This document shows positions 1 through 64,000 of a stretch of 64,000 nucleotides of DNA, piece after piece. The stretch is from an uncultured bacterium. Its GTDB lineage: Bacteria > Zhuqueibacterota > QNDG01 > DSAB01. The DNA lies in contig CAZIAH010000005.1 of NCBI GenBank assembly GCA_964537715.1, forward strand, positions 4,465 to 68,464. The letters run 5' to 3'. Position numbers and translations under genes: made by a program. The notes below the pieces were generated by a model. The model had not been told where the DNA came from. It made no database searches and was given only the letters and a program-made list of their open reading frames with translations. Numbering within the stretch: the first letter of the stretch is position 1; each line of letters opens with the position of its first letter.

Positions 1-1737
1 TCACGATCCGTTGAACAATACCGCTGCTATTTGTAACTGAGATCGCATTTTTACAGCCGGGAATCACATTGGAAACAATATAACGATCCCCTTTATGCTC
101 CACTGTCCCGCTCGTTGATTGGATTTCAGAAATTGTAGAGGCATCGAAACAGAATTCAGGCGTAATTCCAGGATTCTGGATGAAGAACCAATCCGTACGA
201 TCCCCCTGATCGATGCGGCATAAAGGTTGGGCTGTCGCATATTTTAGCAGCGTGCCATCCATATTTTTGTTGATTGGCCAGATAAAAATACAACTATCCG
301 GAATATCAACCGGTTTTGATGGAAACGCCAAATTTTCACCTGGCAACTGGATTTCAAACTGTACATTTTTCTGAACCGGTTTCTGCGCGCCGCGGTAATA
401 ATTCAATCCGAACAGGTAAGCCGAATTCCCAAGCGCGCGCACTGCGTATTGCAGCTCTTTTCGGGCGTCCCCATTCGTCGGAATCACCGGAAGCATCGGC
501 GCCAGTTCGTCCCCGAATTCATTGAGAAAATAGTGCAGTTTTTTGACTTCATGATATGATGGCGCCAGTTCACCTGTCTCGCGAATGGCGGCCTGAAAAT
601 CATAAGAGATGTCCGGATAGTCATTACTGTAACCGGTTTCATCCCGATTCTCCTCCAGAGTGGTGTAAATTCCCACGGGATTGATTCCGCCGGTAAATAC
701 ATAATAGCCCGGTAAGTTGCTGCCGGAACCAACGTTAACCGTGGCAATCGCCAGGCCATCGAATCGGCTGAGTACCGGTCTCCTGTGCCCGGACAGTTGA
801 TTGCCCACGCCCAGTTCGCACGTCAAATAGGGGTAGCGTGTGTAGTCGACCTGGTAACCTCCGAAACGCTCTGCTTCTCTGTTACCGATGGTCTCATCAT
901 TCATCGGCAATGAAAATGTAAAGCTCGAATTTTCTTCGATCTTGTCCGTATGCGCCGCCCATGGTTCAGCCGGATAGCTGCCCCATAGCGGAATCACCTC
1001 ATCTTTCGGCACAGATGCGGCACGCCAGCCTGTGACCGTGTATATCGGGACATCGAGTCCATATTTTAAAGCAGTTTGTTTTAACCAGCGGATATACTCC
1101 TCCCCCTGCTCGCCGCGCCAGTATTCATTCTCCAATTGGATGCCAATAACCGGACCGTCGTCTTTGTGCAAATACCCATGCAGCTGCTGAGCAATTTGAC
1201 TATACCATCGATCTGCATAAAACTGGTATACCGGATGATTCGTCCGGTTTTGCAGATTCTTTTTCTTAAAAATCCAATCGGGAATGCCGCCGTTGCGCAC
1301 TTCACCATGACACCAGGGACCAATCCGGGGCCAGGCATACAAATCATGTTTTTTGCACAATTTGATAAAGTCGCGCAGATCCTTGTTTCCCGACCAATCG
1401 AACTGTCCTTCAATTTCCTCATGGTGAATCCAGAATACGTAGCAGGCGATAATGTTAATGCCGTTGGCCTTCATCTTTAAGATTAAATCTTCCCAATGCT
1501 CTCTTGGACAACGAGAATAGTGAATTTCTCCCATCACCGGGATCACTGGTTTCCCGCTGAGCGTCAGGTATTGATTGTTTACAAGAATTTCCTGACCTTC
1601 AGGACCTGGGTGTCCCATTTTTAAATGCCCGGCCATAATTTGTTTGGGAGGTACCCGGGCGTCGATAGTGAAGGTTTTCGCGGAGATAGCACTAACAGCA
1701 ATTATTAGCATGCCTATTGTGAAGAGCATATTTTTCA
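1..1737 (-). CDS. Glycoside hydrolase family 35 beta-galactosidase, secreted; 3' end truncated by the window edge
   Basis: ATG at complement 1735-1737. Uninterrupted reverse-frame reading to position 1, with no stop in the window. N-terminal signal peptide MKNMLFTIGMLIIAVSAISA. GH35-type catalytic region PVIGIQLENEY and IGPWCHGEVRNGG. The ORF track lists no complete ORF here because the stop lies outside the window. Confidence 0.75.
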
Positions 1738-1764
1738 TGATATTTTCTCTAAAATATTTTCATT

Positions 1765-4653
1765 CTATTTCGGTCTTAAATCATTCGGACTATCGGATGT
1801 ATGAAAATTTAATTTATTCCTTTCTTTATTTGTAAAGATATCCTCAATAGTTTCAATATCAACATCAAATTTGGGTTGGAATTTTTGCGACGCTATATAT
1901 TTTTTCAAACTGTAGAACAATTGTCTTGCAACAATCCTTTCATCAGGATTTGTTTCCAAATCAGCGCTGCAAACCAGCAATTTCCCATTTAAAACATTGG
2001 CTTCGAATATCAATCCTAATCTGCGATTTAAAAACCAGGTGTCTATGGGTTGCACAATCGGACGAAATTCTGCCGGAAAATCATCGAGTATCATTACCTG
2101 TTGCTTGTGCAAAATTTCCCACCACTGCAAATTGCTGTGAAAATCAGTTGGGAAATCTGCGAACGCCGGATGTTCCGGGTTGCATAAAATGCCCAGCGTA
2201 TGCGGCGGCCGCATCTGGAACCATGATGTATTCCAGAATACCGGCCGGAAATATTGAACAACATCCTTGCCATTTTGGACTTTTCCTGCGCAAAGTAAAA
2301 GTACTTTTCCTCCCTTTTGCAGAACAGCTTTCGTTTCTTCATCAAATTCGTTGCTAATGGTTATATCTGTATTTATATCCGGCAGCTTTGCCGGATAGAC
2401 CCAGAAATCCCAGTCATTTTTATATTTCATTACTTTGACTTGCAGATTCAGCTTTGAAGCCTTTTTCACATTTAAAAGCGGCGCTTCCACAGTTCCCAAT
2501 TCAATGCCGTTTCCGATTGGAATGTCTTTGGCGCCCAGCTCGCCATTAAAGAGCAGATTGCCATGTTCATCAGTAATTTTCCATTGTGGTACAACGTGAT
2601 TAAGCGCTTCTTCACCAAAATGAGCAATTTCGATATCTGCTTTAAAGATTTCATTATTTGTATAAACAAATTTGGGTAAGCGTGCCAATGGCACGGTATA
2701 ATTGCAGAAACGTTTAAATCCTTCAGCCGTTATGTATCCTTTGTTGTCCCAGAAAACATCCAGCACGCCGACAAGCGCTGTGCCCTGCCCGGGGAAATCA
2801 TTCAGCGAAAGTAATTGTATTCCTGCTAATCCGCGCGTCCTCAAGGCTGCCTCAATCTCTGATTTATAACACAACGCCTGCAGTTTTCCGGACGCCATTA
2901 AAAAATCATTTGCTAAATCACTCATGTGATGATCGGCCAAATCTTCCTTAAAAAGCTCGAAATTGCGCGGTTCATAAACGCCCGTATATCTGTCCATTTC
3001 ATTGAAGTTTGGAAAGACACAATACTGCCCCATCTCATGAGCGACATAAGGGACGTTATATTTTGCGATTCTATCTTCATAATCGAAAAGGCTCTGTGGC
3101 CGTTCATCCCAGGGCAGTCCACGCGGCTCTGAACGCACAATATATTCGCTCTCAGGAACCAATGGCCAACTGCGCGCGATGGAGGCGCCTGTATATACTC
3201 GACGTTGATCTTTTTCTTTCCAGTGGTTGACAAAGTCGCCCAGATATTTCACTTGGTTATGACCTGCGGGTTCGTTGCCGTAAGCCATCATCACGAAAGA
3301 AGGATGATTCCCATAAGCGTCAACAATGCGTTCTGTTTCATCGTAAATATACTGATCGATGGGCTTACCGTCTCCGAGGGATGCGCCATGATTCGCCCAA
3401 CTTGCACCTTCGGGCTGCAAGTAAAATCCGGTTTTGTCCGCTGCATTGAAGGCAGCCTCCGGTGGACACCAGGAATGAAAGCGTATATGATTGAATCCAT
3501 ATTCGCGGCAGGTTTTAAAAATGCGCTCCCATGATCGGACATCTGTCGGCGGGCAGCCTGTTATTGGAAAAGCTGCGCAATCCACTGTTCCTCTTAGGAA
3601 GGTCTGTCTTCCATTTACTTCAAACCTGACGCCATTAACCTTAAACTCGCGCATGCCAAATTGAATCTCTTTTAAGGCTTTATTATTCAATTGATCAGCC
3701 AATTCTAAAGTAAGTTTGTAAAGCGCAGGATTAAATTCATCCCAGAGTTGAACTTCTTCCCCCATCGCATAATTGATTTTTATTATCGTGTCTGGCGTGT
3801 TGATGCTAATTTTCGTTGTAACAGATTTTATCTGATGTCTGGTATTCGAATTAAAAGATTTTGCAGATAATCGAACCGTACAAAGCGAGGATCGTTCATC
3901 CGGTTTGCTTATGTTCATAACCACTTTAACAGATTTTGTGTGTATATCGGGAAAAAGTTTAACATCCGCAAAATGGATCGGAGGCAAGGCTTCCAATTTT
4001 ATGCTGCCGACAATACCGTTCCAGTTTCCCTGTGTATGGTCGGTGAGGCTGTGCGAATCAGGACCGACGTTAATATCTTTGATGCGATTATCAACCCGAA
4101 TGACAATCGAATGCTTTCCCGGTGTTAAGCTTTTGCTTAGATCAAAGACGTGAGGTGTTGAGAGACTGTTTTGCAGTCCTTGTCTGATCGTATCTACCCA
4201 AACGATGGTTTCCCAGTGCGGACGTTCGAGGAACAATTTGATGGTCTTGTTTTCCCACGATTGTGGGATTGTTACCTCTTTACGATACCATGCAGATCCT
4301 ACATAATGTTTACGCGGCGTAAGCCAAAACGGAAATTTGATATTCCCGGGTTGTCGGTATTTTTTTAACCGTGGATCGAAAAACCAGGAGCTGTCGTAAA
4401 TAGTGCCTGTCCACCGGGTTGTCAATGACGGTTCATCACCTTTGTTGTTTTCCGCCATGGAACCGGGTAGTGTCATCTCATCGACTAAATCAAGACGATA
4501 CCATTCCTGCTTAATTCCAACATCTAAAGAATCAATCGCAAAATGCCATTTACCGGCAAGTGAAATGATATTTTTATGGTCCACATCACAACTCGCGAAC
4601 AAAATGATGATTGCAAAAAAGCTGACTGTTTTTAAAATGGATTTTTTAATCAT
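1765..4653 (-). CDS. GH2-like glycoside hydrolase (beta-galactosidase/beta-glucuronidase-type TIM barrel), lipoprotein
   Basis: ORF 1765..4686. Preferred ATG at 4653 gives MIKKSILKTVSFFAIIILFASC (lipobox). GH2 N-terminal sugar-binding signature (WYRKEVTIP..KLFLE..VWVD). TIM-barrel segment GFNHIRFHSWCPPE and acid/base motif AYGNEP. Confidence 0.7.
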   Translation of the reverse strand: MIKKSILKTVSFFAIIILFASCDVDHKNIISLAGKWHFAIDSLDVGIKQEWYRLDLVDEMTLPGSMAENNKGDEPSLTTRWTGTIYDSSWFFDPRLKKYRQPGNIKFPFWLTPRKHYVGSAWYRKEVTIPQSWENKTIKLFLERPHWETIVWVDTIRQGLQNSLSTPHVFDLSKSLTPGKHSIVIRVDNRIKDINVGPDSHSLTDHTQGNWNGIVGSIKLEALPPIHFADVKLFPDIHTKSVKVVMNISKPDERSSLCTVRLSAKSFNSNTRHQIKSVTTKISINTPDTIIKINYAMGEEVQLWDEFNPALYKLTLELADQLNNKALKEIQFGMREFKVNGVRFEVNGRQTFLRGTVDCAAFPITGCPPTDVRSWERIFKTCREYGFNHIRFHSWCPPEAAFNAADKTGFYLQPEGASWANHGASLGDGKPIDQYIYDETERIVDAYGNHPSFVMMAYGNEPAGHNQVKYLGDFVNHWKEKDQRRVYTGASIARSWPLVPESEYIVRSEPRGLPWDERPQSLFDYEDRIAKYNVPYVAHEMGQYCVFPNFNEMDRYTGVYEPRNFELFKEDLADHHMSDLANDFLMASGKLQALCYKSEIEAALRTRGLAGIQLLSLNDFPGQGTALVGVLDVFWDNKGYITAEGFKRFCNYTVPLARLPKFVYTNNEIFKADIEIAHFGEEALNHVVPQWKITDEHGNLLFNGELGAKDIPIGNGIELGTVEAPLLNVKKASKLNLQVKVMKYKNDWDFWVYPAKLPDINTDITISNEFDEETKAVLQKGGKVLLLCAGKVQNGKDVVQYFRPVFWNTSWFQMRPPHTLGILCNPEHPAFADFPTDFHSNLQWWEILHKQQVMILDDFPAEFRPIVQPIDTWFLNRRLGLIFEANVLNGKLLVCSADLETNPDERIVARQLFYSLKKYIASQKFQPKFDVDIETIEDIFTNKERNKLNFHTSDSPNDLRPK

Positions 4654-4792
4654 AGTTTTTGTATAGAATCTAATTCGGCCACACAACCACGATTCTTATC
4701 TCCATCCTTCTGCTTTTTCCAATGCCGCTAATACGGATACCAATAAAATTACTGCCATAGGCCATTTTATCGATTTCATTCGTTTAAACTCT

Positions 4793-6262
4793 CTATTTTA
4801 GCATCATCATCTTACTTGTTCTAACCTGATTAGCCGCTCTCAATTGGACGACATATAGTCCTGAAGGTACATTATTTCCAAAATTATCCTGCCCGTTCCA
4901 ATGATTCCTGTAAGTTCCTTCTTTCAATTGAGCATTTTTATAAAATGAAATAGTTTTTCGTCCTTGTAAATCATACAGGACCAAATCGACGAATGTTGGT
5001 TTTATTAAAGAAAAAGAAAGTGTTGTTGAAGAATTAAACGGATTAGGATACGCCTCATATAGTTCAATTTGGGTTGGAATTGCAGAACCACTTTGGGGAG
5101 ACACACTCATACTTTCAGCCATTTTATACATCTCACTGCCTGCAAGTAGAAATCCGCCATGCCCATATCCTTCAAAATTTGGCGCCTTATCATAAGATAA
5201 AGGCTGGCCATCGGAGGGTTGTTTGCCTGTGCTTTGGACATAACCCAAAAATCCATCGGGATGCAGCGCATCATTTACCATGCCGTTCCATCCTTTGATT
5301 GCAGAAGTGCTGTATTTGGGATCAGTTAGAATTCCATTGTTGACGCCCCATGCCAAACCATAGGTGAAAAAAGCGGTGCCCGATGTTTCTTTACCGCCAT
5401 AATTATTGGGATCGTGCAAACTCGAATTCCAGAAACCATCTTCCCTTTGCACCAGCACCAGCGCTTCAGCCATTTCCCGGAATACCGTGATATACTCGTC
5501 GCGATGAGGAGTGTCTTCCGGGATAATATCGAGAACGCGCGCAAGCGCAGTGAGCACCCATCCATTTCCACGCGACCAGTACTCATCTTCGCCGTTTGGC
5601 GCCTGACAGGGAGGATCAAAGTCCTTATCGCGCCACCATAAATGATCTACAGGATTATATAGACCATTATCGCCATGTGTGGTTTTAGTATAATTGTAAA
5701 TGCTATACATTTTCTCAAAATATTTGTCTTCGCCGGTGACCACGCCAAGTTTTGCGTACACTGGCATAGCCATTTGTACAGCGTCAATCCACGACCAGTA
5801 ATTATTCTTGTCGCTATCAACCTGTTTATCGATATTTTCTTTGATTGAAGATAATCGTTCTGGTTGAGGATCAATCTGGTAAAGTTCCAGATATGTTTGC
5901 CCGCAGCACTGATGATCTGCATCAGTCGTTTCCAAACTACCGTATGTTGGTTTCCACTGGTGACCTTCTGCCCATGTAACGGCATAATTGTAATAGTCTT
6001 GCTTTGAATCGATAAAATATAAAGCCATTAAACCCTCATAATATACGGCGCGCGTCCAGAGGTTGCTTGGGCGTACCTTATCGGTTACAATATCAGCAGT
6101 CGGGTCTGGCCATTTGTTCATAAAATAGGTGTTTGCCAAGGTCATTTTTTCAAGAATCGTTGTTTTGTCAGATAAATTCTGTGTATTAACTGCTGCTATC
6201 GGAATAAGAAAAATTAATACAATAACAAATTTGCCCAAGTCTAATTTTTTAATCGTTTTCAT
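4793..6262 (-). CDS. GH105/GH88 unsaturated rhamnogalacturonyl/glucuronyl hydrolase with T9SS C-terminal sorting domain
   Basis: 489 aa. Signal peptide present. YWSRGNGW motif typical of the YteR/YesR (GH105) fold. C-terminal tail YEAYPNPFNSSTTLSF...LK matches the T9SS CTD. Strong SD (AGGAGG) upstream of the ATG. Confidence 0.75.
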   Translation of the reverse strand: MKTIKKLDLGKFVIVLIFLIPIAAVNTQNLSDKTTILEKMTLANTYFMNKWPDPTADIVTDKVRPSNLWTRAVYYEGLMALYFIDSKQDYYNYAVTWAEGHQWKPTYGSLETTDADHQCCGQTYLELYQIDPQPERLSSIKENIDKQVDSDKNNYWSWIDAVQMAMPVYAKLGVVTGEDKYFEKMYSIYNYTKTTHGDNGLYNPVDHLWWRDKDFDPPCQAPNGEDEYWSRGNGWVLTALARVLDIIPEDTPHRDEYITVFREMAEALVLVQREDGFWNSSLHDPNNYGGKETSGTAFFTYGLAWGVNNGILTDPKYSTSAIKGWNGMVNDALHPDGFLGYVQSTGKQPSDGQPLSYDKAPNFEGYGHGGFLLAGSEMYKMAESMSVSPQSGSAIPTQIELYEAYPNPFNSSTTLSFSLIKPTFVDLVLYDLQGRKTISFYKNAQLKEGTYRNHWNGQDNFGNNVPSGLYVVQLRAANQVRTSKMMMLK

Positions 6263-6361
6263 CTTATGTGCCTCCTAAAATCATAAATTAATTATTATAA
6301 TAACAAGGTATTACGAGAGCGATGGAAGCGCTGATGCACCTTTTTAGACCGGATTCATAAG

Positions 6362-8512
6362 TTATTCTCCCATTTCAGCTGGTACTTTTCCTACAACAAT
6401 GCATTTGCTCTCCCAGGGTTCAAGTTTTAATTCAAATGCGACATGGCCGGGATCCGGTGATGATGCATCAATCTTGAGGATTTTCCCTTTCATGGCATCC
6501 CATCCCTGAGCTTGTCCTTTTCCTGTAAGTGTTACATTTCTCTCTTGTTTTACTCTACCTTCATTAAAGAAAAAAAACAAATCAGCATCTGCAAGTTTGC
6601 GATGAACATATTTAATTTCTGCACAAGCGCTGTCCAGTTTAACATCCGGTTCCGGTAACGCTTTCAATACTTCCAGGGTCAATTCTCCCGACGGTTCTTT
6701 TATCGCCCAACTCAGATCGCCAGGAGCTGTTGCATCACGGAATGTTTTGTCCACGACAAGCGATGGTTCATCACCAAGAAAAACGACTTTTCCACCTGAT
6801 GCAGCAAAAGACTTTAGACGATTAAGCGCCTGTTTCGAAATTGCAAAAGCCGATGGAATGAGTACCGTTCTGTATGTTTGGCCGCTTAGATTTTTAAATC
6901 TACCATTTTCAAGTTGCATGGCTGACGAAAGCGCTGTTTCATCAACAAAATCAAAATCATGCTGCGTTTCGAGTAGGGTTTGCATGAGTTGCAGAACATA
7001 GTCGTTGCTTTCTTTATGTCCGAGCCACAAGCTGGTTGTCGGATGATACACAGCAATATCCGCGGCCGGCCGGCCTTGTGAAAGCAAATAGCAGCAGCGG
7101 TGTATATAATTGGCAACACCTGAAAATTCTTCACTTGCAGTCCAGCCATTCAGTCCAAGCTTTCCACTCGATGATGCAGGCACAAACATTACCTCTACCA
7201 TATTGATGCCGCGAACGAGTTGATAATCCAGCACCCATTTGGCCTGGGCAACAGACGGCTTAATATGGTAAGCGGCAAAACTCTCAGTGAATGAGCGCGG
7301 CTTACCGTACACATGAGCTGACGACGATGCGTATTTGGGATAATTCGTCGCATTTGTGTTATCCGGCCAGATCTGATTCCATATTGCATCTACACCGGGC
7401 ATCTGGACGTGCCGCATACATTCAAAGAAATCCCCTTCGTGCGTTACCAATTGCATCATATCATCTTCTTTGTTCAAATGAACGAGATATTCCAGGTTAT
7501 TCTGAGCGCACCAATCGGCCTGTTGCTGGAAAAAATATTCGCCGAACATATCGGACCAGACATCCCAATAATCGGCTTTTATGCGCTTTTGCTCATCGGT
7601 TGGTTTACTTATAAAAAAAGAAGCGACATAAGGTTGGACATCATAACCTTTGCGCTTTTTGAAAATCTCGAAGATTTTCGGCGTCCAGGGAATACCACGG
7701 ATGCTGTAATCCGGCTCATCACCGCGAAAGCCCAGTACTGTTTTCCCAAATTCCGACCCGACACGTTTCTTATGTTCTTCATGAGTAAATTCGAGGAATT
7801 TTTTTGTGGCAGCGGGATCGAGATAGTCCATCAGCGAATTGCTGGTATCTTTGCCATGTGTCGGATTGTTGACAGCGCGTGTCGGCGAACTGCGGAAATC
7901 ATGTTTGATGAGTAGAATGCTCCATTCTCCTTCCGGCGCTGTCCACTGTAATTGGCCAGATTGGATTTCAAGAATTTGGTTGGTCGTATCAGCCTGATTA
8001 ATAGCAATGGCGCCTATGATATCAGTAGGCAGTTTTTGAGAAATTGTTACTTTGCCGGCTACTTCCAATGTATCAGCCACTACAAGAGCTTTCATTCTCA
8101 GCTCAGGCGCATCGATTGTAAACTTGCCCCCTGCAAATCCGCTGGGATATTTTCCCTCATCTACGATCCAGACCCGCATATCCCTTTCGCGCGCCATTTC
8201 CACAGTGCGTTTGACCAGAGCAAACCATTCGGGTGAAAGATATGGAGCGCCCATGTCGTACCCTGATTCCAGGGTAACAATGTGAACGCCCCGGGCTTTA
8301 AAAGCATCCAAGTCCCGGGCAATCACTTCATCGGTGATTTCACCATCCCATCCCCAATAGAATGTCAGGCTGTATTCAACCGGCGGCGATTGGAAGTTGG
8401 CGGCGATTTCGTCCATGCTTGTGTCGTTGAGCGCTTGCCAGGAACGGTTGGATGAGCATGCAGATAAACTCAAAAGTATAAATAGGGACAGGACAATTTT
8501 TAAAGATTTCAT
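6362..8512 (-). CDS. Secreted lipoprotein, putative glycoside hydrolase of undetermined family (TIM-barrel-like N-region, GH42-domain-B-like alpha/beta C-region)
   Basis: ORF 6362..8557. ATG at 8512 gives MKSLKIVLSLFILLSLSACSS (lipobox). Segments FYWGWDGEI..RDLDAFKARGVHIVTL and GFRGDEPDY suggest a (beta/alpha)8 barrel. C-terminal VVFLGDEPSLV region resembles a flavodoxin-like trimerisation/GATase-like domain. No family assignment possible by eye. Confidence 0.45.
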   Translation of the reverse strand: MKSLKIVLSLFILLSLSACSSNRSWQALNDTSMDEIAANFQSPPVEYSLTFYWGWDGEITDEVIARDLDAFKARGVHIVTLESGYDMGAPYLSPEWFALVKRTVEMARERDMRVWIVDEGKYPSGFAGGKFTIDAPELRMKALVVADTLEVAGKVTISQKLPTDIIGAIAINQADTTNQILEIQSGQLQWTAPEGEWSILLIKHDFRSSPTRAVNNPTHGKDTSNSLMDYLDPAATKKFLEFTHEEHKKRVGSEFGKTVLGFRGDEPDYSIRGIPWTPKIFEIFKKRKGYDVQPYVASFFISKPTDEQKRIKADYWDVWSDMFGEYFFQQQADWCAQNNLEYLVHLNKEDDMMQLVTHEGDFFECMRHVQMPGVDAIWNQIWPDNTNATNYPKYASSSAHVYGKPRSFTESFAAYHIKPSVAQAKWVLDYQLVRGINMVEVMFVPASSSGKLGLNGWTASEEFSGVANYIHRCCYLLSQGRPAADIAVYHPTTSLWLGHKESNDYVLQLMQTLLETQHDFDFVDETALSSAMQLENGRFKNLSGQTYRTVLIPSAFAISKQALNRLKSFAASGGKVVFLGDEPSLVVDKTFRDATAPGDLSWAIKEPSGELTLEVLKALPEPDVKLDSACAEIKYVHRKLADADLFFFFNEGRVKQERNVTLTGKGQAQGWDAMKGKILKIDASSPDPGHVAFELKLEPWESKCIVVGKVPAEMGE

Positions 8513-8570
8513 ATTTTTATCCATTTTATTTGAGACTACGTATGAGTGCAATTTCAAAGTATACTTATAT

Positions 8571-8617
8571 CGAAGTGGTTTTGAGATTTTGTCATAATAA
8601 ATCTCAAAACCACTTCG
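8571..8617 (-). terminator. Large perfect hairpin (18-bp stem) between the GH78 gene and the next gene; terminator or attenuator
   Basis: cgaagtggttttgagatt (8571-8588), 11-nt loop, aatctcaaaaccacttcg (8600-8617). 23 nt after the GH78 stop. The downstream tract is A/U-rich but not a clean U-run. Confidence 0.4.
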
Positions 8618-8640
8618 GAAGGAGTAAATGATGAAACGAT

Positions 8641-11361
8641 TTATTTATTTTTTAGTATGTGTTCACCGGAACCAATATTATCAAGATAAATGTAATCTCC
8701 CTCATGGATGCCTTTGATTTCTTTTTGATCAAAAATTATTGTAGAAGTACTATTATTGCATTTTGGGACATAAACTTTAGCTGTAACATTATCCGGTATT
8801 TTCACGCTTAATCTGTAATTGTTGTTTTCTTTTTTCCAGTCAACAAAAATATCACCCATATCTGTTTTGTAACTTCCCTGGGCATAAGAAAGTTTATCTC
8901 CAAAATCCAATGGTTTAATTTGTACTTTGTCATTCTGTGGAGACAGAGATTTGACACCTAATATATAGTTTTGGATTGCCAATAAACCTACAGCGCCCCA
9001 TGGATGTGATGTACTTTCGTTTTTCTCAATGGCATTCCACGATTCCCAGGTAACCGTCGCTCCCTGTGTTAAATTTTTGGCCCAGCCATCCCATTGGGTA
9101 TTGGTATACAAATCGATTAAGTGTTCTCCTTCACCTGCTTTGCCAAGAGCTTCTGGTAGCCACCGCAAACAAATCATTCCTACATTCATTTTACGGTTTT
9201 TTATCTCTTCAACTATCTTATCCTGGCTTTCCTTTGGAGCTATATCCAGTGCATAAGGAAGAATATTTGCATGCTGGGAAACATGCTTACTTTGTGATTT
9301 ATCGCTATAAATACCATCTATATAAACTCCATCTTCATTTAGCAGAAGCGCATTCATGGCTTCTTTTATCTGGTTTGCTTTTGTCTTATAAATATCACTA
9401 TCAGAAGTATTTCCTAAAGCGCTGGCAATCTTTGCCATAATTGCAAAATCAGCAGAGGCATAGGCATCAATAACCGTTCTTGATTCAACACTCATGTCAT
9501 ACCCATATCTCATATCCTTAGGCCAATCAATAATACCATACTCATAGGGACCTTTACCACCTTTTAAATCGCGGATTAATCCTGTATCGTCATTTCTATA
9601 AGTATCAACATAATCTGCAATCTTTTTTAATTGATGATAATGCATTTTCAGGAATGTTTTGTTACCTGTTTGCATGTAGTAATCCCAAACCCAAAAAAGG
9701 TATTGCTGTGTATAATCAGGAATGTCTCTCGCGCCATCACCGTTTGGGTAAACTGCATTTAAACGCCCATCCGGCCAATACTGATCCTGAGAATCAAGAA
9801 ATTCATTTAAGGATCGCATGTTCATTGTCCGATCATACATTACACTCAAACAAGGCACCGCCTGAGACCAGCTATCTCCCAAAAAGGGACCTTTTTCTCT
9901 TGTTGGCGTATCTAAAAAGCCTTCCTGCGCGCCAGCCATCAATGAATGAACCATTAAATTCCAAACATTGTTAAGAGTGGTATCAGAAGATTCAAGCTTG
10001 GCACAATTTGGCGCCAGCTCATAATGTCTTGTAATAAAGCTAACATTATCAAAGGTTAACACATTGGGAGAATTCTCGACCTGAAGATACTGCAAACCAA
10101 GATAAATATAGGGATTGAATACGGCTGTCTTTCCATTGAGAATAAAATAAAAGTGTAAATTGGTTTGTTGATTGATTTCTTCTGATACAGTTCCATCATT
10201 ATTTAAAACAAAACCGCCTAACATTTTTACCGTATCCCCTGAAGCGCCGCCTTCAAAATTGATTTTAAAACTTCCCGGATAAATTTTCCCCAAATCTATG
10301 ACATATTTTGAAGGTTCTATACGCGTCACTGAGACCGGTTTGATCTCTTTTTCAATGATCCGGACGAGGTCCGACCTTAAAATCCCGGTCCAAGGCTGAG
10401 TTGGCTGAGATCCGATCTCGGTTGCAAACTCCCAACCTGAATCATCAAGCTCCTGTGTATTCCAGTTCTCAATTGTTTTACGGCTGTCAATTTTTTCTAC
10501 CCTGCCGACACCTTCACCATTACGCTGAGGCTGACCCGTAATCCACTGAGTAACCTGTGTCTGCTTCCATGTTTTATCGGTACCCAAAATAGTGGATGTT
10601 GAATCTGTATATTCAATGATGGCTTTCATCAGAAATCCGCGCGTGCCTTTTGCCCGCCCTTGCCCAGCGCCATACCAATGCGTTAAACATGCAAACAGAT
10701 TCTCATCATTGCCGAATAGATAGGATGTGACATCCCAGGCATGATAATAACTGTATTGCGGATAATGATGATTGAAACCCTTGCCGACAAACTTTCCATT
10801 TATATAAAGTTCATAACTATGACATGCGGTTATATAAACAACGGCCCGTTTTATCTCTTTGGCGGGCAGCGTGACACGCTTCCGATAATAGGTATAATCA
10901 TCCTCTCCTTCAGTATCACGTTTTATCCATTCAGCGCCAGACCAATCGCTGTTTGAGAAGAGTCCGGTTGCAAAGGTGGCAGGATCAGAGAAAGGACTGA
11001 CATTTCCATCTTTATCCCAGATTCTGACTTTCCAGAGATATTGTGCGGCTGGTTTAAGCTTTTTTCCTTGATAGTAAACATAGTTTTGCAGCCTGGATTC
11101 GGTCTTTCCACTATCCCAGATATCACCAAGTCCTGAATCGAGTTTTGACTTGCATGAAGATACGATAACCTGGTAGGCAGTTTGAATCTCATTATTATCA
11201 GGATCACTGTTAAACCATGCAAAATAGGGCGTTTCAGAAACACCTGCCGGGTCAACTTTGTCATCACATCTTAAATTAAATGGAGCATCGGGTTCGGAAG
11301 CGCTTAGTTGAAAAGATACGCCTAATAGCAGCAGAATGAATACAATTTTATGTTTAATCAT
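8641..11361 (-). CDS. GH78 alpha-L-rhamnosidase, secreted
   Basis: ORF 8641..11379. ATG at 11361 is preceded by AAAGAGGAAACA. Signal peptide MIKHKIVFILLLLGVSFQLSA. Bacterial rhamnosidase N-terminal signature PYFAWFNSDPDNNEIQTAYQVIVSS. Six-hairpin region (WDYYMQTGN, HPWGAVGL). Confidence 0.8.
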   Translation of the reverse strand: MIKHKIVFILLLLGVSFQLSASEPDAPFNLRCDDKVDPAGVSETPYFAWFNSDPDNNEIQTAYQVIVSSCKSKLDSGLGDIWDSGKTESRLQNYVYYQGKKLKPAAQYLWKVRIWDKDGNVSPFSDPATFATGLFSNSDWSGAEWIKRDTEGEDDYTYYRKRVTLPAKEIKRAVVYITACHSYELYINGKFVGKGFNHHYPQYSYYHAWDVTSYLFGNDENLFACLTHWYGAGQGRAKGTRGFLMKAIIEYTDSTSTILGTDKTWKQTQVTQWITGQPQRNGEGVGRVEKIDSRKTIENWNTQELDDSGWEFATEIGSQPTQPWTGILRSDLVRIIEKEIKPVSVTRIEPSKYVIDLGKIYPGSFKINFEGGASGDTVKMLGGFVLNNDGTVSEEINQQTNLHFYFILNGKTAVFNPYIYLGLQYLQVENSPNVLTFDNVSFITRHYELAPNCAKLESSDTTLNNVWNLMVHSLMAGAQEGFLDTPTREKGPFLGDSWSQAVPCLSVMYDRTMNMRSLNEFLDSQDQYWPDGRLNAVYPNGDGARDIPDYTQQYLFWVWDYYMQTGNKTFLKMHYHQLKKIADYVDTYRNDDTGLIRDLKGGKGPYEYGIIDWPKDMRYGYDMSVESRTVIDAYASADFAIMAKIASALGNTSDSDIYKTKANQIKEAMNALLLNEDGVYIDGIYSDKSQSKHVSQHANILPYALDIAPKESQDKIVEEIKNRKMNVGMICLRWLPEALGKAGEGEHLIDLYTNTQWDGWAKNLTQGATVTWESWNAIEKNESTSHPWGAVGLLAIQNYILGVKSLSPQNDKVQIKPLDFGDKLSYAQGSYKTDMGDIFVDWKKENNNYRLSVKIPDNVTAKVYVPKCNNSTSTIIFDQKEIKGIHEGDYIYLDNIGSGEHILKNK

Positions 11362-11453
11362 TGTTTCCTCTTTTATCATTTTTTCTGCAATATTTTACTC
11401 ATTGTGTAAATTTAAATGCTGAACCCGGTATTTTGGGCCGGAGAATATTTGTA

Positions 11454-12992
11454 TTAAAATGCTTTATCCTTCACTTCTTCCAATTTTGTATTCTCAACCG
11501 ATTCACACTGGTTCGTCTCAAAATTTTTCACATTCTTCAACGTAAACATGGGCACATCTTTCATCTTCTGTATATCCACATTATTGAATTCTGCATTTTT
11601 TACATCTTCCAAAACAAAAGCCGGACGTGCATCATCATTCACATAATGAATTTCGACGTTGTTAAATTCAATACCATCTACGTGGCGAACGAAAAAACCA
11701 TAAGCCGGTATTTTACCAAAGAAACGGGGATCCGGGTAATGGTCTTCCAGTTCCGGGACCTCTATCGTGGTATATTCTTCAGGTGCGCCGCCTGTGACCA
11801 GAAACTGGATATTGTTGAGTTTAACATCCTCGATATTATGACCGGGAATGCCCAGAATCAGCGATGCAGACTCGGGATTGGCGTTATTCACGATGACATC
11901 GCTAATGTTGATATGGCGCATCGCTCCAATTTTCATATCCTTTGGTCCGCGCATCCGACGGCCGATCCTTAGGAAAAGTGGCGAATTGGTAATATCCCGC
12001 ATGGTGATATTGGAAATAGTAACATCTTCGAGAATACCGCCGTCTACTGTTTCCAGAGCCAATCCACGGCAATGATCGAACGTGCAATTGGTAATTGTGA
12101 TATTCTTGAAACCGCCATTGGATTCCGTACCGAATTTTATGCGTCCCGTTACACCTCCATGATCCGGCGCCTCCTTTTGTGTTTTTTGAAAAGTACCGTC
12201 AAGTAACGTGTGCAAATCATAACCGCTAACCTGACAGTTGCTAATCATCACATTTTCTGTTGCCCGGGCATAACCCAGCGCGTATGAACTTTTCAACACA
12301 ATCGCATCGTCATTCGGGGTATTGATAAGACAGTTCGATATACGCACATTTAAACAGCAGTCAATATTAATTGCATCACGATTGGTATCGATCATTAGAT
12401 TATCAATCGTGAAATTATCCACCCCGGTAGGCAAAATGGCGAAGTGCCCGCATTTCTCCATAGTAATATCACGAATAGTCACATTCCGGCAATTTTTAAG
12501 TGCAATCGCTTTGTTTCCGGCGCCCACTTCCTCGGGGTGATCCCATTTCTGCAAGCCATCTCCCTGAATTTTACCCGGACCACTTATCGAGATATTATTT
12601 AAGCACTCGCCCCAAATCAGGCTGTTTTGCCAATGGCTGTGCCCAAAATCCTGGTACATATCCCATTCGTTTGGTTCCGCCGGATCATACCCGCCATCAT
12701 AATCCATATGGCTTGCCGCCAGGATGACCGCGCCATGATCGAGATACAGACCAATATTGCTTTTTAGGCGAATAGTAAAACATAAATAGGTTCCGGCCGG
12801 GAAGTAAACAGTACCGCCGCCTGCTTCTTCGGCTGCATCGATGGCTTTATTAATTGCCGGAGAATCAATCACTTTACCGTTGCCGGTTGCGCCATAGTCT
12901 TTTACATTATACTGACTAGCGAATAAGGGCAAGGCCGTTATTGCAATTAATAACAATAAAACGGTTCGAATTTTATTTCGCTGGATAAACAT
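11454..12992 (-). CDS. GH28-family pectin-type hydrolase (rhamnogalacturonase/exo-polygalacturonase-like), secreted
   Basis: 512 aa. Signal peptide. N-terminal YNVKDYGATGNGKVIDSPAINKAIDAA..GGGTVYFPAGTYL motif of pectate-lyase-fold glycosidases. Repeated beta-helix coils (NRDAINID, NDDAIVLKS, DHGGVTGRIKFGTE). SD AAGGAAAGGAA before the ATG. Confidence 0.7.
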   Translation of the reverse strand: MFIQRNKIRTVLLLLIAITALPLFASQYNVKDYGATGNGKVIDSPAINKAIDAAEEAGGGTVYFPAGTYLCFTIRLKSNIGLYLDHGAVILAASHMDYDGGYDPAEPNEWDMYQDFGHSHWQNSLIWGECLNNISISGPGKIQGDGLQKWDHPEEVGAGNKAIALKNCRNVTIRDITMEKCGHFAILPTGVDNFTIDNLMIDTNRDAINIDCCLNVRISNCLINTPNDDAIVLKSSYALGYARATENVMISNCQVSGYDLHTLLDGTFQKTQKEAPDHGGVTGRIKFGTESNGGFKNITITNCTFDHCRGLALETVDGGILEDVTISNITMRDITNSPLFLRIGRRMRGPKDMKIGAMRHINISDVIVNNANPESASLILGIPGHNIEDVKLNNIQFLVTGGAPEEYTTIEVPELEDHYPDPRFFGKIPAYGFFVRHVDGIEFNNVEIHYVNDDARPAFVLEDVKNAEFNNVDIQKMKDVPMFTLKNVKNFETNQCESVENTKLEEVKDKAF

Positions 12993-13017
12993 GCTGGGTT
13001 CCTTTCCTTGTTGAATG

Positions 13018-14139
13018 CTATTTTACACTTACATCCCAAACTTTGGATAATCTTGACTTCCCATCCGGTCCTTTTACATCCAGAATTACAACATAGCTAT
13101 CGGCTTCCTTATATTCATGAAGCGGATTTTGTTCCGTTGATGATGTTCCATCGCCAAAATCCCAATGCCATGAAGAAATATCACCATAAGATTGATCCTT
13201 AAAGGCTACCAGACGGCGTTTCATATCAATAACCTGGAACGACCAATCCGCCTGAACAGGTTTGCGGAATTGCGGTTCGAGCGGCATAAGTTGAAAAGCG
13301 CATAAATAAGAGGCCTGGCCGTACATTAAATGGTGGCGGGAGAGGTTCCAGAAACAATTGTGATTATCATTCACATCATCATAATCCAACACCGCAAAGG
13401 ACAAACCAATGATCTTATTGACTTCCAACACAGAAGGAATGGCTCTTTCAGGCCCTTCCGGTCCGGCATAATCAAATGGTGTGATCCAGAATTCCAGTAT
13501 AAGCTTCCCCGATTCACCTGGTTTGAAATCATACTTACAAACCGCATTAGCAAAAGGAAGTTTTTTGATCCAGGGCTGAACGCCCCAAACCATGGTCCAG
13601 TCTTTATCTTTCGCCGGGGTAAAAATATGATAATTTTGCGCATGCACACCATGGATCGCCCATTTTGCATCGGTATTGCTAATCCGCTCATCGCCGGGAG
13701 CAGCCGCGCCTACGATCTCCGGTTTCCACAATTTTTCATATTCCTTTGGGATCAACGGGCCGCCGGATGCATCGCCATCGACAACCACTTCAAACTCATC
13801 ATTATGCAAAGTGGGTAATGAAAAATCCCAATAATTATCATAGGCTTCATACAGAAAATAGAGTCGATTCAGCCCTTTTACCCATCCCACACGTACGCAT
13901 ACATCAAGGTTTTTGGGATCAACCGTATCATGATTCCCGCTATCATCGACGAGTTGATCTGTGCGGATGCAATACGTTTCCGGCACCATGTTCCAATCCG
14001 TGGTATCACCATCGATCCTCGGGATCATGTTGGTGGGAAATTGGAAAATCTTGAATGTTATTTCAGGCCGATCTAGAGCGAACGCTGATGAATAAATGCT
14101 TAGAATAAGGTTTAAAATGATTATTTGTGATTGTTTCAT
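13018..14139 (-). CDS. Secreted protein with N-terminal carbohydrate-binding-like (CBM9/DOMON-like) region and C-terminal PKD domain
   Basis: 373 aa. Signal peptide. C-terminal WDFGDGTSSTEQNPLHEYKEADSYVVILDV matches the PKD domain consensus. No recognisable catalytic motifs. Confidence 0.5.
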   Translation of the reverse strand: MKQSQIIILNLILSIYSSAFALDRPEITFKIFQFPTNMIPRIDGDTTDWNMVPETYCIRTDQLVDDSGNHDTVDPKNLDVCVRVGWVKGLNRLYFLYEAYDNYWDFSLPTLHNDEFEVVVDGDASGGPLIPKEYEKLWKPEIVGAAAPGDERISNTDAKWAIHGVHAQNYHIFTPAKDKDWTMVWGVQPWIKKLPFANAVCKYDFKPGESGKLILEFWITPFDYAGPEGPERAIPSVLEVNKIIGLSFAVLDYDDVNDNHNCFWNLSRHHLMYGQASYLCAFQLMPLEPQFRKPVQADWSFQVIDMKRRLVAFKDQSYGDISSWHWDFGDGTSSTEQNPLHEYKEADSYVVILDVKGPDGKSRLSKVWDVSVK

Positions 14140-14225
14140 GTTTTGGCCTTAATTAAATAACAAACGGACAACAGAGAACGAAGAGTTTTTTCTTCCGTTT
14201 CCCATCTTCCATGTTCCGTTCTCCT

Positions 14226-15482
14226 TTATTTAGCATTCTTCAGAATAATGGCATCACCTTCTTCAACGTTGATTGTCAGACCGGAAAGATCCAGACCTTT
14301 GACATTTTCTACGATAAAACCCGTTTTCGCATTGATTTTACAATTCTCAAAGACAACATTCTCAATAGGACTTTCATCGAGTCCGTACATATCGCCTACC
14401 TTATCAACAGTACCGGAAACATTGATAATCTTTACATTGCGAACAACTGGCAATGGATCAGAGGGTGGTTTGATTGGCGGCACCATACGCCAGGCCATAT
14501 TGAATTCAAAAGCTTTACGGGTTTTTTTAAGCGTGATATCACGATAAGTGATATTTTCCACCACACCGCCGCGGCTTGGTTGCGATTTAAAGCGAATAGG
14601 CGCCCAATTATCAGCTTCAACCACGCAATTGCGAATCTCAACTTTACGGATACCACCGGACATTTCACTACCCATTGAAACGCCACCGTGACCATAACGT
14701 AAATTGCACTTTTCAACAAGAATATCCTCAGCGGATCGATTGACGCGCCTCCCATCTTCATCTTTACCGGATTTAATGGCGATGCAATCATCATTTACAT
14801 CAATATCGCAATTGGTGATGCGGACGCGGGTGCTGGAATCGACATCGATACCATCGGAACTGATGATGTTGTGTTCAGCACGGATGGTCAGGTTTTCAGC
14901 AACGACGTCTTCGGAATAGAGAATGAACAAACACCAGCATGCTTGGTTTTTTAAATTCAAGTCGGACACCAGCACATTTTTGCAGTTCTGAATGGCGATC
15001 AGGCGCGGCCGTCCAACCTTCAATTTTTCACTTCCGCGCGGATAGCGTTCCATCCACTGATCACCCGATCCATCAATAGTTCCCTCGCCTGTAAATTTGA
15101 AGTCGGTCATTTGAAATGCATTGATTAAAGCAGACGTCCATTTCTTTTCCTCACCTTCCCAACGCGTGAACACCTGGGGATAATCATCGGGATTATCTGT
15201 GCCTTTTAACACACCGTCTTTTTCAATATGGAGATTAACGCCCTGCTTAAGAAAAATGGCTCCGGTGAGAAAAACACCTTTAGGAATGACCAGCGTACCG
15301 CCGCCTTCTTCGGCGCATTTGTCAATCGCTGCCTGGATGGCTTTGGTATTTAACGTTTGACCGTCATCGACAGCGCCGTGATCTGTAATAATAGTGCGCT
15401 TGGTCGGTTTTACAGATGAGCAATTAAGAAAGGTTAGAGAAAAAATGATTAAAATGATAACTGTGATGGATTTTCGAAACAT
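14226..15482 (-). CDS. GH28 glycoside hydrolase (polygalacturonase/rhamnogalacturonan hydrolase family), lipoprotein
   Basis: 418 aa. Lipobox LTFLNCSS. Canonical GH28 motifs SDGIDVDSS, NDDCIAIKSG, GHGGVSMGSE and RFK. SD GAAGGAG before the ATG. Confidence 0.85.
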   Translation of the reverse strand: MFRKSITVIILIIFSLTFLNCSSVKPTKRTIITDHGAVDDGQTLNTKAIQAAIDKCAEEGGGTLVIPKGVFLTGAIFLKQGVNLHIEKDGVLKGTDNPDDYPQVFTRWEGEEKKWTSALINAFQMTDFKFTGEGTIDGSGDQWMERYPRGSEKLKVGRPRLIAIQNCKNVLVSDLNLKNQACWCLFILYSEDVVAENLTIRAEHNIISSDGIDVDSSTRVRITNCDIDVNDDCIAIKSGKDEDGRRVNRSAEDILVEKCNLRYGHGGVSMGSEMSGGIRKVEIRNCVVEADNWAPIRFKSQPSRGGVVENITYRDITLKKTRKAFEFNMAWRMVPPIKPPSDPLPVVRNVKIINVSGTVDKVGDMYGLDESPIENVVFENCKINAKTGFIVENVKGLDLSGLTINVEEGDAIILKNAK

Positions 15483-15552
15483 TGATTACTCCTTCAGAGA
15501 TAAAAAGGATTATCTGACATTGTTTGATATTCTGTCCGGCTGATGCCTCAAA

Positions 15553-17580
15553 TCACTTAAGCAGTACCATTTGACGGGATTGACTGACTGTTTCTCCACC
15601 TGTATTTATTTCCATTCTGTAGATATAAACACCGGAAGCCGCAAAATCGTTGTAATCATTGCGCCCATTCCAGCTTATTTCAAAGGTGCCTGCAGATTGA
15701 TGCTGATTGATAAGCGTTCGCACCTTTTCTCCCTTCAGATTGTAGATGTTCAACCGGATATCGGCCGAAGTCGGTAATGAGTAACAAATGGTGGTTGACG
15801 GATTAAAGGGATTGGGATAATTCTCTAAAAGTGTGAAAGTGTCCGGGAAATCATTGTTGATGTGTTTAACAATAGTCGGGGTATTATTTATTTTCTGAAT
15901 GAGTTCAATACCTTCACCTGTACCCAGATTGCGGCTGTACTGTTTGTCTGTAGAATTATTCCAATGTTCGTGTACTCCCAGGCTTTCTAAGCGTGTGCCA
16001 TCGCCTTCCGGATCATAGAACGTTTCTGATGGTGGATTATCAGCCTGGGCCGCTTCATGAAGATAATTATCCGCAGTACCATCCGGTACGCCCCAGTCTG
16101 AGCACCTTAAAAAATCCAGCAGCACGGACTCCATAGCGACAAAATCCTGGCTCATGAACAGACTTGATGCCGGGCCGCCATTGAAGGGTTCTATCGACCA
16201 TGGTACTTTACGAAGACGTTCGGCTAACAACAGAAAGGTTTTCCCTCCCAGCTCTTTATGCCCCATAAGATCAACCAGTACATTGTAGGAACCCATTGGA
16301 AGCTCATGCCAGTTACCAAGGGTAAGGGCGGCAACCCCATAGTGCATAAAGTACGGACACCAGCCATGGTAATAATAAGAATTCGTTCCAGGAGGGTTGG
16401 GATGGTAGACCGAGCCGAAGAAGTTCTTGGCACAGCAGGTAACACCTGCTAGTTCATGAGCGCGCGGCAGACAAAAACTGATAAGATACTTTGCCTCTGA
16501 AGCTACTGTGGGCAGACATACCTTGCCGCTGCTACCCGGTACCAGAGTTGTATCGCTATAATATATCACACAGTTAGTATCGGGTACTACCTTTTCGCGG
16601 GTACCGGGATTATCGCCAGGGCCGTTTTCATAACCATGTCCATCAACACGGTCAGTGCAATCGCCTTCGGCCCAGCGCACACCCGGAAAGTCTGTATGAC
16701 AGTAGTTATATATGGGATCGCCATGATAGAAAACGCAATCATAGAAGGTAATATCCTCATCCGGCACGCCTGCTTTACTTACAAGATGCCAGATCAGAGC
16801 ATAAATCATTTGCGGACTATGCCGGTTTTCCTGATTGTCAGTCCATTCGTAAAAACGGGACTCAATATTATTGATTTTTATGGCAATTTTATCACCAGCC
16901 TGATAGCCTGTATTATCCTGGTTGTAACGCTCTTTATTGAAGTATTTGAAAAGGGAATCCCAAGCTTCGGTTGGATCGCTAATCCCTGTCATGTTGGTTA
17001 GCGCCAGGGTCATCATGTTCCGGGCGACTTCAGGATCGGTGCGCTCATCATCCCACCAATCCCCATCCTGCCTGCCTTGATCACAGAGTAGGCTGTCATA
17101 AACCCACACAACGCGTCCGGGATGAATCCCTTTGGCCGTACCTATCGGAGTATTGGGCGAATCAGTGGGGGTAAAATTTGTTGTACCGAAAATGTTTGCA
17201 GCTGATGCAGAAACATCGCGTATATCATTCATAGTGAAAAAACAAACCAGTACAGCCGTTACAAATGAGATTGCCCCAACGATATACTGCCGTTTTTGGA
17301 AGAGGTGACGGGCCTTACACACTATAAAAGTGGACCCCAACAATCCTAACAACCAGGTGATAAAACCCGCTGCTATTGGTTGTGCTACCCGTTGGCAGGG
17401 ATAGGCCGCGCGGCTGGGCTTGGGTACTACCCGGATAAGAACCCAGACAACAGAGGCCAGACCAATCACAATCCACAACCATGGCGTCTTTCCTTCTACT
17501 TTTTTAAGTCCGGTTATTTTACCGGTTCTGGAGCACACTGTGAACCGTTTCATGATCAGTCGTCTGATATTTGAAAACAT
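15553..17580 (-). CDS. Membrane-anchored protein with DUF362-like central domain and T9SS C-terminal sorting domain, function unknown
   Basis: 675 aa. ATG 17580 is preceded by the SD CAGGAGTAA. Three hydrophobic N-terminal segments (WLWIVIGLASVVWVLIRVV, IAAGFITWLLGLLGSTF, IVGAISFVTAVLVCFF). Central region with GDKIAIKINNIE and Cys/His-rich stretch. C-terminal LLENYPNPFNPSTTICYSL...LLK matches the T9SS CTD. Confidence 0.4.
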   Translation of the reverse strand: MFSNIRRLIMKRFTVCSRTGKITGLKKVEGKTPWLWIVIGLASVVWVLIRVVPKPSRAAYPCQRVAQPIAAGFITWLLGLLGSTFIVCKARHLFQKRQYIVGAISFVTAVLVCFFTMNDIRDVSASAANIFGTTNFTPTDSPNTPIGTAKGIHPGRVVWVYDSLLCDQGRQDGDWWDDERTDPEVARNMMTLALTNMTGISDPTEAWDSLFKYFNKERYNQDNTGYQAGDKIAIKINNIESRFYEWTDNQENRHSPQMIYALIWHLVSKAGVPDEDITFYDCVFYHGDPIYNYCHTDFPGVRWAEGDCTDRVDGHGYENGPGDNPGTREKVVPDTNCVIYYSDTTLVPGSSGKVCLPTVASEAKYLISFCLPRAHELAGVTCCAKNFFGSVYHPNPPGTNSYYYHGWCPYFMHYGVAALTLGNWHELPMGSYNVLVDLMGHKELGGKTFLLLAERLRKVPWSIEPFNGGPASSLFMSQDFVAMESVLLDFLRCSDWGVPDGTADNYLHEAAQADNPPSETFYDPEGDGTRLESLGVHEHWNNSTDKQYSRNLGTGEGIELIQKINNTPTIVKHINNDFPDTFTLLENYPNPFNPSTTICYSLPTSADIRLNIYNLKGEKVRTLINQHQSAGTFEISWNGRNDYNDFAASGVYIYRMEINTGGETVSQSRQMVLLK

Positions 17581-17615
17581 GGATTACTCCTGTTGAAATA
17601 ATATCTTCGGTTAAA

Positions 17616-19088
17616 TTATGAAGATTTTTTCCGTTTCTGCAAATCTTTTTCAATTGTTATCAACAAGTTATCATTGACCGGATAAAAGAACAGCAATAGA
17701 CCACAAACTGCTAAAAAACCAGCAGGAATAAGACTAAACAACCATTTAATACCATTTAGCGTATGGGGCATGATCGTTTCACCTTTGATGTAGCCGAATT
17801 GGCCCAACATATAAAGCGCCAGAAATCCACCAACAGCCACACCCGCCTTGATTGCAAACATGATCCCGGCAGTGACCAGTCCTGTTGCGCGTTGTTTAAA
17901 TTTCCATTCGTGAAAATCGGCCACATCGGCGAACATGGCAAACAGAAACACCGGCATAGCGCCGGCCAATATCGCCCAGATAAAATTCATAACACAGAGC
18001 AGTATAAAATTAGACTCCGGCAACCAGTAGAAAATCGCACCGAAAAAAGCACCCGCCAATGTGACCACAATGATAGTCAATTTTTTATCAAAATATTTTT
18101 TAAGCGGTGTGCTCAAGAAAACACCGACCATCATACCCACCGTACCAACAGTAAGAAATGTCGTGGTTTGGTCGAAATCGAGTTTGAGCGTACCAATAGT
18201 AAATGACCACAACACCTTGCTGCCCTCGCCGTTCACATAATCAAAATAATAAGCAACCATACCGTTGCGAATCATGTTATGGATGAGCCAGAATATGGAG
18301 GCAACAAATATCACGATCCAGGGGATGTTTTTTGATACATTTTTCAGATCACCAATAAAGGAACTTTTCTGCTCTTTGGGTGGTGCTACACGTTCACGTG
18401 TGGTGAGAAATGTAATGAGCAGCAGAATAATGGCAATAGTTCCGAATACGCCCATCGTTACCTGGAAACCCAATGCCTGGCTGTAACCCAGATCAGGATT
18501 GTAGCCCGGATGTGACGGATTATTTCCAAAGAACCGAGCCAAAGGCAGAGTGAACGTCGTAATCAGCATCGCACCAACAAAGGCGAAAAAGAAGCGGTAC
18601 TGTGCCAGCGTCGTCCGCTCTTTGGGATTTGGCGTCATCACTGCCATCATCGAGGAGTAGGGAATGTTGATAGCCGTGTACGCCATGGTGGCTAAAATAT
18701 AGGTGACATAGGCATAAACCACTTTCATACTTTGGCTGAGGTCCGGCGTGATGAACATAGCGAAGGCCAGAATACCGTAGGGAACAGCCATCCACAATAA
18801 ATAGGGGCGAAATTTACCCCAGCGGGTATTGGTTCTGTCCGCAATCATCCCCATGATAGGATCGTTAATCATATCCCAAACACGAGTGATGAGGAACATG
18901 AAACTGGCCACTTTTGCGTCGATACCAAACACATCCGTGTAAAAAATCATCAGAAAGAAGCTCCAGGCCTGGTACAGAATATTGGACGCCGTATCCCCAA
19001 GTCCGTAGCCGATCTTTTCGACAACGGATAAGTGATTGCCTAAGCCACTAAAGTTTACTTCCGAAGCCGAATTTTTGTGTTCGTTCAC
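17616..19088 (-). CDS. GPH-family glycoside-pentoside-hexuronide:cation symporter (MFS superfamily)
   Basis: 490 aa. 12 predicted TM segments. GPH signature region GYGLGD..NILYQ..FFLMIFYTDVFGI...DRTNTRWGKFRPYLL. Confidence 0.85.
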   Translation of the reverse strand: MNEHKNSASEVNFSGLGNHLSVVEKIGYGLGDTASNILYQAWSFFLMIFYTDVFGIDAKVASFMFLITRVWDMINDPIMGMIADRTNTRWGKFRPYLLWMAVPYGILAFAMFITPDLSQSMKVVYAYVTYILATMAYTAINIPYSSMMAVMTPNPKERTTLAQYRFFFAFVGAMLITTFTLPLARFFGNNPSHPGYNPDLGYSQALGFQVTMGVFGTIAIILLLITFLTTRERVAPPKEQKSSFIGDLKNVSKNIPWIVIFVASIFWLIHNMIRNGMVAYYFDYVNGEGSKVLWSFTIGTLKLDFDQTTTFLTVGTVGMMVGVFLSTPLKKYFDKKLTIIVVTLAGAFFGAIFYWLPESNFILLCVMNFIWAILAGAMPVFLFAMFADVADFHEWKFKQRATGLVTAGIMFAIKAGVAVGGFLALYMLGQFGYIKGETIMPHTLNGIKWLFSLIPAGFLAVCGLLLFFYPVNDNLLITIEKDLQKRKKSS

Positions 19089-19108
19089 TCTTAATTTTTC
19101 CTTCCGCC

Positions 19109-21292
19109 TTACAAATCAACAATTTGAATACCATGGGGTTCAAGGCTTACTTCAACCGTATTCCCTTTATCATCAAATACCTTTGTTGTTTCCACATAGT
19201 CACTGCTGCTTATGACAACAAGTTTTTTATTTTTGGGATACCAGGCACAGTCGGTTTGAACATTACTGCATGTCCATGCTTTATATTCCGGTTCCATCCC
19301 GGCGCTGGTAAAAAGTGATCGATGCAGTAGGCGTGAGTTTTCTGGTGAAAATTTAAATCCGGACAGGTAGATTGCTTTTCCTTTGCCGAATGAATGCAGG
19401 GTAATTTGTGGGGAACCATCTTTCTCTGCCAATACAGTTGTCTCTTTGCTAAGCACAAAAATGTTATCAATATCTTTACCAAAATCGATGTCGCCACTTA
19501 TATCTTCCAGAATAAAATGCTTTGATGAAGCCGTGACCGGCAATTTAACATTACACATCGTCAACCCAATTTCGCGGTCAACACCAAGCAGATGCGCCAA
19601 CTGGAAATATTGACTCGAACATTTTACCGCTGAGGGTTCACCGATTCCTATAAATCCGCCGCCATTCGCAACCCATTTGGTGATCGCTTCAATCACTTTC
19701 GCGTCTTTCCAGTAATCACCGCCGCTCCATGCGGTTCCACCCTTTCCGGCATTGATGATAACATCTGTACCTTCGGGAATGCCATTTTCCAGAATATCCC
19801 TGAAACCTGTAAACGAAACATCCACTGGTAATCCGGCAAGGGATTCCGTAACCTCATAAATTTCAACGCCGGGTATAAAGTGACCGACGTAATCCCATGA
19901 ACGCCATTTACCCCACGCAGTAAGAACAACAACTTTCAGCGGTGCAACATATGGCCCTCCATCTGCGTGAAATTGTTGAAACGTGCGGAACTCATTGGCA
20001 ATATGATCAATCGCTTCAACAAACTCAGGAAAGTCCTGCACAAGATGCAGGTAGCCACCCAAACCGATACGGTCAATGGGTATGCGAAGCAGACCGCGGC
20101 GTATGTTGGCCCAGAAATGCTTGGCATCCAGCGCCGGATCGCCTCCTTCCATAAAAGTTGGTTCGCCTTTTAAACCAGTTGGGAACAGGTAAGGATGCAA
20201 ACGCAGCTCTTTGGTTTTTACACCTTTCACACCTGCGCAAAGTCTGGCTTCAAACGCATTGAATACACACTTGATTAAACCATCAAATCCAAACTCTTTA
20301 TACCGATCGCCCCAGGGCTCGGTGCCAACCCAATGATCATCGTAAAACATATAAGCCACTTTACCGGATTCGTGGACTAAGTCAATACACTTGCGACCAA
20401 AACTGACGACAAACTCATTCATAAAATCCATCCAGTCCCACAAGCGGTCGGAAGGTACATTATGGCTGGAGCAGTAAGCACCGTTGCTGACAAAATCTTC
20501 ACTGGTCATCTGGTAGCCTTTGGTTTCGGCAAACAAACGCATGGCACGCGGGCTTACAGTCATCTCGTATGATCCCCAGTCGGCATAACGGAATTTCTGG
20601 ATTGAAGGATCGCCCCAGAACCAGGCAAAATTATAAAACAGGGATGTGAAGCGTACGATTTTTGTTTTGGGACGTTCATCAAGCCACTTTTTCAGTGTGC
20701 TGAGAATGGCTTCTTGCGCTTCCGGATAAATGGGATCGACGGGCATTTGGTGTTCGCGGTCACCCCAGTCATTGGTAATATGGTTGTACATGGAAATACC
20801 TTCCCATATACGGTAGGCTAAAAAGTTAATCGTGTATTTGTGCCACCTTTGGACATTTTTAATAGTCACACTACCATTCGTTGTATCAAATACCCATAAC
20901 TCTTTCGGTACTTCTTCGCCGGTCGTACGGTCAAACACCTGCCACCATGCTTTGGGATCATCATTGGCATTCACTTCAAATTGTTCACGGAAGAAACCTT
21001 TCAGCAAATCGATTGTAATCGTTTTACTTTCTGCCACTACCGGATCGCTCATCAGATAGTTCTGTTGAAGTTTATCACGATTTGCTTTGGCCCACTCGTT
21101 ATCTGAACGGATCAGGCATATTGTAGAATAGATGGGATAATCCGCCTGAATAATTTTTTCAGATAATTGTATGCCGTCACTATCGCGAATAGCATCTGCA
21201 CCCCAACGTTCCGCAAGTTCCAGGGTTAAATTTTCATATCCTGCCTCACCAGGCAAGGTAAAATTTCCTTTTAAATTCTGTTTATCAGTCAT
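19109..21292 (-). CDS. GH112 phosphorylase (lacto-N-biose / D-galactosyl-beta-1,4-L-rhamnose phosphorylase family), cytoplasmic
   Basis: 727 aa, no signal peptide. Many blocks recalled from Bifidobacterium LnpA are conserved: LELAERWGADAIRDSDG, VFDRTTGEEV, INFLAYRIWEGISMYNHITNDWGDREH, IVRFTSLFYNF, MTVSPRAM, HWVGTEPWGD, IDRIGLGGYLHLVQDFPEFVEAIDHIANEFR. Confidence 0.8.
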   Translation of the reverse strand: MTDKQNLKGNFTLPGEAGYENLTLELAERWGADAIRDSDGIQLSEKIIQADYPIYSTICLIRSDNEWAKANRDKLQQNYLMSDPVVAESKTITIDLLKGFFREQFEVNANDDPKAWWQVFDRTTGEEVPKELWVFDTTNGSVTIKNVQRWHKYTINFLAYRIWEGISMYNHITNDWGDREHQMPVDPIYPEAQEAILSTLKKWLDERPKTKIVRFTSLFYNFAWFWGDPSIQKFRYADWGSYEMTVSPRAMRLFAETKGYQMTSEDFVSNGAYCSSHNVPSDRLWDWMDFMNEFVVSFGRKCIDLVHESGKVAYMFYDDHWVGTEPWGDRYKEFGFDGLIKCVFNAFEARLCAGVKGVKTKELRLHPYLFPTGLKGEPTFMEGGDPALDAKHFWANIRRGLLRIPIDRIGLGGYLHLVQDFPEFVEAIDHIANEFRTFQQFHADGGPYVAPLKVVVLTAWGKWRSWDYVGHFIPGVEIYEVTESLAGLPVDVSFTGFRDILENGIPEGTDVIINAGKGGTAWSGGDYWKDAKVIEAITKWVANGGGFIGIGEPSAVKCSSQYFQLAHLLGVDREIGLTMCNVKLPVTASSKHFILEDISGDIDFGKDIDNIFVLSKETTVLAEKDGSPQITLHSFGKGKAIYLSGFKFSPENSRLLHRSLFTSAGMEPEYKAWTCSNVQTDCAWYPKNKKLVVISSSDYVETTKVFDDKGNTVEVSLEPHGIQIVDL

Positions 21293-21310
21293 TGCTATCT
21301 TTCAGGAAGT

Positions 21311-24214
21311 TTAATTCAATTCTCCAAAATAAAAATACAATGTCCGTTCATAAGTACTGTCAATCGTATTCTTTTTACTTGTTGGCCCCATCTGTTCGGG
21401 ATGCATATTGATACGTGTTGCCATCTGTGTACAGGTTGGCGGAATAAAATCGAGAAACGAAATATCGCCTGGTGGCAAAGATGGATAAGATTCTTTCCCA
21501 CGTAGTGAATAAAATTCAAATAATCGAACGAATAAATCATCCTGTTTGCTGGCAATATAGATTCTACCTTCAACTGTGTTCAACTCCATCCAGGCAACAT
21601 CTGAAAAGTAACCCTTAAATTCCGGGTACTTCCACGGCGATGTGCCGGTGAAGGTATTATTGTATGCGTCCTCCCACACATTAAGAGTCACACCTTGCAT
21701 CCTGTTTTTCCAGACACGGTATGGACCATTACCGAGCCATTTGGCGCTCAACACAAACTCCTCAGGATAATTAAAGCTGACACCGCTAAAATTGTATTGC
21801 CCATGCAATTCATACGAATAGGTCATTTCCAGCCAGCCGCTTGGGAACAGCTCCCAGCGCACCGTTTTCATACCACCTTCATACGCCGTTTCAACCACAT
21901 AGCCACCTTTTTCCCGGTGATGTTTCAATCCTGTAAAAGTTGAATTTCCTGTGCAAAAAACCGGACCGTTATTGAAATGAATTTCACGGTCTTTTTCACT
22001 AATATTAATTTTAATGTGCGTTAATAAGCCGTTTAGTTTACTTAAAGTAAGAAACTTACTACCTACGGTTAACACAAGCGATGTATCGTTCTCATCGATG
22101 TCGATTGAATTTTCATCTTCTCTTTTCACAATGGATTTTATTAACGATTCGTTGTTTTGAATCTTCCAGGACCATGTGTAAATATCCTGTCCGGTTGGAT
22201 CGACAGCCTTCAATAGCAAAGCTTCTGCATTTTGCCAGTCATCCGGTAAGGAAAAATTTAAATGACCACTGGTGTGCGGTTTTATATCTACTCCATTAAC
22301 CGATCCTTCGTTGATCAGGTTATAGCCCTTCCGCGTCTCTTCCGGTTTGGGGAACTCTACTAATTTCCAGTTAAACGAGCACTGGTTGAGATTGATAAAA
22401 TCGAACCGGTTTTCCACAGGAATATTTCCGTCAAATGAATCCGGCAATTCATTCATTTCGATGTGAACAGGAGAAAAAATCTGCTTTATCGCATTGAAGC
22501 TGCCTTCCTTTTCACGATGTGGACCCAAAATGCCATCCGGGGCATTGACACCATTCACATCGATGATGCCGCCAAGATCGGTTCGGACAACGCCTTCATC
22601 TAATAACGCCCAAATAAATCCACCACCTGATTTCGCCGCTTTCCACATCAGTTCCCAGTAATCATACAACCCTGCGCCGCCACCCCCATCAAACTGGCTG
22701 TGCTGGAATTCCGTTGGCATATAAATATTCTCTTGCTTAAAAAGCCATTGCATGCCGCTGTACTTTTCATAATGATTGGTGTCAATATGATTAAAAGCAT
22801 ATCCCGGTTTAAAATGCGGATGAATCACTGTTCTGTTTGAAGGATCATATCTTAAGAAATCGTCATCCAACTCTTTATTGGTTCCCCCTTCATTGCCATT
22901 GCTCCAGAAAATCACCGAAGGATGATTCACATCGCGGATAACCATTTCACGAACCAATATTTCTCCAATCGCTGTATCATAAGCATTGTGCCAGCCAGCT
23001 AATTCATCAATTACATACAATCCAAGCGAATCGCAATAATCTAGAAAACTCTGATCCGGTGGATAATGTGAGCAACGCACGGCATTCATATTCATTTCTT
23101 TGATAAGCTTTACATCCATCAAATCGATGCCTTTGTTGAGACAACGTCCTGTTTCCGGCCAAAAGGCATGACGGTTGATGCCTTTCATTTTGACTTTAAC
23201 CCCATTAATATAGATACCATCTTCCGGCCGGACCTCTATCATCCGAAAACCAAATTTTTCCTTTGTTTGATAAAGAATATGTTCACTGTCTTTTAAATAA
23301 ATATCAGCCTTATATAAAGTTGGTGATTCACTACTCCACAGATATGGATCATTTAATTTTGTTCTTAGGGTTACTTTAGAATTGCCTTTGCCTGTCTTTA
23401 CAGAAATGGATTTTACAATCTTGTTCTCAGGCTCAATAATTTCTGCAATGATCTCTCTTTCATCCTGCACGTTTTGGGGAAAAACATCTATACTAAACGA
23501 ACCATCTGCTTTGGCCACGATAGCCGTTCGCTCAATGTGTTCCCTGGGATAGGCTTCTAAGTACACCGGACGAAAAATCCCACCGAAAATCCAATAATCT
23601 GCATAGCGTTCAGAGCGGTTCACGGATTCGTTGGATGACATCTTACTCACCATAACTTCAAGCTGATTGGACTTATCAAAATAAAGCGCATCGGTTATGT
23701 TATAAGTGAACCTGTAAAAAGCGCCCTGGTGCACATCGCCCGCAGATTGGCCATTAATTTTAACTTCCGTATCCGTCATAGAGCCTTCAAATACAATAAA
23801 TATCTCTTTGCCGCGCCATGATTCAGGAACGGAAAATGTGTGTTTATAAAGTCCTTCTTCATTCGCATATTTGAATTGCGGGCCATACGTATAATAATCT
23901 CGACCATAATTGTAACTGCCAAAACCCTGTTGTTCCCAATGAGACGGAACTTCAATTTTTGTCCAGTAACCGCTCTTGCGCCCGCCGGTACAGAAAAAAT
24001 CCCAGGTAACAGTTCTCTCATTATCGATTCCTGAAAGGTATTGAATCTGCTTTTCAGACGATGGTTTTGAAAAGATACTGACAGGGTATAAAGCGCAAGT
24101 AAGAATCAGAGTGAAAAAATAATTGATTAAAACCTTAATATTGTATTTACCTTTCTTGAAATCATTTCCAACCAAATCAAAAGCTCTAAGTAAAATAAAC
24201 TCTGACAAGGGCAT
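21311..24214 (-). CDS. GH2 beta-galactosidase-type glycoside hydrolase, secreted; start codon uncertain
   Basis: 967 aa. GH2 motifs GINRHAFWPETGRCL, VIFWSNGNEG and ELAGWH. Hydrophobic signal-like segment only after residue ~25 (NIKVLINYFFTLILTCALYPVSIFS). The annotated ATG (24212-24214) lies inside the loop of an upstream terminator hairpin. A TTG at about 24175 is an alternative start. Confidence 0.8.
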   Translation of the reverse strand: MPLSEFILLRAFDLVGNDFKKGKYNIKVLINYFFTLILTCALYPVSIFSKPSSEKQIQYLSGIDNERTVTWDFFCTGGRKSGYWTKIEVPSHWEQQGFGSYNYGRDYYTYGPQFKYANEEGLYKHTFSVPESWRGKEIFIVFEGSMTDTEVKINGQSAGDVHQGAFYRFTYNITDALYFDKSNQLEVMVSKMSSNESVNRSERYADYWIFGGIFRPVYLEAYPREHIERTAIVAKADGSFSIDVFPQNVQDEREIIAEIIEPENKIVKSISVKTGKGNSKVTLRTKLNDPYLWSSESPTLYKADIYLKDSEHILYQTKEKFGFRMIEVRPEDGIYINGVKVKMKGINRHAFWPETGRCLNKGIDLMDVKLIKEMNMNAVRCSHYPPDQSFLDYCDSLGLYVIDELAGWHNAYDTAIGEILVREMVIRDVNHPSVIFWSNGNEGGTNKELDDDFLRYDPSNRTVIHPHFKPGYAFNHIDTNHYEKYSGMQWLFKQENIYMPTEFQHSQFDGGGGAGLYDYWELMWKAAKSGGGFIWALLDEGVVRTDLGGIIDVNGVNAPDGILGPHREKEGSFNAIKQIFSPVHIEMNELPDSFDGNIPVENRFDFINLNQCSFNWKLVEFPKPEETRKGYNLINEGSVNGVDIKPHTSGHLNFSLPDDWQNAEALLLKAVDPTGQDIYTWSWKIQNNESLIKSIVKREDENSIDIDENDTSLVLTVGSKFLTLSKLNGLLTHIKINISEKDREIHFNNGPVFCTGNSTFTGLKHHREKGGYVVETAYEGGMKTVRWELFPSGWLEMTYSYELHGQYNFSGVSFNYPEEFVLSAKWLGNGPYRVWKNRMQGVTLNVWEDAYNNTFTGTSPWKYPEFKGYFSDVAWMELNTVEGRIYIASKQDDLFVRLFEFYSLRGKESYPSLPPGDISFLDFIPPTCTQMATRINMHPEQMGPTSKKNTIDSTYERTLYFYFGELN

Positions 24215-24230
24215 GAAACCCTTGTCAGAG
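24186..24230 (-). terminator. Rho-independent terminator downstream of the duplicated-domain T9SS protein gene
   Basis: Perfect 12-bp stem CTCTGACAAGGG / CCCTTGTCAGAG (24200-24211 and 24219-24230) with 7-nt loop. On the minus strand it is followed by UUUAUUUUACUU. 13 nt after the stop at 24243. Confidence 0.7.
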
Positions 24231-24242
24231 TTGTTGTCTTCC

Positions 24243-26558
24243 TTATTTCAGCAACATCATCTTCTTAACTTTAACGAAGTCACCAGATTCAATGCGGTAA
24301 AAATAGATACCAGATGAAAATGATGCAGCTTTGAATGAAACAGTGTAGACACCGGCAGCCTTTTCCTGATCTACTAATGTAGTAACAACTTGACCTAACG
24401 CATTATAGATCTTTAATGTTGTCTTGCCTGCTTTCGGTAAGCTATACTTAATAATGGTCTCCGGGTTAAACGGATTTGGATAGTTTTGCTCAAGAGCATA
24501 AACTGTCGGGATTGTACTGTTAGCTTCAGCAACCGAAGTCGGTTCTTCAACTTTCCCAAGCTCAGCCATACGGGCAACTTCATTGAAGAAGACTTGCTGG
24601 GCATCATCAGAGAAGTTATCGTAATTGAATGGGCCTGCTGCCGTTTCATAAAAATGGTCATTACCGTTTCCAATTAAAGTACGGTAGCCAGCAGCATAGT
24701 CACCCGCGCCATCGTAAAACTCTGTCCACGGATCCCAACGTACAAAGAACACATTGGAGTTGCTGGCAGAGCGCGCTAATACTGTGCCGTTACCGCCATC
24801 TGTGGTCACAATATAATCGTATGGAGTAGAACACCAATCCATCGTACTATCCGCTGCAAGAGTGGCACCGGCGAATACAGCATCATCCGGGGTTTCTATT
24901 TTGGCGCTAACGGTTTCACCAGCAACATCGTACGTAGTGATCGAGGTTGATTGTAGCCAGTTTAATCTGTTGCTGCGAGCAGCCCATGGCGTCATCAGCA
25001 CTAAAGGAGAAGTGATGGCGTTCCATGTCGGTTTTTTTGATGCATCAAAGTTTCCGCTAAGAGGTGAACGTGCGACGATAACCAAATCAGCAGCATTCAA
25101 AGTATCAATCAGGCCCTGGGAAGCTTGGCTAAGATCTGCGCTGAATACTGTGCTAACAGCATATCCCTGTGCTTCTAATCCATCAATTAAATATTGGTCA
25201 GCGTGTTCTTGTATATCAGGATTCATCTTGGCGGGATCGCTGAAAAGAACAATTTCTTTGTCCAAACCTACCGGTTTTTCAACTTTTCCAAGCTCAGCCA
25301 TACGGGCAACTTCATTGAAGAAGACTTGCTGGGCATCATCAGAGAAGTTATCGTAATTGAATGGGCCTGCTGCCGTTTCATAAAAATGGTCATTACCGTT
25401 TCCAATTAAAGTACGGTAGCCAGCAGCATAGTCACCCGCGCCATCGTAAAACTCTGTCCACGGATCCCAACGTACAAAGAACACATTGGAGTTGCTGGCA
25501 GAGCGCGCTAATACTGTGCCGTTACCGCCATCTGTGGTCACAATATAATCGTATGGAGTAGAACACCAATCCATCGTACTATCCGCTGCAAGAGTGGCAC
25601 CGGCGAATACAGCATCATCCGGGGTTTCTATTTTGGCGCTAACGGTTTCACCAGCAACATCGTACGTAGTGATCGAGGTTGATTGTAGCCAGTTTAATCT
25701 GTTGCTGCGAGCAGCCCATGGCGTCATCAGCACTAAAGGAGAAGTGATGGCGTTCCATGTCGGTTTTTTTGATGCATCAAAGTTTCCGCTAAGAGGTGAA
25801 CGTGCGACGATAACCAAATCAGCAGCATTCAAAGTATCAATCAGGCCCTGGGAAGCTTGGCTAAGATCTGCGCTGAATACTGTGCTAACAGCATATCCCT
25901 GTGCTTCTAATCCATCAATTAAATATTGGTCAGCGTGTTCTTGTATATCAGGATTCATCTTGGCGGGATCGCTGACAAGAACGATTTCTTTAGGATTCCA
26001 ATCAGTACTAGGATTAAAAGTATCGCTGGTTGTTACAATGATATGATCTATGGCAGCCCCTCTTTCTCTGAGATAAATTGTCAATGTATGAGCTCCTGCA
26101 GTAGGAATATTAAAGGAAGTAGGTCCCTTTACCCATTCCCATACTCCGTAACTTCCATGTGGAATCATATCGTTTTGACTAGCAATACTATCACCTAGGC
26201 CATAGTAGAATGAGTCATTCTGTCCATCAATAAAATACTTGCGGACCCAGATGTAGTGTGCGCCGGTTTTCGTGAAGTTTATATTATAAGATAAAGCAGG
26301 CGCATCAGTCTCAGCCGTTGTATTTGGATTATAAACTCCAGCATCCGTACCTTGCATATAGCTTGAACCTAAAAATCCTGCAAAAGTGGTTGAATCAGCA
26401 AAAGTATCACCCTTGGATCCATCGCGCAGCGAATCATAGTCTTCAGCCGGCATTGTGACTAAACCAAGAAAATCAGATTTCTGGGTGAAGTCGGCGTATG
26501 CGCTGCTAAAACAAAGCAGCACTAATGATAACAGAATGAAAGATAACTTATCTCGCAT
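24243..26558 (-). CDS. T9SS-secreted protein: N-terminal beta-sandwich (CBM-like) domain, two near-identical 244-aa alpha/beta repeat domains, T9SS CTD; no recognisable catalytic domain
   Basis: ORF track start is GTG 26636. Preferred ATG at 26558 is preceded by AAGGAGGAGGAA and gives signal peptide MRDKLSFILLSLVLLCFSSAYA. Internal 732-bp tandem duplication (see the repeat feature). C-terminal LEQNYPNPFNPETIIKYSL...LLK. Confidence 0.6.
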   Translation of the reverse strand: MRDKLSFILLSLVLLCFSSAYADFTQKSDFLGLVTMPAEDYDSLRDGSKGDTFADSTTFAGFLGSSYMQGTDAGVYNPNTTAETDAPALSYNINFTKTGAHYIWVRKYFIDGQNDSFYYGLGDSIASQNDMIPHGSYGVWEWVKGPTSFNIPTAGAHTLTIYLRERGAAIDHIIVTTSDTFNPSTDWNPKEIVLVSDPAKMNPDIQEHADQYLIDGLEAQGYAVSTVFSADLSQASQGLIDTLNAADLVIVARSPLSGNFDASKKPTWNAITSPLVLMTPWAARSNRLNWLQSTSITTYDVAGETVSAKIETPDDAVFAGATLAADSTMDWCSTPYDYIVTTDGGNGTVLARSASNSNVFFVRWDPWTEFYDGAGDYAAGYRTLIGNGNDHFYETAAGPFNYDNFSDDAQQVFFNEVARMAELGKVEKPVGLDKEIVLFSDPAKMNPDIQEHADQYLIDGLEAQGYAVSTVFSADLSQASQGLIDTLNAADLVIVARSPLSGNFDASKKPTWNAITSPLVLMTPWAARSNRLNWLQSTSITTYDVAGETVSAKIETPDDAVFAGATLAADSTMDWCSTPYDYIVTTDGGNGTVLARSASNSNVFFVRWDPWTEFYDGAGDYAAGYRTLIGNGNDHFYETAAGPFNYDNFSDDAQQVFFNEVARMAELGKVEEPTSVAEANSTIPTVYALEQNYPNPFNPETIIKYSLPKAGKTTLKIYNALGQVVTTLVDQEKAAGVYTVSFKAASFSSGIYFYRIESGDFVKVKKMMLLK
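24538..26001 (-). repeat. In-frame tandem duplication, two copies of 732 bp (244 aa), inside CDS 24243..26558
   Basis: Copy A about 24538-25269, copy B about 25270-26001. The copies are identical except about 5 substitutions clustered at the copy boundaries. Plus-strand antisense ORFs are duplicated with an offset of exactly 732 (24629/25361 and 24862/25594). Confidence 0.9.
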
Positions 26559-26758
26559 TTCCTCCTCCTTCATTTTGTTGTACGAGTTAATGTGATTCAT
26601 GACCTTTACTTCCTGAATTGTTATAAGAAATCTCACCTCCTTTCTTCAATAAATTTTTGATGAAAATATTAAAGCAAATGATAGATTTAAAAATAAATAT
26701 ATATTTGCCTTCACCGATAATCATACACCTGGCATATATTAATTATGGATGTACGAAC

Positions 26759-28456
26759 TTACTTTAAAAGTAGCATCTTCTTTTGAATCCAATAAGATCC
26801 TGATGAGTTTAAAATTTTTAAACGATAAAAATAAATTCCCGATGAAACTTGCTCCCCTGAATCATTTCTGCTGTCCCATTGTACTCTGAATTCACCTTCA
26901 TTCTGGTATTGTTGAGCAAGAGTCTTTACTTTTTGACCAGCACAGTTATAAACATTTAAAGTTACATGAGCAGGTTTATCCAGAGCATAACGAATTGTAG
27001 TTGTCGGATTGAATGGATTCGGATAATTCTGAAATAAGCTCATATTATCAGGCACGATTTTATTTTTATCCTCAACGGCTGTAGTGTTCTCAACTTCAAA
27101 TGCTCCAAGATCGGGTGCATTATTAAGAAAGGGGAATCCAATATCCACACCGGCGTCAATAATGGCACTTCCGGGAGCCGGACGTAAAAAATCAATGTCA
27201 GGTAAACTGCCATTCTCTTTGCGGGGCGACGTTAATAAATCCATATCAAGACTTATAAAATCGTCATCTGATAGAGTGATTGGCAAATCAAATGAATTGT
27301 ATTCCGAAGTATTTTGGGCGGTATCGATATACGCTGTATGCTTATATCCTATTACCTTCTGATAACTTAGGTTGTTTTTAAGCACATGATCATAGCCATC
27401 ACCGTCAATATTATCTGCATCGTCACGGCTTGGACGGTTTAACATATTAAAATTGGTTACATTCAGATAGGCTGAATTGTTGAACCAGTCATTTCCTGCT
27501 AAATGATGGTTAGAATAGAATCCATTAGCTTTATTCTTCACGGCAACACAAAACCTGACAGTATTTCTTGGAACCGGATCAGGGATTTTATCTGCTGTAT
27601 CATGCGCATATCCGCCTGCTTTAAAACCGTTTCCATCTCCCAGACTTTGAAAGTTTGATGAATATCCGTTATAAAAAGCCCAGCAACTGTCAAAAACAAC
27701 GGATTCATCGGCGCGGATAATATCAAAGCCGTCATCACTGTTAAACCAGGCGCGGCAGCCTCTAAAAACATTACCGGCGCCACCAGCATCGGGATGACAG
27801 CCAAAACCATCACAATTGCTGCCCAATCCATCTTCCGAAACATTATCCCAATTTCGATACGAATCACAATTTAAAAACAAATTGCCGCCACCTTTATAGT
27901 GACGCAGCCCGGTGCCAACATTGTTGTGCATGCTGATCTGTTCATATATATTATTATTCCCCCGGCTGTAAATACAATAAGACTCGGTGTGTGTTGTAAT
28001 GGTTACCTGAATGCCGGTCATTTCCAGCCCTTTAAGGTGAATATAACTTCCGGCCATCCAGATACCTACCACACGTTGATCGGCCGGCTTAACAGCGGAA
28101 AAATCAAAAACAGGCTGCTCACCCGGATATGCCCAGTACTTTATAGTTTGTCCGGCCAGGCCGCTTTTATCCAGATAACTAATACAGGCAAATAAATTCT
28201 GTTGAACGCTGGATATCTGGTTTTCCCGAACATTGTATAATCCGCCACGAATGTAAACTGTGTCACCTGGATTAACGAAGGTCTGAGCTTGTTGAATGGA
28301 TTCGACAGGTTGATCGATTGTTCCCGGATTTGAATCGTCTCCATCCGGCGCCACAAAATATTGAGATGCGAAAGAAAGATTTAGAATTGCCAAGATAAAT
28401 ATGGTGATTAAAATCAATCTCATAATTTCCCCATTTTTTTCAACTGGTTTTTTCAT
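26759..28456 (-). CDS. Right-handed beta-helix pectate-lyase-like protein (PL9-like candidate) with T9SS CTD
   Basis: 565 aa. Signal peptide. N-terminal YFVAPDGDDSNPGTIDQPVESIQQAQTFVNPGDTVYIRGGLY cap typical of PL9/pectate-lyase-fold proteins. Asn/Gly-rich coil repeats. C-terminal LFQNYPNPFNPTTTIRYAL tail. ATGA overlap with the downstream gene. An alternative ATG at 28423 is possible. Confidence 0.55.
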   Translation of the reverse strand: MKKPVEKNGEIMRLILITIFILAILNLSFASQYFVAPDGDDSNPGTIDQPVESIQQAQTFVNPGDTVYIRGGLYNVRENQISSVQQNLFACISYLDKSGLAGQTIKYWAYPGEQPVFDFSAVKPADQRVVGIWMAGSYIHLKGLEMTGIQVTITTHTESYCIYSRGNNNIYEQISMHNNVGTGLRHYKGGGNLFLNCDSYRNWDNVSEDGLGSNCDGFGCHPDAGGAGNVFRGCRAWFNSDDGFDIIRADESVVFDSCWAFYNGYSSNFQSLGDGNGFKAGGYAHDTADKIPDPVPRNTVRFCVAVKNKANGFYSNHHLAGNDWFNNSAYLNVTNFNMLNRPSRDDADNIDGDGYDHVLKNNLSYQKVIGYKHTAYIDTAQNTSEYNSFDLPITLSDDDFISLDMDLLTSPRKENGSLPDIDFLRPAPGSAIIDAGVDIGFPFLNNAPDLGAFEVENTTAVEDKNKIVPDNMSLFQNYPNPFNPTTTIRYALDKPAHVTLNVYNCAGQKVKTLAQQYQNEGEFRVQWDSRNDSGEQVSSGIYFYRLKILNSSGSYWIQKKMLLLK

Positions 28457-29184
28457 TTCAGTTCGTACACTTTAAAATGTTCCACTTCCTGATGCGATTT
28501 CACCGTTCGAAAGCCAAAATAACCTTCAGTTAAGGGCTCGTTATCCTTAAAAGAAAAATACGGCTCACTATCCACAAAAACCTGAGTCGTTCCATTGTAA
28601 ACCACAATTTGAATCAAATAATTTCTATTGGGTTGAAGCAGGTGCTGCTCATCTTGTAAATCAAATAAAAGCGAGCGTTCACCGGTTCCCTGATATTTCC
28701 GGAAACGAGTGGTGCTATTACTGTTGCCGCCAATACCGGCATAATAAAGCCGCAGAGAATCATATTGTGAAAATATTCCGTTTCGTGTAAACACATTTTC
28801 CTGTCGAGGATCGATTGCCATCCAAAATTGATTGAGATCGGACAAACGATCGTTTTTTCCATTGTTCATGACCACTTTTCGATGGTACTCAATCATGATG
28901 TTCCCTGACAGCTTTTTATTAAACCAGACAGTGGCGCCGTTATCGACATCAATGACCAGCTTGCCTTTCTCAATCCCCACTTTTGAGTTGGGTGAGTTCG
29001 GCGTCTCAACTATCCAATTATTCATATCCTGTTCAAAATTATCATTATAAAGTAGCTGGACTTTTTTATACTGCTCAACAGAACCTGAATCAGCAACGTT
29101 TTGGGCCTGTATTGTGTTCTGAAATCCACATGTAAACAAAAAGCACAATAAAATCAATAAAATAGTGAAATCAATTTGTCTCAA
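28453..29184 (-). CDS. Small secreted beta-sandwich (ConA-like lectin/glucanase-fold) protein, possibly DUF1961/YesU-like
   Basis: 243 aa. TTG start at 29184 with strong SD TTAAGGAGGT 5 nt upstream. Signal peptide MRQIDFTILLILLCFLFTCG. Mostly beta composition. Family call is from weak recollection only. Confidence 0.35.
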   Translation of the reverse strand: MRQIDFTILLILLCFLFTCGFQNTIQAQNVADSGSVEQYKKVQLLYNDNFEQDMNNWIVETPNSPNSKVGIEKGKLVIDVDNGATVWFNKKLSGNIMIEYHRKVVMNNGKNDRLSDLNQFWMAIDPRQENVFTRNGIFSQYDSLRLYYAGIGGNSNSTTRFRKYQGTGERSLLFDLQDEQHLLQPNRNYLIQIVVYNGTTQVFVDSEPYFSFKDNEPLTEGYFGFRTVKSHQEVEHFKVYELK

Positions 29185-29199
29185 GGATACCTCCTTAAT

Positions 29200-30540
29200 C
29201 TATTCGATTGTCACCTTAACTTTTGCCGAAAGTTGTTGCACCAAATTTGTGATATAGTCTTTGAAAAAATCAGCGTCTTTAAAACGTTCATCGCTCAATT
29301 CCCATCCCGCCGCTGCATAGTAGGTAACAGGTTTATCATTTTCAACTTTCAACCTGGCCAAGTATGTATTGCTCAATGGCCCCTGTTTCGGCGCCTCCGT
29401 ATAACCAAGATACAGATCACTTGGTACAATCAGCGCCATTCCAAGCCACCATTGACGGTTATAAGTCTGCATATCATGAGTCAACAAGACCTGCCATTGA
29501 TCATTAACGGAGATGACCTGCAGCGGATTTTGGTTATTGCTGTTCACCAGGCCGACGATCAGTTCTTCATCGCCCTGCAATCCAGAAAACTGTACTGTAT
29601 TTTGATAGGCATACATACCCGGCCAGATGCTGGTGGTTTCATCTACCTGGTAGTTTCGTCCTTCATCCGGTTGCCAGTTTTCATAATGATAGCTTAAAAC
29701 CGATTTCACAGGACCTTCCGCCATAATGCGGAATGTGGTTTTCTCAACATTGTTGATCGAATCATCAACCGTTACACCCAGACGCAGCAATTGGTCACTG
29801 GTTTTCAAACCATAACCCCCAAGTCCCACAGAGTTGCCGACCGACAGGATATCGCGCCCCCAATCCGCCATGACATGATAGTTATCTTCGACGGCACCCT
29901 GTTCATTTATCCCAACATTTTCTGGTGACATAAATGAAGCCGTTTTCCCAAACAAATCGTTGGCATTGCGACCATCCAGATAATGGCGGAAACCAATTTT
30001 ATCATTTTCCCATGAAGGGCCATCGGTCTGGTAGCGCTGGAAACCGATACTCTTTGGCAAATCCCCAGCATATAAAGTCTCGCTGACCGCAGGTTCTACC
30101 GGGGTATCAGTAGAACTGCGCTTTCCAAAACGGGCGCTGGTACGCACGATATATTTGGGCTCTTTATTTACCCACAGTAAAAAATATGTTTCCGTTGTAT
30201 TTGCAGGCAAATTGACTACAAAAAATAATTCATCCCATTTTTTATCTCCATTAAGATCATTCAATTGAGAAGCAACCGTATCGCCCTTATCAGAGATAAT
30301 CAACGGGTAATGGGTACCTGCCCCAGGACTTTCAATTTGTGAGCGGTCAATAGATATGGCCTTATCAGTCAGGACAATCGCAAAGTTGTTTGCAAGAGTC
30401 ATCTTTGTCTTTCCAGGCACAGGCTGACATTGGTTAAGAAGAAAGATTGAAATCAACACAGCACTTGTGGTTAATGCAAAATGATTTTTTATTTTGCCTA
30501 ATGTTGCCCCTTTATTTGGGTGTTTTAAATTATTCTTCAT
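29200..30540 (-). CDS. Lipoprotein of unknown function (possibly DUF4861-like)
   Basis: ORF 29200..30597. ATG at 30540 gives MKNNLKHP...ISIFLLNQC (lipobox). It overlaps the upstream gene stop by 11 nt. No catalytic motifs recognised. Confidence 0.35.
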   Translation of the reverse strand: MKNNLKHPNKGATLGKIKNHFALTTSAVLISIFLLNQCQPVPGKTKMTLANNFAIVLTDKAISIDRSQIESPGAGTHYPLIISDKGDTVASQLNDLNGDKKWDELFFVVNLPANTTETYFLLWVNKEPKYIVRTSARFGKRSSTDTPVEPAVSETLYAGDLPKSIGFQRYQTDGPSWENDKIGFRHYLDGRNANDLFGKTASFMSPENVGINEQGAVEDNYHVMADWGRDILSVGNSVGLGGYGLKTSDQLLRLGVTVDDSINNVEKTTFRIMAEGPVKSVLSYHYENWQPDEGRNYQVDETTSIWPGMYAYQNTVQFSGLQGDEELIVGLVNSNNQNPLQVISVNDQWQVLLTHDMQTYNRQWWLGMALIVPSDLYLGYTEAPKQGPLSNTYLARLKVENDKPVTYYAAAGWELSDERFKDADFFKDYITNLVQQLSAKVKVTIE

Positions 30541-33292
30541 CTTGTATCCTTGGGTTATCTTCAGGAAGTTGGTCGCCGATAAAATCCAGCAATTCAATAG
30601 CGTTCAGACACCATTGTGCAGTGTTATTGGTGGAAACTCCCTTCACCTCATACACCGGCTGCAGGCTTTGAACTCCGTCAAATAGCTGCATAGTGAAATC
30701 AGTATAATAATATCTGTCTCCGGTATTAAAAAACTCATCCCAGGCTCTTTCTGCATAGGTTTTGTCCCCCGTCATTTTCGCATAATAGGCCGGAAGACGG
30801 GCATACCATGGGCCAGGTTTCCCCAACTCAACCGCTATACCGAATTCTTTTTCAATTTCATTTTCAGGTGCGGCATATAATCTACAGAACTGCATCCAAA
30901 GTTTGTCCCATTTTTTATCCTGAAGAAGATGGGTCAATTCAAAAGCAACTTCAGGACCTCCCATCAAAACAGATAAATGTAGATAGCCGATATCATTTTC
31001 ATCCAGTTGATGCAATTTGTAGGTTTCCGGATCGTATCCAAAGGCCGCTCGCTTGCCGGAATAGAAACCATAGGGCATGTCATACAAACTGTTCACTCCG
31101 GCCATGATTCGGTCACGATACATTGTATTCCCTGTGCGTTCCCATTCAGTCATCCAGTTGCCAACCAAGGCCAGCCAGTCAGGGCCAACGCGGGCGTGGG
31201 TTGGGTATTTGCTTTTTTCCAATATCAAACGAAGCGGATCAATTTTGCCAATTGCTTCGTTGGAAGCATCCACAGTCGCACGCATCAAATCGCCTGTTCG
31301 TTCATCCGTGGTGAGATAATAATAAAATCGACCTAAAGCTGCCTGCGAAATACGCACCTCTTTGGCGCCGCAGCCCCAATGAATCACGTTGTGACGGGAA
31401 CCCAATCCCTTAAACCGTCCCAAATGATAGACATCGACTTCGCCCGTGTGACGCATCATCGCCTCTGCCATGCGGAAAATATCTTCACGTCCAGATCTCA
31501 GATAACTGTACCACAACCACAGGTTGGGCATCAATTCGGTATTGTCCCAGGCATAGCCTCCCATATCGTATTTCCAGGTGTGCCGGTCATGATCGTAACT
31601 ATGCCTTATGTCACCATAATTCCAGAAGCCATACCAATGCCTCTGCTCCACTTCCAACTGATAGTATTTAATCGCATTGTCAAGCTGATCCTCTATCCAG
31701 CGCTTTCCTTTTGTACTTCGGTCAGGTAAACTCCACACGCCGAAAACAGGAATGCTGTGGATATATTCCGAAGAGACAATAAGTAAAGGTGGTTGATTCC
31801 CCAGGTGTACAATTTTATTCAAGGTTCCATAAGACGGTACTTCGGGTGATGCATACAGCAGAATTTCGCTTGTGCGAGCTACCCCGGTGGCTGTGCTGAA
31901 TCCCGGTTGAACATCTTCATAACTGGCCTGGAGTGTGTGGCCCCAGGCAAGTGTGTCGTAATGACGCATGTCCATGGCCTCGGCCTCAGGAGACCAGAGC
32001 CAGGCCATCAGTTGGGCCTCATCATCTTTAACATTGCGAATTTCCAACGCTGATGGAAAGGATTGCCAAAAATCACGAACACAAACCGTCAATCCGCCGG
32101 ACACATCCCCGACAAAAGCCATTCCTTCGGAACGTTTGCCATAGCCGGCGTCAATCCAGGCGCTTTCATTGTTGGTTCTTTTTTGCACCCGAAATCCATC
32201 GGCATTCAATTGTTCCAGCCTGAAATCATTCCAGCTTGCCCAGTGCTCAAACAGGAATTGTACTTTTTCAGGGAAACTATCAGGTTCGGCAATCCGTTCG
32301 CCTGTAAGCTGTTTGGCGTAAAAGTTTTCACGGGTTTCAAAATTAAAGAGCGGGAAACTGCCGTTGAGCGGCTGGCATGGTTCATCCCACAATCCTCCGT
32401 TTACTCCCGAAAAACGAATATGCCGGTTATATAACTGTTCATCCAACGGCACGTTAAAAACCAGCCCCAGACCACGGATAAAATCTTTTTGTTGATCCCC
32501 ATCGTAAACAATGGTATTTACCATACGAATCGATTGCAGTCCGGCATAAAAATACAACCGGACAATAAATGGCAACCAGCTTCGGTTGGTTGAGTCCGAC
32601 ACGTGCCTGCCTTCAATTTTAACCACTGCCCTGACCGGACCACTCTGCTCGATGGTTACTCTTTCGACTATACCTGTGAACTTTTCTTTGGATGGCTGAA
32701 CACCGAATTCCTGATCCGGTCCATTCTGAAGAATACAAATCAGTTTTCCATCGGAAGAAATTACTTTTCCATTCATTTTTATAGAACGAATTAAGAGTCT
32801 GCCAATTTTTGGAATTTCGCATTGCATAATACCGGTACTAATCAGTAAAGCATCATTGGATTCAGATAATTCGACCTTTGTTTTTGGCAGATTAGCGCCG
32901 GACTTTTTTACATGTTCCAGTACGAAAGCAGTTCCGGCATTGGAATCGACTACAGCGCTTAGGCCTACCCATTTTAGGGAACCATCCGGCCAATATGCCA
33001 AAGGCCAGGATTGCACAGGCAAAGCCTCTCCCTGTTCATTTTTCAATATATAACTGCTCGATGGATCAATCTCCCCTTCCGGCAGCGGCACACCCCAACT
33101 TACTCCTGCTGAAATCGACGGGGCCTTTCCTCCAAGCCATGATAGTTTAATCGGGTCGACTTCCCGGGCAAATAGCGTATCCTGATCAATACCAACAATG
33201 ATTAATAACCAGCAAAATAGAATTAGCCAAATTCTTTGCTTACATCGATAATGATGTTGTAAGGTTATCAAATTATTTCTTATGAATTGCAT
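30530..33292 (-). CDS. Large secreted protein of unknown family (candidate polysaccharide lyase/hydrolase with alpha-helical toroid-like C-region)
   Basis: 920 aa. Signal peptide IWLILFCWLLIIVGIDQDTLFA. Trp/Tyr-rich helical segments (HWYGFWNYGDIRHSYDHDRHTWKYDMGGYAWDN, NLWLWYSYLRSG). No family recognised. Confidence 0.4.
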   Translation of the reverse strand: MQFIRNNLITLQHHYRCKQRIWLILFCWLLIIVGIDQDTLFAREVDPIKLSWLGGKAPSISAGVSWGVPLPEGEIDPSSSYILKNEQGEALPVQSWPLAYWPDGSLKWVGLSAVVDSNAGTAFVLEHVKKSGANLPKTKVELSESNDALLISTGIMQCEIPKIGRLLIRSIKMNGKVISSDGKLICILQNGPDQEFGVQPSKEKFTGIVERVTIEQSGPVRAVVKIEGRHVSDSTNRSWLPFIVRLYFYAGLQSIRMVNTIVYDGDQQKDFIRGLGLVFNVPLDEQLYNRHIRFSGVNGGLWDEPCQPLNGSFPLFNFETRENFYAKQLTGERIAEPDSFPEKVQFLFEHWASWNDFRLEQLNADGFRVQKRTNNESAWIDAGYGKRSEGMAFVGDVSGGLTVCVRDFWQSFPSALEIRNVKDDEAQLMAWLWSPEAEAMDMRHYDTLAWGHTLQASYEDVQPGFSTATGVARTSEILLYASPEVPSYGTLNKIVHLGNQPPLLIVSSEYIHSIPVFGVWSLPDRSTKGKRWIEDQLDNAIKYYQLEVEQRHWYGFWNYGDIRHSYDHDRHTWKYDMGGYAWDNTELMPNLWLWYSYLRSGREDIFRMAEAMMRHTGEVDVYHLGRFKGLGSRHNVIHWGCGAKEVRISQAALGRFYYYLTTDERTGDLMRATVDASNEAIGKIDPLRLILEKSKYPTHARVGPDWLALVGNWMTEWERTGNTMYRDRIMAGVNSLYDMPYGFYSGKRAAFGYDPETYKLHQLDENDIGYLHLSVLMGGPEVAFELTHLLQDKKWDKLWMQFCRLYAAPENEIEKEFGIAVELGKPGPWYARLPAYYAKMTGDKTYAERAWDEFFNTGDRYYYTDFTMQLFDGVQSLQPVYEVKGVSTNNTAQWCLNAIELLDFIGDQLPEDNPRIQDEE

Positions 33293-33471
33293 GGCTATCT
33301 GAGTTTTATATTTTTAAGCACATCTCAAACACAACTCGTGTTTTGAACTGCAATTACATATATCATAGAGTCGGTATCAATGGGCTAACCGCAAATCCCA
33401 GTTATCAATGGTGGTTAAACTTTTTCCATCTTTATCACTCAGGGTAACATAAATATCATTATATATTTTTT

Positions 33472-34704
33472 TTATTTTGAATTCTTTAAACGGATAATCT
33501 CTATACCTGCATCAATCACAGGCCCCAGACCGTGTTTTTCATTTGGTCGTGCCGGACGGTTGTAATAAAAAACCATATCATCCTCAATTCCTGTACCTAC
33601 GCAAATATCTTTTACCTGGCCGTTGGGCAGGATCTTTTCTTTCTTGAGTCCGTTCCATCCTGTAATCGCTATTGAGCTGTATCTTTTATCAATCCAGCCT
33701 TCATTCACTGCGCGGGCAATTCCATATACAAACATAGCTGAACATGAAGATTCTGTATATGAATCTGTCCGGTCTAACACCTGGTGCCATAATCCATCCG
33801 GCCCCTGGTATTTGGAAATGCCAATAATTTGTCTTTCCAGATTTTTAATAATCAATTCTCTTTTGGGATAATCAGCAGGTAAAATATTTAACAAATGCAC
33901 CTGGGCCATCATAACCCAACCATTGCATCTACCCCAATGGGCAACGCCGTTTCTTTTAAGATCGCTGTAATAACAGTGCCAATAGATTTCTTTATTTTCA
34001 TCCCAAAGATACTCAGAGAAATTCAATACCTGGTGAATGGCGTCATCGTAGTATTTAGTTTCGCCAGTAAACTTTCCCAGCCTGACAAGAAAAGGCACGC
34101 TCATGTATAAATCATCGGCCCATAATGTCATTTTATGCGGAAACGTACGTACCAGTGTGCCGTCTTCCAGGCGTTCCTGTCCTTCAGATATACGTTTGGC
34201 GCCTTTTAGGACATATTCTTTGTACTCAGGATGTTTAACTTTTTCATAAACATCCATGATACTGGCCCCCATAGCTCCAAAATCATCCAGTTCTTTCATA
34301 GTCCATAGCTGGCCAAAAGGATACAGATAATGGGGCCGGTCATTCTTAAATCTTTCCTGGAAAAACTTATAGTTGTCAAATCCAAAAGCGATATGCCTGG
34401 CGGCGAAATCAAAATACTTGTCATCATTTAGAAATATGCTCAGGTTGATCATTGCCATGTTGAGCACGCCCATAGTATAATGCCACTCTCCAAATGGACT
34501 TTTGAATTTCACATCTATATCATCCGGTATTTCATTGGTGGTATTATATATTTTTCCGTCGTCTACGCCTACAAATTTAAACTCGGCATGAATTATAATG
34601 TTATCTGCAACTCTTCTTACAACAGCTTCATCCGAATCACTGTTTTGTGCGCTTAGTAATGAAACAAGCATAAATATCAGGCAGATCGGAATTATTTTTT
34701 TCAT
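33472..34704 (-). CDS. GH105/GH88 unsaturated rhamnogalacturonyl/glucuronyl hydrolase, secreted
   Basis: ORF 33472..34767. ATG at 34704 is preceded by GGAGAAGAAG and gives MKKIIPICLIFMLVSLLSA. Motifs LWADDLYM and HWGRCNGWVMMA typical of the YteR/GH105 fold. Confidence 0.8.
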   Translation of the reverse strand: MKKIIPICLIFMLVSLLSAQNSDSDEAVVRRVADNIIIHAEFKFVGVDDGKIYNTTNEIPDDIDVKFKSPFGEWHYTMGVLNMAMINLSIFLNDDKYFDFAARHIAFGFDNYKFFQERFKNDRPHYLYPFGQLWTMKELDDFGAMGASIMDVYEKVKHPEYKEYVLKGAKRISEGQERLEDGTLVRTFPHKMTLWADDLYMSVPFLVRLGKFTGETKYYDDAIHQVLNFSEYLWDENKEIYWHCYYSDLKRNGVAHWGRCNGWVMMAQVHLLNILPADYPKRELIIKNLERQIIGISKYQGPDGLWHQVLDRTDSYTESSCSAMFVYGIARAVNEGWIDKRYSSIAITGWNGLKKEKILPNGQVKDICVGTGIEDDMVFYYNRPARPNEKHGLGPVIDAGIEIIRLKNSK

Positions 34705-34774
34705 CTTCTTCTCCAATTTGTTGGGTAATGAAACAATCTTCATATTGTAAGAAATAACGTATTTCAATAGTGCT

Positions 34775-34950
34775 TACTTTTTCTTATTCATCCAGAAAGG
34801 TGATGTACCAAACCATAGAATTGTTCCGAGCAGCATGAGATTCTTGCAGGAATCCAAATCAAATCCATTAGAAAAAACCATGATAGATGGAATAAGAGTT
34901 AATGCCAAACCAGTAAATGAAACGATCTTTAAACTTATTTTAAACATTTT
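34775..34950 (-). CDS. Small two-TM membrane protein (58 aa) immediately downstream of the NCS1 permease
   Basis: Below the 60-aa threshold of the ORF track. ATG 34950, TAA at 34775. Translation MFKISLKIVSFTGLALTLIPSIMVFSNGFDLDSCKNLMLLGTILWFGTSPFWMNKKK. Its start is 9 nt after the permease stop. Confidence 0.35.
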
Positions 34951-34958
34951 ATGACTCC

Positions 34959-36359
34959 TTATGCTGACTTGATTTTAGATTTTTGAATCATCATGCTTAC
35001 AACTAAGTATACAATTGATGCCACAAACCACCCCGGAAGACCAAGGAAAAATATTTCGATACCCAAGGATCTATTAAGATAAACACTAAAACCAAGTGTT
35101 AACACCCAGGCCAGCGCAGCGGCAACATTAAAACTCTTATTAAATATTTCCGCATAATTGGATTTTAATCCCATTTTGGGAATGATATAAACATCCATGA
35201 GAATGACCGCTCCCATCGGCATCAGGATCAATCCATACAGAGCCACAAATTCCAATAACTTCATAACCAATGCCGGGAAAAGGGCTGCTGTGGTTGTTAT
35301 TGCTCCAACAACGGCCGTTACACGCCATGTTTGCCAGGATGGTTTGATGGCTTGCAAAGCCAAACCGGCCCGGTAAATTGTTGGATTAGCCGTTGTCCAT
35401 CCGGCGATGACCACACACAAGGCTCCAGCGATACCAGCCGCACGAAAAGCAACAGGACCAGGGGCAAATTGAGTACTGCCTGCAGATTCCAGAAGGAAAA
35501 GCGAATATAAAATTCCGGACGCCAGCCATGCGATATAATGCCCCAAATACATACCTGTTGCCGAAGAGAGACCATAATACCATTTTTTGGCATAACGCAA
35601 AATAGAGAGATCGGCCATACCTATGTGCATCGCCATATTGACAAACCAGGCGAAAAAGAGCACATGCCAAAAAGTGAATTTACTCTGACCAGCAAGCGGT
35701 GTACCTGTCCAAATGGTATCATTTGCTTTTGTCCAAAAATCTGACAGAGAGTGAACGCCCAAATCCGGCAAAACAGCAACAGCTGCTGCTACAAATACCA
35801 TTATCATCCAGGGAGCGGCTATATTTGCAACCCTTGAGATTTGAGTATAACCAAACATGGCAACAAGTGTGGTCACAATTCCTACAGCGAGAACAGTAAC
35901 AACCCAGCTTACGCTATTTGGATAGAAATCATTTAATGAAGGCATTGCCATATGAAAAGGAATACCAACTGCTGTTGCCGACACGGCAATCATTGAACCG
36001 GCAAGAAAACAAAACATAAGCGCATTTACTATGTTATAAATTGATGTAACTTTTTTTCCGCCGATTTTTTCAAGTAAATAATAAAGAGTCAATCTTTTTT
36101 GGGTAGCAACCGGACCGGTAATAAAAGCCCAGCTTAAAACAGCTAACAGATTTCCCAGTAACAGACCTAAAATTAAATCACCTGCTGCAACGCCATGTGC
36201 TACGAACAGTGGTCCAATAACAAATTCTGTCCCAGCCGTATGTTCGCCTGCGTACATTCCGATAAAACTTCCCCAACCTTTCCGGCTTTTTTCCGGAACC
36301 GGGATTCGCTCAAATTCCTCAACAGAATCCAACTGCCCTTTAATTGATTTTTTTGCCAT
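34959..36359 (-). CDS. NCS1-family permease (cytosine/purine/uracil/thiamine/allantoin permease family)
   Basis: 466 aa. 12 TM segments. N-terminal PEKSRKGWGSFIGMYAGE...LLGNLLAVLSW aligns with the CodB-type P..SRKG...LIGNLLL block. SD GAGGAGAAAAGT before the ATG. Confidence 0.65.
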   Translation of the reverse strand: MAKKSIKGQLDSVEEFERIPVPEKSRKGWGSFIGMYAGEHTAGTEFVIGPLFVAHGVAAGDLILGLLLGNLLAVLSWAFITGPVATQKRLTLYYLLEKIGGKKVTSIYNIVNALMFCFLAGSMIAVSATAVGIPFHMAMPSLNDFYPNSVSWVVTVLAVGIVTTLVAMFGYTQISRVANIAAPWMIMVFVAAAVAVLPDLGVHSLSDFWTKANDTIWTGTPLAGQSKFTFWHVLFFAWFVNMAMHIGMADLSILRYAKKWYYGLSSATGMYLGHYIAWLASGILYSLFLLESAGSTQFAPGPVAFRAAGIAGALCVVIAGWTTANPTIYRAGLALQAIKPSWQTWRVTAVVGAITTTAALFPALVMKLLEFVALYGLILMPMGAVILMDVYIIPKMGLKSNYAEIFNKSFNVAAALAWVLTLGFSVYLNRSLGIEIFFLGLPGWFVASIVYLVVSMMIQKSKIKSA

Positions 36360-36401
36360 ACTTTTCTCCTCTACAAAATCCGGTACTGTTTTGCAATAAA
36401 G

Positions 36402-37040
36402 TCAATAAATAATTAAATGTTGTTCTTTAGGGCCATGCATACCAAGGATTAATTCCATGGAAATGTCCGCTGTACGACTTGGGCCCGAAATAACAATCGT
36501 ATTACTCGGGTTTGTAAATTTTTCTATACCTTTACAACGACAATCTTCAATCCAGCTTTCAAAGTCAGCGAAAATCTGCCCTTTTTTGATCAGGGCAATA
36601 TGAACTTCCGGCAACAAAGAAGCTGTACGTTGGCGACCTTTCCCGGAACGAAGTACGATACTACCGGTTGCTGCCAAAGCTGCACTGACACCTGTTATGC
36701 CAAACCGGATACTTTCTTGTTGTGTAATTTCGATTCCATTGTCTTCTAAAGACTGGTAAAGATTTTTAATCGGCAAATTTTCTGAACTCCAGCAATTGAC
36801 CTGCTGGTCGTTGCCAATAATTTTAAAAAGTGTTTTTTGTGCATCCTTTTCATTGGTGCAGATCGTTACCTGGGCAGAGAGTTTTTCTGCTTCTGATTTA
36901 AAATATTCCAAAAGTGATGCGGGATCCTTCTTGTCCAGTTTAACCATTGGTAAATAGTTTTCAACCCGGCTTTTCTCTGGAAAGGGAACCGCAATATTTT
37001 TGAGCTTATTTAAAATATCATCCCGACTGTTACTCATCAT
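36402..37040 (-). CDS. lutC: LutC-like lactate utilisation protein C (LUD/YkgG domain)
   Basis: 212 aa. ATGA overlap with the LutB stop. Size, composition and position are typical of LutC. Confidence 0.65.
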   Translation of the reverse strand: MMSNSRDDILNKLKNIAVPFPEKSRVENYLPMVKLDKKDPASLLEYFKSEAEKLSAQVTICTNEKDAQKTLFKIIGNDQQVNCWSSENLPIKNLYQSLEDNGIEITQQESIRFGITGVSAALAATGSIVLRSGKGRQRTASLLPEVHIALIKKGQIFADFESWIEDCRCKGIEKFTNPSNTIVISGPSRTADISMELILGMHGPKEQHLIIY

Positions 37041-38446
37041 TATTTGCTCCCATCTTTTAATCCATTTTTCCAGAGTTCATAAAAACTTTTAGCAGCAGGT
37101 TTCGGTACTTTGCGGTAACGGGTCCATTTTTTTACTAAACCAGGCATCTTATTTAGGGGAAGCAGGCGTGATACTTTCATCATTATTCCTGTCAAGCCAT
37201 ACAACTTTTCTGACTGATTCGATTTGGCCCAAATCCACATACCGGCTTTCCAGATTTTGGAGCTTTTTTTCTGCTTCGTCAAATCATGACGCAGATCCAG
37301 CAGCATGTGTGGGATATCAATATCGACAGAACAGACCTGTTTACAACTTCCACATAAGGAACTTGCATTGGGCAACTGCGAGGCTTTGTTCAATCCAACC
37401 AGTAAAGGTGTCACCACAGCACCGATGGGTCCGGGATAAACCCAGCCATAGGAATGGCCGCCACTGACACGGTAAACCGGGCAGGCATTCAAACAGGCGC
37501 CACAACGGATGCAGGCCAATGCCTCGGTGTAGCCACTCCTATAAATATCAGACCTGCCGTTATCGATTATGATAACATAGACTTCAAGTGGGCCATCTTC
37601 TTCATCACTGCGGCGTGGTCCGTTTATGATATTGGTATAAACCGTCATCGATTGACCGGTTGCGTTGCGCGGTAGTATTTGGGCCAGAGTCGCATAATCT
37701 TCCAGCGTAGGAATGATTTTTTCAATACCAACAACGGCAATATGTATCGGCGGCAGAGATGTAACCATCCGACCGTTCCCCTCGTTGGTGGCCAAGCAAA
37801 GGGAGCCGCTTTCGGCAATTATAAAGTTACCGCCACTGATCCCCACATCCGCCTGCAGGAACTCTTTGCGCATATGACCACGCACAAAATGTGTCATAGT
37901 CTGGGTATCGTCGGTAGGGGGCATGCCGATTTTCTCCACCAGCGTATCACGGATGCTTGCTTTTGTGCGGTGAATCACCGGCACAACAATATGACTGGGA
38001 TGATCACCGCTTATCTGGATAATATATTCACCCAGATCGCTTTCAACCACCTGTACATCGTTCTTTTCGAGAAAGTCGTTCAGTGCGATTTCTTCAGTGA
38101 CCATACTTTTGCTTTTAATCACTTTTTTAGCCTGTTTCTGCCGAATGATCTCCAGAACTTTACTGTTTGCTTCAGCAGCATCTTTCGCCCATAAAACATT
38201 AATGCCGTTTTTTTGCATTTGTTTTTCAGCCTGTTCTAAAAGCTGTGGCAGGTTATTTAAAGCATTCCGTTTAATTTGAGCGGCTTGCTGGCGTATTTTT
38301 TCGCCATGATCCTGCCCGGAAATAAACACAGCGGATTTCCTATTGGTATAGGCGAGATTCGTTCCAAAGCTGATCGCAGATTGCAGATCAGCATCGGCAA
38401 TGGCTTTTCGTGCTTCCTTCGTAAAATTTTCAGACTTGATTTTCAT
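37040..38446 (-). CDS. lutB: LutB-like iron-sulfur lactate utilisation protein (4Fe-4S ferredoxin domain, YkgF family)
   Basis: 468 aa. CIRCGACLNACPVYRVSGGHSYGWVYPGPIGAVVTPLL 4Fe-4S cluster motif typical of LutB/YkgF. Confidence 0.85.
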   Translation of the reverse strand: MKIKSENFTKEARKAIADADLQSAISFGTNLAYTNRKSAVFISGQDHGEKIRQQAAQIKRNALNNLPQLLEQAEKQMQKNGINVLWAKDAAEANSKVLEIIRQKQAKKVIKSKSMVTEEIALNDFLEKNDVQVVESDLGEYIIQISGDHPSHIVVPVIHRTKASIRDTLVEKIGMPPTDDTQTMTHFVRGHMRKEFLQADVGISGGNFIIAESGSLCLATNEGNGRMVTSLPPIHIAVVGIEKIIPTLEDYATLAQILPRNATGQSMTVYTNIINGPRRSDEEDGPLEVYVIIIDNGRSDIYRSGYTEALACIRCGACLNACPVYRVSGGHSYGWVYPGPIGAVVTPLLVGLNKASQLPNASSLCGSCKQVCSVDIDIPHMLLDLRHDLTKQKKSSKIWKAGMWIWAKSNQSEKLYGLTGIMMKVSRLLPLNKMPGLVKKWTRYRKVPKPAAKSFYELWKNGLKDGSK

Positions 38447-39209
38447 TGCTTATCGCTTCCGCCAGAACACTGGCAAAGTGTTTTACTTTTTTTGTATATC
38501 CCTGTTTGTCCAAACCGCCCTGTATATGCATCATACAGCTTGCATCGCCAAGCAGGATGGTATCTGCTTTGCAGGAAATAATATTATCGATTTTTTTCTG
38601 CAGCATGGCACCGCTTACATCAGCCATCTTTACACTAAACAAACCTCCGAAGCCACAACATGAATCAGAATCGGTCAACTCACTAATTTCAACATTCTGA
38701 ATTCCACCAATCAATTTGCGTGCTTGCAGTCCCAAATTAAGCTGGCGCAGACCATGACAGGAATCATGAAAGGCAACGTGACAGGGCTCAGACAATTTTC
38801 CACCCATTTTTTCAATGCCAAGGCCATCAACAATGAAGGCGCTTAATTCCCAGGTTTTTTCAGCTACATCCAAAGCACGCTGGTAATTTTTCGGATCATC
38901 TTTAAACAGCATCGGATACTCATGCTTTACCATGGCAACACAACTCCCGGAAGGCGATACGATAATTTCGCTTCCGACAAATACATCCAAAAAGTGTTCA
39001 GCCACCAATAATGCATCTTCGCGATAGCCGGCGTTAAAAGCGGGCTGACCGCAGCATGTCTGTTCCTTTGGAAAATCCACTTCAACACCCAGGTGCCGTA
39101 GAATTTTTACCGTAGCAACACCGATATCAGGGAAAAGCGAATCAATAAGACATGTAACAAAGAGTGATACTTTTTTACCCTTAAGATTTTTAGAACTTGA
39201 TTCGGCCAT
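38430..39209 (-). CDS. lutA: LutA-like (Fe-S)-binding oxidoreductase (cysteine-rich CCG domains, YkgE family)
   Basis: 259 aa. Two CCG motifs (TCCGQPAFNAGY, DSCCGFGGLFS). It overlaps the lutB start by 17 nt. Confidence 0.85.
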   Translation of the reverse strand: MAESSSKNLKGKKVSLFVTCLIDSLFPDIGVATVKILRHLGVEVDFPKEQTCCGQPAFNAGYREDALLVAEHFLDVFVGSEIIVSPSGSCVAMVKHEYPMLFKDDPKNYQRALDVAEKTWELSAFIVDGLGIEKMGGKLSEPCHVAFHDSCHGLRQLNLGLQARKLIGGIQNVEISELTDSDSCCGFGGLFSVKMADVSGAMLQKKIDNIISCKADTILLGDASCMMHIQGGLDKQGYTKKVKHFASVLAEAISNENQV

Positions 39210-39242
39210 TGAGGTTATCCTATTTTTTGATTTTAAAAAGGT

Positions 39243-39977
39243 TTAGTTACTGCCAAAAAAACGGGCATATAATTTATCAACTTCGTCTTTACCAATGGGC
39301 ACCAGATTCCCGATTGACTGCATATCAATAATCGAACGGACAATAAAATCAGTCACTTCAAGCTGGTCAAAAGCTTCCAAGATGCTACCGCCGGCCAACA
39401 AAATACATTCATTTTTAATAAGCAGCACCGAGTTATTGTGTGAGATGATATCAACAATTTCCTTGCGCAACTCACGTTCACGGCTGGAATGTTTTTCTAT
39501 TTCAAATTCCGGCAACCTGTCTTGGCGATGATCAAAAAAAGTGTTGGCGATATTTTCGCCAAGTTGTTCACTGGAGGGCAAAGCATAAGGCGCATAGCCG
39601 ACTTTACCACAAATATGGTTTGCTTGTGGGATAATATTTGTGTCGGAAATTTGGCGCATAATACTGAAGGAAACCAATGCTGGTGAATGCGCATGAACAA
39701 TTGCATTAAGATCGGGCCGTTTCTTATAAATCCAACAGTGAAAAGGATACTCTGACGAAACCTTGTTTTTTCCGACCACCGTTCCGTCTTTTTTTACACA
39801 CATGATATCTGACGGCTGCAATTTTCCCTTATCGATACCGGCGGGTGTAATCCAGGTATCGCCATTTTCATCGCGAATGGAAAAATTTCCCCCGTAAAGC
39901 GTCGTCATGCCGTTGTTATAAATGCGATTCATGAAGTGCACAATCTGATCGCGCGGATGTAAAAGATATAATTTCAT
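39243..39977 (-). CDS. rhaD: Class II aldolase (rhamnulose-1-phosphate / fuculose-1-phosphate aldolase family)
   Basis: 244 aa. FucA-like blocks GGNFSIR, SSEYPFHCWIY and DLNAIVHAHSPA. 4-nt overlap with the rhamnulokinase stop, so the rhaD call is by context. Confidence 0.55.
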   Translation of the reverse strand: MKLYLLHPRDQIVHFMNRIYNNGMTTLYGGNFSIRDENGDTWITPAGIDKGKLQPSDIMCVKKDGTVVGKNKVSSEYPFHCWIYKKRPDLNAIVHAHSPALVSFSIMRQISDTNIIPQANHICGKVGYAPYALPSSEQLGENIANTFFDHRQDRLPEFEIEKHSSRERELRKEIVDIISHNNSVLLIKNECILLAGGSILEAFDQLEVTDFIVRSIIDMQSIGNLVPIGKDEVDKLYARFFGSN

Positions 39978-41404
39978 AATGTCTGATATTTCCGATAAGC
40001 TGCTTCCCAGTCTGCCTGTTCCGCAGGTTGATATTGTTCAATTTCAACCAATTGGCTTACAAGTTTACGGCCTTCATCGAGGTTTTTAATTTCTCCCAGG
40101 CTGATCAACTGAACCAAAGCATTCCCCATCACTGTTGCCTCCACCGGACCTGCCTGGACTGGCAAACCGGTCGCATTGGCGGTCATCTGGTTTAATAATT
40201 TGTTTTGTGTGCCTCCGCCAACAATATGTAAAACATCAATTTGTTTGGCTGCTACACTTTTTACTTTATCCAGAACTTCGCGGTAAGCCAGAGCCAGGAT
40301 TTCCAATGCGCAACGAATGATCTCCCCTTCCGATTCAGGAACAGGTTGTTTGCTTTCCCGGCAGATGGTTCGGATGATTTCCGGGTGGTCGCCCGGTGCC
40401 AGCAAGCGTTCACCATTGGGATTGATAATCGATTTTAATGGAGTAGCCTGTTCCGCAAGCTTGGTTAACTCTGCATAGGAATACGATTTTCCTTTTTCCT
40501 GCCAGGTCTTGCGGCACTGTTGCACAATCCACAAACCAACCACGTTTTTGAGCAAACGGAAGGTATTATTCACACCACCTTCGTTGGTGATATTGGCTTG
40601 CAAAGCACTTTCGTTGATGACCGGAGTCTTACTTTCAATCCCGACCAGGCTCCAGGTGCCGCTGCTGATATAAGCAAAATTTGGAGTTTTCGCAGGCACG
40701 GACGTCACCGCGCTGCCTGTGTCGTGACAAGCCGGTGCAATGACCGGGATACCATCGTATTCACCAATTTTTGTTCCCGGCATAACAATTTCCGGAAAAA
40801 TATCTTTGGGGATCCCCAAGGCTGTTATTAGCTCATAGTCCCAGTTTTTCGCGATAGGATTGTACAACTGCGTCGTTGTCGCATTGCTGAACTCGCAGAT
40901 TTTATTTCCGGTGAACCAAAAGTTTAACAAATCCGGGATTGTCAGGAAGGTTTTCGCTGCGGATAAATGAGCGGAATGCTGCACAACAAGGCTTTTCAAT
41001 TGGTAGATCGTGTTAAATGGCAAAAACTGTATGCCTGTTTTTTTAAACACTTCGGCTTTGGGAACCGAAGCAAAAACTTTATCCATCATGCCATCGTTTC
41101 GTGTATCGCGGTAATGGACCGGAATTCCCAGCAAATCGCCTTTTTCGTCGAGCAAGGCAAAATCTATGCCCCAGGTATCAACTCCCAACGATGCCGGTTT
41201 GTATTTCTTGCCTTTTTCAACACCGGTTAAAATATCATGCCAGAGTTGCAGGATGTTCCAGTGCAATGTTCCATTCAGCATCACGGGAATATTAGAGAAG
41301 CGATGCAGTTCTTCAATTTGCAGGGAATTGCTGTCGAAATGAACAGCCATTACCCGGCCTGATTCAGCACCAAGATCTATTGCTAATACTGTTTTCTTCT
41401 TCAT
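39974..41404 (-). CDS. rhaB: Rhamnulokinase (FGGY carbohydrate kinase)
   Basis: 476 aa. Extensive block conservation with E. coli RhaB: AIDLGAESGRVM, HRFSN, GVDTWGIDFALLD, YRDTRN, GIQFLPFNTIYQL, NATTTQL, ISSGTWSL, ANITNEGG, LHIVGGGTQNKLLNQ, GPVEAT. Confidence 0.9.
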   Translation of the reverse strand: MKKKTVLAIDLGAESGRVMAVHFDSNSLQIEELHRFSNIPVMLNGTLHWNILQLWHDILTGVEKGKKYKPASLGVDTWGIDFALLDEKGDLLGIPVHYRDTRNDGMMDKVFASVPKAEVFKKTGIQFLPFNTIYQLKSLVVQHSAHLSAAKTFLTIPDLLNFWFTGNKICEFSNATTTQLYNPIAKNWDYELITALGIPKDIFPEIVMPGTKIGEYDGIPVIAPACHDTGSAVTSVPAKTPNFAYISSGTWSLVGIESKTPVINESALQANITNEGGVNNTFRLLKNVVGLWIVQQCRKTWQEKGKSYSYAELTKLAEQATPLKSIINPNGERLLAPGDHPEIIRTICRESKQPVPESEGEIIRCALEILALAYREVLDKVKSVAAKQIDVLHIVGGGTQNKLLNQMTANATGLPVQAGPVEATVMGNALVQLISLGEIKNLDEGRKLVSQLVEIEQYQPAEQADWEAAYRKYQTL

Positions 41405-41491
41405 TTTTTCTCAAAATTATATGATTTAAGGTTCATCAAATAGATTGCTACACCTGTCACAAACGGACGCGCTATGACAATTTCCGCTCAC

Positions 41492-41512
41492 TGCGATCGC
41501 GATAATATCGCA
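41492..41512 (-). promoter_or_regulatory. Composite palindrome TGCGAT-N9-ATCGCA with nested GCGATCGC and GCGATA-N-TATCGC, upstream of the rhaB operon
   Basis: Plus strand tgcgatcgcgataatatcgca. About 88 nt upstream of the rhaB ATG. A TATAAT -10 (complement 41416-41421) lies about 12 nt from the ATG. Confidence 0.35.
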
Positions 41513-41538
41513 AATTTTTGACGCCATTCTTCTAAAAG

Positions 41539-44500
41539 TCATCGAATCAGCGCCATTTTTCTGGTTTTATTAAAATAGCCGGTTTTTATTGTATAAAAGT
41601 AAATACCTGACGGCAAGTTTTTCATATCAAAAGTAAAATGATGCGCACCGGCTGGAATTTCTTCATTTATAAGCGTCTGAACTTCTTCACCAAGTACATT
41701 ATAGATCGATAATTTTACATGATCCTTTTTTGGTAAATCATAACGAATCGTTGTGGACGGATTAAATGGATTGGGAAAGTTTTGATATAACTGAAATTCA
41801 GTTGGAATACTATTATTGTTATCCGCAATTTCAATACCGGTTAAGGGCTCTGGCAAGATTGTTATTTCATCCAGGTTACCGAAATCATTTCCGGTAGCTG
41901 CAAAGCTGATCGTATTGTCATAACCCGTATTCAGAGTGACGCCAACGCTGTCATACACCCAATTTGTCCATTCACCTGTGCCTTGCATAGTTAAGTTTTG
42001 CGTTGTGCCATTCACAACTAAATTTCCAGTCCGGTTGGCATCACCTAAGGCGTATCGGAAAACCAGCGTACGCTCACCGCCACCGAAACCGGGCATATTG
42101 GTAAATTGGACGGCACTGTTACTGCTATTGGCTTCAAAGTTGGTAAAAGCAGTCCCGTGATAACCCAAATGATTATTTTCAACATATACGGTGCCAATGA
42201 GGGTGGCGTCTTCAGACTGAAATGTGAAATATAACCAGGGTCTGATACTTTGTATAGCAGTTGGGAATGATTCAATTTCACTTGTATCTGTGACGCTAAG
42301 TGTATAATAATATGTTCTTCCATATGTTAGGCCATCGTCAATATATGTATTCAAACTTTTATCCTGAGTATTAATTAATTCAAAGTCCATTCCACCTGTT
42401 TCGGAACGATAAATATTGACAGTGGAAATATTTTCGAAATCCTGAGTGTCCCAAATCAATATGATAGAATTTGTGTCATACCGGTAAGAAACACCGGTAG
42501 GAGTAGCTGGACGAATCGTAGGTGTTGCCTGTACGATATTAGAGTAGACAGACTCATTGTTTTCAATATCATAAGCCGTCACAGCGTAATAATAGGTAGA
42601 ATCGTTTGTAACGTTTGTATCCAGATAGGCGATAGCGGTTCCGACATCACTTAACAATGAAAGACTGTCCGCACTCTTTCCGCGATAAAGCCTGTATCCA
42701 GCCAGATCCAAATCTGAATTTTCGTCCCATTCAATTTGAACAGTATCATCCCAGGCCTGCGTTCGAATGTTCATAGGCTTTGATGGCGGCCTCAAACTAT
42801 CGGGAATGAACATACCAAATCCCAAATAAAATGATGTATGGGGAGGCTGGTTATAACTATCGTTCTGCCAGGCAATGCCTAACCTGTATACCGGATCATG
42901 CATCAGGGTTTTGATGCGATACTCTGTCAAATCAGTTGTAGTATAAATACGCAGATTATTATTGTCCTCTGTTCGCCAAATCACCTCTTCACGCCAGTCG
43001 CCAAAAAGATCCGCCTGCAAGCACGGATTAGCTTTTGTGTCGTTATTGGATGAACAACCATTTGCAAGAAGCAAAATACCGCCGCCATATTTACGGATAT
43101 TTGTGGCATCAAGTAGCTCCCGGCCAAGATCGCCATCCCACCACACAACATGGTTGGTTGATGACGGAACGGGCCCAACATATTCATTGTTCGCGCTTCT
43201 TAAACCATCGGTCCAGCCCCAGCATTCCATGCCAAAAAAACCTTCAACCAGATCACCGGCCGTTGCTCGTTTACCATCGGCATTGGCCGTTAACCAGAGA
43301 ACTTCTCCGGTACGGGCATCAACCAGGCCTGATCCAGGTCCGCTTCCTTCAAAACAACCCCATTTTTCCAATCCAGGTCTATCAGGGAGTATATCCGCTA
43401 AATGCATAGCGTCGCCTGTTTGTTTTCCGATGGCGCTTCTCAGTGTCCAAAGTCCGGTCCCGTCATCATCAATGGCACAGTTTCCATAAATGATCTCATC
43501 TTTATTGTCGCCATCCACATCAGCTACACTTAGGTTATGACTCCCCATTCCTGCCCAATTGGGATATCCTTCAGTGCTTTTAAAATGCCATCGCTTGACC
43601 AGTTCGCCATCAATCAAATCCCAGGCAGCAATTTCTATTTTTTCATAGATACCTCTTGCCCAAATAAAGCTTGGATTTTCACTGCCTAAATAAAGTACTG
43701 CGGCAAGAAAACGGTCCACACGGTTACCCCATGAATCTCCCCAGGAGCTTACACTGCCCCTCGCAGGCTCAAGATTGGTGGTAATCATTTCTGTACCATC
43801 TGTACCATTAAAAACAGTCAGGTATTCCGGCCCGGTGAGAATACGGCCGGTACCGTTTCTGTAATCAGCCGAATGATCAGCGCTGTCAGCGGGACCGGTA
43901 CTGATAAATTCCCCTGTACCATCTTTCGTACCGGGTGCCGTTCGGCACACAACTTCCGCTTTCCCATCTCCATTAAGATCATACACCATAAACGGGGTGT
44001 AATGGGCGCCGGCTCTGATATTAACTCCCAGATCGAGACGCCATAAAAGTGTGCCGTCCATTTCAAGCCCATCCATGATAATATCACCGGTATGTCCGTC
44101 ATGTGCATTATCCTTTGAATTGGATGGGTCCCACTTTAGAACAATTTCATATTCTCCATCACCATCCAAATCTCCGACGCTGCAATCGTTGGGACTGTAA
44201 GAATAGGATACGTCATCAGGTGTTGTTCCCCCTGCCGGCCTTTGCAAGGGGATAGTCAGATAGTTTTGTTGCCAGGGATAGACTATTTTTGACAAATCCT
44301 GCTCAACGCCATCCAGAACGCTGACTACAAAATATTGATCAGAGACCGTTCCGGTACTGTCCAGGAAATTTGTAGAAGCTGTAATTGGTTCTGTATTAAT
44401 CCTTTCCTGTCCACGATAAATATTGAAAGCAATCGTATCCGGATCTGTTGCCAGCAGCCTCCATCCAATGTAAACTCCGCCCTCTGTTGCGACAGCGACC

Positions 44501-44601
44501 AATCCGCGGTTCAATTCTTCTATCTGATATTGAGCATTTGCTACACCAAAAAATAGCAGGCATAATGCTAAAATAGAAAAGAATGATTTTGCTGGTTTCA
44601 T
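41539..44601 (-). CDS. PL11 rhamnogalacturonan lyase (beta-propeller) with fibronectin-III-like and carbohydrate-binding domains and T9SS CTD
   Basis: ORF 41539..44619. ATG 44601 gives MKPAKSFFSILALCLLFFGVANA. Repeated calcium-binding propeller motifs DLDGDGEYEIV, YDLNGDGKAEVV and DVDGDNKDEII typical of YesW/YesX. C-terminal LYQNFPNPFNPSTTIRYDL tail. Confidence 0.75.
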   Translation of the reverse strand: MKPAKSFFSILALCLLFFGVANAQYQIEELNRGLVAVATEGGVYIGWRLLATDPDTIAFNIYRGQERINTEPITASTNFLDSTGTVSDQYFVVSVLDGVEQDLSKIVYPWQQNYLTIPLQRPAGGTTPDDVSYSYSPNDCSVGDLDGDGEYEIVLKWDPSNSKDNAHDGHTGDIIMDGLEMDGTLLWRLDLGVNIRAGAHYTPFMVYDLNGDGKAEVVCRTAPGTKDGTGEFISTGPADSADHSADYRNGTGRILTGPEYLTVFNGTDGTEMITTNLEPARGSVSSWGDSWGNRVDRFLAAVLYLGSENPSFIWARGIYEKIEIAAWDLIDGELVKRWHFKSTEGYPNWAGMGSHNLSVADVDGDNKDEIIYGNCAIDDDGTGLWTLRSAIGKQTGDAMHLADILPDRPGLEKWGCFEGSGPGSGLVDARTGEVLWLTANADGKRATAGDLVEGFFGMECWGWTDGLRSANNEYVGPVPSSTNHVVWWDGDLGRELLDATNIRKYGGGILLLANGCSSNNDTKANPCLQADLFGDWREEVIWRTEDNNNLRIYTTTDLTEYRIKTLMHDPVYRLGIAWQNDSYNQPPHTSFYLGFGMFIPDSLRPPSKPMNIRTQAWDDTVQIEWDENSDLDLAGYRLYRGKSADSLSLLSDVGTAIAYLDTNVTNDSTYYYAVTAYDIENNESVYSNIVQATPTIRPATPTGVSYRYDTNSIILIWDTQDFENISTVNIYRSETGGMDFELINTQDKSLNTYIDDGLTYGRTYYYTLSVTDTSEIESFPTAIQSIRPWLYFTFQSEDATLIGTVYVENNHLGYHGTAFTNFEANSSNSAVQFTNMPGFGGGERTLVFRYALGDANRTGNLVVNGTTQNLTMQGTGEWTNWVYDSVGVTLNTGYDNTISFAATGNDFGNLDEITILPEPLTGIEIADNNNSIPTEFQLYQNFPNPFNPSTTIRYDLPKKDHVKLSIYNVLGEEVQTLINEEIPAGAHHFTFDMKNLPSGIYFYTIKTGYFNKTRKMALIR

Positions 44602-44649
44602 AACTCTCTGCATTCTCAAATTTTCAAGCTACTGTTGCTTTTGTATCTG

Positions 44650-47565
44650 CTACTCAACCTGCGTTGATTCCGGCCCGGTATATGAATCTTTCAGGCCACC
44701 TAAATCAATGACAATCTTTTGAATGACAATCCCCTGAGTTCGCCCCATGATTTTTAATGTATGCTTACCCGTTGAGGGTAAATAGATTTCTGACGCACTG
44801 ATCGTACAATTTCTCAGGACATTCTGTTTCCACTCATCCGAATATTCGGGGGCTGAAATATCAGGAATGAAAATTAATCCGTCGTCGATGGTGAATGCGT
44901 ATGTTGCATGCTCCAGTGGATTTAATCGGAATATCGGGAGTGCATATACATAAACATGCGCTGTGCCAGAATTGAATGTGTAAAAATCGTACTCAGAGCT
45001 GACATCGATGGATGCTTGTGGATTTAGAATACGAGTTTTGGGATCACCGAATTGTATTGATTTGTTTTCAATGCCAAGTCCGTCAATAACAAGGAGCGGT
45101 ACTTCTTTACTATCTGTCTTTCGACGGAAATCAGCAGCGGGAATAGAAATGGTTCCATTCTGCTCCACAAACAGCCCTTTTAAATCGTCATGAGTAATAT
45201 GTTCAGGTTTAAAGGTCGACACAATAACCTGCTTTTTTTCATCACCCGAAGCAAATTCGATTTCACCAAAAACATATTTACCCGCAGGACGTTTATCCCA
45301 ATCAACAGACACAAAAATCCGTTGCTCGGATGGCGTTTCACCCGATGTTTGACTTAATGCGATCCATGCATCTGCAGAATTGATATACCACTTTAAAACG
45401 TCGCCTCCCTTATTTACAACATCAATATAATAGGCCTTTGGGGCATACGAATTAAAGGTTGGCAATACGGAAAATGGTGTGGGAGCGAAGCTGTTCTGTT
45501 CGTCACCTTCGGCACAAATGCCAAGCACTGGCTCATGCGGCAGTGTTATTGTGGAGACAGGCGGCATCCGGTGCACAGAAGAATGCCAGCCTTGTTTCAA
45601 TGACATCATTCCATTCCACTTACCATTTAAAAGTGCATTGTATTGGTCGGTAATCAATTGAAGACTATCTTGATATGCTTGTGTTAATTCTGCAAGTTCA
45701 TTTGTAATGGCCCGACCTTGTTTCGTGTACAAGCGGTTCTGCTGGGCGGTTAACATTTTTTTGTTCATTAAAGCTGCGGCTCTAACCGGATAGTATACCA
45801 ACTGGAAAAACGCCGGTTTTAAAGCAGCTGGCAGCTCCGCCAACATTCGGCTTGCTCTGCGTGCGATGGTGTCATAGGAATGAAGTCTTTTCTCCGCTTC
45901 ATGAAATTGAAAAAACGAAAAATCGGTATCGACGATGATTTCGGTATTTGCTTGTGGGCTATTCCATTCGTATCCCCAGCCCATATACTCGGGTTTACGG
46001 ATAAATGCCAGGTGATTGAAATTATCCCAGATGTCCTGAAGTTCACGTTCATACTGATTGCCCACCATTTGAGCACACCAATGGGCATGATATTTATTCA
46101 CGACATCGTAATCAAATTTATCTATATCCCATGCCATATCCAGAAATAAATTCATTGAATATTCACACGCTTTAATGTCACCCACATTTACCACCCAGAC
46201 ACGATCGGCTCCGGTACGATATGCTTTGCTCAATTCTTCATACATAAATGCAGGGGATGTGGTACTCATCCACAGGTAATTGTGCGGCGAACCAAGATAT
46301 GAGACATGATAATAAACACCAGCGCGCCCAGATCGTTTTTGCTCGTCGGGTGTGCTCAATCGCTTTATATATCCATAATTGTCATCCGGCCAAACCAGGG
46401 TTACGTCATCGGGAACCTTAACGCCTTGCTCATATAGCTCCATCACCTCTTTGTATGGTATTAGTACCTGCGGTATGGATTCGAGTGGGGCGTTGATATA
46501 TTTTTTTAGAATTGCGCGTTGGTCGGCAATGGCATGTTCCAGATTGAGCACCTTCTCACCCAATGTAAGGTCCCCAATCATTGCTGCATCATGCAGGCCC
46601 CGCAAAGCTAAGGTATAAACATTTTCGAAAGCGGCATTGGATTTTACGCGTTGTTCCAACTGTTTCAATATTCCGGCTTTATTCGTTTTATAGTTCCATT
46701 CGCCCATTGTTTTCTTGTCCCATTCACTCGCGTTATTGAACAACAGAGGTTCGCAATGGGATGATCCCATGACAATGGCAAAACTATCAGCAACCATTTT
46801 ATTGGTGGGATATTTATTGAATGCGCCGCTGCATTCATGCATCGCGGGCCAGAGATAATTGGCTTTCAAGCGCAACAGGAGTTCACATACTTTTGCGTAT
46901 GTTTTGGGGCCAATGTCATTCAGAGTTGGATCCATTAATTTCGACGCCCAGGGTTTCATTCCCCAATCTTCGTCATTAATGAAAACACCCCGATATTTAA
47001 CTGATGGTGCTTTGGAGATATAATAGGGTGTATTTACATAAGCAGATTCACGTTTCTGAGCAGGCACATCGGCCCACCAATACCAGGGTGATACACCCAA
47101 TGCTTCTGAAATTGAAAAAACACCATAAGCTGTACCACGGCGATCACTGCCGGCAATGACTAACGCCTTTTTTACAGAGGGAAAAGGGTTATCAACACTT
47201 TGAATGATAAATCGTTCCCACTTCGATAGAATGGGATCGACGTCTATTTTGTGCAATTGGATTAACGTGTCGATTAGCTGACTATGACCGATCGTACCAA
47301 TTAATACAACATTATTCCCAAATAAATTTTTAGATGTCGTCAAGGTTGCCTTCTTGCCGGTCATTTGCTCAATATCCTGAACGAAGAAAACCGCCACTTT
47401 TTTAACCACTGCATAATCCGCAGGATCATAATATACATTACACACTTTTGTACCATTGCATATAGGAAATACACGCTTTCCATGATCAGGTTGATTGTCG
47501 ATTTTTATTTGTGAAAACACAATTTGCGGTATTAGAACTATGCCTAATAGCAAACTTTTTCTCAT
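44650..47565 (-). CDS. GH115 alpha-(4-O-methyl)-glucuronidase family protein, secreted
   Basis: 971 aa. Signal peptide. N-terminal GTAYGVFSISEALGVSPWYWWADVP block recalled as GH115-specific. 4-nt overlap with the upstream GH2 stop. Confidence 0.65.
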   Translation of the reverse strand: MRKSLLLGIVLIPQIVFSQIKIDNQPDHGKRVFPICNGTKVCNVYYDPADYAVVKKVAVFFVQDIEQMTGKKATLTTSKNLFGNNVVLIGTIGHSQLIDTLIQLHKIDVDPILSKWERFIIQSVDNPFPSVKKALVIAGSDRRGTAYGVFSISEALGVSPWYWWADVPAQKRESAYVNTPYYISKAPSVKYRGVFINDEDWGMKPWASKLMDPTLNDIGPKTYAKVCELLLRLKANYLWPAMHECSGAFNKYPTNKMVADSFAIVMGSSHCEPLLFNNASEWDKKTMGEWNYKTNKAGILKQLEQRVKSNAAFENVYTLALRGLHDAAMIGDLTLGEKVLNLEHAIADQRAILKKYINAPLESIPQVLIPYKEVMELYEQGVKVPDDVTLVWPDDNYGYIKRLSTPDEQKRSGRAGVYYHVSYLGSPHNYLWMSTTSPAFMYEELSKAYRTGADRVWVVNVGDIKACEYSMNLFLDMAWDIDKFDYDVVNKYHAHWCAQMVGNQYERELQDIWDNFNHLAFIRKPEYMGWGYEWNSPQANTEIIVDTDFSFFQFHEAEKRLHSYDTIARRASRMLAELPAALKPAFFQLVYYPVRAAALMNKKMLTAQQNRLYTKQGRAITNELAELTQAYQDSLQLITDQYNALLNGKWNGMMSLKQGWHSSVHRMPPVSTITLPHEPVLGICAEGDEQNSFAPTPFSVLPTFNSYAPKAYYIDVVNKGGDVLKWYINSADAWIALSQTSGETPSEQRIFVSVDWDKRPAGKYVFGEIEFASGDEKKQVIVSTFKPEHITHDDLKGLFVEQNGTISIPAADFRRKTDSKEVPLLVIDGLGIENKSIQFGDPKTRILNPQASIDVSSEYDFYTFNSGTAHVYVYALPIFRLNPLEHATYAFTIDDGLIFIPDISAPEYSDEWKQNVLRNCTISASEIYLPSTGKHTLKIMGRTQGIVIQKIVIDLGGLKDSYTGPESTQVE

Positions 47566-50537
47566 TGACCAATTCCTCGAGAATTATAAACTTCGATTTC
47601 CACAATGCCCAACATGCCTTTACCTTCGTTTTCACGCATGGAAATTTCGGCTGCCTGTTTTGCAGGATCGAGTTCCTCATACTCGTAGCCGTCCTTGTCA
47701 GAATGGGTGCCTGTTAATTCAATTTTTAAATGCTTGCCTTTTGCACTATGACACGAAATTGTAATGTAACCAAGGCTTTTGTCTGTATTCCCTGCATATA
47801 CTTGTTTACCATCAACGCTCATACGAACCGGATAGGTGCGACGACGCCAGTTATCAAGCTTCAGAACGACTTCATCAATTTTAGAAGGCGTATCAAATTC
47901 ATATTCAATCCACCCGGTTTTAATATTTCCATCGTTCGTCCATTTTGTCAGTTCATTATCGTCATAAGAGAAACGAGTTTGTTCAGGATTTGAACCGGCA
48001 GTTGCACTAATAATTTTAACTGGATCGCGGGTTACTTTGAATGATTGTCCCGCAGGTGTTGGTCCACGGTCGAGATAAGAAGCCAATTCAGTTCCCGGAA
48101 TATTTTCCGACAATCCGTCCACCACTTTGACCGGGTTGGTTTTAATCTGAATGGAAGCAGATTCGAGACCAGGTGATTTTGCTGACAGTTTAATTATACC
48201 GGGTTTCGTGGCTGAGCGAATAAGAATACGATTGACACCTAATTCAACAGGTAAAGTTTTCGACAGGATATAATTGTCCGGTCCCTGGGCAATTCCCCCA
48301 AGCCATTCGGCAGGTCCTTCAAGTTCAAAGTCAATCTTATTAAAAGCGATGGGATTACGGTCTCCATTTTTGTCAACCACTTCCACATCAACCAGAACCA
48401 GATCAGCACCATTGGCCAGCATGCCACCAGGTGCAACGTGGGGAGTTAATTTTATCTTTACAGGATCGCCTGTCGTTTTCTTTTGTGCTGAGCAAAGCTT
48501 ATTACCATCTTTGTCATAACCGATCGCTTCAATTTTGCCCGGCTTAAATTCAACATCTTTAAACATATAGAGAAATCGATATTGCTGTTTGCCAAATCCC
48601 AAAGATTGACCATTGACAAACAGCTCAACCTTGTCCGCGCTGGATGCCACATAAATATCCTTAACCACACCTGTTTGATAATTCCAGTGTCCCATAATAT
48701 GAATCCGCGGGACTTCATTTTCCACCCAGCCATCCCACATCACCTGGTTGCAGAAATAATTGTCCTTCGGAATACGCATGGGATCAACCTCACCGCTACG
48801 GCGATAGTTTTCAGCGCCGCGATGGTGCGTATTTGTGTCCGAAAATATGATATTTACACCACCGGCACTCACACGTTTGCCTGTTCCAGGACGCGCCAGC
48901 CAATAGTCATACCAGCGCATGATATCTTCAATAGCATGTGAATCCTGGTTGCGATTGTACCGGTAAGCCGGTTTGTTGCGATATAAAGGGCCTTCGCCAT
49001 CTTTGTGATAGGGCGGACTATATTCATCCCAGTACTTTCTCAACCCTTCATCCCGGGAATATTCCATCGCCCAAAATGGAATACCCGCGCTTTTGTTAAT
49101 ATAGAGCATTTCACCGCCATATTCGGCGACTTGACTATCAAGCATTTCACGGGAACCGATGGCACGACCTCCATAAGGATCGTATTGGTCGCGGAGATCT
49201 TTTAATTCCTGCATATGTTTTTCAGAGATAGACTTGTTGCCCCCCTCAAAAAAAAGGATGCTTGGATTGTTGCGGTTGTAAATAATCGCATCGCGCATCA
49301 ATTCCACACGTTGTTCCCATTGCCTTCCGTTCACATCACTTTCGGCGTCTCCCGCAGGCATCGCTTCAATCAATCCCACCCGGTCACAAGATTCGACATC
49401 CTGTTTCCAGGGAGTGACATGCATCCAACGCACTAAATTTCCATTTCCCACCACAATCAACCGATTGCTAAAATCGCTGAGCCATGGGGGCACCGACATC
49501 CCCACAGCCGGCCATTCGTTGCTTGTGCGCTGGGCATATCCCTTCACCATCAGTACTCTGTCATTGAGGCGAATCAAGCCGTTTCCAAACTCGGTTTTAC
49601 GGAATCCGGTTCGTGTCTTGACCTCATCCACCGTTTCGCCCTTAATTTTTAAACGGGTGAATACGTCATAAAGATAGCCATACCCCCAACTCCAGAAGTG
49701 TAGATCGTCGACTTCAGCGCTGGCCTTAACCGTCTTTGTGCCACCGGGAGAAACCAAAGTTTGCCCGCCATTGATGGTTTTTATGATATGGCCTTCCATA
49801 TCTTTGATTACTGCTTCAAACTCAAACGTTTTGGCTGCGGGATATTCATTTCTGGCTTGTGCCGTTGCAGTAACTGTTGCTTTACGGGCCTGTATGTTAA
49901 TATCCCGCGCGAAAATATAAACACCTTCAGTACCCAGCGTGGAATATAACGGCAGTGTCTGGTACAATTTGTCTGTGACATGAAGCCATACATTCTTTGG
50001 GATGCCGCCATAATTCGCATTGAAGTTATCATTATTCCATTGGAATAGTGTATTGTAATATTTTTCTTTGTAGTTCCAATCATTGTCTATGCGGACGGCT
50101 ATGACATTTTCTGCAGGATATGATTTTATGAGGTCAGTTATGTCAAATCCAAACGCCATCACACCATTTTCATGCCGTCCGATAAAAATGCCATTGAGAT
50201 AAAATTTCCCGTCCTGTCTTATCCCCTCAAATTCCAGGAATACTTTTTTTCCCTTATTTGATTCAGGGATTTTAAAATGCTTCCGATACCAGGCAATACC
50301 TGTGGATAAATTATGAATATCAAGTTTGAACGCTTCTTCCTGATTCCAGGCATAGGGCAGGCTGACCGATTTCCAATCGCTATCGTTAAAGTCAGTACTT
50401 TCAGCACCTTTAGGATCGCCGACAACTATTTTCCAATTCGGATTAAAGTTGTATTTCACCCGATTGTTTGCGAATAAAATTGTAGTCACAAAAAAGCAAA
50501 TTACAAAAAATAATAATATTTGTAATGCTTTTGGCAT
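47562..50537 (-). CDS. GH2 glycoside hydrolase with C-terminal F5/8-type C (discoidin-like) domain, secreted
   Basis: 991 aa. Signal peptide. GH2 sugar-binding domain signature NFNPNWKIVVGDP..FNDSDWKSVSLPYAWN, AWYRKHF and LEFEG. C-terminal galactose-binding-like region. Confidence 0.75.
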   Translation of the reverse strand: MPKALQILLFFVICFFVTTILFANNRVKYNFNPNWKIVVGDPKGAESTDFNDSDWKSVSLPYAWNQEEAFKLDIHNLSTGIAWYRKHFKIPESNKGKKVFLEFEGIRQDGKFYLNGIFIGRHENGVMAFGFDITDLIKSYPAENVIAVRIDNDWNYKEKYYNTLFQWNNDNFNANYGGIPKNVWLHVTDKLYQTLPLYSTLGTEGVYIFARDINIQARKATVTATAQARNEYPAAKTFEFEAVIKDMEGHIIKTINGGQTLVSPGGTKTVKASAEVDDLHFWSWGYGYLYDVFTRLKIKGETVDEVKTRTGFRKTEFGNGLIRLNDRVLMVKGYAQRTSNEWPAVGMSVPPWLSDFSNRLIVVGNGNLVRWMHVTPWKQDVESCDRVGLIEAMPAGDAESDVNGRQWEQRVELMRDAIIYNRNNPSILFFEGGNKSISEKHMQELKDLRDQYDPYGGRAIGSREMLDSQVAEYGGEMLYINKSAGIPFWAMEYSRDEGLRKYWDEYSPPYHKDGEGPLYRNKPAYRYNRNQDSHAIEDIMRWYDYWLARPGTGKRVSAGGVNIIFSDTNTHHRGAENYRRSGEVDPMRIPKDNYFCNQVMWDGWVENEVPRIHIMGHWNYQTGVVKDIYVASSADKVELFVNGQSLGFGKQQYRFLYMFKDVEFKPGKIEAIGYDKDGNKLCSAQKKTTGDPVKIKLTPHVAPGGMLANGADLVLVDVEVVDKNGDRNPIAFNKIDFELEGPAEWLGGIAQGPDNYILSKTLPVELGVNRILIRSATKPGIIKLSAKSPGLESASIQIKTNPVKVVDGLSENIPGTELASYLDRGPTPAGQSFKVTRDPVKIISATAGSNPEQTRFSYDDNELTKWTNDGNIKTGWIEYEFDTPSKIDEVVLKLDNWRRRTYPVRMSVDGKQVYAGNTDKSLGYITISCHSAKGKHLKIELTGTHSDKDGYEYEELDPAKQAAEISMRENEGKGMLGIVEIEVYNSRGIGQ

Positions 50538-50574
50538 TAGCTACTCCATGAAACACCAAAGTGTTTCAGCAGAA

Positions 50575-52191
50575 TTATTGTGGTTCAACAACTTTTAAAT
50601 ATTTCTTTAAATCGAGTCCTTCGGTTGATTTTATCACTTCTGAAATAATTGCCGCATTCACCTGGGCTCCCGCCGCATTGGTATGTGTGGTTTCATCTCC
50701 GTCAAAATAGAGGGCAGTTACCCGTTCCTTACCAATATGATCATAATGATCGGCTATTAACTTATTCAAGGGGATAAAATATGCTCCTTCCTGCTCGGCC
50801 GCTTGTTCAGCCCATTGGGCATAGCTGTCCACTGAACGATTGATTTTGCCATCAGTCCAGTGGTTGCGTGGAATGAGCGAACACACAATAGGTGTGGCGC
50901 CTTTGGCTTTGATTTCTTTTATATATTGGCGTATGTACCAGCCGTAGCTATGCACAATTTCGTGTTCGCCGGTGAGCATATTATCGATTTCTTCGGTCTC
51001 TTCGCCGTTACCTTTAATAGTACCGCGCGCGCGGCGATCATCGTTAATCGTACTGGAATCATTATGTCCGAATTGCATGATAACAAAATCACCCTTTTTT
51101 AATTTGGGATAGACTTTGTCCCAAAATCCCAGGCTTCGAAAGGTACGGCTACTCGTGCCACCCCAGGCTTTGTTTTCGACATTCAGACGGGTCCGATCGA
51201 AAAAGTCCGCAATAGGTGCTCCCCAACCCCATTGGCCATTGGAGCCATCTCCTTTCGTACCGTTCCTGACGGTAGAGTTACCAATTGTATAGAGTGTAGG
51301 CTTTGTAGGTTCTGATACTGGCTGTACATCCGGCATCCATGGGGCAGTCAACCAATTCTTTACCTGCTCTACCATCACATTTGGGCCATATGCATTGACA
51401 CTTTGCCCAAGGTCAGACAGCATTTGAGTTAGTGGACTCTTTACCGCTTTCAGCCCGGAAACAAGGATGGCTGCGTTAAGAAAGGCGCCTTCCGGCTTAT
51501 TGTGGGTATGGTCTTTAGGAAAAAATTCCCTGACGCGAATGGGCCCAAGTAGTTCATACTGGTCCGCGATCATATTACGCAGATCAATGAATGTGACCTG
51601 AGTACCTACGGCGACTTCTTTGGCTAGGGTACAAAAAATGTTTTGTCGTTCTATCTTTCCATCAGGCCAGACATTGCGGGCTGTCATGCTCAGTACAATG
51701 GGAATAGCGCCCTTTTCTTTTGTTTCATTAATCATTTTACGCATGTACCAGCCAAATGTATGGACAATCTCGTGTTTTCCGGTTTTTAAATTATCTATCT
51801 CAAGAGTTTCATCTCCCAGGCTTGGAATAGAACCTCGTGCCCTGCTGCTGTCATTAATCTGACCGGCGTCGTTATGACCAAATTGAATCAGAACATAGTC
51901 ACCCGGTCTGAGTTCACTATGGATATCTTCCCACAAACCTTCAGTTATAAACGTACGGCTACTACGGCCGGCTTTCGCCATATTTACAACCGTCAATTTT
52001 TCTGAATCAAAATATTTTTGCAGGTGACTGCCCCAACCATTCTCCGCTTCGTTTTTTGCGGTAGAATTTCCGGCAATGAATAACTTAGTTCCATTGTTAT
52101 CGGATTGTATTGATGTTTTTTGAGATGTTGCTGATACATCCGCCAGAGTACTGAACAGAAAACCCATTAAAAAGCAAATAAACCAATGCAT
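50575..52191 (-). CDS. Tandem two-domain SGNH hydrolase, CE12 rhamnogalacturonan acetylesterase-like
   Basis: 538 aa. Two homologous halves. Each has the Ser block (LFIAGNSTAKN..GWGS / LYTIGNSTVRN..GWGWGA), a GHND block (IQFGHNDAG / MQFGHNDSS) and a D..H block (DHTHN / DETTHTN). Confidence 0.75.
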   Translation of the reverse strand: MHWFICFLMGFLFSTLADVSATSQKTSIQSDNNGTKLFIAGNSTAKNEAENGWGSHLQKYFDSEKLTVVNMAKAGRSSRTFITEGLWEDIHSELRPGDYVLIQFGHNDAGQINDSSRARGSIPSLGDETLEIDNLKTGKHEIVHTFGWYMRKMINETKEKGAIPIVLSMTARNVWPDGKIERQNIFCTLAKEVAVGTQVTFIDLRNMIADQYELLGPIRVREFFPKDHTHNKPEGAFLNAAILVSGLKAVKSPLTQMLSDLGQSVNAYGPNVMVEQVKNWLTAPWMPDVQPVSEPTKPTLYTIGNSTVRNGTKGDGSNGQWGWGAPIADFFDRTRLNVENKAWGGTSSRTFRSLGFWDKVYPKLKKGDFVIMQFGHNDSSTINDDRRARGTIKGNGEETEEIDNMLTGEHEIVHSYGWYIRQYIKEIKAKGATPIVCSLIPRNHWTDGKINRSVDSYAQWAEQAAEQEGAYFIPLNKLIADHYDHIGKERVTALYFDGDETTHTNAAGAQVNAAIISEVIKSTEGLDLKKYLKVVEPQ

Positions 52192-52330
52192 TTGTATACT
52201 TATTATTAATTTTATATTTTTTATTTCTATTATTTATTCTCAATTAACGGAGAAGGATTTATGACCACTAATAGTATCGAGGACACAGACTCCCTTCGTC
52301 CCGCATGCGGGATTAGGACAGGTTTGATCA

Positions 52331-52384
52331 CAATAAAAACAGAATTGCCTGTTGTTAATTGGTTTTATACCAATCAACAACAGG
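52331..52384 (-). terminator. Rho-independent terminator downstream of the beta-helix T9SS protein gene
   Basis: 16-bp stem cctgttgttaattggt / accaatcaacaacagg (one mismatch), 5-nt loop. It is followed on the minus strand by caauucUGUUUUUAUU. Confidence 0.5.
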
Positions 52385-52414
52385 CGTTAAGTAAATACTA
52401 CCGAGAGTATTCCC

Positions 52415-54121
52415 TTACTTGAGCAGCATTAATTTCTTGCTCATTACAGTATTACCTGATTTTAGTCTATATAAATATAGACCGCTAGGTAAATGTGTTG
52501 CGTTGAATTCCACAGTATAGCTGCCAGCCAAACGATATTCATCAACGAGTGTTGTAACAGCCTGTCCCGTAAGATTATAAACAACCAGCTTCACTTTGCC
52601 ATTTACAGGAACCGTAAAGCGAATATTGGTAGTCGGGTTAAATGGGTTAGGATAGTTTTGGGCGAGGTCAAAAACTCTGGCTACCTTAGCACCTTTTTTA
52701 ACTGACACGACATCTTCAGGCTTTATTTTCGCTGATTCTTCATCACCAGGAACATAAACATACGTTGCATTTACCATTGAATCCCGCAATGCTGCAATAT
52801 ATGCATCTCTGTTAGCCAGATAAGTGGCTTTGTCATTCGGGTACCAGTTTAAGTCACCAAGTGGCAGTCCATCCGTACCGGCTGTCTGCAGATAGGTATT
52901 TGAATAGCTTAAATCCATATCCGGCGGCCAGTTTAAAGTTGGCAGACCAGTAGTTGGATCCCAGGTTACAGGTGGTGTAATACGCCAATCCGGGTAATGA
53001 GTCTCGTCTGTCCAATTAGCCAAATCCCATCCACACATACTATCGATTTTACTCGGATCATTAGTAAACCCGATATCAAATTGCCAGTAGTTTTTACCTA
53101 TTGTAAAGTTATCATCTTCAGTAATAGTCGTGTCAACACCTGTATCCCATAAAAAACATTGAATTACATGAGCAGAATCATCCGCCCTTAGAGGGTTAAT
53201 TGTATTGTCCCAATATTCTGGAAAAGCAGGATCCAGATAAAATAAGTTGCTTCCTTCATATAGTGAAAGAGAATCAAGTTGATTTTCTACATCATAAAAA
53301 TGATCCCATGTTGTAAAAGGTGCTTCATAATGGTTAGTCCTTAAATCACGTCCTCTCCAGCTCCAGTTATAATAAATATTGTTTGCCTGTAGCCCTTCTA
53401 ACCAATGAAGTTCATGACCGTTTACCTGTTGATTACAAACGGTATTATGTATCTCGGTCATTTTTGAAGTAAAAAAGTTACCGCCATTACCCAGCATTCT
53501 AGCTGCATTAAAAACGGTATTATTTTCGAACGTTAGCTGCGTACAGGCAGCATCCAAACGGAAAGGCATACCTCCAAATGGTGAACCGCCCCTTCGATCA
53601 CCATTTATAAAAACACAGTTGGTAATCGTGATTTCATCAGTTGGACCTGTACTTCTAGTACAGTGATCTCTATGGTCGGAGAATGCGCAATTATCCCACA
53701 CAATTTTGTAACCACCGTAATTGCGAACAAAAGATGAGATATTTACATCATTGGGATGAAGTCCAGTTAGTAGGATATTTTTTAGCGTTGCACTTCCTCC
53801 TTCTCTAAGGTTAATCATATCTCTTGCCGAGCCGTCAGATGCAGGTGTTTGGAAAAATACAGGCGGTGTGGCGTCATGCAATATCCAGCCATTATCAGGA
53901 CCTTCTATTACCAAGTCAAAATCACATTCTAAAGTCCCGTCAAAAGCATAGTATGTACCGCTTTCTACTTTATAAACTGAGTGCGCCTGTGTACCATCTG
54001 CCAGTGTGTCTGCATTAATTTGCGCATTGACAAACTGCTGTGGATCAAGTGTTAATTCCTGGGCTGCGACAGTTCCAAGCCCTAAAAAAAATACCAGCAT
54101 TATTGTCATTAATTTGTTCAT
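52415..54121 (-). CDS. Secreted beta-helix-like protein of unknown function with T9SS CTD
   Basis: ORF 52415..54133. ATG 54121 is preceded by ATGGAGGATGTG (SD GGAGGA) and gives MNKLMTIMLVFFLGLGTVAA. Asn/Gly/Thr-rich coil repeats (ITITNCVFINGD, TFENNTVFNA). C-terminal LAQNYPNPFNPTTNIRFTV tail. Confidence 0.4.
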   Translation of the reverse strand: MNKLMTIMLVFFLGLGTVAAQELTLDPQQFVNAQINADTLADGTQAHSVYKVESGTYYAFDGTLECDFDLVIEGPDNGWILHDATPPVFFQTPASDGSARDMINLREGGSATLKNILLTGLHPNDVNISSFVRNYGGYKIVWDNCAFSDHRDHCTRSTGPTDEITITNCVFINGDRRGGSPFGGMPFRLDAACTQLTFENNTVFNAARMLGNGGNFFTSKMTEIHNTVCNQQVNGHELHWLEGLQANNIYYNWSWRGRDLRTNHYEAPFTTWDHFYDVENQLDSLSLYEGSNLFYLDPAFPEYWDNTINPLRADDSAHVIQCFLWDTGVDTTITEDDNFTIGKNYWQFDIGFTNDPSKIDSMCGWDLANWTDETHYPDWRITPPVTWDPTTGLPTLNWPPDMDLSYSNTYLQTAGTDGLPLGDLNWYPNDKATYLANRDAYIAALRDSMVNATYVYVPGDEESAKIKPEDVVSVKKGAKVARVFDLAQNYPNPFNPTTNIRFTVPVNGKVKLVVYNLTGQAVTTLVDEYRLAGSYTVEFNATHLPSGLYLYRLKSGNTVMSKKLMLLK

Positions 54122-54138
54122 CACATCCTCCATTTTAT

Positions 54139-54305
54139 GTGTTAGATTAGCTGTTTACGAAATTGGTTCCTCTAATCTATTACAATTAATTCTATATCAC
54201 ATATCACCTCCTTCATGCTTTTAGTTTTGAGCGTGTTAGATTAGCCGATTACGAAATTGGTTCCTCTAATCTGTTACAATTAATTCTATGTCACATATCA
54301 CCTCC
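54139..54305 (-). repeat. Two 73-bp direct repeats (about 90% identical) separated by 21 bp, in the 5' leader of the beta-helix gene, each with an internal 8-bp-stem hairpin
   Basis: Copy 1 54139-54211, copy 2 54233-54305. Each contains TAGATTAG...CTAATCTA (stem) around a 21-nt loop. In gene orientation each begins GGAGGTGATATGTGA (SD-ATG-TGA). The same GGAGG..ATG architecture reappears at the true start 54121. Confidence 0.8.
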
Positions 54306-54342
54306 TGTATACTTAAGGTTTGAATGGAAAATATATATATTG

Positions 54343-57339
54343 TTAAAACGTATAACGAATCCCTAAGTCTGCAGTTCGTCCATAATATTCCACCGCAGAC
54401 AATTTTTCCAAAACACTTACAAATTGGCGATCCGGTCTGTTGGTAATGTTGTTTACATTCAAATATAATTGAAGTCCTTCAATCCAGGGAAGTTTTTGGT
54501 AAGCTGTAAAATCCCATCTGTAATAAGGAGCTGTATATGAATCAAGTTCTTGATAAGTTGGATCTGCCTTTCTTAAAACATTGTCCTGGTATAAAAATGA
54601 TAACCGCGCTGAAAAACCGCCAATATCATAACCCAATGTTAAGTTCAGGATATCATCCGGTTGATTGATCAACCTGCCTGTCCGGGTTGTATCTACGGTT
54701 GTATATGTATAAAATGGGAAAACACCTGTTTTCTTTGTGTAGTAATATGGATAGCGCGTTTCAGACTTAATGTGCGTATAATTAATGTTGAAAACCAAAC
54801 CCCTAAGGTAGGAGGGAAGGTACCAAAAGTTGGTCTGCCAGTCTAACTCAATACCCCTTACGTAAGAGGTTTCCTCCAAATTAGTCCAGGTATGAATTTC
54901 TGGAGCTTCACTCCCCGATTGGGGTAATTGAAACCTGTTATGAATCTTTGAAGCATCTGTAGTTTTATACTTAATAGAAACAATTAAATTATCTATTTCT
55001 TTATAAAAGAATCCTGCTGTGAATAACCCGATATGATTTTCATATACCGAAGCATAAATATCATAATTTTGAGTTAATGCAGGCTTTATATATGGATTGC
55101 CTAAGCGTACTACTACCGGAATGGCATACGTATCAGCAAACAAATAAGGAGAAACAGCGCGGTAATCCGGGTATATTATACTTTTAGTACTTGCTAACCG
55201 TATATCAAACCAGTCTGTCGGTTTAATACGCATTTGCATCTGCGGAAACCAGTTTTCTGCTTTTGTAGAATCCCAATGTAATTCTGCATAGTCATAATAA
55301 TACTCACCTGGCGTTGTCAATCGACCAAATACAAATGTAGAATCTGCAGTATAATCGAAATTAAATTTTTCGTATCTTACTCCAGGCAATAATGTAATAT
55401 ATTTACTAATATTCAATTCCGACATAAGATAAAATGCATAGTAATCTCGAGTATAATGATAATCATATTGAGTTGATTGTTGCGGCCATGGAAGATAATA
55501 GCCAGATTCCTTGGCTAATTCTTCCAAATGATGCATTTTCCAAACTGAAACTTTGTTGTAGAAGATATCACTACTAACACCCTCTTTACCTGAAAGAAAA
55601 TCGCCGATATCATAATTCGGATCCGCAAATAAAGAAGCTTTTATACCATTATCATCTGCCTTCATACCAAGGTCTGGCCATAAAGTTTCCCTCAATAGAG
55701 TATTAAAATCTAGTGAAAGCCCTCCCCTATCTGTATCAAGTCCCCATTGCGTCTCATCATTTTTTCTTGTATTACGTACATATTTACCACCCAACTTAAG
55801 GTTACCTGCCAAATAACTTGAAAAAGTAAAAGGCACTTTAAAATTGAGCACAGCCGATTGCGCAGTTTCATCAACATCCCGCTTCAGAGTAGATAAGTTA
55901 TTTAGGATTTTATCTTTACTTATAATTTGAGCATGATTTAGTAATACACTCGGTGATACCTTATTCTCTTTACCGCTTATAACTGAATCTGGATCCCATC
56001 CTTTTGTCCCGCCTGATCTGGTTCTAAAATCTAATGTTAAATCGCCAGGAGTGCGTTGCTTTGTAATTGAATTTGAAAGTGAAAAATCCATGCTAATGTT
56101 AAAAAATTCAAATTCACCTTGAAGTGCATTGCTGATTACGGTATTTGTAAATTCCCTGTCATATCCATAACCTCTCCAATCATAATCAGAAGTTAAATAA
56201 TTTCTCTGTTCTGTTTGAGTCTGATGTATACTACTTATAAAATTATTCATTAACAATGATCCGTTTGAAAATTGGTAATCTAAAACCAGGCTGCCGCCGG
56301 CTCTTTTTCTATCTGTAACTAGATCATTTATGGTAACATTAGACAGGTAGGTCGGAAGAAGTCCATTCACTCTTTTATCTTCTTCATTTGTCTTATAAAC
56401 GGCTGTTAATGAATCGGAGCTTCTATTGTATTTATCCAGGAAACCCGAAAGCTGTACGCCTAACTTGTTATCAAAAAAACGGTTGCTAAGCAATCCATTA
56501 GCCCTGTAATTGCCATAAGTATCTGCTAATGATCCGTATCCATCCTGTATAGAAAACTTACTATGAAATCCTTTGGCAGCTTTGCTTATTTTAAGATTAA
56601 CTATTCCTCCAACAGCATCGGCATCCATATCAGCGGTCAGCACTTTGATCACTTCAATGCCGGAAAGTATATTGGGCGAGATCATATTCAGGTCTGTACT
56701 CCGGTCATCACGGTCAGTAGATTCCATCCGGACATTATTAACCATCATCACGTTATATTTTGGTGAAAGCCCACGAATAGTAACCTTTTGTCCTTCTCCA
56801 CCATCCCTGACCAACGATACTCCTGGTAATCGACTTACTGATTCCGCAGCATTTGCATCAGGCACGTCCTGTATACGATCCGCAGCAACTATATTTGTTA
56901 TTGTCCTAGCTGATATTTGCTGGTTAATTGCAGCCATCTGTCCGTCAGCCTGAGCAGTTATTTCGACCGCTTCACCTTTTATAGCTGCATACTCCAGTTC
57001 AATAGTTTGAGTTTTAACCTCGCCTTCTTTGATAACTATCGGCAACTTTACTTCTTTGTACCCGATGTATGTAACAACAATGGTATAGGTACCGGGCCAA
57101 ATATTGGGGATATAATACTCACCGTGCATATCCGTTGCAGATCCTATGGATGTCCCTTCCAACAAAACATTGGCGCCAGGTAAAGGTTCGCTTGTTACTT
57201 TGTCCAGAACAACACCGGTAATTCGACAGGATCCGGCTGCCTGAACATGAGTCGCCCCTAAAAAGAATACTGTAAAAAGGACAGTGCAGATCAATCCTTT
57301 CAAGTACAAAGAGCGTTTAGAATGGTAAATAGCTTTCAT
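54343..57339 (-). CDS. TonB-dependent outer-membrane receptor with N-terminal carboxypeptidase-regulatory-like domain (no SusD partner)
   Basis: 998 aa. Signal peptide. CarbopepD_reg-like region ITGVVLDKVTSEPLPGANVLLEGTSIGSATDMHGEYYIPNIWPGTYTIVVTYIGYK. Plug region. Beta-barrel ending in a terminal F (GIRYTF). SD GTGAGGGAAAGG before the ATG. Confidence 0.85.
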   Translation of the reverse strand: MKAIYHSKRSLYLKGLICTVLFTVFFLGATHVQAAGSCRITGVVLDKVTSEPLPGANVLLEGTSIGSATDMHGEYYIPNIWPGTYTIVVTYIGYKEVKLPIVIKEGEVKTQTIELEYAAIKGEAVEITAQADGQMAAINQQISARTITNIVAADRIQDVPDANAAESVSRLPGVSLVRDGGEGQKVTIRGLSPKYNVMMVNNVRMESTDRDDRSTDLNMISPNILSGIEVIKVLTADMDADAVGGIVNLKISKAAKGFHSKFSIQDGYGSLADTYGNYRANGLLSNRFFDNKLGVQLSGFLDKYNRSSDSLTAVYKTNEEDKRVNGLLPTYLSNVTINDLVTDRKRAGGSLVLDYQFSNGSLLMNNFISSIHQTQTEQRNYLTSDYDWRGYGYDREFTNTVISNALQGEFEFFNISMDFSLSNSITKQRTPGDLTLDFRTRSGGTKGWDPDSVISGKENKVSPSVLLNHAQIISKDKILNNLSTLKRDVDETAQSAVLNFKVPFTFSSYLAGNLKLGGKYVRNTRKNDETQWGLDTDRGGLSLDFNTLLRETLWPDLGMKADDNGIKASLFADPNYDIGDFLSGKEGVSSDIFYNKVSVWKMHHLEELAKESGYYLPWPQQSTQYDYHYTRDYYAFYLMSELNISKYITLLPGVRYEKFNFDYTADSTFVFGRLTTPGEYYYDYAELHWDSTKAENWFPQMQMRIKPTDWFDIRLASTKSIIYPDYRAVSPYLFADTYAIPVVVRLGNPYIKPALTQNYDIYASVYENHIGLFTAGFFYKEIDNLIVSIKYKTTDASKIHNRFQLPQSGSEAPEIHTWTNLEETSYVRGIELDWQTNFWYLPSYLRGLVFNINYTHIKSETRYPYYYTKKTGVFPFYTYTTVDTTRTGRLINQPDDILNLTLGYDIGGFSARLSFLYQDNVLRKADPTYQELDSYTAPYYRWDFTAYQKLPWIEGLQLYLNVNNITNRPDRQFVSVLEKLSAVEYYGRTADLGIRYTF

Positions 57340-57441
57340 GGCCTTTCCCTCACTTTTCTTAGTATGTAATAAATATTAGGTTTTTTTATATGAAAAAAAT
57401 TCAACATTTGTATGATTTCCGTTCAGTTAATACATTTTAAT

Positions 57442-58479
57442 TTATCCAGTAATCTGGCTAAGTTTTTGTACACCCAAATTTCGATAGACAATCTCATGTT
57501 CAATTTCAACATTGATAGATTTCAGACAATGAATATCATCATTAAGGCATTTAATAAGCAAATTTACAGCTTCCTTTCCTATTTGATATGGGTTTTGGTT
57601 AACAGAATAGAAAGAAATTCCCAGTCTAGAGATTATATCGTTGTCTCCAAATTCACCAAGCATAATATCATCTGGAATCCTGAAATTACTTTCCAATATG
57701 GCGTTGCCGGCACCGAAAGCTACGAGCCCCCCGACGCAAACAATTGCATCAATATCAACACCCTTTTGTAATGCTTTGTATAAAATATTATGAGCGCTTT
57801 CAAACGTAAGTCCCGTTTCTATAATTAAATTTTCATCAATACTGATATTATTCTCCTTAAGCGCCTTCAAATAACCTTCAAATCTGTACCTTGCCACCGG
57901 GATTCCATTATGGGGGCCAATAAACATAATTTTTCTTCTGCCGGCTTGAATAAATTTATTTGTTAATTCAAAGGCAGCTTCATTATCATTAATTGTTACT
58001 GAATTAAAATTCGTATTTCCAATTTTTCGGTCCCAACAAACGATTTTTATTCCTTCTCTTTGAAGTTGTTTATAGAAATCAAGATTCGTGGTTTCATCAA
58101 CTGCGTTTAACAAAATGCCATCGACATTAATATCAGATAAAAACTCCAGCTTTTTCCGTTCATTTTGAGGCTTCTCATCGTGAACCAAAAGAATAGTCTC
58201 ATACCCTTTTTGGGTGGCCTCCTCGTAAATGCCCCGAGTGGCCTCAGAAAAAAAGGAAATCCTCAAATCAGGAATTAAAACACCTATGATGCCACTCTTC
58301 TTGTTAATCAACGATTTAGCGAGCAGATTAGGTCTATATCCCAGTTCCCCAGAAACGCGCTTTACTTTTTCCTTCATCTTATTTGAAATATCAGAGCTTT
58401 CTCGCAATGCCTTTGAGACAGTGGATGGGGTTACTCCCACTTTTTTTGCGATGTCTTTAAGTGTTACTTTCTTTTTCAT
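57442..58479 (-). CDS. LacI-family transcriptional regulator
   Basis: ORF 57442..58506. ATG 58479 gives MKKKVTLKDIAKKVGVTPSTVSKALRE (HTH). Periplasmic-binding-protein-like sugar-binding core. Confidence 0.85.
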   Translation of the reverse strand: MKKKVTLKDIAKKVGVTPSTVSKALRESSDISNKMKEKVKRVSGELGYRPNLLAKSLINKKSGIIGVLIPDLRISFFSEATRGIYEEATQKGYETILLVHDEKPQNERKKLEFLSDINVDGILLNAVDETTNLDFYKQLQREGIKIVCWDRKIGNTNFNSVTINDNEAAFELTNKFIQAGRRKIMFIGPHNGIPVARYRFEGYLKALKENNISIDENLIIETGLTFESAHNILYKALQKGVDIDAIVCVGGLVAFGAGNAILESNFRIPDDIMLGEFGDNDIISRLGISFYSVNQNPYQIGKEAVNLLIKCLNDDIHCLKSINVEIEHEIVYRNLGVQKLSQITG

Positions 58480-58540
58480 AGTTTTATCTTCATATAAACC
58501 AATCATTTAAAGAGAGCATCTCTATAACGAAGAAAGCTCT

Positions 58541-58556
58541 CATAACGTTATGTCAA
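58541..58556 (-). promoter_or_regulatory. Candidate LacI-family operator (CATAACGTTATG palindrome) abutting a TTGACA -35-like hexamer upstream of the LacI regulator gene
   Basis: Perfect 12-bp palindrome 58541-58552 with central CG. TTGACA (minus orientation) at 58551-58556. A second AACGTT palindrome (CAACGTTG) lies at 58589-58596. Confidence 0.45.
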
Positions 58557-58606
58557 TAATTTTTCTTGAACATTTTCATTCCATTGAGCAACGTTGGAGA
58601 ATATTC

Positions 58607-59821
58607 TCATTTTCTTTCTTTTTCTATTTGATCTTGATATCCACTTTTAACATATGCATCAACAGGATCGAGAGGTAAATTTTTACTGTATCTCGCCATT
58701 GCAACTATGGGTCGAACGTCAGCGAGCAACAGGGCGTTATTAAATAGACGATTCGCTAAAATGATCTTATCATCGTTTTGATAGGAAAGCAGCTTCTCCT
58801 GGTCTACCAGCATTGCCTTTGCTAATGATATTTGCAACGAATCAATGGAATGAATGACTGCTTCAATTCTTTTTTCTCTGCTACTGCACTGGTCAATCAT
58901 TAAATCCCATTTGTTTGGACCATTTAAGACATCAGCTTTTACTAATTCGTAAAAAATTCTCGCCATTTCTGGCCCTGGTTCCACTGAGTGATCATCATCA
59001 GCAGCATATCGTGTGTTAAAGTGGAATCCACCGGGGATATTATTTACAATTAATCGCGCGACAATCTGCTCAATATTTGTTGAATGATGATGATGCCCCA
59101 TATCAATAAGTACTCCAGCATTAGGACCAAAATTTTGAGCCATCAAAATCACACTACCCCAATCGGGCAATACAGTACTGTAAGTACCAGGTTCAAAAAC
59201 CTTATATTCTATCAGCACTTTTACCGATTGAGATATACTTTTCGCTATTAACCTAAGCGATTCCATTGTGTTGTCGATCACTTTGCTCAATTCCAACTGT
59301 CCAGGATAATTAGAGCCATCAGGAAGCCAGATTGTTAATAGTTTATTAGACAACTCCTCTGCAATTTTTCCGGACAATATGGTTTGATCGATATATCTTT
59401 CTCTCACTTTATCATCATAGGAACTTAAACTTCCCGTATGGGAACCTTTTAAAAAATAGGTTGGATTAATCGAACCGAGTTTTAGCCCTCTCGATTCTGC
59501 GGCATTTTTAACTTCTACGGCCAAATCATAAGAGCCATTCATTCCATCCTCAGAAAAATCCCATAGGGTGTGAGTCGCAATTTGTTTTGCTGCACCGGTC
59601 AGCTCATTTACGAATGCGGCATCATCTAATTTTTCAAAGATACTCCTTGCAAAACCAGGGGGCATATAATCGCCGAACCGACCACCACCGAAAGAACCAA
59701 AAATCCAGCTAGGAATTTCAACTTGAAATTTTTCAACAGCTTCAATTGCGGCGTTTATTTTTTCGTTACCAAATTCTTTCTTGAGATTGATAAGCGATTC
59801 CTTGAGATTTTTAGAATTCAT
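58607..59821 (-). CDS. rhaA: L-rhamnose isomerase, Pseudomonas stutzeri type (xylose-isomerase-like TIM barrel)
   Basis: 404 aa. Block conservation with P. stutzeri L-RhI as recalled: VEIPSWIFGSFGGGRF, IFEKLDD, LTIWLPDGSNYPGQ, YKVFEPGTYSTVLPDWG, LIDMGHHHHSTNIEQIVARLI, GGFHFN, ADDD. Confidence 0.8.
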   Translation of the reverse strand: MNSKNLKESLINLKKEFGNEKINAAIEAVEKFQVEIPSWIFGSFGGGRFGDYMPPGFARSIFEKLDDAAFVNELTGAAKQIATHTLWDFSEDGMNGSYDLAVEVKNAAESRGLKLGSINPTYFLKGSHTGSLSSYDDKVRERYIDQTILSGKIAEELSNKLLTIWLPDGSNYPGQLELSKVIDNTMESLRLIAKSISQSVKVLIEYKVFEPGTYSTVLPDWGSVILMAQNFGPNAGVLIDMGHHHHSTNIEQIVARLIVNNIPGGFHFNTRYAADDDHSVEPGPEMARIFYELVKADVLNGPNKWDLMIDQCSSREKRIEAVIHSIDSLQISLAKAMLVDQEKLLSYQNDDKIILANRLFNNALLLADVRPIVAMARYSKNLPLDPVDAYVKSGYQDQIEKERK

Positions 59822-59956
59822 TTTCTTCTATCATCCTTCAATAAAATTAAAGAAAATTATTGAAACAGCATGAGAAAACGCATGCAAATATTCATATCAA
59901 TTCCAGATGAGATAATACTTACGTTGAAAAGTATTTATTGGGAAAAAACCTGAAAA

Positions 59957-59998
59957 ATTATACTAAAACCTTTTCGAAAAGGTTTTCGAAAACCTTTT
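59957..59998 (-). promoter_or_regulatory. rhaA upstream region: -10 TATAAT plus overlapping 22-bp palindromes AAAACCTTTTCGAAAAGGTTTT / AAAAGGTTTTCGAAAACCTTTT (operator candidate)
   Basis: TATAAT (minus orientation) at 59957-59962. Immediately upstream, 59965-59986 and 59977-59998 are each perfect 22-bp palindromes centred on TTCGAA. About 140 nt upstream of the rhaA ATG. Confidence 0.5.
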
Positions 59999-60348
59999 CT
60001 TAAAATAATAAAATAAAATTCATTTGTCAAGAGAAAATTAATACTTTGTGAATTCAAGTTCCAAACGGATTGACTCATAAATCAGTCACTGTCTTTTAGA
60101 AGGGATTATGTAGGAATACTAATGATATGAAATCGTCGAAAATTTTTCATGAAGTGAATAAATCTTTACATAGATCCAAAACAGAAGTTACCTGTACTAA
60201 TTGAATTTACATGGCCATGACCATACTGACACTAAAATATTTTTGTAATAGAGTTTTTATATTGAAGTTTTCCGAATTCAATGACTAAGACGTGTCATAA
60301 TCTTGATTTTACTACAATATTTGACACAGCTCAATATCTATAATCTTC

Positions 60349-61779
60349 TTAACACAAATCCACGATCTTTCCGGGATTCAGAATATTGTCGGGATCGAAC
60401 ACTTTTTTGATCGACTTCATCAACTCGATCTGTTTCGGACCGAGAAAGGATTTTAGAAATTCCCTCTTGATTAGTCCGATACCGTGCTCTCCGGAGACCG
60501 TACCGCAGTATTTTTTCCCCAACTCATGCAGCATCTCTCGAACAGCAGGGGCTTTTTCACGGCAATTTTTGATTTCATTCCAGACGCCGTCTTCCCAGAA
60601 ATGGCTCATGATGTGGATATGAACATTTCCGTCTGCGGCATGTCCATAACTGGGAATCCACATTTTCTGCTCTTCCTCGACCCGGTGAATATCATTCACG
60701 AAATTGGCGATTTCCGCTCGCGGCACAGTGATGTCGAGATCTTCTAACATGTAATTCTTGATGGCCTCATAAGTGTGACTGCGAATATCCAGAATGTTTT
60801 GTTGTTTCTGGGGTGTGTCGGCTACAAATACATCCATGGCCTGATGTTTCAGACAGATTTCACTGATGCCTTCGGCAAGCGTCATGACCTCTTCGTCCGA
60901 ACTGCCGTCTACGATGATCATGAGATAGGCTTCGCCTTCGGAACAGGGCCACTTCTTATTGAGAAACTCCTCACTGATCAGGATCGGTTTTTTCTCGACG
61001 AACTCGATAGCCATCGGCAGAATCTTGTTCCGCAGAATGTCGGGAACCGTTCCGATTGCATCGTTGAGATTTTGAAAGGGAGCCACAAGTGTATAGACCA
61101 CGGCCGGAGGAGGCATCAGAGAGAGCGTGGCCTTCGTGATGATTCCAAGAGTCCCCTCCGAACCCACCATCAAATGCATAAGGCTGTAGCCACTGCTGTT
61201 CTTAACAAACTTGCCACCGAGACGGATCACCTCTCCGTCCGGCAGGACAACTTCAATACCTTTGACGAAATTGCGGACCACACCGTATTTCACGGCCCGC
61301 GCGCCACCGGCATTGGTGGCAATCACGCCGCCGATCGTGGCCGATTCGTCTCCGGGATGCGGTGGGAAAAACAATCCGGAATCTTTCAGAGCTTCGTAAA
61401 AATCCATGAGCATGACCCCGGCTTCCACGGTGGCCGTGAGATTGTTCATATCGATTTCGATCACCCGCTGCATATTCTCGAAACTTAGCACCACACCACC
61501 ATGGATCGGCACGGAACCACCGCATAATCCGGTTCCCGAACCGCGAACCGTGAGCGGAACCCTTTCGGTATGGCACAACCGGACAATTTGCGATACCTCT
61601 TCGGTCGTTTTGGGTCTGACCACGACTTCAGGATAACTGTGGATCTCTTCGCCCACATATTCGTCATGTGAATAATCGATCATATCCTCGCGCTTTGTAA
61701 TCACGTGCTTCGAATCGACAATCTCTCTGAAACGATGGATCAAATCTTCATCTACTTTTCGATAAGCCATTTCGGCCAT
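60349..61779 (-). CDS. FAD-linked oxidase (GlcD / D-lactate dehydrogenase family)
   Basis: 476 aa. FAD-binding PCMH-type domain (RGSGTGLCGGSVPIHGGVVLS) and C-terminal FAD-oxidase domain (GTVSGEHGIGLIKREFL). Confidence 0.8.
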   Translation of the reverse strand: MAEMAYRKVDEDLIHRFREIVDSKHVITKREDMIDYSHDEYVGEEIHSYPEVVVRPKTTEEVSQIVRLCHTERVPLTVRGSGTGLCGGSVPIHGGVVLSFENMQRVIEIDMNNLTATVEAGVMLMDFYEALKDSGLFFPPHPGDESATIGGVIATNAGGARAVKYGVVRNFVKGIEVVLPDGEVIRLGGKFVKNSSGYSLMHLMVGSEGTLGIITKATLSLMPPPAVVYTLVAPFQNLNDAIGTVPDILRNKILPMAIEFVEKKPILISEEFLNKKWPCSEGEAYLMIIVDGSSDEEVMTLAEGISEICLKHQAMDVFVADTPQKQQNILDIRSHTYEAIKNYMLEDLDITVPRAEIANFVNDIHRVEEEQKMWIPSYGHAADGNVHIHIMSHFWEDGVWNEIKNCREKAPAVREMLHELGKKYCGTVSGEHGIGLIKREFLKSFLGPKQIELMKSIKKVFDPDNILNPGKIVDLC

Positions 61780-61836
61780 GTTTGCCTTTCTATGAATATA
61801 TTGTTCTATTTTACTGAGGAAAATGAATACTGCAGA

Positions 61837-61864
61837 CTGTAAACTGTATACTGTTTACTGTAAA
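61837..61864 (-). repeat. Four tandem heptamers CTGTWWA (TWWACAG in gene orientation) upstream of the FAD-oxidase gene
   Basis: ctgtaaa ctgtata ctgttta ctgtaaa at 61837-61864, inside the 85-nt intergenic region. It abuts the ribokinase stop codon. Confidence 0.6.
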
Positions 61865-62806
61865 CTAATAAAGTAATGAAACCGAAACCTTTTCGATCTC
61901 TTCTTTTCTTGGGGCGGAAATCTGACCGCCCAACCGTGTAACAGAGAGCGCAGCCGCCGCACTGGCATACCGAACAGCCTCTCTGAGGATTTTTCCTTCG
62001 GCGAGAGCCACAGCCAATACGCCGTTGAAAATATCACCGACGCCTGTATTATCCACTGTCTTGACCTTGAAACTCGGGATGTGTTCCACCCCACCCACAT
62101 CAATCAGGAACGATCCTTTGGCGCCCAAGGTCAGAACAACAGACTCAATTCCTTTCGCAATCAGCATCCGTCCGGCCTCTTCCGCAGACTGATGATCGTG
62201 AATCCGAATTCCGGTGAGCAGTTCCATTTCACTCTGGTTGGGCGTGAGAACGGAAATATATCGAAGCACGTCATCGCTCAACGTTCGCGGGGGTGAAGGT
62301 TTCAGAATAACTTTCACATTATACTGCATGGCAATGGAAGCCGCTTCTTTAATCGTTTCGATAGGAGTTTCAAGCTGAATGAGCATCACATCGTTCTTTG
62401 CAATCGTTTCATTAACGGAATGGATATCGTCCGGCGACAAATTCGCATTGGCACCCGAAGCCAGCGCACTGCACTTTTCACCTTTCTCCGATAAAAATAC
62501 GGAAGCACATCCGGTGGGAGCTTTGGCATCTTTGATCACATGCTCGATTTTGATGCCCTCCTTTTGCAATTGCTCGATAGCGCTGAGCCCCAGAATATCG
62601 TTTCCCACACGAGCAATCAACGTAACCTCTCCATCGGCATGATTGGCCGCAATCGCCTGATTGACTCCTTTCCCTCCGGCACTGGTAAAAAATCTTCCCC
62701 CGACCACAGTCTCCCCGGATTTTGGAAGCCTCGGAACCATCATTACCGCATCCATACTCAAACTTCCAACCACAACAACCTTGCCGCGTGATTTCTGTGC
62801 AACCAT
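61865..62806 (-). CDS. rbsK: PfkB-family carbohydrate kinase, ribokinase-like
   Basis: ORF 61865..62815. ATG 62806 lies 6 nt after SD GAGGTG. Ribokinase motifs VVVGSLSMD, GGKGVNQA and DNTGVGD. Confidence 0.7.
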   Translation of the reverse strand: MVAQKSRGKVVVVGSLSMDAVMMVPRLPKSGETVVGGRFFTSAGGKGVNQAIAANHADGEVTLIARVGNDILGLSAIEQLQKEGIKIEHVIKDAKAPTGCASVFLSEKGEKCSALASGANANLSPDDIHSVNETIAKNDVMLIQLETPIETIKEAASIAMQYNVKVILKPSPPRTLSDDVLRYISVLTPNQSEMELLTGIRIHDHQSAEEAGRMLIAKGIESVVLTLGAKGSFLIDVGGVEHIPSFKVKTVDNTGVGDIFNGVLAVALAEGKILREAVRYASAAAALSVTRLGGQISAPRKEEIEKVSVSLLY

Positions 62807-62826
62807 CTCATTCACCTCGATGAATT

Positions 62827-62855
62827 ATTATATTGTCAACGTTATATTATATAAA
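62827..62855 (-). promoter_or_regulatory. Candidate promoter of the ribokinase / FAD-oxidase operon with a TATAACGTTGACA operator-like site in the spacer
   Basis: Minus orientation: TTTATA (62850-62855), 17-nt spacer, TATAAT (62827-62832). The spacer contains the AACGTT-centred site at 62834-62846, which is similar to the palindrome upstream of the LacI gene. Confidence 0.45.
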
Positions 62856-63071
62856 TTTTTTACATTTTGTCAAGTGATTTACATCTTACAGAATTTGAAA
62901 TTCCCGCTCGAAGATACACTGAAATTTTATACTTTGAGCAAGGATGAATTGTGTTTGAACCATTATACGCTCCAATTAGTGATTTCTTTCAGTCGGATTA
63001 ATTACATAAACAATTGACCCTCTTTCACTAACTGTAGCATTTAATATTTTAACTTACGAAACAAAAAAAAC

Positions 63072-63100
63072 TTGACTTTGAAGATAAAAATATTTAAAAT
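63072..63100 (+). promoter_or_regulatory. Sigma70-type promoter for the plus-strand TonB-dependent receptor gene
   Basis: TTGACT (63072-63077), 17-nt spacer, TAAAAT (63095-63100). About 80 nt upstream of the ATG at 63181. Confidence 0.5.
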
Positions 63101-63180
63101 GCCTTACAATTATTAGACTAATCTTATGTACATATACTTATCTCACAATTTACCGTTAACAAAAACTGAGGAGTGAACAA

Positions 63181-64000
63181 TATGAAAAAGTACACCACCA
63201 TTGTGATATCACTCATCCTGTTCTGCACTGTTTTTCTTTTCACAGGAAATTTGCTCATCGCAGGCACCACAGGTAAACTAACCGGGAAAGTGATTGATGT
63301 GAGCACAAAAGAAGCCTTACCCGGAACCAATGTTGTCCTTGAAGGAACTTCAATGGGAGCCGCAACGGACATGGACGGCAATTATACAATATTGAATGTT
63401 CCCCCTGGCATTTACAGTTTAAAGTTCACCATGATGGGCTACAAAAACAGTGTAATCACGGATGTTCGCGTCTCAATCGACCTCACCACTACAATCGATG
63501 TCGATATGAACCAGACGGTTCTTGAAGCAGAAGAAACTGTTACAGTGGTCGCGGAAAGACCTCTTGTTCGTGCAGACATGACATCGGCTCTTTCTTCTGT
63601 AGGAGCCGATGAAATCGCCAAACTGCCGGTACAAAATGTCAACGATGTACTGGAAATACAAGCCGGGATCATTCGATCAGGCAATGATCTTCATATCCGT
63701 GGCGGAAGATCCGGAGAAGTCGCCTACTGGGTAGATGGTGTTGCCACAACCGATGTCTATGCCGGTGGAATGGGCGTGTCGGTGGAAAATTCGGCGGTTC
63801 AGGAACTTCAGGTAGTGAGCGGAACATTCAATGCCGAATACGGCCAGGCCATGTCGGGCATCGTAAACATCATTACAAAAGAAGGCGGTAAACGCTATAC
63901 AGGCGAAATCACGGGATACGTCGGCGATTATATGGGACATAGCAGTGTTTTCGACGTTCTTGAAAGTGTCGAAGTTACAAAGAACGCGGCCAACCAGACC
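63181..64000 (+). CDS. TonB-dependent receptor with N-terminal carboxypeptidase-regulatory-like domain; 3' end truncated by window edge
   Basis: ATG 63181 is preceded by SD GAGGAGTGA. Signal peptide. TGKVIDVSTKEALPGTNVVLEGTSMGAATDMDGNYTILNVPPGIYSLKFTMMGYK (CarbopepD_reg-like) then plug-domain sequence. No stop before position 64000. Confidence 0.8.

Follow-up and report, generated by a model that had tools for sequence, protein, structure and literature searches.

The PUL of Bacteroides thetaiotaomicron for rhamnogalacturonan-I (RG-I), a component of pectin, spans BT4145-BT4183 (Luis et al. 2018, summarised in PMC8002723). CUT loci in Xanthomonas and Caulobacter as well as SusD-less TonB-dependent receptor (TBDR) operons in marine Gammaproteobacteria are known (cited in PMC13543919). 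The xylan locus of Rhodothermus marinus contains a TBDR (Rmar_1070) and a hypothetical protein with a Por CTD (Rmar_1071), the latter listed without interpretation (PMC6987092). Melioribacter roseus, a member of the Ignavibacteria, has been described as possessing CAZymes that carry Por C-terminal sorting domains, with activity associated with the cell surface (PMC3534657). Since susCD tandems have been reported from Ignavibacteriae (PMC5753385, PMC3534657), a SusD-less locus is not characteristic of this lineage.

The 64,000-bp stretch of DNA analysed here (the window) carries an unbroken minus-strand run of 34 genes (2..62815), 30 of which lie within 1..57339 (29 complete, one cut at base 2); the co-directionality noted in the preliminary description holds, while its count of 31 consecutive genes does not. 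Overlapping stop and start codons, previously said to be frequent, are found at 6 of 33 junctions, so that "often" was an overstatement. Judging from the sequence, the genes would be organised in operons. Best relatives come from Ignavibacteria MAGs (69-79% identity); for each of the receptor, its partner, RhaI, LacI and PL9, the nearest sequences belong to Ignavibacteria/Ignavibacteriales MAGs (69-85% identity). NCBI taxonomy places the class Ignavibacteria in the Ignavibacteriota, within the FCB group, which agrees with the earlier placement in a non-Bacteroidia FCB-group organism. The assignment to pectin/RG-I is borne out by the CAZyme content (family profile matches), comprising PL11, PL9, a PcRGLX-like lyase, two GH28, two GH105, GH78, GH106, three GH2, GH35, GH115 and CE12. 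Two proteins pass the NCBIfam cut-offs for B. thetaiotaomicron RG-I enzymes (BT4146 and BT4151 types). The array is an RG-I utilisation system, largely ordinary apart from the receptor and its partner, and the predicted degradative and accessory proteins are:

50575..52191, minus strand: double GDSL esterase (CE12-like; PaeY-like pectin/RG acetylesterase; profile matches)
47562..50537, minus strand: GH2 with C-terminal F5/8 type C domain (profile matches)
44650..47565, minus strand: GH115 (PF15979, 425 bits)
41539..44619, minus strand: PL11 rhamnogalacturonan lyase with T9SS CTD (RGL11_C, 670 bits; Por_Secre_tail)
33472..34767, minus strand: GH105, unsaturated rhamnogalacturonyl/glucuronyl hydrolase type (Pfam GH88 model)
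30530..33292, minus strand: PcRGLX-like three-domain protein, exo-rhamnogalacturonan lyase-like (PF21346, PF21345, PF19501)
28453..30597, minus strand: DUF4861 and DUF6250 proteins, accessory, recurrent in pectin loci (profile matches)
26759..28456, minus strand: PL9 pectate lyase-like beta-helix protein with T9SS CTD (Pel9A-like, 300 bits; PelN, 360 bits, under cut-off)
24243..26636, minus strand: 797-aa protein with T9SS CTD and a 723-bp tandem duplication, no function assigned
21311..24214, minus strand: GH2, BT4156-like exo-beta-1,4-galactosidase (NF049891, 866 bits, under the cut-off of 1700)
15553..17580, minus strand: 675-aa DUF362-like protein with three N-terminal hydrophobic helices and T9SS CTD, no function assigned
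14226..15482, minus strand: GH28, BT4153/BT4155-like, with lipoprotein-like signal (profile matches)
13018..14139, minus strand: 373-aa protein with C-terminal PKD domain, no function assigned
11454..12992, minus strand: GH28 rhamnogalacturonidase, BT4146 equivalog (NF049898, 733 bits, cut-off 500)
8641..11379, minus strand: GH78 alpha-L-rhamnosidase (profile matches)
6362..8557, minus strand: GH106 alpha-L-rhamnosidase, distantly BT4145-like (profile matches)
4793..6262, minus strand: GH105 with T9SS CTD (profile matches)
1765..4686, minus strand: GH2 exo-beta-1,4-galactosidase, BT4151 equivalog (NF049890, 1575.5 bits, cut-off 1500)
2..1759, minus strand: GH35 beta-galactosidase, cut by the window start (profile matches)

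The substrates named here are those suggested by the profiles. In the RG-I locus of Gracilimonas, DUF6250 is fused with a GDSL esterase. The proposed fusion of degradation, import, phosphorolysis and rhamnose catabolism was confirmed as contiguity, with the GH112 phosphorylase and the rhamnose genes in one run:

58607..59821, minus strand: L-rhamnose isomerase, RhaI type (RhaA Pfam; TIGR02635, 320 bits, under the equivalog cut-off of 531)
39974..41404, minus strand: rhamnulokinase, FGGY (TIGR02627, 523 bits, cut-off 528)
39243..39977, minus strand: class II aldolase (PF00596)
36402..39209, minus strand: LutA, LutB and LutC, lactate utilisation (CCG, LUD_dom, Fer4 and LutB_C domains)
34959..36359, minus strand: 466-aa protein without a family match, about 11 TM segments, candidate rhamnose or oligosaccharide transporter
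19109..21292, minus strand: GH112 phosphorylase, cytoplasmic (TIGR02336, 797 bits, cut-off 560)
17616..19088, minus strand: GPH-family cation symporter, inner-membrane oligosaccharide import (TIGR00792, 370 bits, cut-off 231)

From its context, the aldolase is presumably a rhamnulose-1-phosphate aldolase, and LutABC may form the end of the lactaldehyde branch. In Ignavibacteria relatives, the 466-aa protein is flanked by RhaI and LacI. Genes for galacturonate catabolism and lactaldehyde dehydrogenase were not found within the window; the RG-I pathway is therefore not self-contained.

T9SS type-A CTDs, detected with an HMM built from the window itself, Pfam and TIGR04183, are present in six proteins (52415-54133, 41539-44619, 26759-28456, 24243-26636, 15553-17580 and 4793-6262). 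Only three of these (PL11, PL9 and GH105) are recognisable CAZymes, instead of the at least eight CTD-bearing CAZymes claimed before. Lipoprotein-like signals (a cysteine after the hydrophobic region) were found in four further enzymes or accessory proteins (GH28 at 14226-15482, GH106, GH2 at 1765-4686 and DUF6250), so that the surface strategy is mixed and not one of CTDs in place of lipoprotein attachment. No T9SS genes were found within the window. T9SS cargo may also be released instead of anchored.

The receptor, its two neighbours and the divergent second receptor are encoded as follows:

57442..58506, minus strand: LacI-family regulator, directly upstream of the receptor (Pfam LacI and Peripla_BP)
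54343..57339, minus strand: TBDR of 998 aa with CarboxypepD_reg N-domain, Plug and barrel (Pfam)
52415..54133, minus strand: 572-aa partner with signal peptide, right-handed beta-helix (about 50-300), mixed helical region (300-475) and T9SS type-A CTD (about 492-572)
63170..64000, plus strand: second TBDR, N-terminal 277 aa (CarboxypepD_reg and Plug), divergent, cut by the window end

By its profile scores, the receptor is of the Xanthomonas/Caulobacter class (TIGR01782, 362 bits, cut-off 310). It is not of the SusC type: TIGR04056 (SusC/RagA) matched with 63.5 bits, at the N-terminus only (cut-off 368). The two TonB receptors of the preliminary description do carry CarboxypepD_reg N-domains, but only one lies in the 57-kb interval; the second is outside it on the plus strand and has the N-domain alone in common with the first. 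No SusD-family match was obtained in the 35 ORFs scanned with Pfam, in line with the earlier statement, and "PUL-like" is apt for an RG-I locus without a SusC/SusD pair. The most informative feature of the locus, the beta-helix-CTD gene 3' of the receptor, was absent from that description.

In 73 of 76 evaluable loci, a receptor homologue is followed directly downstream by a homologue of the partner (scored with a partner HMM without the CTD, E <= 1e-22); three related loci have no partner. The pair was found in Ignavibacteria, KSB1, Rhodothermales, Balneolales and several Bacteroidia, in one of the latter directly beside a classical SusC/SusD pair, and persists in at least six classes and at receptor identities as low as 35%. 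Receptor and partner identities co-vary (r = 0.96, n = 61), and partner subfamilies follow the locus type. Gene order is preserved in a closer relative (L085). In the cultured Gracilimonas mengyeensis, the pair is located with PL11, CE12/DUF6250 and PcRGLX; a distant version is part of a mannan-type locus in this species as well. Receptor and partner appear to form an unrecognised importer-plus-partner module, in which the two proteins would associate physically; no description of such a pairing was found in the literature. Adjacency and co-divergence of the two are also compatible with plain co-regulation.

With moderate confidence, we favour a CUT-like RG-I locus of an uncultured Ignavibacteria bacterium, as opposed to a SusC/SusD PUL, in which the beta-helix partner captures glycan for the receptor. 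PL11, PL9, one GH105 and the two CTD proteins of unassigned function would be exported by T9SS and attack pectin extracellularly, and fragments would be taken up via the TIGR01782-class receptor. The dedicated partner, encoded directly downstream and probably co-transcribed, would be exported by T9SS to the cell surface and capture RG-I chains or oligosaccharides, thereby filling the SusD/SGBP role of Bacteroides with another fold and another anchoring route. In the periplasm, CE12, GH2/GH35, GH28, GH78/GH106, GH105 and the PcRGLX-like enzyme would trim side chains and shorten the backbone. The GPH symporter would hand disaccharide to the cytoplasmic GH112 phosphorylase, rhamnose would pass through isomerase, rhamnulokinase and aldolase, and LutABC would handle the lactate branch. 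The LacI-family regulator would govern at least part of the array.

Alternatively, though less plausibly, the partner may be an enzyme and not a binding lid, representing a novel polysaccharide lyase family (or beta-helix hydrolases) that is secreted or located at the surface. It would then produce the oligosaccharides imported by the adjacent receptor, and the two would be inherited together since the specificity of the transporter has to suit the product. Its AF2 model (pLDDT 86) is a beta-helix, for which Foldseek returned a PL6 alginate lyase (7dmk, E 1e-5) as best match, followed by pectin/pectate lyases and GH28-type folds; the TM-score (TMq), however, is just 0.40 at 13% identity, and outside the CTD (TIGR04183, 46.9 bits, kept in 52 of 52 aligned homologues) no sequence relation to the PL9 of the window or to any PDB chain was found. 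A weak, sub-threshold link to DUF4957 was seen for 8 of the 52 homologues (best E 3e-4). The family is unusually conserved (57% mean column identity, 52 sequences), with R180, R192, E203, R212 and H229 invariant and H240/E241 also conserved in the pectin-associated clade. Arginine is a known catalytic base in pectate lyases, but the candidate catalytic Arg residues are replaced by Ser or Gly in distant members (Arg192 and Arg212 are conserved in the pectin-associated clade only), and across the family as a whole neither an acidic pair nor a basic catalytic residue is invariant. This residue pattern fits a substrate-dependent binding cleft. Beta-elimination requires a uronic-acid substrate, which mannan does not offer, and a related pair is nevertheless found in the mannan-type locus. 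Moreover, the locus already encodes three lyases. Glycan binding by the partner is the favoured reading, and glycan cleavage a possible one.

It is improbable that the 57-kb array consists of several independent operons (rhamnose, lactate, galactan/RG-I) brought onto one strand by leading-strand bias. The run is indeed split by gaps of 100-527 bp and by hairpins, the same genes occur in other arrangements among relatives, and the genes at the upstream end, which probably lie outside the RG-I system, are unrelated to pectin. These genes, the two strong hairpins and a palindrome are placed as follows:

60349..62815, minus strand: GlcD-like FAD oxidase and ribokinase, 527-bp gap from the RG-I genes
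59975..59996, no strand assigned: 22-bp perfect palindrome AAAACCTTTTCGAAAAGGTTTT, downstream of TTGACA-17-TATTTT (60030..60002)
52347..52385, minus strand: hairpin with 17-bp stem, directly 3' of the partner gene
24232..24198: second strong hairpin

From RhaI (59821) to base 2, however, all confidently assigned genes fit RG-I breakdown or rhamnose use, the only unplaced ones being GH115 and the CTD/PKD proteins without assigned function, and subsets of the genes recur together in distant genomes. The hairpin 3' of the partner gene is a possible terminator or attenuator ending the receptor-partner unit. The palindrome is a candidate operator of the rhamnose/RG-I unit; its 14-mer core was also found 5' of RhaI/transporter operons in four other loci. 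Consensus scans of the window gave no excess of promoter-like sites over shuffled expectation and none of terminators. The one perfect TTGACA-16-TATAAT (62873..62846), a candidate for the canonical sigma70 promoter reported earlier, precedes the ribokinase gene outside 1..57339. SD sites, described before as strong, are enriched but not general (GGAG/GAGG core at -20..-4 in 10 of 33 genes versus 5.6% of internal in-frame ATGs).

That the receptor acts alone, as TIGR01782-class receptors of CUT loci do without a SusD-like partner (Blanvillain 2007, cited in PMC13543919), and that the CTD protein is an unrelated co-transcribed adhesin or structural surface protein, is very unlikely, as the pairing in 73 of 76 loci and at least six classes, the r of 0.96 and the locus-tracking subfamilies would be difficult to account for if the two were functionally unconnected.

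The system is only partly new and not "mechanistically distinct" throughout: CTD-bearing CAZymes (PMC3534657) and a SusD-less TBDR with a LacI regulator, which is the known CUT-locus pattern, have precedents. M. roseus shares the class Ignavibacteria and Por-CTD CAZymes with the array, and an M. roseus MAG contains a distant receptor/beta-helix pair, whereas PMC3534657 describes a starch SusCDE and neither such a pair nor an RG-I locus. The R. marinus xylan locus also has a LacI regulator and enzymes with T9SS CTDs, and next after its TBDR comes a hypothetical protein that is co-transcribed, bears a CTD and is predicted to stay attached to the cell (Rmar_1071 was compared by description only); it contains a SusC/SusD pair as well.

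With the B. thetaiotaomicron RG-I PUL, the array shares the substrate logic, BT4146-type GH28 and BT4151-type GH2 above equivalog cut-offs, BT4156-, BT4153- and BT4145-like enzymes, surface lyase(s), GH105, rhamnosidases and an acetylesterase. In contrast, it has a TIGR01782-class receptor with a T9SS beta-helix partner in place of SusC/SusD pairs or a lipoprotein SGBP such as BT4167, T9SS CTDs on its surface enzymes, all genes on one strand, GH112 phosphorylase, GPH symporter and rhamnose catabolism added in one run, and a LacI regulator where PULs of Bacteroides have a hybrid two-component sensor. Like CUT loci, the array has no SusD and brings together CAZymes, a TBDR (of the same NCBIfam subfamily, TonB-Xanth-Caul), a transporter of the inner membrane and a regulator of the LacI type; unlike these, its receptor has the CarboxypepD_reg N-domain that is typical for TBDRs of the FCB group, a dedicated downstream partner is conserved, and enzymes are exported by T9SS, which Proteobacteria are not known to possess. 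The partner resembles SusD and the SGBPs of Bacteroidota PULs in that its gene directly follows that of the transporter, that it is predicted to be exposed at the surface, that it co-evolves with the transporter and that its subfamilies track the type of glycan locus, but differs in fold (right-handed beta-helix versus the alpha-helical, TPR-like SusD) and in export and anchoring (T9SS CTD versus N-terminal lipid).

The genes of the locus are encoded without interruption on the minus strand, from base 2 to 62815 of the window (34 genes, six-frame ORF listing), while the first plus-strand gene begins at 63170. A preliminary description had proposed a co-directional pectin array of 31 genes, often with overlapping stop and start codons, between positions 1 and 57339. 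This observation was largely real, the one-strand run being confirmed, but several of its counts were wrong: 30 of the 34 genes fall into this interval (one cut by the window start) and overlaps occur at only six of 33 junctions, when the longest ORFs are considered. Several intergenic gaps are larger than 100 bp, with a maximum of 527 bp between the genes for a GlcD-like oxidase and rhamnose isomerase. The GC skew of the plus strand is negative throughout the window; such a uniform skew is expected where coding is confined to the opposite strand.

Gene order of the run, upstream to downstream, with assignments from Pfam and NCBIfam
1. Minus strand: ribokinase, GlcD-like FAD oxidase, followed by the 527-bp gap
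2. Minus strand: RhaI-type rhamnose isomerase, LacI regulator
3. Minus strand: TonB-dependent receptor (TBDR; 54343..57339, 998 aa), 572-aa CTD protein ("partner"; 52415..54133)
4. Minus strand: double GDSL esterase, GH2 with F5/8 domain, GH115, PL11-CTD
5. Minus strand: rhamnulokinase, class II aldolase, LutABC
6. Minus strand: 466-aa membrane protein without family match
7. Minus strand: GH105, PcRGLX-like protein, DUF4861, DUF6250, PL9-CTD
8. Minus strand: 797-aa CTD protein without assigned function
9. Minus strand: GH2, GH112 phosphorylase, GPH symporter
10. Minus strand: 675-aa DUF362-like CTD protein
11. Minus strand: GH28, 373-aa PKD protein, GH28, GH78, GH106
12. Minus strand: GH105-CTD, GH2, GH35 (partial)

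The membrane protein (34959-36359) contains approximately 11 hydrophobic segments, has no match in Pfam, NCBIfam or PDB and is encoded between RhaI and LacI in the Ignavibacteria relatives; a role as rhamnose transporter of an unclassified type is possible. The gene of the 797-aa protein harbors a 723-bp tandem duplication (24539-25261 and 25271-25993, 99% identical, 7 mismatches) so that the protein contains a pair of nearly identical domains (about 244 aa each); the duplication is either a very recent event or an assembly artefact.

The closest relatives of the receptor (69-79% identity, one genome per GTDB species) are found in Ignavibacteria/Ignavibacteriales MAGs, followed by proteins of Calditrichota (up to 66%) and of KSB1, Rhodothermales, Saprospiraceae, Cytophagia and Bacteroidales (50-60%). 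The best matches of RhaI (81%), the membrane protein (79%), LacI (76%) and PL9 (76%) are also located in Ignavibacteria loci, and the closest homologues of the partner are 74-85% identical. Judged by these relatives, the source organism is most probably an Ignavibacteria species without species-level representative, and this placement supports the proposed origin from a non-Bacteroidia member of the FCB group. SusCD tandems have been reported from the Ignavibacteria lineage (PMC5753385; Mros0759-0761 in PMC3534657), and CAZymes with Por CTDs have been described for Ignavibacteria as well (PMC3534657).

Several enzymes were assigned with equivalog models, for which NCBI set cut-offs for characterised enzymes of the rhamnogalacturonan-I (RG-I) PUL of Bacteroides thetaiotaomicron. 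A GH28 protein was classified as BT4146-type rhamnogalacturonidase (733 bits, cut-off 500) and a GH2 protein as BT4151-type exo-beta-1,4-galactosidase (1575.5 bits, cut-off 1500), and BT4156-, BT4153- and BT4145-like enzymes are also encoded in the window, all with scores short of the cut-offs. In combination with PL11, PL9, the PcRGLX-like protein, GH105, GH78/106 and a CE12-like esterase, these matches make RG-I the probable degradation target of the array. The predicted RG-I set comprises backbone lyase, RG-specific GH28, GH105, alpha-L-rhamnosidase, exo-beta-1,4-galactosidases and RG acetylesterase. By sequence-level assignments only, the locus would be functionally equivalent to the B. 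thetaiotaomicron RG-I PUL; the Bacteroides pathway is summarised in PMC8002723.

The proposed contiguity of import, phosphorolysis and rhamnose catabolism was borne out, as GH112, the GPH symporter and the rhamnose enzymes are encoded in one run. Membership of the phosphorylase in GH112 (TIGR02336, 797 bits, cut-off 560) is clear; this family includes D-galactosyl-beta-1,4-L-rhamnose phosphorylase. Such an activity would fit the branch-point disaccharide of RG-I, a specificity for Gal-beta-1,4-Rha which we infer solely from the RG-I and rhamnose context. No genes for galacturonate catabolism were detected in the 64-kb window, and a PfkB protein considered as KDG kinase was rejected as such, scoring 317 bits with the ribokinase model (cut-off 300). 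The locus shows a near-complete counterpart of the RG-I pathway of gut Bacteroides in Ignavibacteria, joined to rhamnose catabolism. The RG-I locus itself is ordinary; what appears to be undescribed is a T9SS beta-helix protein as dedicated partner of the receptor.

GGAG/GAGG cores are located upstream of 10 of 33 starts, compared to 5.6% of internal ATGs. A perfect TTGACA-16-TATAAT sequence (62873..62846, minus strand) precedes the ribokinase start by 30 nt and is the sole 12-of-12 sigma-70 match in the three scanned regions, which leave out 42001-49999; sigma-70 promoter-like and terminator-like sites in general were not in excess over shuffles. Upstream of RhaI, a TTGACA-17-TATTTT site (60030..60002, minus strand) is followed by a 22-bp perfect palindrome (59975-59996, AAAACCTTTTCGAAAAGGTTTT), the 14-mer core of which recurs upstream of RhaI/transporter operons in four Ignavibacteria loci (L001, L002, L003 and L038). 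This palindrome is a candidate operator and may be a site for the LacI regulator. With a single copy in the window, it fails to define a regulon spanning the locus, and this reading was rejected. Two intergenic hairpins without strong T tail were observed, one after the partner gene (52347-52385, perfect 17-bp stem) and one after the gene of the 797-aa CTD protein (24198-24232, perfect 15-bp stem). An Rfam scan of the window gave no matches.

The receptor belongs to the TonB-Xanth-Caul class (TIGR01782, 362.3 bits, curated cut-off 310), with an alignment over the full length of the model (residues 123-998, model positions 2-868 of 868). With the SusC/RagA model (TIGR04056), it scored 63.5 bits against a cut-off of 368, and the match was confined to N-domain and plug (residues 40-232). 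The reported absence of SusD held in the window, no Pfam match to SusD, SusD-like_2 or SusD-like_3 being obtained among 35 ORFs. A SusC/SusD pair, as the gene sizes (998 and 572 aa) might suggest, was ruled out by Pfam, NCBIfam and the structure model. Instead of the adjacent susC-like and susD-like genes that constitute a PUL in PULDB, the gene of a beta-helix protein directly follows the receptor gene. TBDR, GPH symporter, more than 15 CAZymes and LacI are found in one locus, as in a carbohydrate utilisation locus containing TBDR (CUT locus). Two receptors had been reported for 1..57339, where only one is encoded. A second TBDR (63170..64000, plus strand) is divergent from the array, is covered by 277 aa before the window ends and has the CarboxypepD_reg domain alone in common with the first; most of the database proteins homologous to its N-terminus are likewise incomplete, being located at contig ends, and gave no usable gene context.

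Exactly six proteins carry a T9SS C-terminal sorting domain (CTD), as detected with an HMM built from the window's own CTDs (E 1e-38 to 1e-43, nothing else above noise) and in agreement with Pfam and TIGR04183 (31-52 bits, cut-off 23). All six combine a CTD at the extreme C-terminus (TIGR04183/PF18962) with a signal peptide read directly from the sequence, as in type-A cargo of the T9SS. They comprise three recognisable CAZymes (PL11, PL9 and GH105), the beta-helix partner and two proteins without assigned function, and four other proteins have a lipoprotein-type cysteine after the signal sequence. The claim of at least eight CAZymes with CTD thus fails, and surface targeting is mixed. No genes for the T9SS machinery (PorK/L/M/N, Sov, PorU/V) are located within the 64-kb window.

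PDB sequence searches with the two functionally unassigned CTD proteins (797 aa and DUF362-like, 675 aa) were empty, and both were left out of the CAZyme count. The DUF362-like protein (15553-17580) has, besides its CTD, an atypical N-terminus with three conserved hydrophobic helices, an odd topology for a T9SS cargo. Family members from KSB1, Bacteroidales and Ignavibacteria share 55-85% identity and many invariant Cys, His and Trp residues, and a consistent neighbourhood was not found in other genomes. The AF2 model of the protein was too poor (pLDDT 60.7) for a fold search.

The association of receptor and partner was analyzed in 80 loci fetched with the receptor, in which the first downstream ORF on the same strand was scored with an HMM restricted to the beta-helix region. 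Left out were four loci (L019, L035, L057 and L074) that contain a partial receptor gene or end at, or no more than approximately 400 nt beyond, that gene. A partner homologue is encoded directly downstream of the receptor in 73 of the remaining 76 loci (E <= 1e-22), the exceptions being L047, L055 and L062, and 69 of the 73 homologues possess a CTD. The pair is kept down to 35% receptor identity and was seen in Ignavibacteria, Melioribacter, KSB1, Calditrichota and Rhodothermales as well as in Balneolales, Saprospiraceae, Cytophagia, Draconibacterium and Paludibacter. Across loci, receptor and partner diverge from their window counterparts in parallel, with a Pearson r of 0.96 between the two identities (n = 61). 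In two loci (L011, 13204-16236; L018, 11984-15001), the downstream ORF of about 1010 aa encodes two tandem beta-helix modules followed by one CTD.

The gene neighbourhood tracks the partner subfamily. A closer relative retains the order of the window (receptor, partner, CE12, GH2, PL11). The cultured Gracilimonas mengyeensis DSM 21985 harbors two pairs (L071 and L081), one close and one distant. The close pair, of the RG-I type, is followed by PL11-CTD, a GDSL/DUF6250 (CE12) esterase and a PcRGLX-like protein, while the distant one, with an 878-aa partner, is part of a mannan-type set (ROK-TBDR-partner-SSF-GH130-epimerase). In Portibacter lacus (L015, 4689-14712), a classical SusC/SusD pair (1043 and 600 aa) divergently adjoins the receptor/beta-helix-CTD pair. 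Because neighbourhoods follow the subfamily and include this arrangement, the pair is a separate module able to coexist with SusCD and not a lineage-specific SusCD substitute. GH115-like and GH92 genes come next in P. lacus, where both types of import module are present in one locus. In close relatives (L002, 7980-9745), a 106-aa L-rhamnose mutarotase-like protein precedes the receptor and is followed by a 469-aa SASA-type esterase-like protein (both by-eye readings); these genes are missing from the window, where LacI directly abuts the receptor.

Outside the CTD, the partner has no match in Pfam or NCBIfam, and its family is without a model in either database and without solved structure. 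More than 1,800 homologues were obtained at E <= 1e-5 with the full-length query including the CTD, all unnamed or named after the CTD; without the CTD, a library-wide single-sequence phmmer search gave 299 clusters at 50% identity (E <= 1e-3). Eight of the 52 aligned homologues match DUF4957 (PF16318) weakly (best E 2.9e-4); the window partner itself has no match to it at E <= 1. In the AF2 model, which is confident (pLDDT 86, pTM 0.77, 52-sequence alignment), a right-handed parallel beta-helix is followed by a mixed helical region and by the beta-sandwich of the CTD. Membership in the SusD family fails, as the model is not alpha-helical and TPR-like and the signal peptide ends with ...GTVAAQ, lacking a cysteine. 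Presumably, the partner is anchored at the surface via the T9SS sortase pathway, as predicted from the behaviour of type-A CTDs.

A Foldseek search of the PDB gave a PL6 alginate lyase as top match (E 1e-5, TMq 0.40, 13% identity), followed by pectin/pectate lyases, GH28-type enzymes and tailspikes. Profile searches against PDB chains and a comparison with PL9 of the window aligned the CTD alone, so the resemblance to the beta-helix lyase families PL1/3/6/9 is one of fold only. Among 41 close and 32 distant partners, an Asn ladder, Y54, Y62, H229-N230 and a C-terminal motif (W402-P403...Y410...P424-x-G-D-L-N-W-x-P432) are invariant family-wide. R192, R212 and Q38 are conserved in the pectin-associated clade only, R192 and R212 being replaced by Ser or Gly elsewhere, and an invariant acidic pair or Lys/Arg was not found in this set. 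This pattern leans towards a role in glycan capture over a conserved catalytic one. In the capture role, the partner would provide a scaffold in which one conserved element may face the receptor and the substrate cleft varies with the glycan. An enzyme, as suggested by the lyase-like fold and by the Arg, His and Glu residues conserved in the pectin clade (including the candidate Arg), is the less probable, though still plausible, reading.

We tentatively put forward, as a reading that is less likely than not, that receptor and beta-helix-CTD protein form a module of two components for glycan import, hitherto unrecognised, widespread in the FCB group and KSB1 and parallel to SusC/SusD. In this module, a beta-helix subunit delivered by the T9SS would capture (or capture and cleave) glycans for a TonB-dependent transporter that is not of the SusC type. 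Subfamilies would have arisen for different polysaccharides (RG-I in the window, the mannan-type locus of Gracilimonas, possibly xylan in Rhodothermus), and the module would coexist with SusC/SusD in some Bacteroidia. The interpretation in the preliminary description is supported in part. PUL discovery in environmental FCB bacteria rests on susC/susD tandems and, if the proposal is true, prediction from these alone systematically overlooks a class of loci. A second transporter-plus-partner signature would reveal glycan loci in Ignavibacteria, KSB1, Calditrichota, Rhodothermales, Balneolales and Bacteroidia, and the pair would offer a concrete, testable example of a T9SS cargo with a dedicated role in uptake across the outer membrane. 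A described TBDR/T9SS-partner system was not found in the literature searched, the coverage of which is incomplete, so that novelty is unproven; a 2026 review on glycoside transporters does not mention T9SS or beta-helix.

The sole precedent found is the xylan locus of Rhodothermus marinus, in which the TBDR Rmar_1070 is followed by the co-transcribed hypothetical Por-CTD protein Rmar_1071, a table entry left uninterpreted in PMC6987092 and similar in layout and CTD to the pair described here. Compared to the RG-I PUL of B. thetaiotaomicron, the locus is alike in predicted function and differs in architecture. While it falls outside the PUL definition, it conforms to the CUT loci, with a TBDR of the Xanthomonas/Caulobacter class, an inner-membrane transporter, enzymes and LacI.

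Follow-up and report, generated by a model that had tools for sequence, protein, structure and literature searches.

The gene studied here lies on the minus strand of a 64 kb stretch of bacterial DNA (hereafter, the window) and encodes a protein of 675 amino acids (15553..17580, stop codon included), with an ATG start and an AGGAG Shine-Dalgarno sequence (17587..17591, minus strand) 6 nt 5′ of the ATG. It belongs to a same-strand rhamnogalacturonan-I (RG-I) locus of about 30 genes and about 58 kb. Gaps of 70 bp and 35 bp, neither of which contains a terminator-like site, separate it from its two immediate neighbours, a GH28 gene (14226-15482) and an MFS_2/GPH transporter gene (17616-19088); a GH112 phosphorylase gene (19109-21292) lies beyond the transporter. 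These three neighbours confirm the pectin-locus setting that an earlier note on this DNA had described. More than 100 full-length homologues of the protein, at 60-85% identity, cover its N-terminus, with conservation starting at residue 1 or at M10, and the architecture is therefore not a product of chance. The closest relative, on a contig (L008) from a Calditrichaceae MAG, has 84% nucleotide identity over the gene itself only and adds nothing on gene context.

The earlier note had described the protein as a multi-TM N-terminus, a DUF362 domain and a T9SS C-terminal sorting domain (CTD), and all three parts were recovered. Kyte-Doolittle hydropathy gave exactly three peaks (residues 34-52, 69-87 and 99-117); PF04015 (DUF362) reached 28.1 bits (cutoff 24), and TIGR04183 reached 31.2 bits on the CTD (cutoff 23). 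Equally in line with that note, the protein has no canonical N-terminal signal peptide. The window encodes at least four other T9SS-CTD proteins, four of which do start with ordinary short signal peptides. It contains no T9SS machinery genes, but these other CTD proteins are indirect support for a T9SS in the genome.

Seven segments precede the core, all on the minus strand. A basic N-tail (residues 1-32; 17485..17580), with a net charge of +8 and an F-T-V-C16-x-R-T-G-K knuckle, leads into TM1 (residues 33-52; 17425..17484; hydropathy peak 2.29), a short loop (residues 53-64, PKPSRAAYPCQR; 17389..17424) and TM2 (residues 65-87; 17320..17388; hydropathy peak 1.99). A basic loop (residues 88-97, CKARHLFQKR; 17290..17319; net charge +4), TM3 (residues 98-117; 17230..17289; hydropathy peak 2.22) and a linker (residues 118-142; 17155..17229) follow. 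The linker contains V-S-A-S-A-A and has an AF2 pLDDT below 50; the segment after TM3 has a net charge of -1. Taken together, the charge pattern and the three hydrophobic segments indicate, by the positive-inside rule, an N-in/C-out topology, in which the N-tail and the basic loop would be cytoplasmic and the loop between TM1 and TM2 periplasmic. In the N-tail, C16 is kept in 70% of 57 distant representatives (one for each of 57 clusters formed at <50% identity), and AF2 predicts a small β-hairpin at residues 13-25 with low confidence. Two known export routes were considered and rejected for this protein: a Tat substrate, since there is no twin arginine (KARHLFQKRQ in the loop after TM2) and RR is not conserved among relatives, and a lipoprotein, since no L-[AS]-[GA]-C lipobox is present and the context of the invariant Cys is A-x-Y-P-C-Q.

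At the other end, a disordered linker (residues 566-585) leads into a T9SS type A CTD (residues 586-675; 15556..15825, minus strand). The TIGR04183 match spans residues 588-667 of 675; FlgD_ig also exceeded its cutoff (33.4 versus 27), and Pfam Por_Secre_tail fell below it (23.3 versus 27). The best PDB match of the domain, both by sequence and by fold, was the CTD of PorU, and the motifs NYPNPF, GVYIYR and a terminal LLK are all present. The CTD is kept in many homologues.

Between these parts lies the core (residues 143-565; 15886..17154, minus strand), supported by PF04015, AF2 and Foldseek. In the protein itself the PF04015 match covers only residues 353-487, corresponding to profile positions 89-198 of 200; the 57 distant relatives with the same N-terminal module (N-module) all match DUF362, some across profile positions 1-200. 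An AF2 model of the core alone reached a pTM of 0.86, and its 16 best Foldseek matches in the PDB were all LarA or LarA homologues (E = 1.7e-4 to 4e-2), at TM scores no higher than about 0.3 and identities of 9-16%; over the Foldseek searches as a whole, the LarA matches had a probability of 0.9-1.0 and E = 1.4e-4 to 4e-2. LarA-superfamily proteins are the only significant structural relatives in the PDB, and distant ones; no reaction can be derived from the match. By sequence, the 675-aa protein had no DUF2088/LarA_N Pfam match at E <= 1, and the family profile found neither LarA nor anything else relevant among PDB sequences. The core had no glycoside-hydrolase, lyase or esterase match in Pfam and NCBIfam, and no match of any kind in NCBIfam.

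Conservation within the core is concentrated in His, Lys, Asp and Glu residues. The strand motif K231-I-A-I-K235-I-N237-N238 (16867..16890, minus strand) corresponds, in relatives, to the beginning of the DUF362 profile, and its K235 and N237 are kept in at least 85% of the distant representatives. In the H375-E-L-A-G-V-T-C-C-A-K385-N386 motif (16423..16458, minus strand), H375 is kept in 100% and K385 and N386 in at least 85%; in H537-E538-H539-W540-N541 (15958..15972, minus strand) the figures are 89% for H537, 96% for H539 and at least 85% for the other three residues. H413 is kept in 96%. The Cys/His-rich stretch to which the earlier note drew attention is real in this sequence and mostly clade-specific: C282, C355 and C383 are conserved in 2%, 7% and 54% of the 57 distant relatives, no core Cys exceeds 54%, and residues 308-315, the DGH insert, are missing in 53-56 of the 57. 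A metal-binding-looking Cys/His cluster is thus not a feature of the family, and the lack of a conserved core Cys in the wider family makes a Cys-based or Fe-S redox centre unlikely. Consistent with the earlier note, Pfam, NCBIfam, the PDB sequences and the literature that we searched assign the protein no function.

The N-module is present in about 1000 protein clusters. Stretches of species-representative genomes with a confirmed relative number at least 402, and the genomes with relatives belong to Bacteroidota, Ignavibacteriota, Calditrichota, KSB1, Fibrobacterota, Planctomycetota, Acidobacteriota, Verrucomicrobiota, Elusimicrobia and Bacillota. Among the 79 loci that we examined, at least nine phyla are represented, Bacillota included. 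In all 57 long representatives scanned, the N-module is fused to DUF362, and the variable part is the C-terminal tail: a T9SS CTD in seven, a dockerin in seven, and CBM6, CBM35, CBM9, F5/8C, malectin, Laminin_G_3 or PKD domains in others. CBM32 also occurs among the tails of the family, GH115_C (the C-terminal domain of GH115 enzymes) is present in relatives, and in one Bacillota protein of the family the partner domain is GH64. Dockerin, CBM and T9SS tails would make no sense on an inner-membrane protein, which argues that the family is extracellular.

Homologues at two loci (L001 and L006) adjoin PL9, PL26-like, GH106, GH88 and TonB-receptor genes, in keeping with the co-occurrence with pectin loci that the earlier note had suggested checking; across the family, pectin genes lie near only a minority of loci. 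The commonest neighbour family is GH2, at 13 of 59 loci, followed by hybrid two-component regulators (7), sulfatases (7) and GH29 (5). The neighbours that cluster are generic CAZyme families only. No conserved partner gene was found, none of the window neighbours having homologues in more than four of the 59 loci. With neighbourhoods that differ between members of the family, no partner gene found and pectin genes near a minority of loci, any assignment of substrate is weak.

Segment by segment, the N-module divides into two very different halves. Mean pairwise identity among the 57 representatives is 56% in TM1, 83% in the loop at residues 53-64 and 47% in TM2, then 31% in the basic loop, 22% in TM3 and 16% in the linker, compared with 48% in the core. 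The loop, a near-invariant PKPSRAxYPCQ in which C62 is found in 57 of 57 distant representatives, is the most conserved segment of the whole protein, and conservation is lowest in TM3 and the linker. TM1, loop and TM2 are together more conserved than the DUF362 core, and more strongly than a mere leader accounts for. This pattern suggests that the loop is under strong sequence-specific selection, and because the hairpin is so strongly conserved, we propose that it plays its own part in bringing the enzyme to its destination or in maturing it. Neither Pfam nor NCBIfam recognises the N-module, which on its own had no match among PDB sequences at E <= 10. No stand-alone copies were found, the short database matches being truncated or frameshifted pieces of full-length genes.

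For the second half of the module, we propose that the basic loop (residues 88-97) serves as the n-region and TM3 as the h-region of an internal signal peptide, with a candidate site for signal peptidase I directly behind A127 or A128 in the V-S-A-S-A-A linker. In support of this proposal, 53 of the 57 representatives carry an [AVILSTGC]-x-A site without a following Pro within the 18 residues before a conserved NxPxG motif, mostly 4-9 residues upstream of it, compared with 41.1 +/- 3.1 for shuffled segments (maximum 51 in 1000) and 40% of random core 18-mers. Moreover, AxA occurs in 48% of the 16-mers after TM3 and in 8.5% of controls, and the Ala content of these 16-mers is 17% versus 7.4%. 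Such statistics are those of a cleavable signal peptide, and the 'anchor' of the earlier note, which had not singled out the conserved TM1-loop-TM2 part, is probably the wrong word. Cleavage is inferred from motif statistics, and two features count against it: TM3, at about 20 residues, resembles an anchor in length more than it does an h-region, and D119, R121 and D122 stand between TM3 and the AxA site in the 675-aa protein.

The explanation that we favour, to which we give an even chance of being correct, is that the product is a glycan-associated enzyme of an uncharacterised DUF362 subfamily, with a distantly LarA-like α/β fold, that is exported by way of a bipartite leader: signal peptidase I would release it from the hairpin, and the T9SS would take it over from there. 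The basic N-tail would stay in the cytoplasm and TM1 and TM2 would insert as a hairpin, exposing the PKPSRAxYPCQ loop to the periplasm. TM3, with its preceding basic loop and the Ala/Ser/Thr-rich -3/-1 segment behind it, would then work like a Sec signal peptide in an internal position and bring the remaining chain into the periplasm. A cut by signal peptidase I near A127/A128 would free the core together with its CTD and leave a three-helix fragment of about 125 residues in the inner membrane. The type A CTD would deliver the folded core to the T9SS, so that it crosses the outer membrane and is released or attached to the surface. There the core may act on plant cell-wall polysaccharide, in this locus presumably RG-I or its side chains, through a putative active site formed by His375, Lys385, Lys235, Asn237, His413, Asp437, Asp479 and His537-Glu538-His539. 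From its conserved residues, the putative enzyme is most likely metal- or cofactor-dependent. To that extent the metal-dependent carbohydrate-active enzyme of the earlier note survives as the best guess, carried by the conserved His, Lys, Asp and Glu residues and the carbohydrate-binding tails and not by the Cys/His stretch.

A more speculative form of this explanation, which we consider rather unlikely, makes the TM1-PKPSRAxYPCQ-TM2 hairpin a new cis-acting export or maturation device, produced 1:1 with the enzyme and parted from it by signal peptidase, that perhaps equips a LarA-fold exoenzyme with a cofactor or modification. The invariant Cys of the hairpin faces the periplasm in the topology model, and the core may retain the His/Lys pair of the nickel-pincer site.

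The main competitor of release, unlikely in our judgement, is that the three helices anchor the protein permanently in the inner membrane, with the core, tethered by the flexible linker, acting in the periplasm on imported oligosaccharides and the CTD being vestigial or serving another purpose. The anchor-like length of TM3 fits this, as do a low-confidence AF2 helix (residues 99-130) that runs through the proposed cleavage site, an N-module as conserved as the core, as expected of a functional membrane domain, and the adjoining genes for an oligosaccharide importer and a cytoplasmic phosphorylase. It accords poorly with a CTD that scores above the curated cutoff and is kept in many homologues, with the dockerins and CBMs for insoluble polymers on relatives, with a -3/-1 motif enriched beyond composition, and with TM3 and the linker being the least conserved segments. 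Moving the cut to TM1 is far less probable: PKPSRA-xY does offer Ser at -3 and Ala at -1 behind a basic n-region and a 20-residue hydrophobic stretch, but a near-invariant loop is unlike the c-region of a signal peptide, and the TM2-TM3 hairpin left behind would still anchor the core. Variants of that idea with a Tat or lipoprotein leader are opposed by the missing twin arginine, the unconserved RR and a Y-P-C that is not a lipobox.

Other alternatives concern the core. It is improbable that it is a true LarA-type enzyme, racemising or epimerising a sugar acid extracellularly with the help of a nickel-pincer nucleotide or of a similar tethered cofactor. Apart from the fold matches, all from the LarA superfamily, this idea draws on an hhalign register in which H375-E-L-A-G-V-T-C-C-A-K385 lies ungapped over LarA H174-F-F-A-G-F-S-G-G-R-K184, the first and last residues being conserved in the family. 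CBM35 and CBM32 modules can bind uronic acids and GH115 enzymes are α-glucuronidases, so the CBM35 and F5/8C tails and the GH115_C of relatives provide a link to sugar acids. However, the alignment is not significant (E = 0.085; 0.07-0.085 for two family profiles), and the registers partly conflict, the second profile setting K385-N-H against LarA A198-N-H200 instead of K184. No conserved His follows the D281 strand as a counterpart of LarA H108 (H286, 2%), and F387 stands where relatives have the His of 'KNH'; H413 is a possible but ambiguous equivalent of H200. The absent DUF2088 match also speaks against this reading, and a Sec-exported protein would need to gain a labile cytoplasmic cofactor outside the cell. 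No larB, larC or larE gene lies within the 64 kb window. Least probable of all is the reading of the earlier note, a redox or Fe-S-type metal centre in the Cys/His-rich stretch or a transmembrane sensor. The protein does have 15 Cys and 19 His, and the Pfam description, as quoted in PMC5742341, mentions that some iron-sulphur proteins contain DUF362. Against a metal centre of this type stand the 2-54% conservation of the core Cys, the near-absence of the DGH insert from relatives and a Pfam scan of the protein that found no ferredoxin domain. A sensor is unlikely because no signalling or output domain lies on the cytoplasmic side, which would hold only the N-tail of 32 residues and the loop of 10.

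Compared with known systems, the exported, glycan-associated enzyme that we favour combines familiar parts in an unfamiliar way. It resembles Pfam DUF362 in scoring above the gathering threshold and in the K-x-N strand and H...G-x-T...K-N motifs, and differs in its extra-cytoplasmic location by predicted topology, its lack of a conserved Cys, about 200 extra core residues and an N-terminal membrane module of its own. LarA enzymes are cytoplasmic and need a cofactor made by LarB, LarC and LarE. With LarA (DUF2088; PDB 5HUQ, 2YJG, 9EIA and 7S91) the protein shares its only significant structural similarity, the H-x2-AG-x-S/T-x3-K motif in the non-significant register above and membership of Pfam clan CL0471, which holds both DUF362 and DUF2088 (PMC11770544); it is set apart by the low TM score and identity, the absent DUF2088 match, the unconserved H108 counterpart and the ambiguous H200. 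Similar in composition are DUF362-CBM9-dockerin proteins from beaver and moose gut lignocellulose enrichments, put forward as a candidate new carbohydrate-active family (PMC5742341); they carry the same CBM and dockerin tails, and that report describes no N-terminal module, T9SS variants or activity for them. A type A CTD and a place in the same locus are shared with the PL9 and PL11 lyases of the window, ordinary T9SS cargo with signal peptides of 20-30 residues, in contrast to about 128 residues with a conserved hairpin here. To our knowledge, no T9SS cargo or cellulosomal protein has been described with a conserved leader ahead of an internal signal peptide, and the literature that we searched contained no precedent for such a bipartite leader. 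Nor did that literature, which covered DUF362 (PF04015), LarA joined to CBMs and bacterial signal-peptidase cleavage at internal sites, contain any characterisation of the family.

Taken together, these data indicate that an uncharacterised DUF362 subfamily probably consists of widespread, exported proteins of lactate-racemase fold. The unit of N-module and DUF362 is a candidate for a carbohydrate-active or auxiliary activity that is missing where the degradation of plant cell walls in anoxic sediments, soils and guts is modelled. Should the leader be cleaved in the way that we propose, secretome predictions that look for signal peptides may miss the proteins of this family. If, beyond that, the hairpin does work as a cis-acting device, the family would represent a new kind of bipartite leader for secretion and, in addition, a new class of carbohydrate-active or auxiliary enzymes that work outside the cell, spread over at least nine phyla.

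The 675-aa DUF362 protein is encoded at 15553..17580 (-), with an ATG start and AGGAG 6 nt upstream of it. A Kyte–Doolittle scan gave exactly three hydrophobic peaks, at residues 34–52, 69–87 and 99–117 (TM1, TM2 and TM3), and net charge was +8 in the N-terminal tail (1–32), +4 in the loop at 88–97 and −1 in the stretch past the third helix. The positive-inside rule is an established basis for reading membrane topology from charge; applied to this pattern, it predicts a cytoplasmic N terminus, with everything past residue ~118 outside the inner membrane. Pfam placed DUF362 at residues 353–487 only (28.1 bits; cutoff 24) and matched FlgD_ig (33.4 bits), NCBIfam placed the type A T9SS sorting domain TIGR04183 at residues 588–667 (31.2 bits; cutoff 23), and the best PDB match by both sequence and fold was the C-terminal domain of PorU. 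Taken together, the hydropathy, Pfam, NCBIfam and PDB matches agree with the architecture described in the earlier note, that is, N-terminal hydrophobic helices, a DUF362-like domain and a T9SS C-terminal sorting domain (CTD; residues 586–675). The N-module (the TM1–loop–TM2 hairpin, a basic loop and the TM3 region) had no match in Pfam, NCBIfam or PDB sequences.

Searching 5.8 billion proteins with the whole protein returned 2618 matches, more than 100 of them full-length at 60–85% identity; homologues with names are called only 'DUF362 domain-containing' or 'T9SS sorting domain-containing', and conservation runs from residue 1. When residues 1–132 alone were searched against 1.84 billion cluster representatives, 988 clusters passed E ≤ 1e-3, of which 657 also passed E ≤ 1e-10; almost all matches listed begin no more than about 100 residues from the N terminus of the protein. 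DUF362 lay downstream of the module in all 57 long representatives tested (distant relatives from clusters at <50% identity), the tails of which comprised Por_Secre_tail and Dockerin_1 as called by Pfam (7 each), CBM6, CBM35 and Laminin_G_3 (4 each), CBM9 and GH115_C (3 each), malectin and F5/8C (2 each), as well as PKD, SGL and a beta-helix. Because DUF362 is constant and the tails are varied, the conserved unit is the N-module plus a core of about 420 residues, with interchangeable carbohydrate-binding or sorting tails, the layout of a modular extracellular carbohydrate-active enzyme. In the Bacillota, fusion to CBM6, CBM35, CBM32 and a GH64 beta-1,3-glucanase is seen in an Anaerocolumna member (locus L074, 9965–14584), such a glucanase follows the family protein in locus L079 (9914–15282), and a large GH2-like gene precedes the family protein. 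In homologues P0114 (from a Sedimentisphaerales MAG) and P0117–P0120, the place of the CTD is taken by Asp-rich repeats of dockerin- or EF-hand-like appearance (GDFEPDGDVD...DLDGDCDVDL). The incomplete homologue P0165 carries the N-module ahead of a more canonical DUF362 (VVLKPN..., LKNH...), and the module may therefore not be confined to the enlarged-core subfamily.

Among species-representative genomes, at least 402 stretches were confirmed to hold relatives, with members in Bacteroidota, Ignavibacteriota, KSB1, Fibrobacterota, Planctomycetota (many), Acidobacteriota, Verrucomicrobiota, Elusimicrobia and Bacillota. The closest, at 84% identity, comes from a Calditrichaceae MAG. Nucleotide identity between that locus (L008, 1587–3562) and window positions 15510–17593 is also 84%, over the DUF362 gene only and with unrelated flanks, which suggests rearrangement or transfer of that single gene.

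Mean pairwise identity among the 57 representatives divides the N terminus into two parts: 56% in TM1, 83% in the loop at 53–64 (the highest in the protein) and 47% in TM2, then 31% in the basic loop at 88–97, 22% in TM3 and 16% in the linker (118–142), against 48% in the catalytic core. By these values, TM1–loop–TM2 is conserved more than the enzyme itself; the loop motif PKPSRAxYPCQ is almost invariant, with C62 in 57/57. TM3 and the linker evolve in the manner of a signal peptide. Ala, Ser and Thr are abundant past TM3 (Ala 17% versus 7.4% in the mature part), and AxA occurs in 48% of post-TM3 segments versus 8.5% of control 16-mers. A [AVILSTGC]-x-A site with no Pro directly after it lies within 18 residues upstream of NxPxG, the conserved opening of the core, in 53/57 representatives, usually 4–9 residues away; by chance the pattern occurs in 40% of random core 18-mers, and shuffling the same 18-residue segments left 41.1 ± 3.1 with a site (maximum 51 in 1000). 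A signal peptidase I site has just these features; in the window's protein the candidate is V-S-A-S-A-A (residues 123–128), and cleavage there is predicted. Against it, TM3 has an anchor-like length of about 20 residues, and charged residues separate it from the site in this protein; a permanent inner-membrane anchor holding a periplasmic enzyme is rather unlikely in our judgement. We regard it as highly improbable that the leader is cut after TM1 or is a Tat or lipoprotein signal. The lack of a conserved RR (CKARHLFQKR in this protein's loop) rules out Tat, and the Cys context is Y-P-C and not a lipobox, which rules out a lipoprotein.

AlphaFold2 modelled the full-length protein at pLDDT 74.8, with a disordered linker (119–142) and a confident core and CTD; the core alone (143–565) reached a pTM of 0.86. 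Its only significant fold matches in the PDB, filling the top 16 ranks, were the lactate racemase LarA and homologues (E 1.7e-4 to 4e-2, probability up to 0.99, TM about 0.3, 9–16% identity); the relation is distant. This match agrees with the membership of DUF362 and DUF2088 in one Pfam clan, CL0471 (PMC11770544). Aligned to a LarA sequence identical to 5HUQ_A, the family's H375-E-L-A-G-V-T-C-C-A-K385 falls in ungapped register with H174-F-F-A-G-F-S-G-G-R-K184. This motif alignment is weak, because its hhalign E value is 0.085, a second family profile agrees on the His only and sets K-N-H on A198-N-H200 instead, and LarA H108 is without a conserved counterpart. Nickel-pincer membership is thus not established, and a true nickel-pincer epimerase is improbable. 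Still less probable than any of these alternatives is a Cys-based redox centre or sensor, as the earlier note had suggested from a metal-binding-looking Cys/His cluster. No conserved core Cys was found among the 57 representatives (C282 2%, C355 7%, C383 54%) and the DGH insert (308–315) is missing from 53–56 of them, so the cluster is a peculiarity of one clade, and an Fe–S or thiolate centre is unlikely. Conserved instead are H375 (100%), H413 and H539 (96% each), H537 (89%), H508 (82%) and H441 (77%), with K235, N237, K385, N386, D281, D437, D479, D489, E538 and R156 at ≥85%. We infer a core site whose lining is made up of His, Asp, Glu and Lys and which probably binds a metal or cofactor.

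From end to end, the window forms a single locus, all on one strand, for the use of rhamnogalacturonan-I. Regulation and uptake are represented by a LacI regulator, a TonB-dependent receptor and a CTD-only protein; backbone and side-chain breakdown by a GDSL esterase, four GH2, GH115, PL11 with a CTD, two GH88/105-type hydrolases, a PL26-like PcRGLX, PL9 with a CTD, two GH28, GH78 and GH106; and disaccharide import and phosphorolysis by a GH112 phosphorylase and an MFS_2 symporter. Rhamnose catabolism genes (FGGY kinase, class II aldolase, LutABC and a RhaA-like isomerase; 36402–41404 (-) and 58607–59821 (-)) build a complete-looking route from rhamnose to lactaldehyde/lactate into this pectin locus. 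Gaps of 35 bp and 70 bp separate the DUF362 gene from the symporter and a GH28, respectively; as neither gap holds a terminator-like site, the gene is likely co-transcribed with both. The four other T9SS CTD proteins in the window all have ordinary short signal peptides, leaving the DUF362 protein the lone exception in its own locus. One CTD protein, of 797 residues (24243–26636 (-); CTD 47.6 bits), has no other credible Pfam domain, and a 466-residue ORF between a GH88/105-type hydrolase and LutABC (34959–36359 (-)) has no Pfam match. Proteins of unknown function comprise a PKD protein and, between PL9 and the PL26-like lyase (28453–30597 (-)), DUF6250 and DUF4861 proteins, which are candidates for pectin-related roles. 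The CTD-only protein (~565–572 residues; 52415–54133 (-)) directly adjoins the TonB-dependent receptor (54343–57339 (-)), a pair also found beside DUF362 homologues in different MAGs (L001, 3884–8710; L006, 1725–6565); the protein may bind glycan at the cell surface in place of SusD.

Elsewhere, the Ignavibacteriota homologue P0032 is adjoined by a PL26-like gene, PL9, a TonB receptor and rhaM, and P0068 by PL9, a TonB receptor, LacI, GH35, GH31, GH106 and GH88; other homologues examined lie near GH3/GH2 or GH11, or have no informative neighbours. Over 59 genome loci, no recurring specific partner gene was found, the commonest neighbour families being GH2 (13), hybrid two-component regulators and sulfatases (7 each) and GH29 (5). 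The family is glycan-associated in general, and the pectin link is limited to the window and the loci of two of the homologues examined.

We propose a model that we consider about evenly poised between right and wrong, in which a bipartite leader serves T9SS export of a polysaccharide-acting core. The TM1–TM2 hairpin would be inserted by the Sec pathway, TM3 would serve as a signal peptide within the chain, with signal peptidase I cutting near residues 127–128, the CTD would carry the core through the T9SS, and the core would modify or cleave plant polysaccharide through a metal- or cofactor-dependent site. Shown directly by the analysis are the three hydrophobic segments, the charge pattern predicting a C-out topology, a CTD above its curated cutoff, a LarA-like fold of distant relation, the residues that are conserved, the tails that relatives carry and the locus. 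Pfam lists DUF362 as a family that is known yet uncharacterised, and DUF362–CBM9–dockerin proteins have on one occasion been singled out as potential new CAZymes (PMC5742341); our literature searches turned up nothing on the breadth of the family, its conserved membrane hairpin, its bipartite leader or its T9SS variants. The family is widespread and testable, and it bears on secretion signals as well as on missing carbohydrate-active activities.

Follow-up and report, generated by a model that had tools for sequence, protein, structure and literature searches.

The 64-kb window, a term by which we refer to the whole stretch of DNA that was analysed, is a rhamnogalacturonan-I (RG-I, pectin) utilisation locus. 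Its inventory comprises two GH28 and two GH105 proteins, GH78 and GH106 enzymes, the lyases PL11 and PL9, a PcRGLX-like lyase, a GDSL esterase and genes of rhamnose catabolism (Table 1), and it additionally encodes a GH35, three GH2 and one GH115 enzyme. The RG-I context named in the first-pass annotation (GH28, GH105, PL11 and GH78) is thus fully present, with GH28 and GH105 each found twice, and its rhaA/B/D genes have their counterparts in an isomerase of the RhaI type, a rhamnulokinase and a class II aldolase, whose gene overlaps the stop codon of rhaB. The rhamnose operon holds, in addition, a separate unannotated membrane protein with 12 helices.

Table 1. Features of the window with their coordinates, strand and characteristics.
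Feature	Coordinates	Strand	Remarks
Second GH105, secreted via T9SS	4793..6262	-	
GH106 alpha-L-rhamnosidase, exported, lipoprotein-like	6362..8557	-	PF17132; co-travelling module
GH78 alpha-L-rhamnosidase	8641..11379	-	
GH28/rhamnogalacturonase-A-like beta-helix, exported	11454..12992	-	co-travelling module
GH28, exported, lipoprotein-like	14226..15482	-	Pfam GH28; module co-travelling with GH112-GPH
DUF362 protein with T9SS C-terminal sorting domain	15553..17580	-	35 bp downstream of GPH
GPH-family (MFS_2) sugar:cation symporter, predicted Gal-beta1,4-Rha importer	17616..19088	-	490 aa, GTG start, TIGR00792
GH112 beta-galactoside phosphorylase, predicted GalRhaP	19109..21292	-	727 aa, ATG start, three GH112 Pfam domains
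Exported GH2 beta-galactosidase, like B. thetaiotaomicron RG-I exo-beta-1,4-galactosidase BT4156	21311..24214	-	GH2 Pfam domains
Hairpin, 15-bp stem, T-rich tail	24198..24232	-	terminator candidate
PcRGLX-like exo-rhamnogalacturonan lyase	30530..33292	-	PF21346, PF21345, PF19501
GH105 unsaturated rhamnogalacturonyl hydrolase with signal peptide	33472..34767	-	PF07470
Class II aldolase, presumed rhamnulose-1-phosphate aldolase	39243..39977	-	PF00596; function inferred from context
Rhamnulokinase (RhaB)	39974..41404	-	TIGR02627 523.1 bits, just below 527.95 cut-off
PL11 rhamnogalacturonan lyase with T9SS sorting domain	41539..44619	-	PF21348 669 bits
L-rhamnose isomerase, RhaI type	58607..59821	-	TIGR02635 320 bits (below cut-off), PF06134

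Within this locus, genes coding for a GH2 enzyme, a GH112 phosphorylase and a GPH-type transporter form a tight run on the same strand, with gaps of 18 bp between GH2 and GH112 and 20 bp between GH112 and GPH. The hairpin at its upstream end is likely the terminator of the preceding gene and would mark the start of the GH2-GH112-GPH unit, and since the first ATG of the GH2 reading frame lies inside it, the true start of that protein is probably located farther downstream. The model NF049891 matches the GH2 protein over its full length with 866 bits, which is under its cut-off of 1700. In Opitutaceae EW11, too, a GH2 gene immediately precedes GH112, accompanied by RhaM and a PcRGLX-like lyase, and the related loci L002, L005 and L008 have one in the vicinity of GH112. 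As a counterpoint, the exported BT4156-like GH2 enzyme next door could remove galactose stubs hydrolytically, which would lessen the need for a phosphorolytic route. The DUF362 protein at the other end of the run has an orthologue of 73% identity at the same position in the KSB1 locus L041.

The open reading frame of the GH112 protein agrees exactly with the first-pass annotation, which had described conserved GH112 blocks in its 727 residues. Three Pfam domains, PF09508 (646 bits, residues 9-449), PF17385 (261 bits, residues 453-667) and PF17386 (55 bits, residues 673-724), all above their gathering scores, reproduce the family layout of N-terminal TIM barrel, central domain and C-terminal domain and together span residues 9-724. 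[quoted passage not shown] The catalytic Asp313 of this enzyme corresponds to D319, and its residues R32, R210 and R358, the conserved arginines of the Gal/phosphate site, correspond to R36, R214 and R364; all four are invariant in the 46 aligned GH112 sequences. In total, 37 family-invariant residues are kept, including R32, N166, R210, D313, R358, Y362 and F364 (B. longum numbering). The alignment with GLNBP starts at residue 4 of the latter, and the window protein has neither a signal peptide nor a hydrophobic segment; judged by its sequence the protein is a cytoplasmic enzyme, and it is the only one among the CAZymes of the window that lacks a signal peptide.

In a neighbour-joining tree, the window protein resides in a discrete clade (n=28 sequences, bootstrap 99/100), with B. 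longum GLNBP placed on a distant branch that also contains a cluster whose UniRef name derives from Cphy3030. The characterised galactosyl-rhamnose phosphorylases (GalRhaPs) Cphy_1920 and Oter_1377 are represented in this tree by Opitutaceae and Lachnospiraceae stand-ins and by third-party names instead of their own sequences, Cphy_1920 being absent from the best 120 matches of the Anaerocolumna query. The clade includes the Anaerocolumna protein MDF2589517.1, which, like MBA7531972.1, carries the name galactosyl-rhamnose phosphorylase at NCBI, and proteins from Opitutaceae and Opitutales. An exhaustive search of cluster representatives at 50% identity found the nearest at 52% identity (876 bits), followed by a gap to at most 43% identity and at most 649 bits. 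Seven residues, among them an exchange of G312 to aspartate beside the catalytic Asp, are fixed in the window clade and found in none of 18 other GH112 sequences. The motifs WE[GAE]ISMYNH and FYNFAWFWG are specific to the clade, and clade-specific substitutions are located in the segments 157-163 and 220-222.

These features bear on the question whether the protein is itself a GLNBP, as it would be labelled by TIGR02336, the equivalog model of that enzyme (EC 2.4.1.211), which it matches with 796.6 bits at a cut-off of 560.3. The same name is borne by many clade members at NCBI, and all residues of the Gal/phosphate site are common to both proteins. At JGI, the entire window clade is assigned as GalRhaP by a KO-derived name and adjoining GH112 clusters as GLNBP, with the switch falling exactly at the clade boundary. 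TIGR02336 evidently captures the GalRhaP-named clade as well, so that its score does not discriminate between the two enzymes, and the GLNBP label is probably an over-call. With an identity to B. longum GLNBP of merely 40%, a separate and well-supported clade, substitutions next to the catalytic aspartate and in both mentioned segments, and RG-I and rhamnose genes as neighbours in several phyla, we consider a function as GLNBP very improbable. The clustering with lacto-N-biose-type enzymes that would have spoken against the initial proposal was thus not observed. Equally, the window contains no genes for NahK, GalT, GalE, GH136, GH20 or an LNB-type ABC transporter, unlike GLNBP loci (PMC8106489, PMC7335108); this includes the Leloir genes galT and galE that would process Gal-1-P, for which none was found within the 64 kb.

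The transporter gene also has the extent described previously, and its assignment to the GPH family is borne out by TIGR00792, which matches residues 25-486 with 369.5 bits (cut-off 231.35), and by MFS_2 (PF13347, E = 5e-96). Its hydropathy profile displays about 12 hydrophobic segments. The best solved structure is that of MelB, with an E-value of only 1e-33. Compared with any annotated plasmid-borne GPH protein, the identity does not exceed 39%.

In 30 related loci, GH112 has an orthologue of this transporter (60-88% identity) as its same-strand neighbour; these loci stem from at least four phyla and encompass Calditrichota, KSB1, Bacteroidales/Draconibacterium and several orders of Planctomycetota. 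GPH precedes GH112 in 27 of these loci and follows it in the remaining 3 and in the window. The adjacency kept in both gene orders supports the proposed coupling of phosphorylase and symporter, and the GPH-linked GH112 proteins form a distinct sub-clade (bootstrap 97/100). Clade members from Firmicutes, Opitutaceae, Sumerlaeota and Anaerolineae are devoid of a GPH gene, which indicates that the pairing is lineage-restricted. In loci L002, L003, L005-L008, L018, L031 and L041, orthologues of the GH28 protein adjacent to DUF362 (14226..15482; 71-86% identity) are found beside GH112 and GPH, and the same loci contain orthologues of GH106 (60-78% identity). Genes related to RG-I or rhamnose (GH105, the rhamnose mutarotase RhaM, PcRGLX-like lyase or rhamnulokinase) accompany GH112 proteins of the clade also in distant phyla: GH105 adjoins GH112 in many relatives, the Anaerocolumna locus combines an ABC importer with GH105, and rhamnulokinase is next to GH112 in L071 and L075. 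In B. hungatei, GH105 adjoins the GalRhaP gene (PMC5716241).

RhiT is a member of the GPH family. The import of rhamnogalacturonides by RhiT in Erwinia/Dickeya (PMC3870299) raises the possibility that the window transporter is a similar carrier of unsaturated rhamnogalacturonides, or else a monosaccharide or uronide permease that merely shares an operon with GH112. In line with such roles, its best NCBIfam sub-models are the xyloside/glucuronide-type YagG and UidB, all scoring below their cut-offs, and the Firmicutes and Opitutaceae members of the GH112 clade use ABC or SSF transporters. We regard this as unlikely, given that the GH105 partner of RhiT (RhiN) is cytoplasmic, while the two GH105 proteins of the window carry a signal peptide or T9SS domain, that GH112 as sole cytoplasmic CAZyme of the window needs an imported disaccharide, and that the GPH-GH112 pair has outlasted an inversion of gene order across at least four phyla; a monosaccharide could be carried by the unannotated 12-helix protein of the rhamnose operon.

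The most likely substrate of GH112, and the most likely cargo of the GPH protein, is galactosyl-beta1,4-rhamnose. This agrees with the original reading of the locus, which receives support in silico from the clade, the RG-I context and the conserved pairing. We thus favour, with a probability of about 0.68, a scenario where GH112 would be a cytoplasmic inverting GalRhaP (EC 2.4.1.247) and the adjacent GPH protein an inner-membrane cation symporter supplying its substrate. Characterised GalRhaP is promiscuous for acceptors, which include L-lyxose, L-mannose, D-Glc and D-Gal, and, besides L-Rha, also galactosylates D-Glc, 2-deoxy-Glc and D-Gal at their 3-OH (PMC4336185), so that another pectic beta-galactoside could serve as substrate. 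The enzyme might accordingly act on a different plant beta-galactoside, such as Gal-beta1,3-Gal/Glc or a longer galactosylated RG-I oligosaccharide, or be of broad specificity with Gal-Rha as one of several substrates; the GH35, GH2 and GH115 enzymes of the window suggest processing of galactan or arabinogalactan side chains, and the GPH-linked proteins constitute a sub-clade of their own. We assign this a low, although not negligible, likelihood, since the genes travelling with GH112 across phyla are GH28, GH106, GH105, RhaM and RhaB and not galactan or AGP genes, and since known GH112 enzymes are all strict disaccharide phosphorylases (PMC8950772).

Gal-beta1,4-Rha is a constituent of RG-I (PMC8475593), and GalRhaP was proposed to function in its degradation (PMC8950772). 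In the pathway that we envisage for galactosyl-rhamnose, RG-I would be dismantled by T9SS-secreted and periplasmic lyases (PL11, PL9 and PcRGLX-like), the GDSL esterase, GH105, GH28, GH106/GH78 and GH2. Rhamnose with one remaining beta1,4-linked galactose stub would yield the disaccharide, which would enter the cytoplasm via the symporter, where GH112 would convert it with phosphate to alpha-Gal-1-P and L-rhamnose, thereby saving the ATP of galactokinase. L-rhamnose would then be processed by the isomerase, rhamnulokinase and aldolase of the same window. The exact substrate, the cargo of the carrier, its coupling ion and the periplasmic enzyme releasing the disaccharide are features that we infer.

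More tentatively, the transporter may define a so far uncharacterised subfamily of symporters that couple Gal-beta1,4-Rha to a cation, and the module GPH-GH112-GH28-GH28-GH106(-GH105), which we find in Calditrichota, KSB1, Bacteroidales and Planctomycetota, might embody a distinct RG-I strategy, in which the O4-galactose stub is accepted by a periplasmic exo-enzyme (GH106 or a GH28 partner, for example) that frees backbone rhamnose as disaccharide. If so, this strategy would differ from B. thetaiotaomicron, where GH2 strips the stubs first, and would mean that both an exo-activity releasing disaccharides from RG-I and the specificity of the transporter are new.

The enzyme type itself is already known, and the assignment of the window protein as a further GalRhaP-type member with an uncharacterised GPH-type importer is well-supported. 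If correct, a phosphorolytic, ATP-saving branch of RG-I degradation would reach past Firmicutes and Verrucomicrobia into uncultivated sediment and anaerobic lineages of Calditrichota/KSB1, Planctomycetota and environmental Bacteroidales, and the GPH protein would be the first candidate for a secondary transporter of galactosyl-rhamnose. Our analysis also flags a probable systematic mis-annotation: by way of NCBI's 'equivalog' TIGR02336, the whole of a pectin-associated clade receives the name lacto-N-biose/galacto-N-biose phosphorylase, which could inflate estimates of milk or mucin glycan utilisation in metagenomic GH112 counts.

Among known systems, B. longum GLNBP resembles the window enzyme in fold, family, the presumed inverting phosphorolysis to alpha-Gal-1-P and the residues Asp313, Arg32, Arg210 and Arg358, yet differs by the substitutions I157R, L220W, F222W, F234G, G312D, G335K and Y399L, a 6-residue insertion after Pro365 and a pathway involving NahK, GalT, GalE and an LNB-binding ABC transporter (PMC8106489), none encoded in the window. 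With the melibiose:Na+ symporter MelB (PDB 4M64), the transporter shares the GPH family, its approximately 12 helices and the equivalents of the cation-site residues Asp55, Asn58, Asp59 and Thr121, whereas at the sugar site S, N and N occupy the places of K18, D19 and D124; unlike RhiT, it is not paired with a cytoplasmic GH105. The RG-I PUL BT4145-BT4183 of B. thetaiotaomicron similarly combines GH106, GH28, GH105, PL9/PL11/PL26-like lyases, GH2 exo-beta-1,4-galactosidases, an esterase and a TonB-dependent receptor with a periplasmic location (PMC8002723), but it is fully hydrolytic, ends in monosaccharides and has no GH112 or GPH listed (PMC8002723), while the window has no SusD beside its TonB receptor and would add a cytoplasmic phosphorolytic branch. 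With the GalRhaPs Cphy_1920 from Lachnoclostridium phytofermentans and Oter_1377 from Opitutus terrae (GH112, EC 2.4.1.247), the window protein has family, three domains, predicted cytoplasmic location and RG-I/rhamnose context in common, and the stand-ins for them in its clade show identities of 53% (Anaerocolumna) and 58-62% (Opitutaceae/Opitutales). In contrast to their hosts, the organism of the window belongs to the diderms of the FCB group (Calditrichota/KSB1-like) and secretes enzymes through T9SS, and its phosphorylase is partnered by a GPH symporter where the Lachnospiraceae relative employs an ABC system.

Both open reading frames that the first-pass annotation had described as a GH112 phosphorylase and a GPH symporter are real and occupy the positions listed in the table. 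The phosphorylase contains the three Pfam domains of family GH112, with scores far above the respective cut-offs (PF09508, 646 bits; PF17385, 261 bits; PF17386, 55 bits), and its sequence identity to a solved GH112 protein can be considered decisive for the assignment of the fold. Neither a signal peptide nor a hydrophobic segment was found in this protein. Its neighbour exceeds the cut-off of the GPH model TIGR00792 (369.5 versus 231 bits), contains about 12 hydrophobic segments and has the melibiose permease MelB as best solved relative. The genes are tightly spaced, with gaps of 18 bp between GH2 and GH112, 20 bp between GH112 and GPH and 35 bp between GPH and a downstream gene, whose DUF362 protein carries a T9SS sorting domain and is 73% identical to its counterpart in the related KSB1 locus L041 (13301-15304). 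A perfect hairpin with a 15-bp stem and a T-rich tail, located 3' of the upstream gene and overlapping the first ATG of the GH2 reading frame, probably marks the start of a transcription unit proceeding from GH2 via GH112 to GPH and beyond. Translation of GH2 probably starts further downstream, at a TTG, and its product would then have a normal signal peptide. A scan for sigma-70 promoters returned 52 sites compared to 42.8 ± 6.5 expected and thus no usable signal, leaving this hairpin as the only notable element.

Positions of the features discussed in the text, in window coordinates
Feature	Position	Strand	Description
GH112	21292->19109	minus	727 aa, ATG start
GPH symporter	19088->17616	minus	490 aa, GTG start
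DUF362 protein	15553-17580	minus	
Hairpin	24198-24232	minus	
Repeat-containing protein	24243-26636	minus	797 aa
DNA repeats within this protein	24540-24839 and 25272-25571		
Hydrophobic protein	34959-36359	minus	466 aa
LutC/LutB/LutA and FAD-linked oxidase	36402-39209, 60349-61779	minus	
GH115	44650-47565	minus	full length
TonB-dependent receptor	54343-57339	minus	
TonB-dependent receptor	63173-64000	plus	

[quoted passage not shown] Its specificity is a separate matter, on which existing names disagree. NCBI refers to most of its relatives as GLNBP, since the NCBIfam model TIGR02336, defined as GLNBP equivalog, scores far above its cut-off in the entire group (796 bits versus 560 for the window protein), whereas JGI names the same proteins β-D-galactosyl-(1->4)-L-rhamnose phosphorylase (GalRhaP).

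An exhaustive search of 1.84 billion representatives of clusters at 50% identity revealed a discontinuity, with one representative at 52% identity and 876 bits and all other full-length GH112 clusters at or below 43% and 649 bits. For a neighbour-joining tree of 46 sequences, we combined the window protein with 26 relatives from named genomes or metagenomes, B. longum GLNBP rebuilt from a PDB alignment and 18 representatives of clusters. This tree, which places the protein relative to GLNBP and to proxies of the characterised GalRhaP enzymes Cphy_1920 and Oter_1377, defines a clade of 28 sequences with a bootstrap support of 99/100 that contains the window protein and a single cluster representative (P0285). 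Its members originate from Calditrichota, KSB1, Bacteroidales/Draconibacterium, several orders of Planctomycetota, Sumerlaeota, Anaerolineae, Treponema and Actinotalea. They also include Opitutaceae/Opitutales proteins that are 58-62% identical to the window protein and proteins from Lachnospiraceae, among them Anaerocolumna MDF2589517.1, which NCBI itself names a galactosyl-rhamnose phosphorylase. The phylogenetic placement proposed in the first-pass annotation thus separates the protein from GLNBP. Despite the TIGR02336 score, we consider it very improbable that the window protein is a GLNBP, as the B. longum enzyme is only 40% identical and resides outside the clade on a distant branch, together with a cluster that owes its UniRef name to Cphy3030, a characterised GLNBP. 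As a control for annotation, we examined the neighbouring clusters P0286, P0289 and P0290, which JGI names GLNBP; the change of the KO-based name thus coincides exactly with the border of the clade. In a plasmid collection, the GH112 query retrieved only two distant matches of the GLNBP type with 38-39% identity.

At seven positions, the clade has an invariant residue that is found in none of the 18 other GH112 sequences aligned (window/B. longum: R161/I157, W224/L220, W226/F222, G240/F234, D318/G312, which immediately precedes the catalytic aspartate, K341/G335 and L411/Y399). Together with the characteristic segments WE[GAE]ISMYNH, FYNFAWFWG and FYDDHW, these residues are candidates for the lining of the +1 subsite. 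In GLNBP, Pro161/Val162 presumably contact the N-acetyl group, an assumption to which we attach no evidential weight.

The genomic surroundings point in the same direction as the phylogeny. Galβ1,4-Rha is part of rhamnogalacturonan-I (RG-I; PMC8475593), GalRhaP was proposed to probably act in RG-I degradation (PMC8950772) and in Butyrivibrio hungatei, a GH112 annotated as GalRhaP is found beside GH105 (PMC5716241). Among distant members of the clade, the Anaerocolumna gene is grouped with genes for ABC permeases and a probable binding protein, an AraC regulator and GH105. In Opitutaceae EW11, a GH2 gene is located directly upstream of GH112, and the rhamnose mutarotase RhaM, a PcRGLX-like lyase and an SSF symporter are also encoded in its vicinity. 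In L071 and L075, loci from Oscillospiraceae/Eubacteriales encoding the most divergent members (50% identical), a rhamnulokinase homologue is located close to GH112 (5413-6795 and 1471-2841, respectively), which extends the link to rhamnose to the base of the clade. Conversely, none of the genes of the GNB/LNB pathway that accompany true GLNBPs (PMC8106489; PMC7335108) is found in the window.

The gene inventory of the window bears out the earlier description as an RG-I locus with rhaA/B/D-like genes. All 33 large reading frames between positions 2 and 62815 are located on the minus strand. The encoded glycoside hydrolases comprise GH35, three GH2, two GH105, GH106, GH78, two GH28 and GH115, which are accompanied by PL9, PL11, a PcRGLX-like exo-rhamnogalacturonan lyase, a GDSL esterase, two TonB-dependent receptors and a LacI regulator. 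Rhamnose catabolism is represented by a RhaI-type isomerase, a rhamnulokinase (523 bits, slightly below the cut-off) and a class II aldolase. LutABC and an FAD-linked oxidase, which are encoded among these genes, suggest that the lactaldehyde branch is oxidised via lactate to pyruvate; a lactaldehyde dehydrogenase was not identified within the window. The nearest genomes are MAGs of Calditrichaceae and KSB1 at 83% identity, and the host is therefore probably a similar member of the FCB group. T9SS sorting domains occur in many of the enzymes and the TonB-dependent receptors contain CarboxypepD_reg domains and are not accompanied by a SusD-like neighbour; the locus thus looks PUL-like, with an organisation unlike that of Bacteroidia PULs. 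The 466-aa protein, located between GH105 and the lutCBA-aldolase-rhamnulokinase genes, contains about 12 hydrophobic segments, has no match in Pfam, NCBIfam or PDB and is a candidate novel permease, with L-rhamnose or a different monosaccharide of RG-I as potential substrate. GH115, usually described as a family of xylan α-glucuronidases, resides in the middle of the locus and also adjoins GH112 in the Draconibacterium locus L078; a possible role of the window enzyme is the removal of GlcA or 4-O-Me-GlcA substituents of RG-I or arabinogalactan. The T9SS-sorted 797-aa protein has a weakly GH115_C-like N-terminus and two modules of about 245 residues that are practically identical. The corresponding DNA repeats (99-100% identical, 732 bp spacing) arose either through very recent duplication within the gene or as an artefact of assembly.

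To characterize the partner of GH112, all window proteins were compared by tblastn to 80 related loci. A GPH orthologue (60-88% identical) adjoins GH112 on the same strand in 30 of them, mostly less than 200 bp apart, with GPH preceding GH112 in 27 cases and the reverse order in three and in the window. Since the pair is kept in either gene order and in at least four phyla, functional coupling appears more likely than inherited synteny. GPH-linked GH112 proteins form their own sub-clade (97/100), and the pair is often accompanied by both GH28s, GH106 and a GH105. In six loci from Pirellulales/Sedimentisphaerales (L012, L017, L021, L022, L027, L079), about 360-390 of the 490 GPH residues align and the match stops about 1.4 kb before GH112, which may be due to a divergent C-terminus, a fusion or a gene located in between. 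Compared to MelB, the equivalents of the cation-site residues D55, N58, D59 and T121 are retained, whereas those of the sugar-site residues K18, D19 and D124 differ. Matches in the plasmid collection do not exceed 39% identity and, where annotated, are mostly just called "MFS transporter". Every CAZyme in the window except GH112 carries a signal peptide or a lipoprotein-like N-terminus. Since GH112 is hence the sole cytoplasmic CAZyme and acts on a disaccharide, import of this disaccharide by GPH is the simplest reading. The main alternative is a RhiT-like importer of rhamnogalacturonides (PMC3870299), but the RhiT system requires a cytoplasmic GH105 and both GH105 proteins of the window are exported.

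With GPH as disaccharide importer, the earlier interpretation of a GalRhaP enzyme and its transporter within an RG-I locus is supported in silico, and we assign the full model a probability of about two in three. The substrate may be a related β-galactoside instead of Galβ1,4-Rha, as the in vitro acceptors of characterised GalRhaP include several other sugars (PMC4336185), and a neighbouring BT4156-like GH2 may compete with the route by stripping Gal stubs hydrolytically. The kind of enzyme is not new, as knowledge of GalRhaP dates back to 2009 and the clade already bears this annotation at JGI. Modestly new are the conserved GPH partner, as an uncharacterised subfamily of transporters, and the likely over-calling of GLNBP by TIGR02336 in a whole pectin-associated clade, a systematic over-annotation that would affect estimates of milk or mucin glycan utilisation derived from GH112. 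In the proposed route, phosphorolysis of Galβ1,4-Rha by GH112 would provide α-Gal-1-P and L-rhamnose, the latter to be degraded by the isomerase, kinase and aldolase whose genes are present in the window. The disaccharide itself, presumably imported by GPH, would be set free as rhamnose with a single β1,4-Gal stub, once secreted and periplasmic lyases, esterase, GH105, GH28, GH106/GH78 and GH2 have taken RG-I apart, in a dismantling step that resembles the RG-I PUL of B. thetaiotaomicron (PMC8002723).

Follow-up and report, generated by a model that had tools for sequence, protein, structure and literature searches.

The window, a stretch of 64,000 nucleotides, is a rhamnogalacturonan-I (pectin) locus in which all genes lie on one strand; the domain matches bear out and specify the pectin locus proposed in an earlier sequence-only reading. 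One of its genes encodes a 771-aa secreted protein with two consecutive, nearly identical units of 244 residues. This host gene and the features around it, all on the minus strand, are listed below.

24198..24232, minus strand: terminator-like hairpin (15-bp stem, then a T-rich tail) immediately past the stop codon; it overlaps the beginning of the GH2 gene downstream
24243..26558, minus strand: gene of the 771-aa secreted protein (ORF 24243-26636; stop codon 24243-24245; ATG 26558)
24246..24482, minus strand: T9SS type A C-terminal sorting domain (PF18962 and TIGR04183 over aa 719-794)
24528..25259, minus strand: unit 2, aa 460-703 of the 797-aa ORF (shared part 24540-25259; perfect tract 24556-25243)
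25260..25271, minus strand: inter-unit linker encoding the VGLD of KPVGLD, from the mismatch table and boundary alignments
25260..25991, minus strand: unit 1, aa 216-459 of the 797-aa ORF (shared part 25272-25991; perfect tract 25288-25975)
25992..26492, minus strand: putative N-terminal beta-sandwich domain, GH115_C-like (PF17829) or CBM6-35-like
26493..26558, minus strand: predicted signal peptide MRDKLSFILLSLVLLCFSSAYA, from inspection of the translation by eye
26561..26570, minus strand: ribosome-binding site AAGGAGGAGG, read from the sequence, 2 nt upstream of the ATG at 26558
26759..28456, minus strand: the upstream neighbour, a pectate lyase of PL9 type bearing a T9SS tail (Pfam Pel9A-like_beta_helix, 300 bits)

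The start codon at 26558 was chosen among three candidates. The exact 771-aa product translated from it is present in a public collection, and the products of the two alternative starts are absent. The first residues, followed by DF, have the look of a signal peptide, and the same N-terminal pattern was found in orthologues, for example MNYKFSFIFLSLMLLFFGSAYA in the metagenome locus L022. The protein is thus laid out as signal peptide, beta-sandwich, two units of ThuA-like fold and T9SS C-terminal domain. The T9SS tail had been recognised before and was matched by both PF18962 (47.6 bits, cut-off 27, E 2.1e-12) and TIGR04183 (52.4 bits, cut-off 23, E 3.8e-14). The T9SS tail model matches five proteins of the window, those at 24243, 26759, 41539, 52415 and 4793, and the matches at 26759 (27.0 bits) and 4793 (26.6 bits) fall just below the cut-off. 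The N-terminal domain remained poorly defined, with four relatives in the word-indexed homology search, no relative in a profile search of PDB sequences and a structure model of pLDDT 60 only (5 sequences in the alignment). As read earlier from the translation, the protein has no known catalytic domain among Pfam and NCBIfam models. The whole protein found no relative among PDB sequences, and no Rfam family was found within 23500-27500.

The repeat was described earlier as a near-identical, in-frame tandem duplication of 732 bp, and base-by-base comparison agrees. Between 24540-25259 and 25272-25991 on the minus strand, at an offset of 732 nt, 716 of the 720 bases match, and 688 of them form one mismatch-free tract (25288-25975 = 24556-25243). 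None of the four mismatches (25983/25251, 25976/25244, 25287/24555 and 25277/24545) is more than 16 nt from a tract end, and so the differences are confined to the junctions, as had been claimed. Beyond the repeat, identity drops to the chance level of 17-30% per 30-nt window. The period is completed by 12 nt at 25260-25271, and in the corresponding stretch behind unit 2 (24528-24539) 10 of 12 positions are different. The repeat keeps the frame of the 797-aa ORF, and the two 244-aa units differ at six residues, five of which are among the final six. The limits first given for the duplication, 24538-26001, were correct to about 10 nt, and the peptide segments then quoted are all found in the translation. 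Tandem Repeats Finder did not report the repeat because its longest allowed period of 500 is below 732 nt. Two plus-strand ORFs within the repeat, 24862-25356 and 25594-26046, are mirror images of it and have no Pfam match.

The unit itself had been noted as an alpha/beta domain that was not recognised. We ran the HMM search and the structure prediction proposed at that time: the search found no Pfam or NCBIfam model for the unit, and the prediction gave a three-layer alpha/beta fold superposable on ThuA and GATase1 structures. Matches to Turandot and PTS_EIIB were below the cut-offs of Pfam and NCBIfam and were discarded as noise. ThuA, GATase, GATase1_like, Glyco_hydro_42M, DUF4350 and similar models gave nothing at E<=1 with either the unit or the whole protein, and a profile of 13 units retrieved no PDB sequence of ThuA-like or GATase1-like fold at E<=10. 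No description of the 244-residue domain was found in literature searches covering pectin and T9SS contexts.

The unit belongs to a large undescribed extracellular family, often in arrays of 2-4 units. An exhaustive profile search (E<=1e-3) returned at least 1255 representatives of 50% identity clusters. A word-indexed search had given 15 relatives and suggested a very rare family, a view that was given up after the exhaustive search. Among 162 proteins examined, one unit was counted in 80, two in 54, three in 15 and four in 5, and the highest identity between units of the same protein ranged from 27 to 96% (median 59%). Family members are anchored by T9SS or PEP-CTERM signals. The partner domains in 49 members were the T9SS tail (24), Laminin_G_3 (8), cadherin-like domains (8) and pectate lyases (3), with CBM9, PA14 and F5/8C as further partners; the lyase fusions involve PL9 and PL1. 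Some proteins stand alone as signal peptide, unit and T9SS tail only, and most members have no other catalytic domain.

Residues D21, D58, R64, S68, W79, P85, R95, R98, N157, Y182 and R193 are conserved in at least 83% of 230 units, and no Cys or His reaches 50%. The fold of the unit is ThuA-like, that is, class I glutamine-amidotransferase-like, without the Cys-His-Glu triad. Judged from strand order, the conserved Arg, Trp, Ser, Asn and Tyr appear to lie at the usual active-site position of this fold. Sequence identity to ThuA-like proteins (PDB 1T0B, 4JQS, 4E5V; Pfam ThuA) and to the GATase1-like proteins STM3548 (2GK3) and 3RHT is 6-14%. Unlike these proteins, the unit is extracellular, tandemly repeated and anchored through T9SS or PEP-CTERM, and the conserved triad is missing. 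It also comes near the GATase1-like accessory domains of GH42 (the middle domain), GH164 and GH112, and the GIFT domains of GldG, IFT52 and OST48/Wbp1. The GH42 middle domain serves oligomerisation beside a catalytic barrel. In contrast, most proteins with the unit lack a catalytic domain, and the unit also occurs alone with a secretion tail. In the levan utilisome of Bacteroides thetaiotaomicron, the levan-binding domain at the C-terminus of SGBPlev (BT1761) is also ThuA-like (PMC7618045). This domain gives the putative multivalent binding a structural precedent.

The role of the host protein would most likely be multivalent binding of anionic pectic glycans at the cell surface. The protein would act non-catalytically alongside the adjacent PL9 lyase and the TonB-dependent transporter of the locus. 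As a tentative and wider proposal, the 244-residue unit may found a new family of glycan-binding modules or enzymes of ThuA-like fold, with members in Ignavibacteriota, KSB1, Calditrichota, Bacteroidota and Planctomycetota and a specificity for pectin and other anionic polysaccharides. Intragenic recombination would then keep the units alike and change how many there are (1, 2 or 3 among orthologues), tuning surface avidity. The main interest of the locus lies in this unit, as a widespread family without a Pfam or NCBIfam model and without a sequence-detectable relative among solved structures. It is found at the cell surface of polysaccharide degraders outside the well-studied gut Bacteroides, in pectin loci and sometimes fused to pectate lyases. 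If the unit binds or cleaves pectic glycans, it would represent a new carbohydrate-binding or carbohydrate-active family, and it would show how T9SS-using bacteria without SusD-type systems capture glycans.

The conserved polar residues would fit a catalytic site equally well. It is conceivable, though we regard it as rather doubtful, that the unit is the catalytic domain of a new family of pectin-acting enzymes, such as an esterase, a lyase or a 3-keto-sugar enzyme as in the ThuA pathway. The very strong conservation of R64 (98%), S68 (97%), R193 (95%) and R95 (91%), their apparent placement at the active-site position, the existence of stand-alone secreted units and the scarcity of other catalytic domains in the family would all suit an enzyme. 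However, the lack of a conserved Cys or His leaves neither an amidotransferase triad nor a Ser-His-Asp triad, arrays of 2-4 units combined with LamG, cadherin-like, CBM9, PA14 and F5/8C partners are typical of binding or adhesion modules, and three members carry the unit as an addition to a complete pectate lyase. Multivalent binding remains the preferred role for the host protein.

An independent assembly was used to examine the repeat. Contigs of the Logan assembly (k=31) of run SRR14802572 were compared with the window and match it with 0 mismatches, ending exactly at both repeat borders. Contig L023 stops at 25946, the last 31-mer that contains the unit-1-specific base 25976, and contig L024 begins at 24585, the first 31-mer that contains the unit-2-specific base 24555. 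The 30-mers adjoining these break points each occur twice in the window. A de Bruijn graph breaks in this way when the reads contain two ways into a shared core and two ways out of it, and the repeat is therefore a true genomic feature. A Logan contig across the junction was not recovered, as exact look-ups of the predicted partial products (34 aa for the junction, 228 and 223 aa for the core) gave nothing. Where reads are out of reach, the places at which an independent k-mer assembly breaks may show a perfect repeat to be real, an approach that is perhaps usable elsewhere.

With identical linkers on both sides, a middle unit would contribute no k-mers of its own and would be invisible to both assemblies. 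The genome could then carry a true array of three or more identical units that the assembler collapsed to two, or the number of units could vary within the population. Orthologues with 1, 2 or 3 units are in keeping with this. RecA acts well on a perfect direct repeat of 720 nt, and the repeat may now be open to RecA-dependent loss or gain of units. Nevertheless, the deposited contig has two units and positive evidence for more is lacking, and we hold a longer or variable array to be unlikely.

The relatives of the host gene bear on how two units came to be nearly identical. Orthologues sit in similar loci, and the proteins encoded beside the host gene are about 59-71% identical to their Melioribacter counterparts, so that the host would probably be a relative within Ignavibacteriota. 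The check on copy number proposed earlier was carried out on these loci and gave one unit in L005, L006 and L008, two in Melioribacter and three in L022. In L008, a KSB1 relative, one protein combines the beta-sandwich, one unit and a homologue of the PL9 lyase (70% identity). The layout of the host protein recurs in Melioribacter sp. Ez-97 and OK-6-Me, whose two units are joined by RPVGLGK and share 62-75% protein identity and about 69% DNA identity. The three units of L022 follow the 732-nt period seen in the window and are separated by two KPVGLGK junctions. The linker in orthologues is accordingly KPVGL[GD]K or RPVGLGK, and the two or three units that these relatives carry have diverged (69-78% DNA identity).

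The window linker at 25260-25271 belongs to the same series. The 21-nt junction is identical to the L022 junction at 16 of 21 positions and to the window's own linker after unit 2 at 9 of 21, and boundary alignments show that the linker is unlike both flanks of the array. Because relatives with diverged units carry an orthologue of this linker and neither flank resembles it, the two-unit layout is, as far as the linker sequences indicate, ancestral, and the copies were apparently homogenised later by gene conversion or unequal crossing-over. In orthologues, internal units end in LP[AE][AP]PP[KR]PVGLG and terminal units in LGKV[PE]..PVSV. Unit 1 of the window ends in LGKVE followed by KPVGLD, a terminal-unit tail joined to an internal linker. 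The window units are unusually far from all orthologous units (55-62%), although L022 shares 66% identity in the N-terminal domain. A neighbour-joining tree of the units revealed no clear donor unit and placed the window units on a long branch.

A very recent duplication was among the origins considered earlier; a single ancestral unit would have been doubled in tandem, independently of the two-unit genes in relatives. The run of 688 identical bases would then reflect youth instead of homogenisation, and the existence of single-unit orthologues means that unit number does change in the host gene family. However, duplication of a single unit would have built the junction from the two flanks, and neither is matched by the 12-nt linker. 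The near match to the L022 junction, the KPVGL motif that is also found in Melioribacter and the 732-nt period common to the window and L022 likewise speak against this origin, which we consider improbable.

An assembly artefact, in which a genome with one unit or two diverged units was made into two identical copies, had also been raised; the repeat exceeds the short-read length and the NCBI assembly is the only recorded source of the exact 771-aa product, with neighbouring products recorded from the Logan assembly as well, but the Logan break points need both versions of each border among the reads, an assembler could not make up a linker orthologous to those of other genomes, and copies as diverged as in the relatives would have stayed unmerged, so that this explanation is very improbable.

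We think it probable that a single account covers the observations: the two-unit layout was inherited, the units were recently homogenised by recombination, and the protein is a likely non-catalytic, multivalent pectin binder. The inherited arrangement would be the one that relatives share through the KPVGL[GD]K linker. Recent homologous recombination inside the gene, as gene conversion or as a cycle of unequal crossing-over, would have made the units identical over at least 688 nt, and what remains from before would be the linker and a few differences at the edges. The chimeric tail of unit 1 suggests that, at the 3' end of the tract, unit 2 was the source and unit 1 the recipient; both the direction and the mechanism of homogenisation would rest on this short tail. 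Ongoing gene conversion, one of the options listed in the sequence-only reading, is the one favoured by the edge-only mismatches, the chimeric tail and the ancestral linker.

A well-known process, in which the tandem units of a surface protein recombine with one another, would explain the near-identity of the units. Long, near-identical tandem repeats kept alike by recombination are known from the surface proteins alpha C/Rib of group B streptococci and SasG/Aap. The window protein shares with them in-frame repeats of a whole domain, surface anchoring, near-identical DNA and a unit number that varies among relatives. Alpha C/Rib and SasG/Aap are Gram-positive adhesins with many copies of units of about 80-130 residues and are linked to immune evasion or biofilm. 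In contrast, the window protein has two units of 244 residues and is encoded in a polysaccharide-degradation locus of an environmental bacterium of the FCB group.

A base-by-base comparison at an offset of 732 nt, the spacing of the copies given by the repeat finder in the window, showed that 716 of 720 bases were the same between 24540-25259 and 25272-25991. The four mismatches all lay no more than 16 nt from an end of the tract, and between them ran 688 uninterrupted identical bases (25288-25975 and 24556-25243). In the flanks of the repeat, identity at this offset was 13-43% per 30-nt window, and the 12-nt linker between the copies (25260-25271) differed from its counterpart after the second copy at 10 of 12 positions. 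The repeat is in frame on the minus strand, confirming the near-perfect 732-nt in-frame tandem duplication described in the sequence-only reading, and encodes two units of 244 aa.

Unit 1: aa 216-459 of ORF 24243-26636, minus strand
Unit 2: aa 460-703 of ORF 24243-26636, minus strand

The start codon of the gene is likely ATG 26558, with AAGGAGGAGG upstream of it, and a public protein collection contains a 771-aa product starting at this ATG. Nothing was encoded on the opposite strand of the repeat region, and no RNA families were present in the region of the gene. The gene product is secreted and sorted by the T9SS, and its two units, real and nearly identical, belong to an uncharacterised family with a ThuA-like fold. 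A hairpin with a 15-bp stem (24198-24232) lies right after the stop codon; the GH2 gene downstream has its ATG (24214) within this hairpin.

The adjacent genes for PL9 and GH2 were also present on two contigs of Logan, an independent assembly (k = 31) of run SRR14802572, both with 0 mismatches to the window. The first contig extended from 36821 down to 25946, where the last 31-mer with the unit-1-specific base 25976 ends, and the second started at 24585, the first 31-mer with the unit-2-specific base 24555. The 30-mers adjoining each break occur twice in the window. A de Bruijn graph would break at the repeat borders only where the reads carry the other version of each border as well, so that the shared core is entered and left by a second path. 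The linker could not have been invented by any assembler because it is orthologous to linkers of other genomes. Given these break points and this linker, the genome contains at least two real units, and the assembly artefact considered in the sequence-only reading is unlikely. The array may truly have three or more, as an extra middle unit with the same linker on either side would leave the set of k-mers unchanged.

Relatives were encoded at 16 loci in a scan that covered one genome per species. Orthologous loci were compared for copy number, and one, two or three units were found among relatives. Two Melioribacter isolates (L007 and L009) had the same architecture, with two units joined by ...PPRPVGLGK... 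whose protein identity was 62-75% and DNA identity about 69%. The metagenome contig L022 encodes the protein whose N-terminal domain is closest to that of the window gene (66% identity); its three units recur every 732 nt and are joined by the same ...PPKPVGLGK... sequence at both junctions. L005, L006 and L008 each had one unit only. In L022 (6016-9051 of contig Ga0315555_1004042) DNA identity was about 90% or higher between the two junction regions and about 70-80% between the unit bodies, which points to local homogenisation near the junctions in this locus as well. In L006 (4879-6801 of MAG JAJYIL010000086.1) a second region of ~270 aa, beginning KKIAYVTNKDVV..., follows the single unit. 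Its start is unit-like yet it was not detected as a unit, and it may represent a unit that has diverged strongly or a separate domain with that fold.

The junction of the window, KPVGLDK, shared 16 of 21 nt with that of L022 versus 9 of 21 with the linker that follows unit 2 in the window itself. It resembled neither flank of the array, which speaks against simple duplication, whose junction would match the flanks; the very recent duplication among the options of the sequence-only reading is therefore not upheld. In orthologues, internal units end in LP[AE][AP]PP[KR]PVGLG and terminal units in LGKV[PE]..PVSV. Unit 1 of the window ends in LGKVE followed by KPVGLD, that is, a terminal-type tail with an internal-type linker. 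The simplest reading of these sequences is that the two-unit gene was ancestral and later homogenised. One unit would have been overwritten by the other through recombination over a tract of 688 nt or more, and at the 3' end unit 2 would have been copied onto unit 1. Of the gene conversion suggested in the sequence-only reading, homogenisation by recombination is favoured, through conversion itself or through an expansion-contraction cycle of unequal crossing-over. The donor was not revealed by the tree of units, in which the window units were on a long branch. They were 55-62% identical to every orthologous unit, including those of L007, L009 and L022, whereas L022 units were 72-79% identical to most Melioribacter, DBS2 and KSB1 units (65% to unit 2 of the Melioribacter isolate OK-6-Me). 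From this difference, the homogenised units appear to have evolved unusually fast, although the N-terminal domain is 66% identical to that of L022. The perfect 720-nt repeat probably makes the unit number unstable. Domain repeats of bacterial surface proteins are well known to undergo concerted evolution; the repeat behaves alike, and its recombination history is ordinary.

The unit, not recognised at first sight, had no Pfam or NCBIfam model and no related PDB sequence. A word-indexed protein search found 15 relatives, whereas an exhaustive profile search, run against 1.84 billion cluster representatives, gave 1255 matches at E<=1e-3 and 970 at E<=1e-10; rarity judged from the former alone would be wrong. 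Among 162 proteins examined, a single unit was present in 80, two in 54, three in 15 and four in 5, and the highest unit-unit identity within a protein ranged from 27 to 96% (median 59%). On these counts and identities, the window gene lies at the far end of a continuum along which units are repeatedly duplicated and homogenised. Partner domains in 49 further family members were the T9SS tail (24), Laminin_G_3 (8) and cadherin-like domains (8), followed by CBM9, PA14, F5/8C, Ig, dockerin and PEP-CTERM; three members carry a pectate lyase. This large family has not been described before and merits biochemical study.

Across 230 units, D21, D58, R64, S68, W79, P85, R95, R98, N157, Y182 and R193 were conserved at 83% or more, and the window unit has the consensus residue wherever conservation is at least 80%. 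No Cys or His was conserved in these units, so the amidotransferase triad is absent. The unit shares the fold of ThuA-like and class I glutamine-amidotransferase-like proteins but fails both the sequence-model and the catalytic-triad tests, and was therefore filed in no described family. R64/S68 come after strand 3 of the model and R95/R98 after strand 4, which by strand order would place them at the usual active site of the fold. A new enzyme family is a serious rival. Against it stand the occurrence of units in tandem, partner domains of the binding type, the attachment of units to complete lyases and the lack of a recognisable catalytic set. A precedent for binding comes from SGBPlev, a surface glycan-binding protein of Bacteroides, whose levan-binding domain is reported to resemble the ThuA-like structure 1T0B (PMC7618045); the likeness of this domain to the unit runs via 1T0B, and SGBPlev is not among the best fold matches of the unit. 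For these reasons we prefer binding over catalysis, and infer that the units serve as glycan-binding modules without catalytic activity, with an arginine-rich site for recognition of a uronate-containing polysaccharide. Two units and a CBM-like domain would allow multivalent capture at the cell surface, beside the PL9 lyase.

All long genes of the window are on the minus strand, and the pectin locus seen in the sequence-only reading is a rhamnogalacturonan-I utilisation locus with the following content.

RhaA-like isomerase, LacI regulator, TonB-dependent receptor (minus)
GDSL esterase, GH2, GH115, PL11 with T9SS tail (minus)
Rhamnulokinase, aldolase, LutABC (minus)
GH88, PcRGLX-like protein, DUF4861, DUF6250, PL9 (minus)
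The gene under study (minus)
GH2, GH112, MFS, GH28 (two copies), GH78, GH106, GH88 with T9SS tail (minus)

Similar loci hold orthologues of the gene. In L008 (9230-12337 of KSB1 MAG JACKDE010000001.1) a single protein comprises a GH115_C-like beta-sandwich, one unit, a PL9 beta-helix and a T9SS tail. Its PL9 domain is 70% identical to the adjacent PL9 of the window, and the fusion links the unit to pectate lyase function.

A protein of ~570 aa (52415-54133, minus), recognisable only by its T9SS tail, follows the TonB-dependent receptor (54343-57339, minus), and L005 has the same arrangement (protein 3826-5535, receptor 651-3635). The scanned ORFs included no SusD-type gene, and the ~570-aa protein may be the surface partner of the receptor. 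Two further proteins lie among the pectin enzymes, one of 466 aa with no Pfam match (34959-36359, minus) and one of 675 aa with a weak DUF362 match only and a FlgD_ig-like C-terminus (15553-17580, minus). The GH112 phosphorylase within the locus (19109-21292, minus) matched the lacto-N-biose phosphorylase family at 646 bits; GH112 includes galactosyl-rhamnose phosphorylases, which would suit RG-I breakdown.
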